Of a stretch of DNA of 64,000 bases, positions 1 to 64,000 are shown piece by piece; positions within the stretch are counted from its first letter, which is position 1, and each line of letters opens with the position of its first letter. A model generated the notes under the pieces. It worked only from the letters and a program-made list of their open reading frames with translations. It was not told the origin of the DNA and made no database searches. Source of the DNA: Asterias rubens (Eukaryota); the NCBI RefSeq assembly GCF_902459465.1, contig NC_047071.1:9114001-9178000 (forward strand). Reading direction: 5' to 3'. The position numbers and the translations under genes are program-made.

Positions 1-607
1 TCCATGGTTATTTATACATGTTTTCCCCAAATAAAAAAAAATAAAAAAATAAATCAACATAGTCAAGCAATTTATCCATTTGGACCAACAATAAAACAAA
101 ATTATGGTAAGTCCAGCATTTATATACAATTTGTGGTAATTTCAAAATTAATATATTTTACCCCAAATGTGGGAAAAAAATAAACTGTGGTAAAATTCAG
201 CTTTAGCGAGCCCACAAGTAGACAGTTCACATGTCCAACAATTGTGTCAAATTTTGAACGGATTCTTTAAGATTGTTTTTACTTTTTGTTTAGCCAAAAT
301 GTTATGTTTATGCTGTACATTTCCCGTGAAATTGTATTTTAGAAATCACGTAACAACACTTAAAATCGTAGAGTTTAAAATCAAAGTAAATTTGTGCAGA
401 AAGTTAGTCGGAGTGAAGACCAGGCATTCAGGGGACTCAAAGTCTGATCGAAACCAGCGTGGTGATCACCCATTAGAACCCTTAAGGGATGGCTAGTCCC
501 GGCCCCTCCTTTACTTTCCGACCCGGAATAATCATCCTACCCTAATTTGGGGAGAGACATGACGGACCCCAATCACTTACTGGTGCTAGCAGTAAAAGTC
601 ATGTCCC

Positions 608-850
608 TTTGGTACGGGGCGGGATTCGAACCGGGTCTCCCAGCTCTGGAACGCACGCAAGCGAACGATCCAGTGCACCGTGTCGCCACAGTGCCCGTTG
701 GTGTTTGAAGGTGGTTTTTCGTACTACTTATATAATTCACTAGCATCTATAAGCAAAATAAAAATAAAGATACACTAACAGGTTTCGAACCCGGGTCTCG
801 TGGCTCTCAGCCATCTCGTACTTAGTGGAGCTACGACGCCACTTGACATT
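608..850 (-). mobile_element. Degenerate tRNA-like SINE heads (similar at about 4070-4110 and 22570-22660)
   Basis: gggattcgaacc and ggtttcgaacccg are reverse-complement B boxes. Confidence 0.45.
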
Positions 851-1677
851 AAAATAATAATATTGAAACAAAATTTAAAACAAACCAAACAAAACACGCA
901 ACTATGGACGGAATTACAGGTTGGGGTTTAGTTAAATGTAAAGTATTTGAAATCAGTGTCATCGTGAAAGCAGTTTTAAATGATACAAATTGACAACATA
1001 AACCGTGCTTTATGTGGACCTCTTTTCAGGTCCACAACTAGACTTGATTCAAGTCCCTTTCTCGTGTAAGAGGTCCCCAAGCGTATCGCGCTAACTAGCA
1101 AACAAGCTCTACATTGCGCGCTCGCCGTCAAAGTGTGGTCTCGAGATTGCGGAACAGGTAAATAATATGAGGAGGGGGGATTCAGAGGATCACAAAACAA
1201 TCGGGGTTTTTTTCCGGCGATGACACGGGATTTGGACTTGAGTCAAGTCTAGCTCACACCTTGTTCGGGATGCTAACTATTACATTCAGGTTTAACAGAG
1301 TACAGTGCTTACTTATTTGCATTCGTGGAAATTTCCCAATTTTTTGATGAATACAGATAGAAGTCGAATTCGTGACCTCTCGAACAATAATTAGTTGTCC
1401 TTTTGAGTATTGGAACAATCGATTAAAAAAAAAAAATAGCTAAATAGATCACCGTTTGTTAAATTCAAATGAATATAAAGACGTCCCACGCGGGGAACCA
1501 GTCACGAGACGTATCCATGGTTACCTTAAATGTATTGATCCTGTCGGCCCTGGCCAAAGGACGTCTTAAATTTATGCCATCCCCCGACGATCTCCCGAAA
1601 AAGAAGAAGAAGCGTGTCACGTTGTTTTCGGTGGAAACATTACATCTCCGATGAAGTTGCTATCCTTTTATCGAATT

Positions 1678-2010
1678 TTAAAGGCACTGGACGCCTTTGG
1701 TAAAATTGTCAAAGAAAATGGTGTATCATATGCATAAAGTTACAAACCTTATGTGAAAATATGAACTAAATTAGACGTCGAAGTTGCAAGAGAATAATGG
1801 GAGAAAAACACACTTGTCGCACAAGTTGTGCGTTTTCAGATGCCTTGAATTCGAGACCTCAGATGAGGTCACGTCACGAATTCAATTCATTATTTTAGTG
1901 AGGGAAGTACTTCATAAAAAAAAACTACATTACTTCAGAGGGAGCCGCTTCTCACAATGTTTTATACTATCAGCAGCTCCCCAATGCTCGTTACAAAGTA
2001 CTTTTTTTTT
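1678..2010. mobile_element. MITE family A, partial copy
   Basis: ttaaaggcactggacgcctttggtaa start and the shared internal ttacttcagagggagccg motif. Confidence 0.7.
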
Positions 2011-3831
2011 GCTATTAAAGTCACCTGGAAATAGAATTTGTTTTCTTTCAGACATAAGAGTATATGCTTATTATATGCAAATACTAGTTTTCAAAATATC
2101 TTATAGTTGTAACTTAATGGTGTTTTGTGAAAATGGTTATACATAAATAAGAAGTGACACTTTACGACATTATGAATATTAATAAAGACTATATCTATAC
2201 AGAAAGAGTGACTTAACTGTGAGCAGTTCTTAAAGGTCAATGTCATCGACAGCTGTGTTCATTATTCTTGACGTAATGGCGTCATCACCGGTACAGTCAC
2301 ACTTGTTCAATATATATAAGTGTCTTTTCACTTCAAGTCAAACTACTCACATTAAAACCGCAAGAAGAGAGACATTTCCTTCCGACTCTGTTAATAACCT
2401 TCTTTACCCAAGAAGAAGTGACTTCAAATACTTATTTATATTTGGATTTATTTGCTATACACCAAGCTTAACAACAAAGGACACACATTAAAAACAGAAC
2501 AAATAGAAGCCAGCCGTCTCTTGTTCAGGTATAAATCTTTAGGTAGTCAATTGTATTGGACATTACTAAAAAATCATTCTTAACACAAAAGCTTGATTGG
2601 CGGCGCGCAATGGAGGGCTATCAATGTGAGAAACGGCTCCCTAAAAAATAAAAATTTGAGGTAGAGATAATGTTCAACTTAACCCCCCCCCCCCCCCCAG
2701 CTGAAGCATTTTATTATGCATCTGAAAATACACGGATAAAACGTTACCAGGGTGTTTTTCTTTCATTGTTCTCTTGCAATTAATGTATTTACCAAAATGA
2801 GCCAAAATTGTACCCAGCATTTTATCCAAGTGTTAACTTGGAATACAACAGGTGAGAACACTGGTCTTTGACAATTTTTATACCAAAGGTGTCAAGTGCT
2901 TTATTTCCTGACCCTCTGATGTGACATTTGCATGACCGGAATGAGGTCGTATAATTATAACCTTTTTATTACCTTCCCCCTCAATTAACTATCCAAAAGG
3001 GGGAAATGATGCATCGAGACATGGTGCAAAAGTGAGTTACTATGTTACGTCACAGATGCTTGACAGCAACCTTTTACCTGGGGGTAGTGAGAAATGCCAG
3101 TTGGCCACTTTATTCCACCCCCGGACAATCATTGTATTTCCGCCACACGTGTGTCTATAGAATGACACATCCTGATCTGGCAAAAATTAAAATCGAAGTA
3201 TTTATAGAATTTTTCTATTCAATTAGGCAGTTGCTTTGTTCATAATTAAGCTTTTGTGTGGTTTTAATTAGGTATAAGGCGCAATTGTTTCTTTATTTCT
3301 CCTCGATAAACAAAAGATGATTGCAAATAATTACTTTTTCAAAAAAGAAAAAACAAATCCGAATGAGGTGGTTGTGGTTATTAAACAAAACATTGTAAGC
3401 GCCTTGCCAAGCCAGATAAATCCATTAACAGCTAAACACCAACTATTTCAACACCTTTAGTTGAAGGAACTAAATACTACACTCGTAAATACCTCAGACA
3501 GTTTCGCTATTCCTATTGGTGGAGAGCGCGTCACGTGGGTGTGTATAAACCTTTGTTTATGACCAGTAAAAAGTGTTGAAACATGGGCGTGACCCTTGAG
3601 CTTGCACCTGTGCTTATAAGACAGTTTCTTCATTCCTACTGGTCGAGAGCAACGGCCGACGAGACAGTTGTGCCACATCAAGCGATACGCCCGACGCGCA
3701 GCATCTCCTTGTAAGGAGTTGTTTACCCGAGGGCCTAAACATTTCATAGCTGGAGGGGTGTTTGTTGAAATAAATAATTGACAACATTTTGCATCAAAAA
3801 GTGTTGATGTTTTTTGACCGAAAAAGTATTT

Positions 3832-3990
3832 ATGAATGGGAATCAAAGTGTGTTAGAGAGGTTTTCAACTAGTGGTTTTTGATAATGTACCTTGACTTCG
3901 TCTCGGTAAAATTATCAAGAACCAGACCTCGTTGGGTTTAAACCACTAGTTGAAAACCTCTTCACCACACATTGATTCCCTTATTCACAA
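3832..3990. repeat. Inverted repeat / MITE of about 155 bp
   Basis: gggaatcaaagtgtg...gaggttttcaactagtggttt / aaaccactagttgaaaacctc...cacacattgattccc. Confidence 0.7.
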
Positions 3991-5072
3991 TTCACGCGTA
4001 CCCGTTTACTCTAGGAAGGTAAGAGACAATTGCGAGTGAAAATGTCACGTTCAATGACACAAGGTTCAAGGTCGGGATTCGAACCCACACTCACCGATGC
4101 ACAGTGGGCCAGAATTGAATCCAAGTGTGCCAAAATTATATCTCAACATATTTTTGGTGAAAATTATATTTAAACATATTTATGATGGAAAGTTGGTTGT
4201 AAGGGGTTTTCTGATACGTAGAATTTGATGGTCGTGGTTTTAAAGGTCTATGACGTCATCATAGTCCTGAATCGTGATTGGTCGGCAAGAGTTTAATAAC
4301 TGCTAATATCGTTTTGTTCATTTTTTCCCCTAGGCATATCAAAGAAACAGTTTGTGAACAAATGTTTTGCGATGCAAAGTGTGTTTTCATAAGGGTTTCT
4401 AAAAGCGGTACTCATAAAGGGTGGTCTTTCTTTGATGCTAAACAGAGAAATAATATGACCGCTGACACACGCACTGTCGTTACAGGTGGTTGAGTCAAAA
4501 CAGGCGTTTCTCATGGGGGTATACAACTTCAAAATTGAATAATTTCCAAAGTCGCAAAATGTCGCAACCAAATTTGGTTTTAGACTGTTCCTGAAGGTTC
4601 AGGCTACTGAAAAAAGTTAGAATTAAAGCGGCAATCGGCGGCATTTTATATTTCCTATGTCTCTGATTGTAATAAATGAAAACTAAGAGGCATTTTATGG
4701 GATTTATCAGACCTTTTCAAACAGTAAACAGAAATTAAACTGATTATTAATTTAATTTTCATGAAATATGAACTATAAACAACCATCGACACGGTTTTCA
4801 TGGCATTATCTTTTATGAGCCGTTCAGGGTCGCAAGTTAAAATACCCATTAAGTTCAACGGTTTCGCCGCACTTTGTTACGATTTGTTGTCTAAATAAAG
4901 TCATAACCCTAATTTTAAAGATTTTTTTTTTCATTAATTCTTTCTTTTAACATACCCCTGGACTATTAAGAACAATAACAAAATGGAAGTACTGATTTTT
5001 GAAACAATCACCAGTTGCCTATTTTGGCGCAGTTTGACCTTGACCTGGCCCACTGTGCGATGATTCAACCGC

Positions 5073-5228
5073 CATAGACCTTTTCGCAAATACCGGGGCG
5101 CGCGCGTAAAGCTTGGAATTAGGTGCATTGTGGTCTTGCTGGTATCCAAATTTGATCCATATCTATCCCACAATGCACCTCATTCAACAGTCTGCGCTTG
5201 CGCATTGGTATTTGCGATAAGGTCTATA
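5073..5228. mobile_element. Short MITE with atagaccttttcgcaaatacc TIRs
   Basis: atagaccttttcgcaaatacc / ggtatttgcgataaggtctat. Confidence 0.7.
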
Positions 5229-6249
5229 GCGCCAAGGTACAATGAGCTGCAAAGCAGAAAGTATTGCTTCACAAATATTGTTGTTAATAAAACAATTCGC
5301 AGTGTAGAGCTGTCACAAACTGAGCAGGGGTGAAGACTGGCCACCTTTTTCAGTAAGAGAAAACGTTTGTGCTAAGTAACTTTGTGTGCTAGGTCAAATA
5401 AGATCGGCCTGGGTTCGACAGACATTTGTAGCCACGAAATGCTCCCATCTACACTTTTTTATTTTATTTTTATTTTTTAGATATACTTTATTTTAAGTGA
5501 TTTACTTATAGAATTATGTTTATTTGTGTCCCCTTTGTTGACAAAAAACTGCTTAAGATTATTCGTTTTGAGTGATCGGTGTCCCAACATGTCCTCGTCA
5601 TTGTCTCAAGATCACAATGAAGGGACGAGTCGCTCAAATCCACGGTGTTCTGGCCGTAGTCGTAGACAGTCACCCATTTCTGTGTTGTTTGAGTCTTTGC
5701 ATGATTTTTTTTTCTCTAATTTGTTTTTATCAGTATGAATCAACTTTCCAAAGGGCGAGGTAAAATCAAACTCCCCCATTATAGCAGATGCAACAGTCAC
5801 TCCTTAAGGAAAGACAATGAACTACAATCCAACACATGAAAAGCCTAGGGGATGACACTTCATGAACGACCCCAAGAGATGCTGATCACTCCCAGCCAAT
5901 GAACTTGTAATCAATGACATCTGACGGGGGCACTGTCACTAGTGAATCCGCGTTTTCCCTCGCACAATGTTTGTGCACATGCCACTTTGGGGAATTCTGG
6001 CTCAACACTATCAAACGAATAACACAATTAGTTTAGTCACCTTCGATTAATTTTTTTATTACGGGTCATCTTATTGACCTGAATAAGGTTACTCCTTGAA
6101 ACTAATGTCAGGTCAATTTGGGTTTTTACTAGTGATCTCTATAGTGTCTGAACTTTGTTTTCTTCCGCCTAATTTTACTGACCCAGACCCCCCCCCCTCC
6201 CCCTGTTTAGCCCGGTCAGGGGCTTGCTTAACAATACTGTCTGCTGAGC

Positions 6250-6710
6250 AAAAATGAACCGGATCAAGCGTCTCCAACGACTCCAACATTCGGCCGCCCG
6301 ACTTGTCACCCTTACTAAAAGATCAACACACATCACTCCAATCCTCAAGGCCCTGCACTGGCTCCCGGTTCAAAAGCGCATCCACTTCAAATGTCTCCTT
6401 CTTGTGTATCAGTCTCTCCAGGGCACGGCACCAACATACATCCAGAACCTGCTACATCTTCATGCTCCACCCAGGCACCTCAGATCATCGTCCACCAAAC
6501 TTCTAAACATTCCACGCACACGCCATTCATGGGGAGCCCGCTCCTTCTCACAACGAACGAACTCCCCCCTAAACTCCGACAACTCACTATTTGTGTGCTT
6601 AACTATATTCTTTGCATTCTGGCTTCGGCATCTCTCCTGCGCAAGGAGTGTCTTTTAGACAGACATGGCGCATTATAAATTGCCACTATTATTATTATTA
6701 TTATTATTAT
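6250..6710 (+). mobile_element. 5'-truncated L2/CR1-clade LINE fragment (ORF2 C-terminus plus (ATT)n tail)
   Basis: Translation LQRLQHSAARLVT...HITPILKALHWLPVQKRIHFKCLLLVYQSL.G.AP.Y...LRSS is the typical post-RT region of L2-clade ORF2; (ATT)n tail at 6687-6710. Confidence 0.88.
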
Positions 6711-7906
6711 ACCAGTCACATGTTGAACATTTTGAATGATAGTTTTTCAGGTAACGCTATTCTGGTAAGCATACATTTGTTGTGCTTATAGCTACGTGTT
6801 ATGCTTAAGCAGCTCTATGAAATTGGGCCAAACTTCTAGGAGTGAGATGTGCTAGTATAGAGCTAATTAAACAAATTTTTCCCAAGCATCGATTTGGTTT
6901 TAACGATTTGTGGAGAAGGAGACAAGATTGATCCAGCAGGACGAAGTTATAATCATCAAGTGACAAAAGAATGTTGAATTTATTGAGTCATTTAGTCAGA
7001 TAAAAATTATTCGATAATAACAGCTAGATCTTGAAATATCACATTTATTTTTACAAAGACGTATCAGGGTGTATTACGTTAGTGCCCTGGCCATTGGCAT
7101 GTATCATTTTCTTTTAACTTTTTTTTGTCAGCTCCATTGGGAGTAAAAATACAGCCACGAGCTGTGTGGCTCTCCGGAGCCCCTTTTCTAGGACAGTATC
7201 CAACGCTACCCTCGGAGGTACCTATTCATAACATGTCGTGAACCAATTACATTAAAGCTTCTTGCTCGGGTATCGGACTACATTTAGGCTCATCATTTAA
7301 TATTAAAATATAAAAATAAGAACGAAACAAAACTCGAGTTTCTGTGAAATGTTAATTTTATGCAAAATAATAATAAAACAAAATGTTTAAATTATTGATC
7401 AATAGCACACGCACAAATCTTAGATTTTCGGAAATAATGTTTTAGATAACTTCAGATATGTCAGAACGTTGTGTCTTCATCATGTCTTTTCGTGAGAAAA
7501 TAGAAGCTGTTGCAAATTGCCCAAGAGGAACCAAAACGTAGTATTAAGGGTAGGATATTTTTACCCTAGCAGAGTCTTAAAGAAGGCTAAATGTCATATT
7601 CGTAAGATACATTAAACCGACCGCATGAAGTTGTTAAAAATAAAAGTATTATTACTAATGACGGGTGAATTTTTTTTTAAATCGCTTTGACGTGCGCTAT
7701 AAAAAGAGACTATACATACGTCAATGTAAAAAAAGGTCTTACGTGTGGGTCAGTATCGCTTACGCATGTCTCATAGGGCGGAGTGATATTACACCCCAGT
7801 CATCCAGTTACTTCCGGAAAGACTTAACGCCAATCAGAACCAACATACGGATCAGCGAACAGCAGGACATCAGGACGAACTACTTTGTTGCGCCACTGCC
7901 GGCATG

Positions 7907-7912
7907 TATAAG
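7907..7912 (+). promoter_or_regulatory. Candidate TATA-like element for gene 1
   Basis: TATAAG about 125 nt upstream of ATG 8034; motif and position only. Confidence 0.3.
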
Positions 7913-8033
7913 TAGACACAGTGAATCTTGTAGTCGGCATTAGACGATTGAACTGCAAAAAACACACTTCGTCTCCTCAAACCAACAAAATCAACCCGGC
8001 TACAGATAACAAAGTTCCGAAGACGAATTCAAG

Positions 8034-9623
8034 ATGAGAATGCTGCTAACTTTACTCCCCCTTTTGGGTAAGTTTTGTATATTTATTGACTGACTTTGCC
8101 TTTTTCAGTGTATTGTTTTAGAACACTTTTGAACAAAGTTTTACTTCCTAAGAGTTTAATTGTGTTCCGATTTAAAAATTGCTGGCTTGTTTTCCCCAAT
8201 GCTACGTACAGTTCAGAAAGAAACACACATTGTTTGTTCAATGAAAGATAAGTCGTAAATACTTCCTTAAAAACTTCTCTTTGAGTTTTATACCACGATT
8301 TGTATTCAGTATGGTTAAATTTATCGGGTGTTCATGTTATGTGCGGCCGTTCACGACTTCTAGACGCAACTTTCATCGACCAACTCTCTAAACATTCGCG
8401 TTTCGAGACAGTCATTGTTTAGTTCTTAATCAGAAAAGTTTAACTTCTTCTGAAAGTTGAACTTCCTCCGAGAAACTTTTAAGAACCTTTGAAACGTTCC
8501 CTTCTCAAGCTTGTCATCAATCCTCCTTGTCATTACAAAGATCAACGATTTTAAAATAGAAACAATGGGAGTTTTCCTTCTTAAAGGGGATTTGAACTAA
8601 TCAGCAGTTACTTCCGGTCAGGATATTGAGCTTAAGAGCCATTTCTCGTTTTTGTTTCTCGAGTCAATTGTAAGTCATCCTATATTGTCTCTGCATTAGC
8701 AAATTGAAGAAGAATGGGGGGCCTGTTAATAAAATCATGTTGTGTGGGTTATTTTTTCCAGCAAAATGTGAATGATTTTGTTTCGTCTTATGCATTGATT
8801 TCGTTTATAAAAAACATCGGCAGGGGTTGTCTTGGCACGTATTGGCCTTTATTTGTGTTTGTAAAAAACTTTCTCTTTTTATCATAATCGATTACACACA
8901 AATGTTTAACAGTTATTAATAAAACCAAAATGCTATTTCCCTTTTCTTGATGCAGGGCTGGTCGCAGCTCAAATGCAACGCCAAGGGCATGACAACACTA
9001 GAGGTGGCTTCTTCAATGACATGGGGAAGTCAACCAGCACTTTACCACCGTGGGCCCATCCTGCATCAGGGGTCAGTGGAGGAGCTGCACAGCAAGCTGT
9101 ACCAGTCGGTGGCCAATTGGGTGGATCTCAGTCGAGCACCAAGCCTCCCCATGGCGTCGCCCCGATCGGTAACCCCCAACTACCACCCGTTGCAGGAGCC
9201 AATGCCGACCCGGGTAAATCAGGTGGTTCATCGGGTGGCCTGACCGGCTTCGGAGCCCACGACTATTACAATGGCGGAACCGGCCCCGATGTTCTAGCCC
9301 CACAAGCCGCGGCTCCCTCTGGGGGCAGAAACACGAATCAAAACTCAGGTGAGCAAACGAATGGCTTTTTCGGTGTCGATGGTGGCGGCGGTGGTTATGA
9401 TATGGGACCTGGACTCATTGCCGGTCATGGTCACGGAGGGTACGAGTCAAAAGACATGCAAGATAAATCCAACGCCGATGAAGTGGGGAACGCTGGTGCC
9501 GCTGCAGGAACTGTAGTCGGTGTTGTCGTCGCTGTCATCATCGTGATTGGTATCTTTGCACTGGTCGCTGTCTTCCTCGTTCGGCAAAGGCGCCAGTCTA
9601 GAGTGGTCATCGGCTCCGTGTAA
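8034..9623 (+). CDS. Cluster gene 1: two-exon single-pass membrane protein, Gly/Pro-rich ectodomain, 233 aa; join(8034..8067,8956..9623)
   Basis: Exon 1 is tcaagATG...TTG G|gtaagt (MRMLLTLLPLL-G, phase 1). Acceptor cttttcttgatgcag|gg at 8956 continues in frame with the 8973 ORF; joined CDS is 702 nt. Signal peptide MRMLLTLLPLLGLVAA|Q, TM VVGVVVAVIIVIGIFALVAVFLV, tail RQRRQSRVVIGSV*. Confidence 0.88.
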
Positions 9624-11548
9624 AACCAATGAACAATTATCTGAACTTTAATTTTTTTGTCTTTAATCTGTTTTGCTTTTTTTTCTAACTCTGAAAAAAA
9701 ATTATCTTCCGTGATATCCCCATGACGTGTGCAATAGGAGTTGTTAATATTTTATGCAGATGTCTCTTCGGTAATGTTCCACTACATTATTGTCTTTCTC
9801 TCTGTTATTTTGAAAGCACAGGCTTCAGTCAGCTCTGAACTTAAAGAGCTTCCGTACAAATCAAAGAGGAAACACCATGTCTTGACAATTTGTTTTTCGC
9901 ATCAATATTGTTTAAGTCTCCCAACGAATTATCTGCATGGCAATTTCGACTAGACTCATACAATCGATTTCTCTACATACAATAATTCAACATTTATTAT
10001 GCACAAATGGTGCTGAACAGCAAAACTCCAATATTGCAGTCATGTGTATACACTAACTTGAACATACTACACAAAGTAAAACTTTATGGCGCTCCTCTTC
10101 CCTTGTTCATTACCATAGTCTTCTGGGTATCACACCTTGTGGAATACGTCAGGGGATTGTACAGTGCCTGTTTTGGAGAGTGTTGACGGTCTCAACATTT
10201 CTCATTTCTCATTTCTCGTTTCTTCCAAAATTTGAGTCAATGATCTTCTAGCCCTTCTTTCCAGCCTTAGGAAGTTTCATGTTTCTTTTTAAAAGTAATT
10301 AGTATTTTAATCAAGCAATTTGAAAACCCGTTGGCTAGTCCAAAGGTATCGACCATGTGTGGTTGATTATTATAACTACAACAGCCTACCATAATACACT
10401 CTGCTAGTTCAGTTTTATTTTGTTTAGTTCTAAATCAGCAATGTGTGTATCTATCCAAATTATGCCTCATGAAAGAGCAGTCGGGTGCGAAATTTGTTAG
10501 ACGTGGCACCCTTACGGTGTGGACTGTAAATACATATTTTTGTTTGATGACACGAAGAAAAGATAAAAAAGACGGAGCGCTTAATTGAGATTGGAAGTAG
10601 GTTTTGTACTAACATCTGTGTTGATTGAATAAAAATGTGAACTTAGTATTCTTAGTATTGTGTAACCGGTTCTTCTTGCATCCCTTTCATTAGAAGGGCG
10701 CCGCCAACGACCCACCGTCACCACGCCCCACTGCCACCATCGCCACCCTTTCGAAATGTTTGTGTTTGTTTTATATTGTTGATTGATTGTTTTTTGTTTG
10801 TCAGTGCCTTAACCAGATTTGCATTTGTTTTGCATTGTTTTTGTTCATGTTGTTTTATTTTTGTCAATTGATATTCATCTCTTAGCGAATCAACATATAT
10901 ATATATTTTTTATTTTTTGTATTTTTGTTGTTGTATGAGTTGACCCTTAAATTAATTTCTCCTTTACCTACTGCTGGGTTTCGGTAGTCAAGTCCCGAAA
11001 TTTCATTATGCTGCTTAAGCAAAAATGTTTTTTATAATAATAATTGCGTAGCATTGAAAACGGTACATCAGTCATTAAATCTTTTTCTGGAAAGCCAATT
11101 AATTTGTGGCGCTTCTTCAAACTCGACCCATAACACCCTGTAGGTGGACAGAACCAAAATCTTTGTTTGTTGTGTTTTTTTTTCACTCTTTTTGTTTTTT
11201 TGCCCGTTCATCCGAAATAATCCTGGGCACAGCCAAACAAACAGATTGTTGTAAAGGGAGGATATACATTTGGTAATAACTCAAAAACAAATGGCATTAC
11301 AAACTTTGTCAGAAGCTTTCAGTACAGCGTTTTAAATTTGGGAAATTTCACTATAAAATAACGTTGCTCAGATTGTGTATTCCTATTGCAGATTAGTCTT
11401 TTTTTCTGCGTGGACATTATTCGCCATGGAAATTCGACGATATCTCAACACGCGACCACCTTTTGAAATTTACATGTTCAGTGTCGTTGCATAATGTACT
11501 TAATACTAAACCGATTTAAAAAAAAAAAAAAAATGGTATACGTTGCCT

Positions 11549-11880
11549 TTGAAGGCACTGGTCACGTTTGGTAATTGTCATAAACTATTGTTCACACTTG
11601 GTGGATCCCAACACATAAAATGTCACATAACTAGGTTTTAATCGGTCGTCGAAGTTGCAAGAGAATGATAAAACGCCATTGATTCACAAAATGCTTTCAG
11701 ATGTCTAAAACAAGACTACTGGCCGTAAGTCTGTTACAAACATTTGAGCTCCTCTCAAAAACTAGTTTACTTCAGAGGGAGCCGTTTAAAACTACCAACA
11801 GCTCCCAATGTTAACAAGCAACTTTCATATTAACAATTATTTTGAGTAATTACCATGCAATACTGCCCAGTGTCTGTAAA
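11549..11880. mobile_element. MITE family A, diverged copy
   Basis: aaggcactggtcacgtttggtaattgtc ... gagtaattacca...ccagtgtct with shared internal motifs. Confidence 0.7.
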
Positions 11881-11937
11881 GGGTTTCTTTAAGCCCGAGC
11901 CTCCGCCAAGATATGTTTGATTTTCTGTAAAACGGCA

Positions 11938-12320
11938 TTTAGGAACACGTTGCCTTGAATTGGACGAGTTGGCCCATGAAAAGCAGTTGAAACCTTTTTT
12001 TTAAAGAAATTTATATGGTTAGAAATATTTTATAGAATATAATAATCCACACAAACATGCCTCGAAAGTGCGTGGCTTTCATTATACTTTTCGAACTAAC
12101 ACAGTCGGCCATTTTATGGAGTCAAAAACTTGACTCCACAAAATGGCGTGCCGTGTTAGTTCACGGCGTATAGGGAAAACCCTACCATTTCGAGACATTG
12201 GCTGGTGTGGATCATTATAATCTACTTTTAAAACATCTTTCAAATCATGTGCATTTGATAACAGACGGTTTAAAAACGCATGGATGAACTCGACCGATCT
12301 AAGGCAACGTGTTCCTTTAA
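11938..12320. mobile_element. TTAA-flanked MITE family C (aggaacacgttgccttg TIR)
   Basis: aggaacacgttgccttg ... aaggcaacgtgttcct-ttaa with a central ggagtcaa/ttgactcc palindrome. Confidence 0.8.
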
Positions 12321-12524
12321 TGTCCATAGTTATTAACTACCCCCTCTACTCTCACCACACATCCACCCCTTTTCATAGGTATAAACACCTCCTTGTAAAT
12401 ATCCGACCTGAGAGCAATTTTGAATGATCCAAGATGTCAAATTTACGTAACATCTACACTGCAAAAATCTCTTGGTACCATTAGTGACAACACCGACACA
12501 GAGTTAATTTCACCAACGATTCAG

Positions 12525-12730
12525 TAGGAAGGTGTAGCTGCACGTTACGCGAGCAATGTGAAGGAGAGCGTCAACAAATTGTGTTGTTTCTGGGTGACGT
12601 CACCACTTTGAGCACGTACGTACCTGACGTGAAAAAAATGGTAACCTCACGTGCGCTAAAAACGTGAGATTTCAACGACACCATTTTCTGACGTTAACGT
12701 ACACGCGGAACGCGCAGCTAAACCTCCCTA
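12525..12730. mobile_element. MITE of about 200 bp with TA-flanked TIRs
   Basis: taggaaggtgtagctgcacgtt versus the reverse complement of aacgcgcagctaaacctcccta (22 nt, 3 mismatches). Confidence 0.6.
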
Positions 12731-13572
12731 GTAATGGGGATAAGTAACACTATGTTGGTGTTGTAACAGATAGATACCAGGAAGAATCAATTAAATTCTC
12801 CTGTTGGTGCAGGGTACCAATGCCCGTGGGTGTCCAGTAAAAATAAATTATTAGTTAACGCCTAGTGAGGGCGCTGCTCCATAAGAACAAATATGGCCTG
12901 TCCAAGCTGGAATGACTCATAGGTATATCCTGCAGCCAAATCAACCAATCTTCAACCAGGCCTCAGCTGATTACGCTCTTGGCATAGTCAAATAATGAAA
13001 GGTTGTTTGCCCCCACCCCCTAAACAAAACACGGCCCTAATAAATGTTCTGTTGTTGCGTATGCTGAATAGCAGCGGACCCCAACCCAGTAAGTTAACAT
13101 AAATGGAAACTAAAAATGGTTCGGGTACCGGCTTCAACACCCCCCCCCCCTATCCTCCACCCCCAACATAAAAAAGGGTGGGGTAATATGCCATTTCCTC
13201 AGTGTGAAGTTAACAAGTAGATGAAAGTATGACTAATCACCGCGGACACATACATTGGAGTTTCAGATAATGTCTATCATTTTGTTATGTTATCATGTTC
13301 TCTGAAAAGATACGATAAATGCAATATCACAGTGAGGTTGTAACATTACAATTTCTAAAATTGATTGCTGTTGCAAATTTTGGACTTAACTAAACATAAA
13401 TAAAAGTGATTACCTGATGTCATGGCCATGCAAAGTTGACTGTTGGAGACTTTTACTAAAGTGTAATGATTATGATTTAATTTTGCAATAATTATGTATA
13501 TAGCGCAGCCCCGTCACCACCAATGCCACACAAACTCAAAATGGCAACTCCTGTCAACTTGTTTCATTTCAG

Positions 13573-25050: not shown

Positions 25051-28000
25051 TTATTAGGTGTTCGGCCAACAGCCGAACAACTATTGTTATTGTTCTGTTT
25101 TTTTTTTTTTTTTCCTCGCGTTCTTCTTTCCCTGCGAACCTTCTCCAGCAATTTTAAACAAAAGTAAAGCTTGTACAAACTTAAAACTTACTATGTACAT
25201 AGGCAATAGTGAGTAGACGAAACCGCCACTTTTTGGGAATGATGACGTCATTGATGACGTCATGGCAAGGTTTTTAAAGTTGAAAAACGACATTTGCTTT
25301 TCGCTGTATCTCAACGAATATCAATGCTATGATGTTCATACTTGGGCATCAGATAGATAAAGACTTGGACAACATTTGAAAAGTTAACGCCAAAATCGTA
25401 TGACCTTAACTTCCGGTCGGTACCCTGGGTCAAAGTTCGCCTTCGCATTTTTTCATCAAAAAAACAACTTTTGAGCTTTAAAACAAAAGTAAAGCTTGTA
25501 CAAACTTAAAACTTACTATGTACATAGGTTATAGTGATTAGATGAAACCGCCACTTTTTTGGAATGATGACGTCAATGATGACGTCATGACAGGGTTTTT
25601 AATGTTCAAAAATGATCTTTTGCTTGTTGCTGTATCTCAACGATTATAACAGCTATGATGTTCATACTTAGGCATCAGATAGTTTAAGACTTACACAACA
25701 TTTGAAAAGTTAACGCCAAAATCGTACGACCTTAACTTCCGGGTCGTTACCCTGGGTCAAAGTTCGCCTTCGTGTTTTTTTATTCGTGTTTTTTCATCAA
25801 AAAACAACTTTTGAGCTTTTAAACAAAAGTTAAGCTTGTATAAACTTAAAACTTACTATGTACATAGGCACCAGTGAGTAGATGAAACCGCCACTTTTTT
25901 GGAATGATGACGTCATTGATGACGTCATGGCAAGGTTTTTAAAGTTGAAAAACGACATTTGCTTTTCGCTGTATCTCAACGAATATTAATGCTATGATGT
26001 TCATACTTGGGCATCACATAGATAAAGACTTGTACAACATTTGAAAAGTTAACGCCAAAATCGTATGATCTCATCTTCCGGTCGTACCGGAAGGTCAAAC
26101 TCTGCCTTTGTGTTTTTTGTGTTTTTTGTGAAAAAAGACAATTTGTTGTCATAACTCAAGATTGATATGGAATTTAACATTGAAACTCATCAGACAATTG
26201 AACCTTAATAATAAGACCACACAAACTTAATGATGTCATGATGACGTCATCAGGTTTTGAATTACAACAAATCAAAGTTAAATATTTTAAAGAAATCATA
26301 ACTCCTGAACCACATGGTGGATTTTGACAATCTACATATCATCGGACAGGTCGATCAAACTTCAAAAAACGCTACACACAAAATGACCCCATTTGACCTT
26401 GACTTCCGGTTCAAACCAAAAGTTGAACAATTTTACAATTTTTGATCTCTAAAACTACGTAACATTTCAACATAAATTTTGCATCCCGTTATAGATGAGT
26501 GATCCTGCTAAAACTTTCCCACAGAGATGATACCAATTTGACCTGAAACTCTGGTCGAAATCGGACGATAAAGCCCACGGATGTGTTGACCCGCGTGATA
26601 ACTGCGTACACTGCAAAAGCGCTTTGGCTGGCCGTTCCGCTCCATTGATCACACCTTTATCAGTCCACGAGGCCTGTGTGTTCTGCTTGGAATAGTGCAT
26701 CGTTTGACTGTACGCGTGATTTCCATTCATGTTTTGACAAGTCTCAGGTCATTGTACTTACAACGTAGCGCTAGTTTAATGGTGTACCAACATTTTACAA
26801 TTGAAGTCCGCTCATATCATATTCGGCGTCAAATTGTTCCCCTGTTCGCCCTTCTCATGGCTTAATTATCAAAACGGAATTAAAGACGAAGCTTCGCTGA
26901 GATGGCCACCTACTTCAGTGATACGTATGACTTTTAATTATGTGAGAAAATGCAACCAGAAAAAGACAAACATTGGTTATGTTTTGATCAAACACCGGGA
27001 GCCGGATTCGTGACATCGACTCGTGAAGGGTGTTTCTATCCGGCACTCACGGCAGTGTTTAGCGCGCTACACGGTAAAGCTTTGTGTACAAATTATTGCT
27101 TTTCAAAATAAGTGTTTATTTAATGCCTAACAAAATCTAACGTGCATCCCAGTTATCGTAGTTGTATCTGTTCCCGTGTCGTACACTTGCGAAACCTCTG
27201 TAATACTTAATAAATAAGTCTTTTACAGTTATTTACTTCACAAGTCTAAAATTAGTAAACTGTTGTTTCGTATAAAGTTTCCCCAAATCCAGTTAACCTT
27301 TTAAGAAGTTTACTCTTGAGTTAAACATCACAAGGATCACAAAACCTTCAAACTTTGCACATAGTTAGCTCTTTACTAATAAAATACATCGCTTTAACAA
27401 GTATTAAACTTAGCATTTGTTTTCTGTGCAAAGAAAGGTATAAATGTAATAGATTTACACTTTTACTTTCTGTGAAAATTAAAAAGCTATCAACAATCTG
27501 TTCATAGATTTAATTTTCCTCGTGTTCTTCTTTACCTCTGAACCTTCCCAAGCAATTTTAAACAAAAGTTAAGCTTGTATAAACTTAAAACTTACTATGT
27601 ACATAGGCACCAGTGAGTTGATGAAACCGCCACTTTTTTAGAATGATGACGTCATGACAGGGTTTTTAATGTTAAAAAATGACCATTTGCTTGTTGCTGT
27701 ATCTCAACGAATATAAAAGCTATGATGTTCATACTTGGGCATCGGATAGATAAAGACTTGGACAACATTTGAAAAGTTAACGTCAAAATCGTACCACCTT
27801 AACTTCCGGGTCGTTACCCTGGGTCAAAGTTCGCCTTCGTGTTTTTTTCATAAAAAAAAAACTTTTGAGCTTATCTACGGCATAACTCAAGATTGAGATC
27901 GATTTGAACCTTGAAACTCAATAGATAGTTGAACCTTAGTATTTTTAAGACAACACAGGCCTAATTACGTCATAATGACGTCATCAGGTATTGAATAACA

Positions 28001-28340
28001 ATAAAATGTGTAAAAATCATATGGCGCGAAAGTTTTGGGGGGAATTCCCAACAGCGCTCTCTTTTTGCCCACCAAAGAGGGCGCTGTTGATTATCAAATC
28101 TGTGTACAGCATCAAGTGCAGGGGTGAGCTAGATTTTTAAAGGGCTTTCATAAGTTGCATACAAAAAACTTATGCCAATCTCACACAAACATATTGCATT
28201 TGTGAAGAAACAAGGCGTTCAAAAGTGTGATACAAGTTTAACTATAAAATAACGACACATTGTATAAAAAACATCTTTATGGTTCAATGTTTTTGAACTA
28301 CGTCATCACGTAACGTCCAACCGAACACCGTGTTCTTGTA
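25051..28340. mobile_element. Helentron/DINE-1-like (HINE) non-autonomous element with internal tandem repeats, nested in a family A MITE
   Basis: Inverted sub-terminal motif ggtgttcgg (25057) / ccgaacacc (28321) and a short hairpin gttcgg-ccaacag-ccgaac. Three tandem 325-340 bp units start near 25155, 25479 and 25819, with a fourth near 27556. Family A sequence stops at 25050 and resumes at about 28365-28500. The HINE label is inferred from architecture. Confidence 0.6.
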
Positions 28341-28882
28341 ATTAACAAAAAACACCATGTCTAGTTTCATTATTATCTCGCAACTTCGACGACCAATTGA
28401 GCTGAAATTTTCACAGGTTTGTTATTTAATGCATATGTTGAGATACAGCAAGTGAGAAGACTGGTCTTTGACAGTTACCAATGGTGTCCAGTGTCTTTAA
28501 TGATGATGGTGGTCAAAGTAATAACTGCGAGCTTTACGATCAGTTAAGTTTAAACGACACATTAACATTTTGCACCTGTTTTACACTTTCCTTTGAAAAT
28601 TATGCTGTTTTGTAAATTGTGAACAGTTCAGACGTAAATTGGTGCTTCCTCTACTAGCATCACACCCCATTCCGGCGGCATTTGAAGCGCGTGCCCCGCC
28701 ACGAGCAATCTGACTGTTTTATTAACTCCACACAAACCATCAACGAATTAAAAGTAATTTCCTCTCGCTCAAAAATAGATCAGGTACACATTCTAAAATA
28801 GATTCTGGAAGGACTTGTGGCTTACCTCTGGTCAAGAGCCTTAACTTGCTGAGTCATGTTTCACTTTTGTAAAAAAAAAAAC

Positions 28883-29160
28883 TTTACCAGTGAGTTCGGT
28901 CCAGCCATTCAGTTTGTCGTGCATTGCTAAGAGTAATAACTTGACCTCGTGGCACTCCATGATAATGAGTACACGATGAGGCTTGAACCCATTGTTCCAT
29001 GCACATCATTTAATAAAGTGCTTAAGGCACAGTTTCCAAGGTAGCAGCTTCGGTTGCAATCCATGACATTCGAATTTGTTCACTTTTCCCGTACTCTCTT
29101 TATGATACTTTTGAAAATCGCTAATCTTCTATCCATCGAATAGTCTGGAGTGACTTCTTT
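28883..29160 (-). pseudogene. Possible decayed pogo/Tigger-like DDE transposase remnant
   Basis: One minus frame reads WKLCLKHFIK*CAWNNGFKPHRVLIIMECHEVKLLLLAM, resembling my recollection of the DDE_1 pattern W-KHFIK...P(R)VLLI(L/M)DGH; stops and frameshifts present. Judged by eye only. Confidence 0.3.
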
Positions 29161-30384
29161 TAAAATAATAAATTATAGCAGTTGCTGACCACCATCGTAA
29201 ACTGTTTTGTTTAAAGTTTACTCGGCAAATTGCGTCACACCTGCATCAAGCAAGAGATACGGGTGGCAAGCTGTGTAAGACGTGCACTTTTTGATGCAGT
29301 TGAAAAGGGATACACAACCCCGGATGGTAGGATGACAAACCGTTGACCTTGAAACCAACATTATTTTAATCATTTACAAACGTATTTTTATGACATTGTT
29401 TTACTCATTTCTCAAAAACTACAGCACCTCAGTAAGTAACATTTGAAGGGAAGCTTTCCACTCTCATTATCTTCAAACCCTGTAAGTTTAATGTAAATCT
29501 TTGGACATTTTGAAAAAGTACCCAAATCCTTTAAACACATCATGATGTGATAGGGTGCCTTATCACCCAAAGGGTGAAATACATGGGACATGAGAAAAAA
29601 AAAAAAAAAAAAATGGTCACCTATGAGTTCCCATTGTGTTTGTTGAACGAAGTATTTCATTGTTCACTTGAATTTGAAAACAATAAAATAATCCACATTG
29701 GCAACAATCCATAATAAATATGGTGAAACTGCCATGTTCTAGAAACACAATTTCATAAACTCACCAACGACCTTCTGCCGAGCACATTTGCTTCCAAGTC
29801 CTTATTACGAACACACGCGCAATTGTTAAAAAAAAATGCACATTGGTACACTATAAACCTGAAAACGGACATTCGAAATATTCAATTTTAATAAATTATA
29901 TAAAGACCAGCAAATGTGTAATATTGTTATACAAATACTAATAAGCAAAAAAACAGTCAATTAAAAAAAACAAGTGTAACAAAATGAACAATTTATTTGA
30001 GAATGTCTTTTTTAGTGGAACTTAAATGTATACATTATTACAACGTCTTGCTGATGTAAACTGATGGTTATACAAATCGGCAAGTTCAGTGACCTGTTGG
30101 CCTGAAGATACAACTAAAGAAAGTGCCTGGTTTTGCATGCATGGGAACAAACCTCGACTTTGGAAATAACATGCAACGCCTAAGGGACTTAAAACACAAC
30201 CCGACTGGACACACCCAGGCTGGACTCGAACAGCGGTCAACGGTGGAAGATACCTTTATGACTCAAACTGAATACAATCATTCATGCACATTAGTAGGCG
30301 TGGATCTTTTAGGAAACAAAGTCTAGACGTTTTACCTTCTCGAATGTAAGACGATGGCACAGCGTTTAGGAACAGGACAACTTG

Positions 30385-30690
30385 TGTAGTTTTCAAAGAC
30401 CAGTCTTCTGACTTGGTGTATACTAGCATTATGCGTACATAATTACAAACCTCTGAAAATTTGGACTCAACTTGGTATTGAAGTTGCAGAAGAGGAATAT
30501 AAGAAAGAAAACAAAACTTATCGTGCAACTGTGTGTGCTATCGATTGAATGCATAGACGATGCTTGATTGAGAAGTTACATCTTTCTCAAAAACTTGGTA
30601 CTTCAGAGGAAGCAGTTTCTCACAATGTTTTACTATATCAACAGCTCTTCATTGCTCGTTACCAAGTGAGGTTTTATGCTAACAATTGTT
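30385..30690. mobile_element. MITE family A, partial copy
   Basis: caaagaccagtcttctgacttggtg ... gctcgttaccaagtgaggttttatgctaac matches the other copies. Confidence 0.65.
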
Positions 30691-32140
30691 TTGAGTCCAT
30701 TGTCTTTGAATGGGTTGTTGGCGTCTCTAACGCAGCGGCTTCAGGTTTGTTTCCGGTGTTGGAGTATGTGTCGTGCTCGGTACCACGTTCTCGAGTACCA
30801 CGGCCAGTTCTGTTTAAATGGCACTCGAACTCATGCTCCGTAAAAATACCCGAACACCACTCGCTATTTTGAAGTCAGAAAACCCTCAACGGAGAACTCA
30901 CGCACATTTTTGGACTGAAACACCCAACCTATTATAGGGAGGCTCCGGTCTATGGCGAGATTCAAACCGGGGTCCAAAGAGATGTATCCGACACCAAAGT
31001 GCTGTTTTGGTGGAACTTGTACTCGTGCTTGTTAAAACGGACCGTTTTCTTGTGTTTCCATTTTACTTTAATGCAAACATGTTTTAATGGCCTGACTTTT
31101 CGACCCTTGCAAAGTCTTTCTCGGGTCATTATACCACAGGTCCTTCTGTTGGCAAGCATTTTGCATTTTATTTTCTCTTTTAAACTTAATTTATGTTAAT
31201 TTTATTTTGGAGTACATCATGAAGTCATCAGTTTAAACAAGGCGTGAAAGAGCAACCCTTATACAGACCATAGTTTAAATTTAGATGTCACCATCACGAA
31301 AAATGCAATGCTTTCACGAAGTCTAAAAATAAACACCAAGCTGTTCAAACGTATGTTACAATAACCAGTTAATGTCAAGAAGTGCGGAAACAGTACATGT
31401 TTTAATTATCTAACTCGTTAAAAAGGGGGAAGTTTGAGCCATGTTCGCCAAGGGACAGCTCTAAGGTTTGTACCGGATCAATCTAAATGCCATAGAAAAC
31501 GAAACAAAGTATCCTAAGACGCCGGAGCATGTTGAGATTGATATAAGCTGGGTATAAATAGACACTCCTGTATCACTGCCAAATAAAGAGACCTGCCGTT
31601 GCAAAGGATTATGGTGGGGTTGATGGATGGGGGGGGGGGGTAAAGGGGTCGCCAAGAGTACAGGAAGTTAGGAACATTTGACGAAATTAGTTCGAAACAT
31701 ACTTCCAACCTCCCCTTGGCAAACGGTGATATAATAATATTAAAATAGGGTAGGCCCTCATCGTCTATTTTTTTGTAATTACTCATAAAAAATGAACGAC
31801 ATTTAAAACGCATGGTTAAGACTAAAGGAGAGCTGTTGACAATATTAAACATGGCTAGAAGCGACATCTTTTGAAGAAATAATTTTAGAAAAAGAAGTAA
31901 GTTTTTAACGCCATAATTGAATATTAGAAAGGCTTCGGGCGTGAAAGTCTTTGCCATGCATCTGCAAGCACACAGCAACAAGGATGTTTTTTCGTTCACG
32001 CGTTCTTGCAACGTCGTTGAGTAATCGAATGTTTAATTTTAAGTGCGTTTTAGGCGAAATTCGTATCTGCCTTAATAGAAACATGTCATATTTTAACTTT
32101 ATTTAAAAATAGATCATCATTGAATCAAAATGAAACCGGC

Positions 32141-32509
32141 TTAAAAGCAGGGACACTATTGGTAGTTACTCAACATACTTAATAGCATACAGCCTAACTT
32201 GGTTACGAGTAATGGGAGAGGTTGATAGTATTAAATATTGTGTGAAACGGCTCCCTCTGAAGTGAAGTAGTTTTCCACGAATTTGATTTCGAGACCACAA
32301 GTCTAGAATTTGAGGTCCCAAAATCAAGCATCTGAAAGCACACAACTTCGTGCGACAAGGGTGTTTTTTTTCTTTCATAGTTATCTCGCAACTCCGACAA
32401 CCAATCGAGCTCAAATTTTCACAGGTTTGTTATTGTATGCATAATGTTGAGATACATAAAGTGAGAAGACTGGTCTTTGACATTTTCCAATAGTGTCAAC
32501 TGGCTTTAA
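32141..32509. mobile_element. MITE family A, full copy
   Basis: ttaa-aagcagggacactattggtagttactc ... ccaatagtgtcaactggct-ttaa. Confidence 0.8.
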
Positions 32510-32712
32510 TAGAAACATGTCATATTTAGCATCACTTGTTACCTATTGAAGTTGGGTTGATTTCAAGTCATACGCGTGTGTGTTTGGTGATGGGGCTGTG
32601 CTGGGGTAGCATGATGAGTGGGTGAGGGGGGGGGGGGTAGTCACTATAGCTATGAAACAAATGAAACTTTATTTAAAAATAGATCAACCAATGAATAAAA
32701 ATGCAACTCGTC

Positions 32713-33108
32713 TTAAAGGAACACGTTGCCTTGGATCGGACGAGTTGGTCTATAAAAAGCGTTTGAAACCGTTTGTTATGAGATGCATAATTATGGTTAG
32801 AAAGATGTTTTAAAAGAAGAATATAATGATCCACACAAGTATCATTCAAAACTGTACGGTTTACTTTGTACGTCGCGAACTATCACGGTCGGCCATTTAT
32901 GGGAGTCAAAAATGTTGACTCCCATAAATGGCCGACCGTGTTATTGGACGAGGTACAAAGAAAACCACGCAATTTCGAGGCATATTTGTGTAGATCATTG
33001 TAGTCTACTTTTACAACATCTTTCGAACCATATGCATTTTATAACAAACGGTTACAGAACGCTTTTCAAATACCAACTCGACCGATCCAAGGCAACGTGT
33101 TTCTTTAA
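32713..33108. mobile_element. MITE family C, full copy
   Basis: ttaa-aggaacacgttgccttggatcgg ... ccgatccaaggcaacgtgtttct-ttaa. Confidence 0.85.
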
Positions 33109-34672
33109 CGACATGTGAAGTTCTCCGTTTTTTAAGGACCTAAAACAAAAATCGAAGCAACAGCTTACCACCCAATGAACTTCGGCTTAAATAATGTTTG
33201 CATTAATTATTAAACCCTGTTCATTGTTTCCGCAATTAGTTTTACATCTGTTCGGATGTCTAAGTTGGAACGCTCATGGGGAGTCATTCTCACATCATGA
33301 CCCGATCATAATCTGATTGATTACTAATGACATTGATTTGGTATCTTCTGTCCGATCATGCTCGGAATGACGCCATCACACCACGTTGTCTTTGAAGACA
33401 GATATCGGCCAATAGGTCAATGCTATAATTAAACCTTGGCGGCCATTGGGGTAGAAGGCACCCATCACAACAATAGCATAGTGTATCCCTGGTCTACCAT
33501 AGTTATTTTAATATTGTGTAGAAGTTGTTTTCTCCACACTCTCAAATACTCCAGCAACCTATTTCACGAAACGCTATGGTTAATCCCATCTCGAGTTAGG
33601 GCTTCCTAACTTTGGGTGTAAACATACGACTATGATTACCAAACTAAACCTGTCCGAAGTTAGAAAAAGAGTTTTGGTGAAATCGACTCCTGGACAGAGT
33701 TGACCTGGATCCGGGTCCCGTGGGGCCTGACCCATTTTTTGTCAGAGTGAGTCAAACATAGACACAATTCAAAATTAAAACTTTTCGGGGTAAGCCTGAC
33801 CCAAAAATGAGTCAAGCCCCTGGGATGAGGATTTCGGGTCAATTCTGATCCTTTTTCTGTTTAAGGCAGATGTACATCCAAAAGCCGTTTGTTTTGTCCC
33901 ATTTAAATACAAAAAGTCTACATGGCATTCGTCTACACCAGTCGAGGTTGAAACAAACAAGAAGTAGACAAGAACTTGACGACGAAATTAGGTTTCCAAT
34001 ACTTGTACCCATTCATTCTAGCAATCTGATGAGCATTTACAAATTCTGTCCACAATGTTTCATGCAGCAGATATTCTCGTTGTTTCATTCATTAAATATG
34101 GTATTTTAAAACAGACAACATTTGTTCATCAACTGTTCCAGCCAGGAAACACCCTGATAAATGAGGTACAAATTAGTCACCGCTAAAAACGACACATCCA
34201 AACTATTTCTCCATTTCATATTAGAACACCACTCCTGTATCATTCCAGTTGTCGGAAGCAATTACAATCGCTCAGCAAATCCCCAAGTTTCAATTAATTA
34301 CCACCTGCTAAACCTGGATATGACAAGATACACGAAATTTCAAACTAACGGGTCAAGCTTGCCTTGCTTAAGATAAAAAGGATATTCCACAAAGGGAAAA
34401 AAAATAACTGCTGGCACGAGTTTAAGACGAGTCATTCCTTGACCTTCAAAAGGATAGATTGTGAATCACGCGTCTGTGGCTCACGATCAAGTATTACACT
34501 GTAAAAAAAAAAACGTAGAACGGAAGACAGGCGAAGCAAGCTTGGTGCCTTGGTGTTGTCATACTTTGCGTTCCTTCTTTAGAACACAAACCTCTGTATC
34601 AAGCTAGCAATTAGCTTTAAAGACAGGGACAGTGTACGGGCTCATGTCTTCTTACTTTAAGCATTGACATTG

Positions 34673-34679
34673 TATAAAA
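34673..34679 (+). promoter_or_regulatory. Candidate TATA box for gene 4
   Basis: TATAAAA about 35 nt upstream of ATG 34710, which would imply a very short 5' UTR. Confidence 0.3.
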
Positions 34680-34709
34680 AAAGAACTCGGGCGAATCATA
34701 AAGCCCAAG

Positions 34710-37700
34710 ATGGCGGCGATTTGGTTGCTGAAGTTGTTCCTTGTCTGCAGTCTGGCGTCTGGTAAGAGACATGATACATTTTTGTTGCCTTTTTTTAATG
34801 TTGATTGTGATTTTTTTGTAGAAATTTGTGAAAGGTATTAATTGAGTGGGCGACTTTAGGTTGATGCATAATGAAAATGGGACACCTGTTACTGGCAGGG
34901 TTGTTCTTACTCCCCGGATAGGTATGTTGTTGGGAAACAATGCACAAGTTTTTTCTTTATGAGGGAACTTTAAGCCATTGGACCCTTTCGGTACAGAAAA
35001 AAACAAAAAAAGTTCACAGATTTACAAATCATTTACAGGGTTTACAGAAGGTAATGGTGAAAGACTTCTCTTGAAATATTAGTCCATGTAATGCTTTACT
35101 TTTTGAGAAAACGGTAAAACAATATAAATTCTCGTTAGCGAGAATTACGGATTTCTTTTAAACACATGTCATGACACGGCGGAACGCGCGGAAACAAACG
35201 TGGGTTTTCCCGTTATTTTCTCCCGACTCCGATGACCGATTGAGCCTAAATTTTCACAGGTTTGTTGTTTTATATATAAGTTTCTACTTTTCTACTTTTC
35301 AAGCGTCGTCGTATTTTTTTCCCAGTATTTTTGTAGATATTTTAATTTGATTTTTGAGGTTGAACAAAGAGTTGACTATAGTGGGATTCGAACCAATGCT
35401 CTACCAACTGAGCTATCTAGCCCTATATTGGCAGTGTCCCTATTTTGTCAATATCTTTGTTCGGGGGTGCCCGTGTTTTAACTTGCAAACAATAGTTAAT
35501 GGCCTCACGTTTCGACCCTAGCAGAGTCTTTCTCGAAGGCTAAATGATATTTTAACTTGTGATAACTTCATGACTGTGATCTTGACCTTCTAAGTTGATT
35601 GTGTACTGGACATTTTTTTTTTTTCAAAATAGTGTTATCAAATTCAAGGTAACTATACTTTGCTAACTATACATAAACTTATGTGTCGCGAGTGGATGGT
35701 CGTACAGGTTACTTTGATGCTATGTTGTATTAATGTTGGCGATAGTTTTTATTTTGTCTCTTGGGGTAGATGTGGGTGATTTTTTTTTTTTAGAAGTCTT
35801 GAAAAGGGGAGTTTTATTGGTGAAAGTCACTTCACAATACTTTTTTTTAGTTCGTGTTTATTTATTTATTTTGTTTTATTCATTTAATTACAGTCCCAAC
35901 AGCAGGCTCAAATGACAACCTCGGGCCACCCACCCCTTCACCAGGAAGAACTCACAGCTTTAGTGTGCCGGTCGGAAGTATAATAAACACAGAGAAAGGC
36001 TTTCTACCAAGAGGTCCTACTATAACATTTCCTAATGGTAACGCTGGTGGCGCTCAACCGACCACACCATTCATTTTGCCGACTGTGAGGTCAAGTGTCA
36101 CAAACGGACCGCTGGTAGATACAGAACCAGTCGGACGTGCTGGTGTAACACAAAAAGGCGGGAACGCGGGGACAAATGGCGCAACTGACACTGGAATGTC
36201 AAAAGGTGGCGCTATAATCCCAGCAGGGAACCCAAATACCCCAAACGTTGGAGTAGCTCCGGACTCAGGGGTTACAGGGACGGGGACAACGAACACACAA
36301 CCAGGTGGTGGAACAGCAGCCGGAGTTCCGGATCCCGGGGTTAACGGAAACCCTGGCACAGGTACCTCTACTAATAATCCGGGTGTTAATTATCCGAGTG
36401 GTGGAACAACAAATGGAGCGTCTGGTACAAGCTTGAACGGACACCCTAAATCAGGAACGTCAAACACAAATCCAAGTGGTGGATCAGCAGCCGGAGTTCC
36501 GGATCCTGGGGTTAACGGAAGCCCTGGTTCGGGGACCTCTAGCAATAATCCGGGTGTAAATAATCTGAGTGGTGGAACAACGAATGGAGCTTCGGGTACA
36601 GGCGTGAACGGAAATCCTAAATCAGGAACGTCAATCACAAATCCAAGTGGTGGAACAGCAGCTGGAGTTCCAGATCCTGGGGTTAACGGAAACCCTGGTG
36701 CCGGGACCCCTAGCAAAAATCCGGGTGTAAATAATCCGAGTGGTGGAACAACGAATGGAACTTCGGGTACAGGCGTGAACGGAAATACGACAAACACAAA
36801 TCCAAGTGGTGGAACAGCAGCTGGAGTTCCAGATCCTGGGGTTAACGGAAACCCTGGCGGGGGAACCTCTAGCAATAGTCCGGGTGTAAATAATCCGAGT
36901 GGTGGAACAACGAATGGAACGTCGGGTACAGGCGTGAACGGAAATACGACAAACACAAATCCAAGTGGTGGAACAGCAGCTGGAGTTCCAGATCCTGGGG
37001 TTAACGTAAACCCTGGCGGGGGAACCTCTAGCAATAATCCGGGTGTAAATAATCCGAGTGGTGGAACAACGAATGGAACGTCGGGTACAGGCGTGAACGG
37101 AAATACGACAAACACAAATCCAAGTGGTGGAACAGCAGCTGGAGTTCCAGATCCTGGGGTTAACGGAAACCCTGGTGCAGGGACCCCTAGCAATAATCCG
37201 GGTGTAAATAATCCGAGTGGTGGAACAACAAATGGAGCGTCTGGTACAGGCTTGAACGGAAACCCTAAATCAGGAACGTCAAACACAAATCCAAGTGGTG
37301 GATCAGCAGCCGGAGTTCCGGATCCTGGGGTTAACGGAAGCCCTGGTTCGGGGACCTCTAGCAATAATCCGGGTGTAAATAATCTGAGTGGTGGAACAAC
37401 GAATGGAGCTTCGGGTACAGGCGTGAACGGAAATCCTAAATCAGGAACGTCAATCACAAATCCAAGTGGTGGAACAGCAGCTGGAGTTCCAGATCCTGGG
37501 GTTAACGGAAACCCTGGTGCCGGGACCCCTAGCAAAAATCCGGGTGTAAATAATCCGAGGGGTGGAACAACGAATGGAACTTCGGGTACAGGCGTGAACG
37601 GAAATACGACAAACACAAATCCAAGTGGTGGAACAGCAGCTGGAGTTCCAGATCCTGGGGTTAACGGAAACCCTGGCGGGGGAACCTCTAGCAATAGTCC

Positions 37701-39768
37701 GGGTGTAAATAATCCGAGTGGTGGAACAACGAATGGAACGTCGGGTACAGGCGTGAACGGAAATACGACAAACACAAATCCAAGTGGTGGAACAGCAGCT
37801 GGAGTTCCAGATCCTGGGGTTAACGGAAACCCTGGCGGGGGAACCTCTAGCAATAATCCGGGTGTAAATAATCCGAGTGGTGGAAAAACGAATGGAACGT
37901 CGGGTACAGGCGTGAACGGAAATACGACAAACACAAATCCAAGTGGTGGAACAGCAGCTGGAGTTCCAGATCCTTGGGTTAACGGAAACCCTGGTGCGGG
38001 GACCCCTAGCAATAATCCGGGTGTAAATAATCCGAGTGGTGGAACAATGAATGGAACTTCGGGTACAGGCGTGAACGGAAATACGACAAACACAAATCCA
38101 AGTGGCGGTACAGCAGCTGGAGTTCCGGATCCTGGAGTTAACGGAAACCCTGGCGGAGGCACATCTAGCACTAATCCGGGTGTAAATAATCCGAGTGGCG
38201 GAACAACGAATGGAACGTCGGGTACAGGCGTGAACGGAAATACGACAAACACAAATCCAAGCGCGACTGATCCTAGTGGTGGGGGAACGGCTAACGGGGT
38301 TCCGACTGGTGGGGCAGGAGGCAGCGTTCCGGGATCTGGAAATCCTGGTTCTGGATCACCAAACGTTCCGGGAACCCCAGTGAATGGGCCAGCAGCAGGA
38401 ACCCCAGGAGTGAACACTAGTAATGGAAATCCGAACTCCGGGCTTCCGGGTAGCCCGACCAATGGAGGTAATGGCGGAAGTGCTGTCACTCTATCACCAA
38501 TTGTGACTAAAATGAATAAACCTCTACTACCCACACCTGTAATGTTCGAAATACAACCCTTTGCTCCTCAACAAGGAGACGAAAATAGCAAGAGTTCAGA
38601 AGAGTCAGAAACGAACAAAAGGAAAAAGGGTTGGACCGGAACTGTTACCTCAGACGAGTCTGGGGGAACGGGAACCTCAACTGGGACCGGGGGAACTGGT
38701 GGGACTGTGGGAACTGGAACTTCGAGTGGGACTGGAGGAGCTGGAACCTCAAGCGGGACCGGTGGAATAGGTGGGACTGGGGGAACTGGAACTTCGAGTG
38801 GGACCGGGGGCACTGGAACATCAAGCGGGACCGGGGGAACCGGTTACCCAGGAGGCACCGGGGGTTTTGGGGGAACTGGGGGAACGGGAGCTACTGGTAC
38901 GGGTAGTGGAGGGCAAGGTCGTACTGGAGGTTCGGGAGTTGGCACCGGAGCTGCCGGAGGAGCAGCTGGTAGGGGGACGGGAGGGACGGGAGGGACGGGA
39001 GGGGTGGGTGGCACGGGAGGCACAGGTGGAACTATGGCAGGAGAAGGTTCAGTTGGGCCTTTCGGGCCCGGTGTGGATTTTGGGTCGGAGGGATCAGTTG
39101 GCGGAGAAGGCACCTATGGCAATGGAGGAACTGATGGGAGAGGCGGTTACGGTGGAACTGGAACCGGAACTGGTACTGATACCGGCAGGGGTACAGGCAC
39201 TGGTACCGGCTCCGGTACAGGAACTGGTACTGGAACTGGAACCGGAACATCAGGCTCTACCGGGTCAGGGACTGGGACTGCTAGCTCTGGTGGAAGGCCA
39301 GGCTTCGGTATTCCAGCTGGACGGGGAACCGCTGTCGGAATACCAACTCCTAGCCCGAGAGATCGGTTGACACGTCTTCCAGTTGACGGGAACGGTAGGA
39401 TTCCGTCGGGACGCGGACAGAGCCCGAACCTGCCCGGGCAAAACCAGCCAGGTATCGGCGGGGGGACGGGGCAAGGAGGTGTCAAGCACGGTACAAGTGG
39501 TGTTTACGACGAAACACATCCCAGTGTTACGGTAGGGGGTATCGTCAACCACGTCAATGGACAGAATGACACATCGGGAAGGATTACCGGCGGGGCGATC
39601 GGTGGCGTAGTCGGGGGCCTCGCACTGATAGCCGGAGCGGCTGTTGGAGTTTACTTCATCAAAAAGAAACGTACCAATGTGCCACTGATCAACAAAGCAG
39701 GAACGTATGAAACAATCGAGATGAGCACACAAAGAGATTCGGTTCCACTGGAAACAGCCGAAGGGTAG
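34710..39768 (+). CDS. Cluster gene 4: large repetitive Gly/Asn/Thr/Pro-rich type I membrane glycoprotein, 1308 aa; join(34710..34761,35894..39768)
   Basis: Exon 1 is ccaagATG...TCT G|gtaaga (MAAIWLLKLFLVCSLAS). Acceptor catttaattacag|tc at 35894, phase 1, in frame with the 1304-aa ORF; joined CDS is 3927 nt. Twelve 53/57-aa repeats, a Gly-Thr region, TM GAIGGVVGGLALIAGAAVGVYFI, then KKKR and a short tail. Confidence 0.87.
34968..35280. mobile_element. MITE fragment in gene 4 intron 1
   Basis: Starts ttaagccattggaccctttcggt and contains ccgatgaccgattgagcctaaattttcacaggtttg, related to the family A interior. Confidence 0.55.
35356..35470 (-). mobile_element. tRNA-derived SINE fragment (related copies at about 45757-45900 minus and 20464-20527 plus)
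   Basis: Reverse complement reads ctagatagctcagttggtagagc...ggttcgaatccc; shared flank ttgaacaaaga. Confidence 0.65.
36290..38265 (+). repeat. Coding tandem repeat in gene 4: 12 units of 159 or 171 bp with an 819-bp higher-order duplication
   Basis: GVPDP occurs 12 times. Measured spacings: 159 bp (36782/36941/37100) and 171 bp (36451/36622). Variant markers recur at exactly +819 (aatctgagt 36562/37381; agcaaaaat 36712/37531). Confidence 0.95.
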
Positions 39769-39855
39769 TCTATTACAACACCCTTAAGACTGTTCTTATG
39801 GGTATCAATTAACAATCCATCCAATATACTATTGGGTTTACAAAGTAATTTTGAG

Positions 39856-40200
39856 TTAAAGGAACACATTGCCTTGGATCGGGCGATTTGGTCTTTAAAA
39901 AGCGTTTGAAACAGTTTTTTTTATGAAATGCAAATGGTTAGATAGATAATTTCAAAGTAGATCATAATGATCATCAAAGACATGCCTCGAAATTGCAAGG
40001 TTTTTCCTTTTACGTCGCGAAGAAACACGGTCGGCCATTTTGTCGAGCCCAAATTATGACTCCATAATGGCCGGCCGTGTTAGTTCGCGACGTAAAAGAA
40101 AAACCGTGCAGTTTGAAGTGATACTTGTGTGGATCATACATTCTACTTTTAGAGTAATTTTTGAACCCTTTTATTTCATAACGAACATAAAACTCTTTCA
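39856..40200. mobile_element. MITE family C, 3'-incomplete copy just downstream of the gene 4 stop
   Basis: ttaa-aggaacacattgccttggatcgg start and family-C internal palindrome; the right TIR is not seen. Confidence 0.7.
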
Positions 40201-41774
40201 CCAACGTCACATGCGGCTACACTTTGCACTTAATTTGACATTTTTGGAGTAAAAACTACTTTGTCAAAGGCAAATTAGGCTATGCCTCTTAGTTGTTAGA
40301 ACCTTTGAATGTTTCCATCCTATGAAACTAACCTATGAAAATATCATTTCAAATGGTGGTCGTGTTTATGTTGTATCGCCAAAAATCCGGAGCGAATGTC
40401 CAAGCAGGAATTGAAACTCTAAATGGGAACACACACCCAAAGAAGCGTTACCGCGGTAACGCTTTTTTACACTTAAATGTTCTGGAGTTAACAGTGATAT
40501 ATTTTCAATAGCCGCAGCACTTCGTAAATACTGCGCACTTTGCTGCCTCAGTTTCCAGACTTAAAACCGAAGTCATAGTAAAGACCATTAAATAAAATGC
40601 AAGTTCAGCATGCATCGTCCACGATGTGCACTGCACAACCAACGTATTAATGTCATTTTTAGGATCATTGATGATGGCGTCGGTTGCATTGGGCCAGAAT
40701 TTTACATTGAAATGTGCATCGATATCATTGCTTGACAAGGTATAGAAGACATTATTTTACTAGACATTGATTTTTTTCTTCTGAGAAAACTGAAGTCTAT
40801 AACCATGTGTAACTGTCAATAGTATACACATTAAGGCCTAAATGATTTTGGTTGGAATCAGTTTTGCCTCAGTTTTTCAAAATAATTCCCGACTAATAAT
40901 TCATATCTCGAGGAAAGTGCATAGGGAAAGGGTTGTTTTAAGAACTTCACTATCAGTCAATTTGTTTAACTTAAAATTGACCTTTACCAATCCTGTATTG
41001 ACACCAAACTACTGAATAAATAGTTAAATATTTAGCACGGGAATCACGATGACAAGTTGCCATTGGAACCTAGTTAAATAATTCGTATGGAAACCAGGAA
41101 ACACAGATAACACAGGAACTTCTGCAGCCCCTTGGATTGATAAAAAAAAAAAAATGTATTTTAAGAAATGATTAAAACGAAAAATAGAAAAGTTATATGA
41201 ATTGAATAATTAAACAGCAAAGTTTTGATTGATTTTGTACAATTTCAAAGCTAATTTCAGGTTTCACACCGTCAATGTATCATAGAACGCAGGTGCCCGT
41301 GAAAGTGCGGGAGACTTTTTTATCACACGTTTAAGCGACGTAAGTGCTTATAGTTGTATGCGTTCGAGTAGCTTCCCTGAGTCGGCCCTGGTCTGCCCCG
41401 GTACGTTCGAATAGCTTTGACGGGGCTCACCCGGGTCAGCCCCCCCCCCCCCCCCCCCCCGTGCCCTGCTTGTGGAGTGGGCCACTTGGGGTGACCTGAG
41501 GTGCACGCCGTCACCACGGGAGGGCGAGTGTGATCGTTCGATTAGCTCTTGTCAGGGACTCACACGAGTGAGCACTGCGGGGTCGACCTAGGGAAGCTGA
41601 ACGAACGCACCCATATCTTTGTCGCAAACACCCATTGCGCAAGCGCTAGTTGTTGAATGGGGCGCATGCTAGGCCAGAATGCACCTCATTCCACGCCGTA
41701 CCGAGAACACACTGGCACCGAGTATTTGTGATCAGGTGAAAGGACACCTCAAAATGATTCAAAACCGATGAGAC

Positions 41775-42022
41775 CTGGGGCCAATTTCATAGAGCTGCTT
41801 AAGCAAACAATTTGCTTAAGCACGAAAATAGCTGGCTTATTTTACACACGTTACTGGCCAAAATGTCATGCCATATACATTGCTCGAGACTGGTATTTAG
41901 CTGTTGTTTACTTAGCATAACAATTGAGTGGGGTCTTGGCCGATAATCTGATTTTACTAAGCAAGGAATTGTTTGCTTAATCAGATTGTTTTGCCTAAGC
42001 ACCTCTATGAAATTGGGCCCTG
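41775..42022. mobile_element. MITE with gggccaatttcatagag TIRs (a right-end fragment also at about 6750-6830)
   Basis: ggggccaatttcatagagctgcttaagca ... tgcctaagcacctctatgaaattgggccc. Confidence 0.8.
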
Positions 42023-43196
42023 ACAAATATATTTAGATCATTACATCACTGCTTTGACTACAATGTAAAAAACTTGAAAGCTAACATTGATTTGTAGAAA
42101 AAAATGTGATATCAACCTGAAAAAAATAATAATAATAATACGAATAATTGTTTTTGAAATATCGCTGTGAATATTGACGTACTTTTAAAATCACTGCTAT
42201 TTTTTAAGTGACGGTGTTTGTTAACGTTGAGGAAATTGTCAAAATATTGTCGGTTTTGACATTATAGTGTTTTGATTGTACAAATAACTAATTTAAAGGT
42301 ATCAGTTTGAACTGTATAATAAAATAAGTGTGAAGTAGTTATGCTATGTTTAACAATGCACATAGAAACACTGTATAATACACATGCGATTTTGTGCATC
42401 ATTTTATGGGGGAAATTAGATTAATTTTTCTATTGGCCCCGTATTTAAGAACACGAACATCTCTACATAATTCCATATGACACATTTATAAGTTACCCTT
42501 TCTGTTTTGTTCCTGATCTGAATAAGTAAACCATACTTAATTACAGACCATACGGTTGGAGTTCGAACTGCATAGTATACGAACTTGATTTTGGAGTATT
42601 ATCGGCTGTAGACCAATGATCGTATTCGGTGTGACAATAAACCAAATCAAAGTAACTACAACTCTAAAAACTACCGAGTCAGCACTGACCCGGGTCCTAG
42701 TTCTGTTCAGCGGGAACTGGGTTAGTTTGTCCCAGAATCTATAAACGGGGTCAAAATAACGCAGAACCCGAGTTGGAAGACAGTTAAAGAAAACGGTTCA
42801 GGTTAATCTGACCCGGATTGAGTCAGGCCACATTGAACCAGGATCCAGGTCAACACTGACCATGAATGTTTTAGAGTGAAGTAGGGGCTACTGCGACCCA
42901 CCCAGGTTTGATGTTTTGGACCCGGCAGCTCAAAAGTACTGGTCAATCAGTCCTTGTCGGTGGTTTCTTAAAGAGTAAACAAACAAATAATACCGATTGG
43001 TTAGAGAACAAGTTAAGTGCAAGTGGAACCAGAAATAAATAACTTCAAATACGCTAACAGAGTTTATTTGTGGAACGTTGTATTAACTGTGACAATTCGG
43101 CAATAAATTTCTTTCAGTCAAATATTATATGGAGTTAAAGATTGTGTTTGTTTTGCAGTCGCCTCATAGGTTTTAAAGTGAATAACTTAGTTGTAA

Positions 43197-43214
43197 AACA
43201 ACGACAACGACAAT

Positions 43215-43266
<52 letters not shown>

Positions 43267-43273
43267 GCGACAG

Positions 43274-43309
<36 letters not shown>

Positions 43310-43495
43310 TGACAATGACAATGACATGGACAGTGACAGCAACGTCATTATCATGGACAGCGACAGCGACAATGACATCGACAGTGACAGCAACAGTGAC
43401 AGTGACAGTGACACCGACAATGACAGTGACAGCAACAACGACAACGGCAGCAGCAGCAGTACCAGCAGCAGCAGCAACAAAAACAACGACAACAA
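43197..43495. repeat. Compound microsatellite (ACGACA)n - (ACAGTG)n - (GCA)n
   Basis: Directly visible hexamer and trimer arrays; they produce stop-free ORFs on both strands. Confidence 0.9.
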
Positions 43496-43618
43496 AATCA
43501 TACAGTTCACACTCGATACAAACGTATGGCAAACAATATGACCAGTAACTTTAAATGACACTCAACCACGCCCTATGTAGCGAGAAACCACGCCTTTTTG
43601 AAACATCACTAAATTAGT

Positions 43619-44007
43619 TTAAGGAACACGTTGCCTTGGATCGGTCGAGTTGGTCTTTGAAAAGCGTTTGTAACCGTTCATTTTAAAATGCATATGATTA
43701 GAAAGATGTTTTAAAAGTAGAATACAATGATCCACACACCTTTGCCTCGAAATTGCGTGGTTTTCCTGTTACTTTGCGAACTAACACGGTCGGCCATTAA
43801 TGGGAGTCAAAAAATTGACTCCCATAAGGGGCCGACCGTGTTTGTCGAAGAGGTAAAAGGAAAACCACGCAATTTCGAGCGATACTTGTGTGGATCTTTA
43901 TATTCTACTTTTAAAATATCTTTCTAATCATATGCATTTTATAACAAACGGTTACAAACGCTTTTCAAAGACCAACTCGACCGATCTAAGGCAACGTGTT
44001 CCTTTAA
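43619..44007. mobile_element. MITE family C, full copy
   Basis: ttaaggaacacgttgccttggatcgg ... ccgatctaaggcaacgtgttcct-ttaa. Confidence 0.85.
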
Positions 44008-45409
44008 CCCCACGTGGAACATTTGATTGGAAACACGTGAATAAAAGAATGCAACCTTTATTAGAACCACAACTTATTCGTAAGACATTGTGTATTTGTG
44101 TGCCGACTATAATGTACACTGAATTATAACCAGAGCAAAAAAAAATAAACAATCCCGCTTGCACCTGTTCTCGATTGTAGCTCGGACTACATTCAGGTAT
44201 CAGTCAACAACTTATTTGTAAGTACCACACAAATAAGTGTTTCTATTATTGAAAACATACCAGTTTTAATAAATTGTGCTCCATGTGGAGTGTTACCAAA
44301 CAAGAAGAAGCATTATACATAACAAAGCGAACCCCCAAATTCAAACCCAAAAATGATGTATTTTTTAAAGAAAAACATATGAGTGAAAAAAAAAAGAATG
44401 TATTCAGATGAATTAAAAACTTATTATGTGAGTTGCGGATGAACTACTGAGTAAAAACAAAACAAAAATTGAAGAGACACAAAGAGAAACGCATGTTGTT
44501 GCGACGAACGAATAACCATTAACCCTTGTTACTAGGCGTATTGACCTGACCTGACGGCCAAAATGTCTGACTAAAAAACTGTTTAACAAAGAACCGAAGA
44601 ACAGATACGCACAAAATTCATAACAATAATTAACATTTTAATAAAAACAAAAAATAGTAATAACATGATAGCTCAATAGCTTAAACATTAAACTGTGAAC
44701 CGCAAATATGTGAAGACACAGTTTGTCATGACGCATAACAAAGCCCAATAAATGCCAATCGATCATTTTGAAACAGATAAGGGGAAATGTCAAATGTGAT
44801 CGAACAAATTCGATAGAAGTTTCAACCAGGAGACCGACGCGTGAACTATGCATAACTATCGGTTACTTCATGTGACATTCAAGTTTATCTTTTTCCTCTC
44901 TTTCTTATATTTCTTTTAACCCGTTGAGAGTGAAGGTGGAAGACAGAAACAGATGACTGCTCTTATAAGTTTGCTCCTTGGCCTTTAACACTTCCCCGAA
45001 GCTTGTCTTAAAGACGTGACGGCTCCCTGTAGGTGCTCAACTCTACACGGACCCCATCTCTCTTCTAATTCTACGCAAACTGTGGGGGGACTCCTGCCTG
45101 CAAGACAAGATCCACTGACAGGAAAACAAAACACAGCGGATGTGGGACCTTAACTCGGGGGGCTTCTTCTGGCCGGCAAGCGACAGCAGCAACTAAACTA
45201 CGCTCCCAATAATGAAGAGACTACTATAATTCGATTAGGTCTCGTGTACGGTGAGGCGCTCTGGATCAACTTCAAGCTGCGGAAGGACCGTCTATTTTTT
45301 TCAAGTGGACGACCCATAAACCGCACTTGGTGTGGTAGAGACCCACTTAAACTCTCTTTTGTTTTCAAAGCTTCGGGAGGTCCAGACATAGGACAGGAAT
45401 CGAGCCGAC

Positions 45410-48091
45410 ATGTCTTCCCGTGGACAAACCTCTCTCCTCGTGACGGTGATTTTGATGGGTAAGTCTGGCATGTTTATTAGCCAACAATGCTGACTTTTTT
45501 TTTTTTTTTTTTGCGATTCATCCCCTATGCTTAACGCAGTCATTCACAGTCAGCGCCATTGGGCGTAGCGTGAGTAAGAAGGGGATGGGGGTTAAATTTA
45601 AGTGAATGACGCAAATGGGGAAACGTCTGGGTAAGGAAACGCGACACGTGAGCATGGTTGAGCATGATTCAGAGACCTCAGGAAGAGAGTATTAACGATA
45701 TGTTCTTATTTATAAACCAACTCAACCGCAAGACGTGAATAACGTTTAAATAATTTTGGGTTGAACAAAGAACAAGTGACTAGATTTGGACTTGAACCCG
45801 CGACCCCCAGTTTAACATGGCGACATGCTTCCAGAGTGAGCTATACTACAGCCCATTGTTAGCTTTCCCCTTTCTCCTTTTTTTGTCAATATTTGTGTTG
45901 TTTAATGTTTGAAGCCCCGCATGGTGTTAAGAATAAGAATAGTAAACTTGTGCGTACAAACATGTAGGTCCATAGTCTCTGTGTTACTTGTAAAAACTAT
46001 TAAAAGGCAGTGGACACTATTGGTTACTCAAAATGATTTTAGCATAAAACCTTACATGGTAACGAGTAACGGGGAGCTGTTGATAGTACATTGTGAGAAA
46101 CGGCTCCCTCTGAAGTAACGTAGTTTTCGAGGATGAAGTAATTTTTTTTCCACGAATTTGATTGCGATACCTCACAGTTAGATTACAAGGTTTCGAAATC
46201 AACCATCCCGAAGCACACAAATTCGGGTGACAAGGTTGTTTCTTTTTCTTTCATTATTATCTCGCAACTTCGACGACCAATAATTGAGCTCAAGTTTTCA
46301 CAAGTGTGTTATTTTATGCAATATGTTGAGAAACACAGAGTGAGAAGACTGGTCTTCGACAATTATCAATAGCGTCCAGTGTCTTTAAAAACACTGGCCC
46401 TATTGGTAATTGTTAAAGACCAGTCTTCTCACTTGGCGTATCTCAACATATGCATAAAATAACAAACCAGTGAAAATTCGAGCTTGATTGGTCTTCGAGG
46501 TTGCGAGATAACTATGAAACACGAAGTTGTGTGCTTTCAGATGCTTGATTTCGAGACCTCAAATTCTAAGCTTGAGGTATCGAAATCAAATTCGTGAAAA
46601 ATTAATTCTTTCTTGAAAACTACGTAACTTCGGAGGGAGCCGTTTCTCACAATGTTTTATACAACCAACCTCTCCCCATTACTCGTTATTAAGTGAGGGT
46701 TTATGCTGATAATTATTTTGAGTAATTACCAACAGTGTCCACTGTGTTTAAATACAACGTAACGTTTTTCCTTCACCCTATCATTTCAAAAAAGGAACCC
46801 CATTATAAAAACAAAAACAAAACATTTTTATAAGGCATATGTCATAACACCGTATATAATTGCATTATATTTCGTATAGGAACTCTACTACAGACAAGAT
46901 GTAATAATAAAATAAATAACTGATTTTAGTAAGAACATCATCAACAAATTTAGAACAAGTTCCTCACATGTTATTGTTTATTCATTACGTTTGATTAAGC
47001 TATCGTAACATAACCGAATCAACAAATGCAAACGCCTGGCAACTTTCGTTTAATCTAGCACCCTCCTCGGTTCAGTATAAACGTAATTTCGCTTTGTTTT
47101 GTTTATTTAAAATAAGACCAAGTATGGACTAGGGTTTGTTGAACAGTTGTACATGCACATCGATCCTTAGTGGTGTATTTCTGGGAAAATAACATAGCAT
47201 ATTGAGGTTGGAGATGACGGAGACCTTAGCAACATTCCAGTGACCTTGGATGAACAATTCCATCTGATAGACAACATTTGTTAAATCGTTCACTAAAAGG
47301 TCACTCAACGTTCGGAGACCGAACACCAACATAACAAACGACGTGTTCGTCTGCTGTTCATATCATTATAATAATAACAACTTCATTATCAAATATGTGA
47401 TGCTATCATAGCCAATACTTGGTATCCCCCTACTCCTACAAATTATATACAATTACAAACTGTATAAAGTTTTGTTTCCTGTCTATAATCTGAACAGATT
47501 AGAGCAATGGTGTGCTATTTGCAGTAACGGTATTTCACATACCAACCATTGAAAGAGTGCCATAATCTGATAACAATACCAAATTCCCCACCACGATCAT
47601 ACAAAGGCAGCATAGTTAACACTAAAAGAGGGCGGGGGGTAGAATGTCTTAATTTAGGCATGAACATATCAGTTATTTCGAACTGGAATAATCATTAGTA
47701 CAATGGTTGGGAAGCATGATACAGTTCAAGGCATTTCAGAAGTTGAGCATTAGGAGGGGAGAAGGCAAGTATTGCACAGTATCGGTCGGCCTTGGGAGCA
47801 GATGCAGAAGGGATGGGATGATGTGGCAAGGCGTGTATACTGCGAGTGGAGGTTGGTCTGAGAGAAGAGACAAGTGAGATACCTTCTGGCCACGAGATGC
47901 CAGTCATTTTAGTCGACCAGAAATTATGAGAAAAGCCCTGTCAGAAATTCACACAGTTATTAGGGATATTACGACCATTATGAACTAGCCAAAATAAGAA
48001 AAGGGCCGTATGGTAACTGTTCAAAATAAACAACTACAACATAAGTGCTGACGAGAGTTTTTGTATTTAAAAAGGTAATCTTGAAAGTAAG

Positions 48092-48122
<31 letters not shown>

Positions 48123-50612
48123 AGTGACTCTCCATCACATCCCAAGCTGATTTGAGTTCAACCCCATATGGTAAACAGATTATTAAGAATAGGTACTTAT
48201 GAGTTTTATATATTTTCAGATTTTGGTTCGGCTCTGCAGAGAACAGCTAAATTGTTTACTGTTCCAATTCGTCTACAAAAGGTCATACACAAGACCTGGA
48301 AATACCTATTAGATGTTTCATTGTTATTTCCGTCCAGTTTATTAACAAGGTCATTATTGCGGGAAGCCGGGGGGGGGGGGGGCACCCCAAACTTAGGTTT
48401 ACATCCTAACCGCCCTCTGTTGAAGACTGGTTTTTGACAATTACCAATAGTGTCCAGTGTCTTCAAGCAAGGTGTGATGTCTATGGTGATAATGACTTAT
48501 TTTAAGATGAATTTTTTTTTTTAATCGATCGTTGACGATTTTGATTTGTAAACTACAACTTGATAAAGAACGGGTTATACAAGAAATCTGTCCCTCGTTT
48601 TTGTCAATCCAAATAAATTTGCAAAACATAAAATGGTGACCATGAAAACAAAAACTTGCTTTCTTAAAAGCTAGGCCAACATCACAATTAGGTTCATCCT
48701 TTTGCCGGACTGTTGACAATGGAAGTGGCTTGAAAGATCCACTATATTAATAATTGCAACATCCCGCTTTTTGAAACTTAATGGCCCCATTCACACGGCT
48801 AATTTCCTCTCGAACCTTTGGATGGCCTACATTAAAGTGTTTGGTGCGGGTAGACCCTTGGAAGGAACACTCTGGATGTCTAGTATCCCAGACCGGAAAC
48901 CAAAGTAGATATTAAGATAAACGTGAGAAATATAATTTCAGGTTTGCTTAGTGGGAGATTTAAAGGGAAGGTACACGTTTTGTAATTACTAAAACAAATA
49001 CTAACTTAAAAACTGACTTCGTAACGAGCATTGGAGAGCTGCTGATAGTATTGTGAGAAACGGTTCGCTCTGAAGTAGCATAGATTTTGAAATAGAGGTA
49101 ATTTCTCACTAAAATAATGAACGACTTCTAGCTAGTCTAACAATGGTGTTTTTTCTTTCATCATTTTCTCCCAACTCCGATGACCAATTGAGCTCAAATT
49201 TCCACAGGTTTGCTATTTTATGCATATGTTGAGATACACCAAGTGCAAACACTGGTCTTTGACAATTACCAATAGTGTACATTCCCTTTAAACCCAGATG
49301 ATAGAAACTCGTTTGCCATGTACGTTGTTTTTATTAGGGTTCATACCAGACGCAATATTAGATGATTATTCACTGTATAATCGATGGTGTTGTTAATACT
49401 GGACTCACAAGCACTTACTCTCTGTACAAAACGCCCGTGTTACAAATAACCGAGATTCCAGGAACCTTGAGGCTTGACCCGATCTGAGTTATTATCGACC
49501 TATAGATTGTTTGACCCATAAATGGATCTAACTATACGCAGAATCCGAGTTAAAATTGCATTTCTTTTAAACTTGTTTTCGTGGTCAACCTGACACAGAA
49601 ATGGTTTAGGGCGAGTGCAATGCGTTTAAAACGGGGTTTGTACACATTTACTCCATGGTTTATTCTCAAATATAGATACACAACAAACACAATTCAAAAA
49701 TTAGTACATTTGTGTAGTTCAACACCATGGTGTCAATGTTGCAGTGTACCGAACTCAAACAAACACCCATTTTCATTATGTCCTTTGTTTTCATTGACAG
49801 TGTTGCTGCAATGCTTCCAGGCCGCCCCTTTAGCTGAAGGCTCTGGGAGTCAAGTTCCCCAGCTGGTATCAGGCGGAGTTGCTCTCAGTCCAAGATGGTC
49901 TGAAATCGTCATAGACCAGGAAGGAAGTGGTGGCGAGTCCGAAGCGTCACAGTTCTCATCGACTTCGGATATTCTCTCGCAGTCGAGTAGTCTTGAACCG
50001 TCAAGCGAAGTTCTGAGCAGCTCCGACACCGCCGAGGCTTACGGCACATCCAGTGAAGGCGATTCCGATTTTGTGATCGAAGAATCCGGTGTCGATAACG
50101 AGGAGTCGATACTGATTCAGACGACGACGATTTGGCAGGAGTTAGACGATAACGATTTTGACCTGGACGGTGGGGCTGGGAATGAAGTCGGTCAGGAAGG
50201 AGGGGAGGAGCCTGGCACTGACCAGGAGGAGGGGGATAATGTCGACAATGAAATCATGAATGTCACACCAACAGAAGCCGAGACGACAACGTCTGTTGAC
50301 GACAACGCCATCCCCGGTGGTGTACGCAACAGCCCGATTGAGTCTGGCGAACAGGAGAGTAACAACTTGAACATCATCTCGAATGTACTTGGGAACGAGG
50401 TTGGGGATCACGAAGGCCGAGTCAAGGGGGGCGTCGGGACGCCTAACGAGCCGAATGAGACCAGTGAAAGCAGCGGCATACCAGGCTCGGGTGTCATGGC
50501 GGTGGTTATGTTTGCTGCAGCGATCGGAGTTGGTGCATTGATTAGTTTCATCATGTTTAGCGTGTCTAGATTCTTTAAGAAAACTACCTCCCGTAACAAC
50601 GACCCCAAATAA
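45410..50612 (+). CDS. Cluster gene 5: acidic Ser/Glu/Asp-rich single-pass membrane protein (proteoglycan-like), 286 aa; join(45410..45458,49801..50612)
   Basis: Exon 1 is gacATG...ATG G|gtaagt (MSSRGQTSLLVTVILM). Acceptor tttgttttcattgacag|tg at 49801, phase 1, gives V-LLQCFQA|APLAEGSGS and completes a signal peptide; joined CDS is 861 nt. TM VMAVVMFAAAIGVGALISFIMFSV, tail SRFFKK. The pairing spans a 4.3-kb intron, so it is somewhat less certain. Confidence 0.8.
46000..46751. mobile_element. Two family A MITEs in opposite orientation sharing a central TTAA (46385-46388), inside gene 5 intron
   Basis: Copy 1 (46000-46388) ends gtccagtgtctttaa; copy 2 (46385-46751) starts with the reverse-complement end and finishes cagtgtccactgtgtttaa. 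Confidence 0.8.
48960..49291. mobile_element. MITE family A variant, inside gene 5 intron
   Basis: ttaa-agggaaggtacacg ... gtgtacattccct-ttaa. Confidence 0.8.
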
Positions 50613-53600
50613 ATCAGAAAAACTCTGCGGACATTTAGTTAGAGTACTAGACCAGACGTTTAATTGGTTGTCTTTCTACGAACATAAAAACATGCAGTCA
50701 AGTGTATTCATTCGGATACATTTCACACAATTGTTGTACATTTTTTACCTTTAAAAATATACTAATTTCCAAGTGAGGAAGGATGTTTTCATCATTAGAC
50801 TTTGCTTTAAAATTATGAAGGTTCTTGTAAAAAAGAGGGCACATCAACGAACATTTAAAAAAACATGCTCTCTTGTAAAAAAGGTAATTATTTACGTTTG
50901 TCAATTGCCATTGATGAAGGTTGATAGAGCTAAACCAGAAGAATTTTGCCCGTAACAAGATTGATTTGTATTACATGGTAACTGAAGCCAACAAATATGT
51001 ACATTGCCTTTGGATTGTGCGCTTTCTTGTCTATTAGAATGTTCAGAAAGAATGTTTGTCAAAAAATTACTGTTTTAAAGTAGAATGTAATTATATTCTA
51101 CAAAATGGTCCCTTAAATCCATTGTGTTGTTCTTTTGAATTGAACACATAGAACACAGCCAGGTATATGTAAAACTAAAATATCGCTTTCTCAAAATAGC
51201 GGACTAGATCGTGAAACAGTTTATTACCTTCGGTCCGTTTATTTAAATTTTTCAATGTCATGTTATTGTAATTTAAAAGACTGGTTGACTAAGGTCATTG
51301 GCTTAGGTCATTTCATTGCACTGAACTTTAACCTGTGATCTCTGGAGATGGGGCAAGTTATTACATAAGACACTAGCACGCGTATGCGGCCTCTGTTGAC
51401 CGGTCCTTATTAATTATGTAGCGCCAATTTCACCCAATTGTGACCGGTACCATGCTACACCAGTCTATACCAACGTGTAAATGTTGGGCAAATATTGGGT
51501 GAAGGTAACTGAAGATTTTTAGGGGATGGAAACGTCTCGCAGGACAAAGGTTTAAAACAATATTCCGGAAAACATATATCCACTGAGCTTTGCAGCACAA
51601 CATATTGGTATTCGTAGGAATGTTTAAAGAACATGTCATCAAGGCAATTTACAGACAGGGTGAACATCAATCCACATGATAATGTCAATATATTTGGTTG
51701 AATGTACAGTAGGGTAGTAAGACAAACAAAAATGCATGCTGAATTATAAGTGCTTCTTTTCGCTTGCGTGACATGGCCTTTATGATTCAAACCCTGATTG
51801 GACCATGCTCCTATGTTGATGCATTGGACAGCAATGAATAAAACAAAAACAAAATACACAAATGATCGTTAATATCAATGTATAGAATAGTTGTATTGTC
51901 ATTCATAATTGCTTGACAATGTGTATATAAAATTGCCTGGTATTTTTCATTTTAAGAAAAGTAACGTGCAGGTTTTAAAAACTCAAATAAAAAAACTTAA
52001 CAAACGTTAAAGCGATGTTTGTTTTATTCTGTTTGTCTGTTTTAAATCATTTTGGAACTCCTTTAGCAGTAAAGCAAACGAAGAAGTGTTAAAAAAAAAC
52101 AGAAAGACAGCAATTGCTATTGAATGTTTTTAGTTTTTCGAAAAACCTTATTTTTTACTCGATAATTACGAAAAGTTCAGAAGTGTACACATATCAAAAT
52201 TACATTAAAATGGTGAACAAGTGCATTATAAACAAGTAAAAATACAATTTCTGTTGAAAACATTCCGCTCAGGTAGCTGTTTAATAGAATGTCACTGGAT
52301 GGGAGAACAAATTTAAATTCAATAGTTATAAGAATGGAACCTCCATTGAAGTCGCAAACTTTGCTTAAAGGGACATTACATAGTTGTTTTTGCCAACAAA
52401 TCGGTGGCTGGCAGTGTAGGCACTTTATGTAATACACCACATACATCAACTGACAAACCTCTTGAAGTTTGAGATCGATTGGCCATCTGGGTCACGAGAA
52501 AATATTGAAAACCCGGTTACACAATTGCAGGACATTGTTGCAAAAACTAATACGAATAAAACGCTCAGGGAGCGATACATTTGACAATTCAGACACATTC
52601 GGTACTTAATTTGTAATATAAACGACTTTCAACGCTTACTGTCGTGGAGTATGAACCATTTGTATACAATTTAAACATGAAATGGGTGTGTTTAACTACT
52701 TTTTTAATTTGTTTTTTTATTTTTTATAATTACGTGTCTCTCTGTCAAGTAACGAAGTACAAGAGGAAAACTGAGTGAATGTTAATAAAAGCGGGTTTGC
52801 AGCCATACACATTTGCCTATAGCGGAAATTGAACCTGCGACCTCCGAATCACCTAACACGAATTGAACCATCAATCCTTTTTTGGCAGTCTCCTTATTGT
52901 GTCTTTAGTTTAGGAGTCACACACAAGTGTACGATATAACCTTGTCTCCATTCCTTAAAGTATGGCGGTGAATCTATTGTGAGATGCTCATTTACTTGTT
53001 TTGCATAACAACAACTAAAGTTGCATAAGTCTTATACTTTTTCAGTAACAATACAGTTCAAACCCGTGGCTGATAAATTGAATTGTTAACTTGCGGAAAC
53101 TGACTCATTGCCTTCGTCACTAATTAGGTCTTCCTATTTTGGACTTGGTTGCAATGGTGGGTTTGGGGATAACACATCAGAGACATACACATACATGTGC
53201 ATGGTCGGCTTTACGTATAAGAAATGTTTGTTGCTCATCATGTTTTATAAATAGGAGCTCTGACGTACAGGAAAGTATACAAGCAGATTTTTATCTCGTC
53301 ATTCTCCCTGTGTGCGATGACTAGTGCGTTACTAAATGGTTTCAGAATAGTTTACCATTTAACCTCGCGTTGGTTTCAATTACTTCAATGAGAGACCTAT
53401 AAATTTTGTGAAAAATGAAAAGATTCATTACAATTTTTTTTTTTTCCGCTTGACGCTATATGGTAAAGTTAGTATACATCATTATCTTGGAAATTACTTA
53501 TAAGACTTAAGTGGGTAGATGGGTATACGTTTAATTAAACCTAACGATATGGCCTCCCTTAATAATACCAATATGGTTCAATACGCATGTTTTGATTTTT

Positions 53601-56046
53601 AAAACGGCTATTTAGCTAATCCCAAGCACTAATATCAACCGAATAAGGGGTGGGGGTGGGGACCATAGACGTCTGAAAGCCAGTTACTCGAGCTAATTTC
53701 TTCTTCTGGGAGATACAATTTGTAAAATTCCATTGTGACCGAAGAGCGAGCCAACTCTCCATTTTTGCGCACGATTTATGAAAACCATTTACATTCCTTG
53801 ATTGTCATTTTCGTTTTTACTTTATGAAATAGCTTTAGTCCGGTTGGAAGTGGTGGATGGGGGGGGGGGGGGGGGGGGCGGTCACGCACTCCATTGATAC
53901 TTTTGTCTAACTTACTATTTGAAGGTGTCCAGTTAATTTTGAGGTTTCCAATGTTGAATAAATTGGTACATGGCGTCATTTGGCGGCCATCTTGTTGGCG
54001 GCCATCTTGGATTTTGACAAACAAATTATAGTCAGCGTAAGTTTTGAGCCAGACACCACACAAAAACAATTTAATCCATTCAGTTAGAAAACAAACCCAT
54101 GGGGCGCATAGGAATCCACACTCTTTTCCACCTCACTACTTTAAGAAACTCTTCACGAGACTGTACCTTACATAATCTAACCTCTTGACCTCGAGTCACC
54201 GGAAGTCGGGTCAGACAGTGAGTAATGACCGGAACTTTACATAACCTCATTATTTAACACGAGGTCTACCACCTGGCTCTCTCTATGTTTGTTTCTAAAC
54301 CTAAACATTGCAAATTGTAACCATTTTAGGTAAAAGAAAGCAAATTTTAAAGGAAAATCATCATAGAAAATCAGAAATGAGACATTAATGTTGCTCAAGA
54401 CTAAAGTAAGCTGCCCCTCCATTTAAAGGTTAAAGCCAAACTGAATGAACAGTTTCCGTTCAGTAATTCAATCAAAAACTGTTTGAAAGTGAGCGCCACA
54501 TTAATAATGTGTTTGTGTTTGTAAGTAATTTCGACAGGAAGAAAATAACCGTGTATCCAGGAAATCACAACTTAATTTGAGAATTCTGTTTCCAATAAAG
54601 GCTCGATTTTGTTAGCTTCTATAAAATGATTACATAAAGGTTAAAGTTTATACTACGTCTAAACTATTACAATCTGGTTAAAATGATAATTGTATGTGGG
54701 GAATTACTGTTTGATGTTTGTCTGTTTTTTTTTGTTTTTTTTCGTTTTTTTTTTCTTGTTTTCTTTTTTTTTCTTGGGGGGGGGGGGTTGTTTAAGTACA
54801 CGTAACTTTGAAGACAAAAGACTCAGTAGCATTTATAAAAGAACGTTATGCTGTCAAAATAAAATCTCACTGACTGCGAAGGTCATGCTGGCACAAATCC
54901 TCCCCAGTAGTGTTCCCTCTCTGAAATGAAATAAAACCCCAAACAATGGCAGATGGCGTAATTAAAAATAAATCATTTGGGGAAGTTGTAGACAAAATTG
55001 CATAATGAGTGGAGGAGGGGGCTTTACAGCTTTTGTGAGTGTACTGCACTTTGAGGAGCTTCTCTGTTGAAAGGTTATTGGGAAATATTTATGTTGTTAT
55101 CCCCCCCCCCCAAAAAAAAAAAAAAAAAAAAAAAAACGTTACCGACAGTTAAGTTTCTCAGATCGTGTATTCTAGTTGCAGATTAGTTTTCTGCTTGGAC
55201 GTCACAACTCCCAATTTTTCGCTATAATCTCACAAACGCGAACACCTTTTCAACTAAATTGTCCACTGCTAGTTTTATGGTATCATACTTACAGCTAAGT
55301 TGTATTTAAACAAACAGTAGGGTTCCACTTACCAAGCGATCACTCTATAACCTTAACATATTATTTGATAGGTCTGTAAAATTAAGCGTGTTGTCGTCCC
55401 TTTGAGGCAACATTTGTTTTGAAGGTTTCCTCTAGGCACTTGCTGATTTCTTGACTGAAACCTTTTAGTCCACCACCCATTGTCCTTAATTGACCCATCC
55501 TATACTCTGTCAACGACATCTTTGTTAATAATAACTTTAACCGCAAGAAGCAATTGTGTTGCCAAGATATATTTTTATCTCACGCCACAGTCTGTGTTTA
55601 ATGAAACCATACAGCCAACCAAAATGCTCGGCGTAATTACAAACCAAAATTAAAAACATCAAGGGAGTTAATTTTTCTAATGGAGTCTCTTCCGGTTCGA
55701 ACCGGAAGTTCAAACATCATTTCGATGTCAAGATGTCACCGTAACGTACAACACAACGTAAGCTTGCCTTTTATATTTTACAGTAAGCATAAGCACCAGT
55801 TTCTTTTAATAATGTACGTGGTATGAATGACCCCAACTACAGTTTGTGGTAAACAGGGTCTGTCAACTTCTCACGTGAAGGGGGCCTGGAACACGTTGTG
55901 GTGAGTCAGCTAGTATCGTGATTCTATACATCCTTAGGCATGCAACAGTCTAAGCCGGTGTGAGACACCCACGTTTCTCGGTCCTTTTTTCTCTGTCACT
56001 CAGCCGGCTTCAGGACGTCTCAAGATTAGCTACAACTGCTTCCAAG

Positions 56047-57985
56047 ATGAAGACATTGTCTGTACTTATCGTTGTTCTTATCGGTAAGTTAGTTATATTT
56101 CAACTTTTAATTAATTTATTATGTTACGGTTTAGGATTATGGGTTGGTGGAAACATCGGCCGTTTGGTAATGGGTATACTTAGACAATTATTTTAAAATG
56201 GCAGCCATCTTGGAAATGCAAGATTTCGCATACTACTTGAGCAGACCATCCAATTGCATTGTTAGCTGTTATAAAAACAAAAGTTTCTTTTGAAAACACC
56301 TTTTGATCATAGGGCTGTTAGTGTGTTTATTTGTTAGTATCAGTTTTCTGTAGTTTGAAAACATGATCTTAACTTGGCCTTAACTTCATTTTGTAGAGTT
56401 ACTTGAATGTTATTCTTTCTGTTGTTTTTTTTCTTTTTTTTTTTCTTTTTTCGTTTTTTGTTTAAGTCATTCGCACCTCAATTCTGTAATCGGTGGAGCA
56501 CAGAAGTAAAACGTCTGTTGTTGTTTATCAACACCGGCGCCATAATGTCGTCATATTTTACATATATAAATCACATGACCATGAGTCACTTGATAATGAG
56601 TCACATGACAGCTGACATTGACACTCTTAATTGTTTAGTTTCAATATTGAAGGAGCAAGGTATGCTTTTAAATTTTAAACAAACAAGCAAATAAACAAAC
56701 AAACAAACAAACAAACAAACAAACAAACAAACAAACACAAGTTGTGACTACTTTAAAATAGGTGCATCGGCGTTTGTTTTATGGTTTATGGTGTACTCAC
56801 ACACAAACGAGTGTTTGCGCACTGAAAAAAATTCACTTTAACCTCTTAAGAAAAATATCACTGTATTTTATAATTTTGTGTTACTCCCCAGGCACAGCAT
56901 TTGCCCAGAATGACGAGAGCAACGAACAGGTTGATGCAGCTGCTCAGATGGGTACCGACAACGCGGCCGGTGGGATGGCAGGTGAGGTCGATCGGCAGGG
57001 GATGGGGGTATTCTTCGGAAACATCGGCGGGAAGGTCGTCCCCAAACCACAGATGACCGGTCAGGGAGAAGGCGACGTGGAGAGCACTGAGGCCGGAGGT
57101 GCCGCCATGGAAGCTGCTGCTGTCGCAGAGCAGAATGGGGAGGAGGAGGAGACAGAGGAGAAGACTAACGAGCAAAACGAACCAGAAGAAGAATCGGAGG
57201 CAGCTGAGGCTGGGGAGGAGAATGAAGAGATGGAAGGAGAGGAGGCTGATGGTGAGGAATCAACGGGAGGTATGCCGGTTATGGACGGCGAGGAGAACGA
57301 GGAGACCCCGGCGGGAGGCACTAATCCCTTCATCGCTATCAATGGAGGACAACCTGAGGGTGAGGGTATGGACGCTCCAGAGATGGTTGGTGGTGACGGG
57401 GAGGGAGCTGAGATGGGCGAAGCTGGCGATGAGAGCTCTGAAGTTTCCGAAGGAGCTGCACAGACAGCCGGAGTTACCACGGATAGCGAGGAGGAGCAGG
57501 GAGCCGCCATCGGTCAACAGAGTGAGGCTGATGTTGAGAGCTCAGAGGTTGCCGAGGAAAGTGAACATGAATCCTCAAGCGTGATGACCACCAGCGGAGG
57601 GGTCCCTGTCGAAGAGGTACCCGTGGAGAAAGAGGCATCAGTTGACAATGAGGCACCAATGGATGAAAATAAACCAGTGGATATAGAGGAACCGGTGGAT
57701 AACAAGGCAACAGAGGATACCGAGTCAACTGACCTCAAGTTGAACAAACTTGCTGAAAAGGCAAAGCAGCTTTCTGACGGGGTCACGACTGAGCAGCCTG
57801 GTGCCACCACGCCCCCACCCACAGAGGATAAAGATGATAAAACCTCACAGGGGCTGAGTGACGCCACCAAGACCCGTATTGCAATATCGGTGTCGTCCAT
57901 CGGAGCCGTGGCACTGGTAGGTGTTATCGCTATGGCTATTGGAAAGCATACACAACGACGACCTAACTCTGGACCACCAGCATAG
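56047..57985 (+). CDS. Cluster gene 6: Glu-rich acidic single-pass membrane protein, 376 aa; join(56047..56083,56892..57985)
   Basis: Exon 1 is ccaagATG...ATC G|gtaagt (MKTLSVLIVVLI). Acceptor tgttactccccag|gc at 56892, phase 1, gives GTAFA|QNDES; joined CDS is 1131 nt. TM IAISVSSIGAVALVGVIAMAIG, tail KHTQRRPNSGPPA*. Confidence 0.88.
56680..56737. repeat. (CAAA)n microsatellite in gene 6 intron
   Basis: Visible tetranucleotide run. Confidence 0.9.
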
Positions 57986-58016
57986 ATCGTATGGCATTAC
58001 ACTTAGTATTGATAGG

Positions 58017-58430
58017 CCGAGTCCGAATTGGCGGCTATAACTACGGCTACGGCTGTTTCTACGTTTGTTGCTAAGGACGTATCTTGCGTCAAAGCTTGAC
58101 GACGCTGAAATATAGCTGTAGCCGTAGCTGTAGCCGCTAAATTGGACACGTCATTTTAGACCCAACGTTGATCGGTAGCCATTGCTGTCAGAGCTCATGT
58201 CTACAACGGTGTTAGAAGACCATAATACACAAATTCAAAAGTAATCAGACTTACCGTCTTTTTAAAGTATTGTTTGTGTTGCGGGGAGTAGTGTGGTCGT
58301 ATCAGAATTGGAGGCTATGGCTACCTGTTGTTCTGCTGTTGCTAAGGACTTACTAAACTTCATTACATGATGACGCCGTGATCTAGCTGAAGCGTAACCG
58401 TAGCCGTAGCTGTCACTTCGGACACGGTGC
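58017..58430. repeat. Two related short foldback elements downstream of the gene 6 stop
   Basis: gtccgaattggcggctataactacggctac / gtagccgtagctgtagccgctaaattggac at about 58017-58150; a second diverged copy at about 58300-58425. Confidence 0.6.
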
Positions 58431-59083
58431 ATGATTGAGAAACATATTGGCCAACTCGATAAACATATTTTGTCAAGTGACATTAACTATCGAATACACT
58501 TCTAAGTAGTAGAACCTCAAATTGTAATGGTCGAACATATTATTATTTTCTCACGCCCCAGCCCTCCATGAAAATAGAGCAACGTAATACAATTCTAGAC
58601 ACATGGTGGCAGCATACTTACCCGGAAACAGACACTCCCGGAAAATAGCGCATTCTAAGAACTAGGTAATGATTAAAAAACACTTTACCGGCAAATCTCT
58701 GCAACCAGGACCTAAAGACGCCAATTTCCTCATTATTAAAAGCTGCTTCATTTTATAATAAACATATGCAAAATGCAGTCTAGTGCACAAACATAATAAT
58801 GTTCTGCCCCCCCCCCATCCCCGTCCCGCCACCTCCATCCCACCCCCACCCCGTCCCTTCCCACCCTTTAAATTAAGATTAAGAATGTTCGGCTATAAAA
58901 CCGCCGTTGACTTTTTACCTTTAAAAGTATCAAGTTGTTACCTTTAAAAGTACCATGTTGAGTTAAAATTCCAGTAAATAAACTAATTATAAATTGAACA
59001 CTTGAAATGTTAGTGTTTTACAAGGGGCACAAGTTCAATGGTCACAGCAGGCCAAAGGTTGAACGTTGAATTATTACTCCAGC

Positions 59084-59261
59084 TGCCGTCGATTTCACAA
59101 AACTCTTCCTAACATAAGACTAATCTTAGGACTTATTAGGACGAGTCCCAACCCTGCACTGTAGCATGCAGACCTTAAGATTAATCCTAAGTTAGTTAGG
59201 ACGGGTTACTCGTCCTAACTCGAGATAAGACGAGTCCTAACTCTTTGTGAAATCGACGGCT
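59084..59261. mobile_element. Short MITE with gccgtcgatttcacaaa TIRs
   Basis: gccgtcgatttcacaaa / tttgtgaaatcgacggc, 17-bp inverted ends. Confidence 0.75.
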
Positions 59262-59380
59262 GTGTGAAGGGTACGTGCACACATGAAATGACTTGGTGAC
59301 AGTTCATAATTCCATGTACAGCCACAAGCCTGCTCTGACCATTCAAGGACTCAAGTAAGCCTATGAACAATGATAAAGCT

Positions 59381-59587
59381 GCCGGGCAACCTCGGTAGTC
59401 TAGTTGGTAAGACACTGCTCTAGAATTGCAAGGGTCGTGGGTTCGAATCCCACCCGAGTAACATGCCTGTGATATTTTTTCACAGGACTCGGGAAAGTAC
59501 TGAGTATACAGTGCTAACACACATCGGTGTATGGGTAAAAACCAAAATTAATATTCTTTATCCCCGATGCAAATTTAACATCTATTA
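59381..59587 (+). mobile_element. tRNA-derived SINE
   Basis: A-box-like tagtctagttggt and B-box ggttcgaatcc, partial cloverleaf with an unpaired anticodon arm, followed by a non-tRNA body. Confidence 0.7.
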
Positions 59588-61243
59588 AAATGATAAAGCA
59601 ATTGTCTACACTTGTTTAAAGTATACCAATCGTTTCGGACGATTATGTAGTGAGTTTTGAAGCTTGTCATTCTTATTATTGGTTTGTTTTCCAAATCTGA
59701 ATTCCCTAGCATCGCCAGCATTGTGATTACTCCAGCCATTATTGACCATAACACTCAATTAAAAAAGAGCACTGGAAATGTACCTTATTCTATAAAAAAC
59801 TCCATCGTTTTTAACATCGGTTAAAAAAATTATTATAAATCGTTTTAAGAACTGACATTACTGTAATAGAGAAATAGGTACGTCACAACCCTTAAATTGA
59901 ATCCGTGGTAGACTTCAGACATAAAGCCCCCTTTTAGGCATCTTAAAGCAACTTGGTTTGAGCCCAAATTTGCACAGGTTTGTTGGTTTACTCATTGTGC
60001 ATGGGATACTGTTGACAATTACCAAAAGTATACACTGCCTTTAAAGGGTCAAAAATTGCAACTTCGATGATACCATGTTATCATCTTATATTTGTTGTTA
60101 TAAGCAGATTAATAATAATTATATTGCAATAAGTATTTGGGTTTAACCATATAGTCATCTTGATTTTCAATAAACTGTATGATTTTTTTAGTTTAATTTT
60201 ACTCAAAAAGGCATATTTATTAGGGACATAAAGACAAACAACATTAAAATATATTTCTAGTTTAAAGGAAATTACGTTAATGTGATTGTTTGTTTTAACT
60301 TTTATTCGGATTTGACGTAAGGTCGTTGCGTCCGGTGTGTTGAAACGCATGTAAAATAACCCATTCCACTTATTGAAAAGAGAAGGGGTTCGCCCCGCTG
60401 TTCCTGGCTGTGGCTGCTGTATGCGCCGTAGCACCTTGTAAACCCTTAGAATGTGCTAAATAATAGGGTCTCAGAAATCATCACTTCAATAACCTATAGA
60501 TCTTTCTGAAAGTTTGTACATACTCAGCGCCTTGAGTACCTAGTCTGGTGGATATGAGCGGCGCCTTATAAGACTTCAATATTAGTATTAGTATTATATT
60601 GTTTCATACGATGCCTTTATTGCTTGATTTGTTTGTGCACGGCAACAAGTTTGAATATTTTAAAGATTTACTTCATACATCCTGCATTCTTTAACTTTTT
60701 TTGTTGCTTTAATTGTTTTAGAACGCCCGATTAAAACCTATTTTTAATGTTATTTACTTCATCCCCAAAATTAAGCTTTAAGCATAATCTTACATAAAAT
60801 GACATGTTTCTGGAAACTCTGACACGTTTAATGGTTCACACTTTAACTTTCGGTAAATAACCAAGGCTGTTTTAAAAAATCATGACGTAATCATTTTGTG
60901 AATCAGCATACGCGCATCTGACAAGTCAATTAACTTTTACCAGAACGGTGTACTATATAACTTTACATCCTGTTAAGCGAACGTCCGCCATTACAGCTTT
61001 GTATTCTTTAACGGAACAATACAGTGACGTTTTCTAGTTTCGATTTTACTTAACAGCCACGGACAAATACAAATAAAAACACAACGGACACCAACGGATC
61101 AGCATAAAAGGATGAATTTTAAGTCCTGTGATTCTAATTGTTAAGATTGAGTGACTGCAGCAGGACGTGGGAAAACAAAATTCTGTTCGCTGAGATTTAA
61201 TTGTGGTACGAAAATAAGTCGTGAAGTAAACTGACCTACGAGA

Positions 61244-63053
61244 ATGTCTTCAGCTAAGATTATTACATCGTTCTTGCTGGTCGCAGCTTTGAGTAAGTAC
61301 AGTTATTTGTTTTTAGTTAAACCATTATTTTTGCTAACCAAAACTATTTATCATAGGACTGTTTTCTAGAAACTGATCAGTCAACCAACATGTAGAAAAC
61401 AACAACCAGTTCATCATTTAAGGTATTCGGGAAATAATGCAATATCGACACATCTTCTCATACTCAATGATGATTCGATGAAAACAAACATGATTTTGAC
61501 ATGTATCATAACAATGAAAAAAAACTATCGCAACAAAAGCTTTCATTAGGCCTATATCTTACAGGGGAAAAAAAAAAAAAACTGTTTAGCCAACATGTCT
61601 TTGAGATGAACAGATAAGAATTTACAACTTTTCAATTATGTGTTTATTTGAGTCAGCTAAGTTCATATTCGAATCAATGTTTTGGGGAAAGTAGTGGGGC
61701 CGGAATTGGGTACGAAGGAGAAATTTCAAACTTTACGGGGATAATTACTGGGATGTTCTGCGATTGCATTAAATAGGCACATTACCTTCAAATCTCTCTC
61801 TATTTGGATAGAGTTTTTCAAGCACTGAAACACACCGGTGTGTATTGATGAGTAGGTTGCCATTAAAGATTTTTGCCTCTAGAATTATACGGCAATAATG
61901 GGTTCGCCTTGTTGTGTAGTCAACCATTTCGGTTCTACGAAATAGTGGACAGTGTTTTGTCATGAGAGTTGCACAATACCGCAAAATGTCAATTAATTTT
62001 CCGTCTAAACTTCTTTGTTAAACCGTATCCATTTCATTATAAACGCTTTTTGTAGCCCAAAGCGTCAGATCCGAAGCGCCGTTTAATTACAACCGGAATT
62101 CGGGAACTCCCCTAACAGAGTCCTGTCTTCCAAGGCCGGAACGCCGGAATTCACGAGTCAACCATACATCTGTTATTATAATAGATATTAAGTGCACTAA
62201 GTTCAATCCTAATTATTATGCCATCTGTGAGCTGATAATTGTCCGCTGACAGATTTCATTCCTAAGTTTCTCTTCTTAAAAAAATAAAATAAATAAATAA
62301 AATAGATTGGGAAAAACAACGGAAAAAAACCATAAAAATGGGCACGACATTCAACTAACACATCCCGGTTGAAACCCAAAAGCTAAGTCTCAACTTGGCT
62401 AAGCAATTACTGCTCTGTAATCCGGTAAAAACTTACATTTCGAGGTGACGTCATTAAACCAGTTGGTGACTTCATCGTAACTTTTTTTTTCTTTTTCTTT
62501 TTGAGCTTTAATTTGTTTTCTTCTTTCAGCTTGATCTATGTTCTGTGCGTATAGCTTTTGTAAACAACTACGGCATTTTGTCTAATAATACTATCACATT
62601 CCTGTTTTGTTCACAGCGCTCTTCTTAGCACAGATCTCTGACAGTCGCCCCCTGAGAAAATTCCGTCGCATGAAAAATCGTCAGCGAATTGTCCAGGATG
62701 ACAGCGACGACGATGAAAGTTCCGAGTGCGGTGACAGTGGCGACGTTGACAGCGATGACGGGGACGATGACAACGGAGACGACAGCAATGAGAATCCATG
62801 TAAGAAACCTACGACCACGACATCGCCGACCACAACTCAAGCCACGACGACTCAAGCTACGACTCAAGCCACCACATCGGTCAAGAACACGACCATGCCC
62901 CCAACAACGACAACGGTGGCGACAACGACCATGCCCCCTACAACGACAACGGTGGCGACCACAGCGATGACGACCACGACAGCGATGACGACCACGCAAG
63001 CCGTACTGACAACGCCACCAGGCAGGACTCTGCGAGGTGATGGAACGGCGTAG
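61244..63053 (+). CDS. Cluster gene 7: secreted protein with basic, Asp-rich and Thr-rich blocks, no TM, 161 aa; join(61244..61292,62617..63053)
   Basis: Exon 1 is gagaATG...TTG A|gtaagt (MSSAKIITSFLLVAAL). Acceptor cctgttttgttcacag|cg at 62617, phase 1, gives T-LFLAQISDS-RPLRK in frame with the 62607 ORF; joined CDS is 486 nt. Confidence 0.8.
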
Positions 63054-64000
63054 ACGCTTCAATCGAGGAGTTATTCAATTTAAGATAGTATTTAATATAT
63101 TTGTATCAGTTCACGAGCCATTGATTTCATGGAAACAATGATAGACTACCAAGTTCCGTAAGAAAATCATAGTGATTTTACTTTGTCCCCATTGCTACAC
63201 TAGGCGATGTACAATTTTTCCCCATCACCGAGTCATGACATGATCTTATGCAAGTCGCCAGACACACAAGGCCTGAAGGCCACTTCAAGGTGCGGGCTAT
63301 AATTATTTCCCAGTGGCCTACGCCTCCTACTCCTAGGGCTGAAACAGGGTTACCCATTTAACAGTCCATACAGATGAAGGCTTGGGTATGATCAGTACGA
63401 AGCTTGGCCGGTAGAGCAGATTAAAGCACTACCCCCCCCCCCCCCCCCCCCCCCCCGATGGATTGCGCGTGTTCTTGGTCTAAGCCAAATTCACGTCTAA
63501 GACTAAAACTAGTGTGTGAATGATAACTAATTTAAATAATTGTATGGAGAAGATGTATATTGATCTTGGTTCATAAGTTCATAGAAGTGTTCAATGTTTA
63601 TAAAAATGAAGGAAAACCAATCAAAATATTCCCAAACTATGTAGTTACTTGTTGTATCCGGACGCAGGAGACCAAAGCCAACATGCAGCTCGCACATCAG
63701 AAGGTCAACACATCTCACTCACTTCTTCTGCCGAGTCCGGTTTCCTGAATGGCATTTCGCATTGTTATACTTCGATATAGACACATATTATAGTTTTATT
63801 GTGAATTTGTTAATTAAAACATATTAATAAGTAACTAAATATTTGAATTATTCAAGATGAAAGTATTTTTGGTCGAAGGACTCTTATTTTCTATACCAAA
63901 GTTTTATAATGTTGGCTTGTCACACATTGTGTATTAAATAATAAAAAATAAAAAATAAATCAATTTTATTGGGTTTTTATTTCGACTTGAAAACAATTAT

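What the first reader, a model, noticed from the sequence alone, without database searches (positions are those of the whole stretch)
8034..63053. Tandem cluster of seven co-oriented low-complexity surface/secreted protein genes with one shared exon plan
Seen: six genes rebuild as a tiny signal-peptide exon (34, 34, 52, 49, 37, 49 nt), a phase-1 intron opening GTAAG in every case, and one large exon. Every join restores a full signal peptide and a CDS length divisible by 3. A seventh exon fits the same terminal plan. Six of seven end in a Gly/Ala/Val-rich TM helix plus a basic tail. The ectodomains are disordered, almost Cys-free and each has a different composition. Inference: an old tandem family that kept its secretory and membrane-anchor chassis while swapping low-complexity payloads, giving a kit of tethered matrix or glycocalyx polymers. 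Most members would be invisible to domain-based annotation and are mis-started in the ORF track.
Basis: partly seen in the sequence, partly recalled or inferred. Interest (0 to 1): 0.9.

Follow-up and report, generated by a model that had tools for sequence, protein, structure and literature searches.

The report
Starfish cluster of disordered surface-protein genes
This stretch of the common starfish genome holds six real, same-direction genes for signal-peptide proteins with floppy outer parts (five membrane-anchored), but only three coding units are provably related, and the "seventh gene" is an alternative last exon of the first.

Summary
The window is Asterias rubens chromosome LR699101.1. 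All six two-exon models have a GTAAG donor, a YAG acceptor, a phase-1 intron and an intact CDS. NCBI proteins match G2, G4 and G5 letter for letter, and G3 by length and end. cDNA-like contigs from another sea star cross junctions 8067/8956 and 45458/49801. The N gap (24735-24958) is intergenic and touches no model.

Three corrections:
- The seventh exon (13573-14267) is an alternative 3' exon of G1, joined from an internal phase-1 donor after 9348. This layout is conserved in Patiria miniata.
- NCBI gives A. rubens G6 a third exon beyond the window.
- The tiny exons are only the coding tips of longer first exons.

G1, G2 and the alternative exon form a true family. It has a near-invariant membrane helix and RQRRQ tail, and reaches Patiria and probably a crinoid. 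G3 is only possibly related. G4, G5 and G6 show no detectable kinship. A phase-1 intron after the signal peptide is a general feature of secreted proteins. No Pfam family fits.

These are best read as disordered-ectodomain, single-pass surface proteins of untested function. Earlier notes of this scan say the cluster continues past the window end.

The parts
8034..8067 (+). G1 exon 1, coding part (34 nt, MRMLLTLLPLL + 1 nt). The exon's 5' UTR reaches at least back to 7882.
   Evidence: Model rebuilt. The cDNA-like contig L004 aligns 7882-8068 and then 8955-10346. The same N-terminus appears in NCBI XP_033634830.
8956..9623 (+). G1 exon 2. Read to its stop it gives the 233-aa short form with membrane helix and tail RQRRQSRVVIGSV. 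An internal phase-1 donor (TCAG|GTGAGCAA) after 9348 gives the long form.
   Evidence: The short form with its 3' UTR is seen in cDNA-like L004. The donor codons TCA GGT GAG CAA are identical in five G1 orthologues and absent in G2.
13573..14267 (+). It is G1's alternative terminal exon 3 (phase-1 acceptor TTTCATTTCAG|GT). It encodes a Gly/Met/His-rich segment, its own membrane helix and the tail RKRKHSRLINSA.
   Evidence: NCBI's 373-aa A. rubens and 374-aa A. amurensis models join 9348 to 13573. No signal-peptide exon of its own exists in A. rubens, contig L005 or Patiria. It is homologous to the G1/G2 C-terminal module (hhalign 91%).
19656..19689 (+). G2 exon 1, coding part (34 nt).
   Evidence: NCBI XP_033633696 is identical to the model.
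20790..21415 (+). G2 exon 2 (219-aa protein, paralogue of G1, 50% identity).
24735..24958 (.). Assembly gap (224 N). It is intergenic between G2 and G3 and is not part of any model.
   Evidence: A ~330-bp tandem satellite lies on its right flank. The ORFs listed across it are only X runs.
34710..34761 (+). G3 exon 1, coding part (52 nt).
   Evidence: The Patiria gene downstream of G1 also has a 52-nt phase-1 signal-peptide exon.
35894..39768 (+). G3 exon 2 (1308-aa protein). It holds Gly/Thr/Asn/Pro repeats of 159/171 nt, a (Gly-Thr)n block, a membrane helix and the tail KKKRTNVPLINKA...
   Evidence: The NCBI product is 1308 aa and ends at 39768.
45410..45458 (+). G4 exon 1, coding part (49 nt). 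The 5' UTR reaches back to at least 44694.
   Evidence: The cDNA-like contig L008 aligns 44694-45458 and then 49794-50862.
49801..50612 (+). G4 exon 2 (286-aa acidic Ser/Gly/Glu-rich protein with conserved EGSG sites and a membrane helix).
   Evidence: NCBI XP_033634512 is identical to the model. Orthologues are aligned in A3.
56047..56083 (+). G5 exon 1, coding part (37 nt).
56892..57985 (+). G5 exon 2 (376-aa protein, 24% Asp+Glu, computed pI about 4, membrane helix).
   Evidence: NCBI XP_033634562 is identical to the model. Its name 'sodium/potassium/calcium exchanger 1-like' has no domain support.
61244..61292 (+). G6 exon 1, coding part (49 nt).
   Evidence: The NCBI gene starts at the same base.
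62617..63053 (+). G6 exon 2 (secreted, no membrane helix). Read to its stop it gives 161 aa ending RGDGTA. The NCBI A. rubens model instead appears to leave at a GTGATG donor after 63036 for a third exon at about 65544-65605, outside the window.
   Evidence: The A. amurensis model is the two-exon form ending RGDGTE.

Best explanation
The window holds six expressed Asterias rubens genes on one strand. Each opens with a first exon whose coding tip is the start of a signal peptide. A phase-1 intron follows, then one large exon encoding an intrinsically disordered ectodomain. In five of the six genes the large exon also encodes a single membrane helix and a short basic cytoplasmic tail.

They are single-pass type I surface proteins; G6 is secreted. 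Their architecture resembles small mucin-like or proteoglycan-like membrane proteins.

The locus is a mixture.
- G1, G2 and G1's alternative exon 3 are one true gene family. It is found across sea stars and probably reaches crinoids.
- The family's hallmark is an almost invariant helix and tail (...VAVxIVxGIFALVAVFLVRQRRQSRVVIGSV-COOH).
- G1 makes two products by choosing between two terminal cassettes. Each cassette carries its own distal ectodomain, helix and tail. The second cassette is a captured duplicate that has no signal-peptide exon.
- G3 may be a distant relative. G4, G5 and G6 cannot be tied to the family.

Inferred, not shown:
- The ectodomains act as hydrated, probably glycosylated spacers or ligands at the cell surface. 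G3 and G6 are Ser/Thr-rich. G4 has conserved acidic Ser-Gly sites that look like glycosaminoglycan attachment sites. G5 is strongly acidic.
- The conserved helix and tail carry the specific function, such as lateral partner binding or sorting.
For: Gene models:
- They are confirmed by NCBI proteins and cDNA-like contigs.
- The only good phase-1 signal-peptide mini-exons on the + strand are these six.

Family core:
- G1 against G2 gives E 4e-53. G1/G2 against exon 3 gives hhalign 91%.
- A profile search of 1.84 billion proteins found 8 hits. Seven end in the same helix followed by an RQRR-type or KQRA tail. The eighth is the A. rubens long isoform, which matched through its N-terminal half. The hits include Patiria LOC119740341 and Anneissia LOC117120834.

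Alternative cassette in G1:
- The internal donor codons are identical at synonymous sites in five orthologues and absent in G2.
- The Patiria read-through ORF is intact. Its final 31 residues (VAVLIVIGIFALVAVFLVRQRRQSRVVIGSV) match two other asteroid G1 orthologues exactly and A. rubens at 30 of 31. The annotated Patiria protein uses exon 3.

Constraint:
- The last 45 residues are about twice as conserved as the ectodomain in every gene.
- dN/dS against A. amurensis is 0.31-0.59.

Architecture:
- AlphaFold2 predicts a single helix and nothing else ordered.
- There are no Pfam hits above cut-off.
- Language-model look-alikes are MUC15, TMEM154, podoplanin, syndecan and glycophorin.

Synteny:
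- The whole cluster is collinear in A. amurensis.
Against: - No expression, localisation or glycosylation data were available, so the surface-coat role is inference from architecture.
- G1 and G2 have no N-glycosylation sequons and only 11% Ser+Thr, so 'mucin-like' fits them poorly.
- The look-alike scores are all under the 0.9 reliability line.
- The crinoid hit is marginal (E 1e-4) and rests largely on the helix and tail.
- Failure to detect homology in fast-evolving low-complexity proteins does not prove independent origin for G4-G6. At least seven adjacent same-strand genes with the same plan, continuing past the window end, are unlikely to sit together by chance.
- The long G1 isoform rests on NCBI models and comparative evidence. 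I saw no reads.
Confidence: 0.7

Rival explanations
1. One reading: every gene in the cluster, including those beyond the window, descends by tandem duplication from one G1-like ancestor. The signal-peptide exon, phase-1 intron, membrane helix and basic tail were kept, while the low-complexity ectodomains were replaced or diverged beyond recognition.
For: - Six genes sit on the same strand with the same plan, and the plan continues in the next gene at about 66104.
- The core family is old and keeps the plan in Patiria and a crinoid.
- G1 lies next to a G3-like gene with the same 52-nt first coding exon in Patiria.
- The G3 tail resembles that of exon 3 (hhalign E 5e-4; shuffle P 0.026).
- G4 and G6 share a 49-nt first coding exon that starts MSS.
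Against: - There is no sequence signal for G4, G5 or G6 by BLASTP, hhalign, HMM against block shuffles, or the 1.84-billion-protein profile search.
- The upstream DNA shows no similarity, even between G1 and G2.
- The plan itself is common among secreted proteins (PMC1626468).
- G6 has no membrane helix.
Confidence: 0.25
2. The cluster encodes skeleton (ossicle) matrix or biomineralisation proteins. It would be analogous to the clustered two-exon spicule-matrix genes and the small membrane protein P16 of sea urchins. The acidic G5 and G4 would bind calcium or mineral.
For: - G4 and G5 are strongly acidic (computed pI about 4; 17-24% Asp+Glu).
- The proteins are disordered and repetitive, like many matrix proteins (PMC5460417, conclusions).
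- From my own knowledge, sea urchin matrix genes share a plan with a signal-peptide first exon.
Against: - The Patiria skeletal proteome paper reports no acidic repetitive matrix proteins in the sea star skeleton (PMC5460417).
- None of six peptide strings from the Patiria G1 orthologue (four predicted tryptic peptides and two fragments) occurs in its peptide tables (one file was cut when stored).
- There is no C-type lectin domain.
- No named sea urchin protein was among the profile hits.
Confidence: 0.1
3. The models are annotation artefacts: open frames kept open by biased composition in repeats, or decaying pseudogenes.
For: - Mirror ORFs on the opposite strand of G3 (714 aa, 36390-38534) show that composition alone keeps long frames open.
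- The G3 repeat array is frame-broken and unannotated in the A. amurensis assembly.
Against: - Spliced cDNA-like contigs exist for G1 and G4.
- Intact orthologues occur in three to five species, with the helix and tail most conserved.
- dN/dS is below 1 for every exon tested.
- Signal-peptide exons occur only where they are needed.
Confidence: 0.03

Closest known systems
Small mucin-like or proteoglycan-like type I membrane proteins of vertebrates (podoplanin, glycophorin A, CD99/CD99L2, syndecans, MUC15, TMEM154)
   Same: They share a signal peptide, a disordered and nearly Cys-free ectodomain, one Gly/Ala/Val-rich membrane helix and a short basic tail. These families are the top language-model look-alikes for G1, G4 and G5. 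G4 has conserved acidic Ser-Gly sites, as syndecans do (the consensus is from my own knowledge).
   Different: - No Pfam model reaches its cut-off. CD99L2 scores 15 bits against 34 and podoplanin 15-16 against 30. Syndecan gives no hit.
- Look-alike scores are below 0.9.
- The tails lack the syndecan C1/C2 motifs.
- G1 and G2 are poor in Ser/Thr.
- This is a resemblance in architecture, not membership.
Vertebrate SCPP (secretory calcium-binding phosphoprotein) gene cluster and the epidermal differentiation complex (from my own knowledge)
   Same: These are tandem clusters of genes for disordered secreted proteins. The members keep a common exon and phase plan while their sequences diverge beyond easy recognition.
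   Different: - SCPP genes have many small exons with phase-0 introns, no membrane anchor and a documented ancestor.
- Here there are two exons with a phase-1 intron, most members are anchored, and common descent is shown only for G1, G2 and exon 3.
Sea urchin spicule-matrix and P16 biomineralisation genes (from my own knowledge; matrix proteins described in PMC5460417)
   Same: Both are clustered echinoderm genes with a signal-peptide first exon and one large exon encoding repetitive or acidic low-complexity protein. P16 is a small type I membrane protein.
   Different: - There is no C-type lectin domain.
- No named urchin protein was among the profile hits.
- No G1 peptides occur in the Patiria skeletal proteome.
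NCBI records for the same genes (XP_033634830, XP_033633696, XP_033634512, XP_033634562; Patiria LOC119740341; Anneissia LOC117120834)
   Same: These are the very genes.
   Different: - All are 'uncharacterized' or carry names with no domain support ('glycine-rich cell wall structural protein 1.8-like', 'sodium/potassium/calcium exchanger 1-like').
- No paper in the library cites these records.
- The family relationship and the dual-cassette structure are not recorded.

Membership tests
G1-type echinoderm membrane-protein family (unnamed; defined here) | C-terminal module: Gly/Ala/Val-rich helix ending ...FALVAVFLV, then RQRR(Q/N), a short spacer and (V/I/M)(I/A)(G/A/N)S(V/A)-COOH. | tested here: met
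   Met for G1, G2 and G1 exon 3. Also met by Patiria, by three proteins of unknown taxon, and in shortened form by the crinoid.
G1-type echinoderm membrane-protein family (unnamed; defined here) | The same C-terminal module in G3. | tested here: inconclusive
   hhalign of exon 3 against the G3 C-terminus gives 31% probability, E 5e-4. Block-shuffle P is 0.12 against the whole-family HMM and 0.026 against the exon-3 subfamily HMM.
G1-type echinoderm membrane-protein family (unnamed; defined here) | The same C-terminal module, or any ectodomain motif, in G4, G5 and G6. | tested here: not met
   hhalign gives 2.4% (G4) and 0.5% (G5), and 0.6% for G4 against G5. Shuffle P is 0.28 and 0.48. G6 has no membrane helix. 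None appeared in the profile search.
G1-type echinoderm membrane-protein family (unnamed; defined here) | Ectodomain linear motifs: FFND, TLPPW, SSTKPP, GANADP, GFGxxDY(F/Y)NG, NSGE, GPGLIAGG. | tested here: met
   They are invariant or nearly so in G1 and G2 orthologues from four asteroid species and partly kept in Patiria. They are absent from exon 3, G3, G4, G5 and G6.
CD99 / CD99L2 (Pfam PF12301) | A match to the Pfam model at its gathering score (34.4 bits). | tested here: not met
   Only A. rubens G1 gives 15.3 bits, E 0.024. Its orthologues, G2 and G4 give nothing.
Podoplanin (PF05808) | A match at the gathering score (30 bits). | tested here: not met
   14.9-16.4 bits over the helix region only, in three G1 orthologues.
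Syndecan (PF01034) | The conserved transmembrane and cytoplasmic C1-V-C2 domain. | tested here: not met
   There is no Pfam hit at E up to 5 for G4, G5 or G1-family proteins. Only feature-level look-alikes at 0.73-0.85 were found.
Mucins (Pro/Thr/Ser tandem-repeat, O-glycosylated domain) | Ser/Thr/Pro-rich tandem repeats that are densely O-glycosylated. | tested here: inconclusive
   - G6 is 26% Thr with a 36-nt repeat. G3 is 25% Ser+Thr with 159/171-nt repeats and 22 N-glycosylation sequons.
- G1, G2 and G5 are only 11-14% Ser+Thr.
- Glycosylation itself cannot be tested with these tools.
Sea urchin spicule-matrix proteins | A C-type lectin domain linked to acidic Pro/Gly repeats, and occlusion in the skeleton. 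| tested here: not met
   There is no lectin domain. The Patiria skeletal proteome lacks such proteins (PMC5460417) and lacks peptides of the Patiria G1 orthologue.
Secreted or type I membrane protein (general class) | An N-terminal signal peptide and a single C-terminal membrane helix with a positive-inside tail. | tested here: met
   - By hydropathy and by eye, an n-region is followed by a hydrophobic core and small residues at -1/-3 in most genes.
- One C-terminal hydrophobic segment is followed by Arg/Lys in G1, exon 3, G2, G3, G4 and G5.
- AlphaFold2 predicts a helix at 184-213 of G1.
- SignalP and DeepTMHMM were not available.

The most novel reading that the evidence does not exclude
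It would have grown from a G1-like ancestor by duplication, with wholesale replacement of low-complexity ectodomains on a conserved secretory and anchor chassis. G1's dual helix-and-tail cassette would be a snapshot of how a neighbouring duplicate gets captured. This would be an invertebrate counterpart of the vertebrate SCPP cluster, supplying a modular kit of tethered surface polymers.
Probability: 0.25. Interest if true: 0.65.

Novelty: new member of a known kind. Interest (0 to 1): 0.42.

Why it matters
- It turns several 'uncharacterized' or oddly named NCBI entries into a defined, echinoderm-wide family of single-pass membrane proteins.
- The family's membrane helix and tail have barely changed between distant sea-star orders. 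That points to a specific partner or sorting role that can be tested directly.
- G1 swaps its entire anchor (distal ectodomain, helix and tail) by alternative terminal exons, and this design is kept between Asterias and Patiria. It is a clean natural case of a tandem duplicate captured as an alternative exon.
- For genome scanning, it is a caution. A signal-peptide exon plus a phase-1 intron plus one large exon is a common plan and cannot prove kinship on its own.

Tried and rejected
- **CD99-like idea.** I recalled DxFDL and GIPG...ISSFI motifs, but Pfam gave no supporting hit in G4 or in the G1 orthologues. Dropped.
- **Own signal-peptide exon for the seventh exon.** None with a plausible donor lies between 9623 and 13573, nor in contig L005 or Patiria.
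- **Shared promoter or 5' DNA.** Nothing beyond simple repeats, even between G1 and G2.
- **Exon discovery by conservation with A. amurensis.** The two species are about 89% identical in non-coding DNA too, so the comparison is not informative.
- **Literature.** LOC and XP identifiers, the NCBI name and the assembly code gave no papers.
- **Patiria skeletal proteome.** No G1 peptides occur in its tables. The two peptides of its MAM-domain protein are not encoded in the Patiria or crinoid loci, so the neighbouring MAM genes are not that protein, as far as the fetched DNA goes.
- **Assembly GCA_014845345.1.** Its species could not be identified with the tools.
- **Spliced proteins as queries.** Each spliced model is longer than may be typed into a call, so none was sent as typed letters. 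Exon-2 references were used instead.

Full report
**Source and gap**

The window is Asterias rubens chromosome LR699101.1, about 9,114,001-9,178,000, + strand. The only N run is 24735-24958. It lies in the 13-kb spacer between G2 (ends 21415) and G3 (starts 34710). No model or candidate exon is near it, so continuity across it does not affect the finding. A ~330-bp tandem satellite at 25134-27848 adjoins it and probably caused the assembly break.

**Checking the observation**

Rebuilding the six models gives, in every case, an ATG start, a GTAAG donor, a pyrimidine-rich YAG acceptor, a phase-1 intron and an intact CDS. The products are 233, 219, 1308, 286, 376 and 161 aa.

A blind scan of both strands looked for ATG mini-exons with a hydrophobic run and a GTRAG donor.
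- At the strict cut-off, five of the six exons are the only + strand hits, and all are phase 1. The - strand has no phase-1 hit.
- At the looser cut-off, 7 of the 10 + strand hits are phase 1. These are the six exons plus a nested ATG inside G1's. None of the other three + strand hits is phase 1, and the - strand has one phase-1 hit.

Independent evidence agrees.
- NCBI proteins are identical to the models of G2 (XP_033633696), G4 (XP_033634512) and G5 (XP_033634562).
- G3's NCBI product has the modelled length (1308 aa) and end (39768).
- Two intron-less, cDNA-like contigs of assembly GCA_014845345.1 come from another asteroid with 75-78% nucleotide identity. They align across 8067/8956 and 45458/49801.
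- Those contigs also show that the 'tiny' exons are only the coding tips. The 5' UTRs are at least 152 nt in G1 and at least 716 nt in G4.

**Correction 1: the seventh exon**

NCBI's A. rubens (373 aa) and A. amurensis (374 aa) proteins use G1's signal-peptide exon. They then use G1 exon 2 up to an internal phase-1 donor after 9348 (TCAG|GTGAGCAA). Finally they use the 'seventh exon' from a phase-1 acceptor at 13573.

Comparative evidence supports this splice.
- No signal-peptide exon exists between 9623 and 13573.
- The same three-part layout is present in a third asteroid contig, L005, and in Patiria miniata.
- The donor codons TCA GGT GAG CAA are identical at every synonymous site in five G1 orthologues. 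G2, which has no downstream cassette, reads TCA GGA CGG there. The crinoid gene has no GT at that point.

The short form is also real.
- The cDNA-like contig L004 runs through the exon-2 stop into 720 nt of 3' UTR.
- The Patiria read-through frame is intact. Its final 31 residues match two other asteroid G1 orthologues exactly and A. rubens at 30 of 31.

So G1 is one gene with two alternative terminal cassettes, each with its own helix and tail. The count is six genes, not seven.

**Correction 2: the end of G6**

The A. rubens NCBI gene starts at 61244 but extends to 65605 and gives 176 aa. The only three-exon solution leaves exon 2 at a GTGATG donor after 63036 and adds 19 residues from 65544-65605. 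This removes the RGD. The A. amurensis model is the two-exon form of 149 aa, ending RGDGTE. Neither form has a membrane helix.

**What is related to what**

- BLASTP links only G1 and G2 (50% identity, E 4e-53).
- Profile-profile comparison links G1/G2 to exon 3 over the juxtamembrane region, helix and tail (91%, E 9e-7).
- G3's helix and tail resemble those of exon 3 only suggestively. hhalign gives 31%, E 5e-4. Block-shuffle P is 0.026 against the exon-3 HMM and 0.12 against the family HMM.
- G4 and G5 show nothing. hhalign gives 0.5-2.4%, and shuffle P is 0.28 and 0.48.
- Upstream DNA shows no similarity between any pair.

A G1/G2 profile searched against 1.84 billion proteins returned only eight hits at E ≤ 1e-3.
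- They comprise P0004 (a G1 orthologue from another asteroid), G2, the A. rubens long G1 isoform, Patiria LOC119740341 (the long isoform), the crinoid Anneissia LOC117120834 (E 1e-4), and three proteins of unknown taxon.
- Seven of the eight end in the helix followed by an RQRR-type or KQRA tail. The A. rubens long isoform matched through its N-terminal half and ends in RKRKHSRLINSA.
- The module is therefore specific, not a generic 'helix plus basic tail'.
- None of the hits is G3, G4 or G5.

**Age and synteny**

- In A. amurensis the cluster is collinear: G1, G2, G3, G4, G5, G6, then the next gene. G3 is unannotated there, and its repeat array is frame-broken in that assembly.
- In Patiria, a MAM/EGF gene is followed by G1 with both cassettes. 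Eight kb later comes a gene with a 52-nt phase-1 signal-peptide exon and Gly/Asn/Pro/Thr repeats. This is a positional counterpart of G3. No G2 lies between them.
- The crinoid gene has a 46-nt phase-1 signal-peptide exon, a GTAAGT donor and one large exon, and it also neighbours a MAM gene.
- The next A. rubens gene beyond the window (about 66104) again opens with a 40-nt phase-1 signal-peptide exon.

**Nature of the proteins**

- No Pfam family reaches its cut-off in any member or orthologue.
- AlphaFold2 on the G1 family alignment gives mean pLDDT 48, with a single helix at 184-213.
- Compositions differ sharply.
  - G1, G2 and exon 3 are Gly/Ala-rich.
  - G3 is Gly/Thr/Asn/Pro-rich with 22 N-glycosylation sequons.
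  - G4 is Ser/Gly/Glu-rich.
  - G5 is 24% Asp+Glu.
  - G6 is 26% Thr.
  - Each has 0-2 Cys.
- In each orthologue set the last 45 residues are about twice as conserved as the rest.
- dN/dS against A. amurensis is 0.31-0.59. This indicates real but loosely constrained coding sequence.
- Language-model look-alikes are consistently small mucin-like membrane proteins. All score below the reliability line, so they show architecture only.

**Interpretation**

The strong claim, one family with swapped payloads, is shown only for G1, G2 and exon 3. It is possible for G3 and undemonstrated for G4-G6. The common plan is weak evidence, because phase-1 introns are generally over-represented at signal-peptide cleavage sites (PMC1626468) and GTAAG is the consensus donor. 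Against that, a long run of same-strand neighbours with the same plan is unlikely by chance, so I keep the single-origin reading as a live rival at about 0.25.

Function is inferred. These look like surface-tethered disordered ectodomains, with the conserved helix and tail as the specific element. A skeletal-matrix role found no support in the Patiria skeletal proteome (PMC5460417).

**Verdict**

The cluster is real and correctly modelled, and NCBI already annotates it as uncharacterized genes. It contains a new echinoderm-wide membrane-protein family and a conserved dual-anchor splicing design. The family claim for the whole cluster is not established.

Noticed in passing
window 25134-27848: A tandem satellite of about 330 bp (copies at 25134, 25459, 25799 and 27538) lies immediately right of the N gap. 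It is a likely cause of the assembly break.
   Followed up: partly
window 11941-12320, 32713-33109, 39855-40151, 43617-44009: A dispersed element of about 390 bp matches the A. amurensis locus in both orientations at each site. It is therefore palindromic and MITE-like. Copies lie in G1's second intron and between genes.
   Followed up: no
window 59389-59462 (+): ARAGORN calls a tRNA-Ser (anticodon AGA) between G5 and G6. I did not check whether it is a real gene or part of a SINE.
   Followed up: no
window 43198-43446: An (ACAACG)42 microsatellite between G3 and G4 creates long Thr-, Val- and Leu/Ser-rich ORFs on both strands. These are not genes.
   Followed up: no
window 36390-38534 (-): A 714-aa antisense ORF mirrors the G3 repeat array. 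It stays open only because of the repeat composition. It is a trap for ORF-based annotation.
   Followed up: partly
window 6254-6658 (+); L005 11444-12037: An ORF fragment with the motif HITPILKxLHWLPVxxRIxFK recurs in another asteroid's contig. It looks like a piece of an interspersed repeat, possibly a retrotransposon.
   Followed up: no
L009 1-3659 (A. amurensis): The G3 orthologue is present, and its last ~800 codons are open and conserved. The repeat array carries 14 in-frame stops in this assembly and no gene is called. This is either an assembly error in the minisatellite or real decay.
   Followed up: partly
L011 1-4237 (Patiria) and L012 18490-22459 (Anneissia): A MAM-domain gene neighbours the G1-type gene in both the sea star Patiria and the crinoid. 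This could be conserved microsynteny, which would support orthology of the crinoid gene.
   Followed up: partly
L006 20058-21939 (window coordinates about 66104-67985): The next gene past the window end (236-aa product) starts with a 40-nt phase-1 signal-peptide exon (MASTASLFLVVVI, GTAAGT). It is conserved in A. amurensis. The cluster continues.
   Followed up: partly
NCBI names of G1 and G5: 'Glycine-rich cell wall structural protein 1.8-like' and 'sodium/potassium/calcium exchanger 1-like' have no domain support. They look like artefacts of amino-acid composition.
   Followed up: yes

What the first reader, a model, noticed from the sequence alone, without database searches (positions are those of the whole stretch)
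8034..57985. Hypothesis: a P16-like skeletogenic (biomineralisation) gene array
Established: sea urchin P16 is a small acidic Gly/Ser/Asp-rich protein with a signal peptide, C-terminal TM and short basic tail, needed for larval skeletal growth, and has related P16rel genes. Secreted S-x-E motifs are FAM20C kinase targets. Seen: the same topology in six genes; S-x-E/D-rich tracts in genes 4-7 (KSSEESE, SSEGDSD, DSEEE, ESSEVAEESE, DSDDDESSE); TM ends such as AGAAVGVYFIKKKR and VAAAVGAIAFFVVRKRK that resemble my memory of the P16 TM end. Inference: an expanded equivalent in another echinoderm lineage for ossicle or spine mineralisation. Alternatives are tube-foot adhesive, cuticle, or gamete-coat proteins.
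Basis: inference. Interest (0 to 1): 0.72.

Follow-up and report, generated by a model that had tools for sequence, protein, structure and literature searches.

The report
Starfish array of P16-like membrane-protein genes
This stretch of the common starfish genome holds part of a long row of genes for small, floppy, membrane-anchored surface proteins built like the sea-urchin skeleton protein P16, but neither real kinship to P16 nor a role in the skeleton is shown yet.

Summary
The window is Asterias rubens, contig C11:9114001-9178000.

**Confirmed.** It holds same-strand two-exon genes. [quoted passage not shown] A phase-1 intron follows, then one large exon for a low-complexity ectodomain, a C-terminal transmembrane helix and a short basic tail.

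- "Gene 2" is an alternative 3' exon of gene 1, shown by RNA contigs and by NCBI models in three starfish. The window therefore holds five such membrane-protein genes plus secreted gene 7.
- S-x-E/D motifs in genes 4-6 are no more frequent than their composition predicts.
- The row runs beyond the window, to at least 10 genes over about 107 kb.
- The N gap lies in intergenic repeats.

**P16 link: suggestive, not proven.**
- Genes 1-3 form a family found in other starfish and in crinoids.
- The crinoid member is 173 aa, acidic, with the same gene structure.
- A MAM-domain gene is the neighbour in Asterias, Patiria and a crinoid.
- The published Lytechinus P16 C-terminus (...MLSNA) resembles the tails here (...LINSA).
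- The 373-aa gene 1-2 isoform matches sea-urchin Hypp_2998, the neighbour of P16, in size, charge and layout.

**Against it.** No sea-urchin protein was retrieved. Genes 4-6 match no family profile. The tissue of expression is unknown.

The parts
8034..8067 (+). g1 exon 1: start codon and the first 11 codons plus 1 base of the signal peptide; phase-1 donor TGG|GTAAGT
   Evidence: A 1797-nt RNA contig from run X2 joins 8066|8955. NCBI model P0003 begins with the same peptide.
8956..9623 (+). g1 exon 2: rest of the signal peptide, Gly/Pro/Asn-rich ectodomain, TM helix, a tail of about 13 residues (RQRRQSRVVIGSV) and the stop. Together with exon 1 it encodes a 233-aa protein. The 3'UTR runs to about 10639.
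   Evidence: contigs in X2 and X10 run unspliced from 8955 to 10529-10639.
9348..9348 (+). Internal alternative donor (CAG|GTGAGC) inside g1 exon 2
   Evidence: Joint 9344->13569 (GT..AG, cut +4) in run X1. It reproduces P0003 exactly.
13573..14267 (+). 'Gene 2': an alternative 3' terminal exon of g1. It encodes a Gly/Met/His-rich segment, its own TM helix and the tail RKRKHSRLINSA. The resulting g1-2 isoform is 373 aa, pI 10.0, 25% Gly.
   Evidence: Patiria P0009 has the same layout.
19656..19689 (+). g3 exon 1 (signal peptide start, phase-1 donor GGG|GTAAGT)
   Evidence: It matches P0006 (LOC117295260).
20790..21415 (+). g3 exon 2: ectodomain, TM helix and a tail ending SRLIIGSA (219-aa protein). 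It is 58% identical to g1.
   Evidence: It is the only A. rubens match of crinoid P0010.
24735..24958 (.). Assembly gap in intergenic repeat DNA between g3 and g4; not part of any gene model
34710..34761 (+). g4 candidate exon 1 (17 codons plus 1 base, phase-1 donor CTG|GTAAGA). Inferred, with no RNA check. A second ATG exon at 34871 runs into TAG just before its donor.
35894..39768 (+). g4 large exon: about 1290 aa of Gly/Thr/Asn/Ser/Pro-rich ectodomain, including a 159-bp x 11 coding repeat at 36457-38261, then a TM helix and a 35-residue tail that starts KKKRTNVPLINKAG
   Evidence: No Pfam family. Not matched by the g1-3 profile.
48822..48849 (+). g5 tentative exon 1 (9 codons plus 1 base, weak donor CGG|GTAGAC)
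   Evidence: It is phase-compatible only and has no RNA support.
49801..50612 (+). g5 large exon: acidic Ser/Glu-rich ectodomain (model pI 4.05), TM helix, tail RFFKKTTSRNNDPK
   Evidence: No family match.
56047..56083 (+). g6 exon 1 (MKTLSVLIVVLI plus 1 base, phase-1 donor TCG|GTAAGT)
56892..57985 (+). g6 large exon: Glu-rich (17.6% E) acidic ectodomain, TM helix, tail KHTQRRPNSGPPA (376-aa model, pI 4.05)
   Evidence: No family match.
61244..61292 (+). g7 exon 1 (signal peptide start, phase-1 donor TGA|GTAAGT)
62617..63053 (+). g7 exon 2: a secreted product with no TM helix. It has an Asp/Ser-rich acidic block, then a Thr-rich mucin-like block, and ends ...RGDGTA.

Best explanation
The window covers the first half of a tandem, same-strand array in Asterias rubens. 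The array holds at least 10 genes, at about C11:9.122-9.229 Mb.

Each gene has a tiny first exon with the start of a signal peptide, a phase-1 intron, and one large exon. The large exon encodes an intrinsically disordered, low-complexity ectodomain, a single C-terminal transmembrane helix and a short basic cytoplasmic tail.

I read it as the starfish counterpart of the sea-urchin P16 / P16rel / Hypp_2998 locus. On that reading the proteins are type I membrane proteins on the surface of skeleton-forming cells. Their Gly-rich or acidic ectodomains face the calcite deposition space, and some are shed into the matrix.

Shown here: the gene structures; the paralogy of g1-g3; alternative splicing of g1 to two different TM-bearing ends; transcription; and conservation of the family and of its MAM-gene neighbour in other starfish and a crinoid.

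Inferred: homology to echinoid P16/Hypp_2998, and the skeletogenic role.
For: - **Species and gene models.** A. rubens proteins P0003 and P0006 match at 100%.
- **Family.** g1, g2 and g3 align with each other. They are the only matches of their profile in the genome at E <= 0.01.
- **Wider distribution.** A full HMMER search of 1.84 billion representatives found only 8 proteins. These are starfish proteins, two unplaced Logan transcripts, and the crinoid Anneissia P0010 at E 2e-5.
- **The crinoid member.** P0010 is 173 aa and pI 4.1, with a signal peptide, a neutral Gly/Asn-rich part, an Asp/Ser-rich part, a TM helix and an RQRRQNSS tail. Its only match in the A. rubens genome is g3, at E 4e-5 over residues 24-171. 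It has the same two-exon structure, with a phase-1 intron and donor TGG|GTAAGT.
- **P16 layout from the literature.** Lytechinus P16 is 161 aa: signal 1-17, Gly-rich 33-74, Asp/Ser-rich 75-108, TM 126-148, tail of 13 residues (PMC2758014).
- **Tail similarity.** The published reverse primer for Lytechinus P16 translates to a C-terminus of ...AQMLSNA*. Compare ...SRLINSA* (g2) and ...SRLIIGSA* (g3), whose tails are about 13 to 16 residues.
- **The sea-urchin locus is itself an array.** Sp-P16 (Glean 18408) lies immediately next to Hypp_2998/2999. That protein is 372 aa, pI 11, 30% Gly, with a signal peptide and a TM helix at 337-357. It is PMC-restricted and among the most abundant matrix proteins (PMC2909932 and PMC2614417). 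Other skeletogenic genes (SPU_018403, SPU_018405) have adjacent gene numbers.
- **Match to Hypp_2998.** The g1-2 isoform is 373 aa, pI 10.0, 25% Gly, with its TM helix at 342-360.
- **Synteny.** A MAM/EGF/ShK membrane-protein gene lies upstream of g1 in A. rubens and in Patiria. A MAM gene adjoins the crinoid gene.
- **Extent of the array.** g8, g10, g11 and g12 lie beyond the window with the same structure. g10 has the P16 domain order: Gly-rich, then Asp/Ser-rich, then TM, then a 16-residue tail.
- **Transcription.** Exon-limited contigs and spliced joints appear in 4 runs. Runs X1 and X10 also hold about 40% of the words of the g5-g6 stretch.
Against: - No echinoid protein reached E <= 0.001 with the g1-3 profile in the full search. 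Word-seeded searches with g1, the crinoid protein and a 10-sequence profile also found none.
- Short conserved motifs of the family are absent from the published Hypp_2998 peptides.
- g4, g5, g6 and g8 are not detectably related to g1-3. g11 and g12 match only weakly, at about 21 bits with high composition bias.
- g1 and g3 are near-neutral rather than strongly acidic like P16.
- qPCR primers for the reported starfish P16 homologue (App16, Koga 2016) do not match the Patiria locus or this region.
- The topology is common. Language-model neighbours are podoplanin, glycophorin, syndecan and TMEM154-type proteins.
- The tissue of the RNA runs is hidden, so expression in skeleton-forming cells is untested.
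Confidence: 0.5

Rival explanations
1. This is a lineage-specific cluster of generic mucin-like or glycocalyx type I membrane proteins of the podoplanin, glycophorin or CD99 kind. They would be expressed on epithelia, coelomocytes or tube feet. They would have no evolutionary link to P16 and no role in mineralisation, and the resemblance to P16 would be convergent low-complexity architecture.
For: - Only sub-threshold Pfam hits were found: CD99L2, Podoplanin and FAM174.
- Atlas neighbours are podoplanin, glycophorin, syndecan and TMEM154 clusters, all below 0.9.
- g4 and g7 are Thr/Ser/Asn/Pro-rich like mucins.
- No echinoid hit was found.
- g4-g6 have no detectable homology to g1-3.
- S-x-E motifs are not enriched.
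Against: - The crinoid homologue has P16 size, charge and domain order.
- The tail end resembles the Lytechinus P16 C-terminus.
- The sea-urchin P16 locus is likewise an array of Gly-rich disordered TM-protein genes.
- The g1-2 isoform has almost the same length, charge and TM position as Hypp_2998.
Confidence: 0.35
2. These are secreted or shed structural proteins of the tube-foot adhesive, the cuticle or a gamete coat. The TM helix would serve only as a temporary anchor before release.
For: - g7 and the downstream (GGSQ)n gene g9 lack a standard TM-plus-tail end.
- g1 reaches very high k-mer depth in one RNA run, as expected of a bulk structural product.
- The ectodomains are repetitive and low in complexity.
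Against: - Five genes in the window, and at least four more beyond it, keep a TM helix and a conserved basic tail.
- The tail is conserved from crinoid to starfish, which argues for a membrane-resident function.
- From general knowledge, known A. rubens footprint proteins are large multi-domain proteins. This was not tested here.
Confidence: 0.1

Closest known systems
Sea-urchin P16 (Sp-P16 SPU_018408; Lytechinus P16/UTMP16, GenBank AAY59533)
   Same: - Signal peptide, disordered Gly-rich ectodomain, a single TM helix near the C-terminus and a cytoplasmic tail of about 13 residues.
- The C-terminal end resembles the tails here (...MLSNA vs ...LINSA / ...LIIGSA).
- It has alternatively spliced isoforms.
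- It belongs to a tandem cluster of similar genes.
- A crinoid relative of g1-3 has P16's length (173 vs 172 aa), acidity and domain order.
   Different: - No significant sequence match to any echinoid protein was obtained.
- g1 and g3 are longer (233 and 219 aa) and near-neutral, with only a weak acidic block.
- The Asp/Ser-rich block typical of P16 is clear only in g10 and g11, outside the window, and in the crinoid protein.
Sp-Hypp_2998/2999 (Glean3:18406/18407), the Gly-rich matrix protein encoded next to Sp-P16
   Same: The g1-2 isoform has almost the same length (373 vs 372 aa). It is basic (pI 10.0 vs 11) and Gly-rich (25% vs 30%). It has a signal peptide, and its TM helix sits in the same place (342-360 vs 337-357). 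It belongs to an array of P16-like genes.
   Different: No short motif is shared with the published tryptic peptides, which cover 69% of the protein. The sea-urchin protein is Gly/Pro/Tyr-rich (YPG-type peptides), whereas g2 is Gly/Met/His/Asn-rich. Occlusion in the matrix is not shown for the starfish protein.
Vertebrate SCPP gene cluster (secretory calcium-binding phosphoproteins)
   Same: A tandem array of fast-evolving genes for disordered, low-complexity proteins. The signal peptide is split by a phase-1 intron, and some members are acidic and Ser-rich.
   Different: There is no homology. SCPPs are secreted and have no TM helix. S-x-E motifs are not enriched here beyond composition. This comparison rests on general knowledge, not on a test.
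Podoplanin, glycophorin and CD99-type small mucin-like type I membrane proteins
   Same: Same topology and size, with a disordered ectodomain likely to be glycosylated.
   Different: Only sub-threshold Pfam scores were found (15 bits against cut-offs of 30-34).

Membership tests
P16 (echinoid skeletogenic membrane protein) | N-terminal cleavable signal peptide | tested here: met
   Hydrophobic N-termini are encoded by first exons. g1 is confirmed by a spliced RNA contig and g3 by the NCBI model. g4, g5 and g6 are inferred.
P16 (echinoid skeletogenic membrane protein) | Single TM helix near the C-terminus with a short cytoplasmic tail (13 residues in Lytechinus P16) | tested here: met
   TM windows are followed by tails of about 13-17 residues in g1, g1-2, g3, g5 and g6, and 35 residues in g4. 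P16 layout is from PMC2758014.
P16 (echinoid skeletogenic membrane protein) | Small (about 160-172 aa), strongly acidic (pI about 3.7), with a Gly-rich neutral region followed by an Asp/Ser-rich block | tested here: inconclusive
   - g1 is 233 aa with pI 7.0, and g3 is 219 aa with pI 6.3. Both have only a weak acidic block.
- g1-2 is basic.
- g5 and g6 are acidic but Glu/Ser-rich and longer.
- Crinoid P0010, and g10 and g11 outside the window, fit this feature.
P16 (echinoid skeletogenic membrane protein) | Significant sequence similarity to Sp/Lv P16 | tested here: not met
   No echinoid protein appears among the 8 hits of the full profile search or in the three word-seeded searches. The only direct comparison possible was with the 7 C-terminal residues derived from a published primer, which are similar. 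The full P16 sequence could not be obtained.
P16 (echinoid skeletogenic membrane protein) | Genomic clustering with P16rel and Hypp_2998-type genes | tested here: inconclusive
   An analogous array is present, and one isoform has Hypp_2998-like properties. The echinoid locus could not be fetched to test shared flanking genes. The MAM neighbour is shared among Asterias, Patiria and the crinoid only.
P16 (echinoid skeletogenic membrane protein) | Expression in skeletogenic cells downstream of Alx1; required for skeletal growth | not testable with these tools
   The RNA runs are coded and carry no tissue label.
Sp-Hypp_2998/2999 | About 372 aa, about 30% Gly, basic, signal peptide, TM helix about 15 residues from the C-terminus | tested here: met
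   The g1-2 isoform is 373 aa, 25% Gly, pI 10.0, with its TM helix at 342-360. Reference values are from PMC2909932.
Sp-Hypp_2998/2999 | Sequence similarity to the sea-urchin protein | tested here: not met
   Twelve conserved 4-5-residue motifs of the g1/g2 family are absent from the published peptide list. The peptides read directly show only compositional likeness.
   Counts equal the composition-shuffle means in g4, g5 and g6. Only g7 exceeds its mean.
Podoplanin / CD99L2 / FAM174 (Pfam) | Score above the Pfam gathering threshold | tested here: not met
   The best scores are 15 bits against cut-offs of 28-34.

The most novel reading that the evidence does not exclude
The P16 / Hypp_2998 locus is an ancient, pan-echinoderm biomineralisation gene nursery, present from crinoids to sea urchins.

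It sits beside a MAM/EGF membrane-protein gene. The last exon of that gene is entered by a phase-1 intron and encodes a disordered stalk, a TM helix and a tail that starts VRQRRKSR. That exon could have been the template for the founding member of the array.

The locus would then have grown by tandem duplication and runaway low-complexity divergence, as an echinoderm analogue of the vertebrate SCPP cluster. Starfish would have added a gene that switches between two TM-anchored C-terminal modules by alternative splicing.
Probability: 0.25. Interest if true: 0.7.

Novelty: new member of a known kind. Interest (0 to 1): 0.5.

Why it matters
Echinoderm skeleton proteins are thought to turn over fast between classes. 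The starfish ossicle proteome lacks spicule-matrix and MSP130 proteins, and one large survey table lists no non-echinoid counterpart of P16.

If this array is the starfish and crinoid equivalent of the P16/Hypp_2998 locus, it gives a conserved, locus-level handle on the skeletogenic effector toolkit across all classes. It also supplies a set of marker genes for adult starfish sclerocytes, and an example of how disordered mineral-associated proteins evolve in tandem arrays.

If the genes are instead generic surface mucins, the finding is an ordinary lineage-specific gene cluster.

Tried and rejected
- **Pfam on all seven products.** Nothing scored above threshold.
- **Rfam.** Only a tRNA was found.
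- **Three word-seeded protein searches.** The queries were g1, crinoid P0010 and a 10-sequence profile. They found only starfish or crinoid proteins and no named P16.
- **ESM Atlas look-alikes.** For g3 and the crinoid protein, all scores were below 0.9 and the neighbours were generic mucin-like proteins. A third call failed on a frame error.
- **Attempts to obtain a P16 sequence from papers.**
  - Only Lytechinus P16 residues 31-70, an antibody peptide and two primers are printed.
  - No supplement examined (Koga 2016, Dylus 2018) holds a P16 sequence.
- **App16 qPCR primers (Koga 2016).** They were searched against the Patiria locus, the window and its flanks. No match was found with up to 5 mismatches, so App16 could not be placed.
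- **Motif search of Hypp_2998 peptides.** No match was found.
- **Literature search for the LOC identifiers.** Nothing was found.
- **A separate first exon for g2.** The phase-compatible candidate at 9722-9770 lies in the g1 3'UTR and has no supporting joint in four RNA runs, so it was rejected.
- **The ATG exon at 34871 as the g4 start.** It was rejected because it reads into TAG immediately before its donor.
- **Tissue of expression.** Run and sample names are coded, so this is not obtainable.

Full report
**Identity of the window**

The products of the ORFs at 8973-9623 and 20792-21415 match NCBI proteins of Asterias rubens at 100% (P0003, P0006). The genome search places the window at G000:C11:9114001-9178000.

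**Observation**

All the large + strand ORFs and the quoted strings are present. With first exons added, the models are as follows.

| Gene | Exons | Product |
|---|---|---|
| g1 | 8034-8067 + 8956-9623 | 233 aa |
| g1-2 isoform | 8034-8067 + 8956-9348 + 13573-14267 | 373 aa |
| g3 | 19656-19689 + 20790-21415 | 219 aa |
| g4 | 34710-34761 + 35894-39768 | 1308 aa |
| g5 | 48822-48849 + 49801-50612 | 279 aa; first exon tentative |
| g6 | 56047-56083 + 56892-57985 | 376 aa |
| g7 | 61244-61292 + 62617-63053 | 161 aa; no TM helix |

- Every gene has a phase-1 intron inside the signal peptide, followed by one large exon.
- Each of g1-g6 ends in a strong hydrophobic window followed by a basic tail.

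**The assembly gap**

The gap at 24735-24958 lies in AT-rich repeated DNA, 3.3 kb after the g3 stop and 9.7 kb before g4. No model touches it.

**RNA evidence**

Contigs from four runs were laid on 8030-14029.
- Within the g1-g2 exons, coverage is limited to g1 exon 2 plus a 3'UTR of about 1 kb, and, mainly in X1, the g2 exon.
- A strongly transcribed repeat sits at about 11430-12830.
- A 1797-nt contig (X2) joins 8066|8955 and then runs unspliced to 10639. This is the g1 mRNA with its own TM helix and stop.
- A contig in X1 joins 9348|13573 (GT..AG). This is the g1-2 isoform.

NCBI models for A. rubens (P0003) and A. amurensis (P0005) use this junction, and Patiria miniata P0009 has the same gene-1 plus gene-2 exon layout. 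The Patiria g1 exon also keeps its own TM helix and stop. "Gene 2" is therefore an alternative 3' exon, and one gene yields two proteins with different membrane-proximal halves, TM helices and tails. Runs X1 and X10 also hold about 40% of the sampled words of 48800-58300.

**Family relations**

- g1, g2 and g3 are paralogues. They are the only matches of their profile in the genome at E <= 0.01.
- A full HMMER scan of 1.84 billion representatives found only 8 proteins: the A. rubens proteins, relatives found in the first search (probably starfish), Patiria LOC119740341, two unplaced Logan transcripts, and Anneissia japonica LOC117120834 (P0010).
- P0010 has a second crinoid relative in Antedon.
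- P0010 is 173 aa and pI 4.1. Its order of parts is signal peptide, Gly/Asn-rich part, Asp/Ser-rich part, TM helix, RQRRQNSS tail.
- The only A. rubens match of P0010 is g3, at 31% identity over residues 24-171.
- P0010 has the same two-exon structure, with a phase-1 intron after 15 codons and the same TGG|GTAAGT donor as g1.
- The family profile does not detect g4, g5, g6, g7, g8 or g10. It detects g11 and g12 only weakly.

**Extent of the array and synteny**

In 194 kb around the window, 12 ORFs of at least 100 aa end in a TM helix plus basic tail. All are on the + strand.
- One is a transposon ORF.
- One is the last exon of an upstream MAM/EGF/ShK membrane-protein gene. Its MAM hits are at 9060097 and 9071656, and it ends at 9103547.
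- The rest are the g1 and g2 exons, g3-g6, g8, g10, g11 and g12.
- Secreted g7 and the (GGSQ)n gene g9 are interspersed.

g10 lies 15 kb beyond the window. It has the P16 domain order: a Gly-rich region (31% Gly overall), an Asp/Ser-rich block, a TM helix and a 16-residue tail ending ...RLNV.

The same MAM/EGF gene precedes the g1 orthologue in Patiria, and a g4-like gene follows it. A MAM gene also adjoins the crinoid gene.

The last exon of the MAM/EGF gene is entered in phase 1. It encodes a disordered stalk, a TM helix and a tail that starts VRQRRKSR. The family profile picks it up at about 20 bits.

**Link to P16**

No tool could deliver a P16 sequence, so the test rests on published text.
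- Lytechinus P16 is 161 aa: signal 1-17, Gly-rich 33-74, Asp/Ser-rich 75-108, TM 126-148, tail 149-161. It has a shorter splice isoform (PMC2758014).
- Its primers give an N-terminus of MKTIIALFA and a C-terminus of ...AQMLSNA. The C-terminus resembles the tail ends here.
- In S. purpuratus the P16 gene lies immediately next to Hypp_2998/2999. That protein is 372 aa, pI 11, 30% Gly, with a signal peptide and a TM helix at 337-357. It is PMC-restricted and among the most abundant proteins of every skeletal matrix (PMC2909932, PMC2614417).
- Further skeletogenic genes carry adjacent gene numbers.
- The g1-2 isoform matches Hypp_2998 in length, charge, Gly content and TM position. It shares no short motif with the published peptides.
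- A starfish P16 homologue (App16) is reported with BLAST E = 6e-11 to Sp-P16 and is up-regulated by alx1 (PMC4750990). Its primers could not be placed in this locus.
- One survey states in its text that P16 is conserved across echinoderm classes, but its table lists no orthologue outside echinoids (PMC5831733).

**Verdict**

The array and the shared topology are real and non-random.

The P16 interpretation is plausible. I give about even odds that this is the starfish counterpart of the P16/Hypp_2998 locus. That figure rests on architecture, gene structure, a crinoid intermediate, the tail-end similarity and the parallel organisation of the sea-urchin locus.

It is not demonstrated. No echinoid protein was retrieved, g4-g6 match no family, and expression in skeleton-forming cells is untested. 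The main rival is a cluster of generic mucin-like surface proteins.

Noticed in passing
window 59389-59462 (+): An intact tRNA-Ser (anticodon AGA) lies between g6 and g7. Rfam scores it at 48 bits and ARAGORN agrees.
   Followed up: partly
window 11430-12830: A repeat in the intron between the g1 3'UTR and the g2 exon reaches very high contig depth in all four RNA runs. The contigs show many internal joints and loose ends. It looks like a highly transcribed, multi-copy element.
   Followed up: no
window 25134-26121: About three copies of a roughly 330-bp tandem repeat lie just after the assembly gap. Each unit carries a palindrome, ATGACGTCAT(T/A)GATGACGTCAT, made of two CRE-like TGACGTCA cores.
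   Followed up: no
window 6254-6678 (+): An ORF with the motif ...LHWLPVQKRIHFK..., which I recall as typical of a retrotransposon reverse-transcriptase C-terminus. It also appears as the one spurious 'TM + tail' ORF in the array scan.
   Followed up: no
window 35380-35440: A tRNA-like fragment (gggattcgaaccaatgctctaccaactgagctatctagccc) lies inside the g4 intron. It is probably a tRNA-derived SINE remnant.
   Followed up: no
window 43198-43446: An (ACAACG)n microsatellite of about 42 units lies between g4 and g5. It produces long artefactual Thr/Val/Leu ORFs on both strands.
   Followed up: no
G000:C11:9102774-9103547 (L009 8774-9547) and Patiria L008 3539-4237: The last exon of the upstream MAM/EGF/ShK gene is entered by a phase-1 intron. 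It encodes a disordered acidic stalk, a TM helix and a tail that starts VRQRRKSR. This is close to the VRQRRQSR of g1 and scores about 20 bits against the family profile. It is a possible source of the array's founding exon. A MAM-domain membrane protein is also listed in the Patiria and sea-urchin skeletal proteomes (PMC5460417), but whether it is the same gene was not established.
   Followed up: partly
G000:C11:9193168-9193905 (L013 5168-5905), 15 kb beyond the window: g10 is a 223-aa model with 31% Gly and mature pI 4.25. Its order of parts is Gly-rich, then an Asp/Ser-rich block (DGNDDDSDDMDGSGSGDGS), then a TM helix, then a 16-residue tail. It is the member of the array that best fits the published P16 domain order.
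   Followed up: partly
G000:C11:9211815-9212459 and 9228577-9229242: g11 carries a Ser-run/acidic block and the family's NSGEQ motif. g12 is Gly/Tyr/Arg-rich and basic, with a GDPFFD motif. Both match the g1-3 profile weakly, so the family extends about 50 kb beyond the window.
   Followed up: partly
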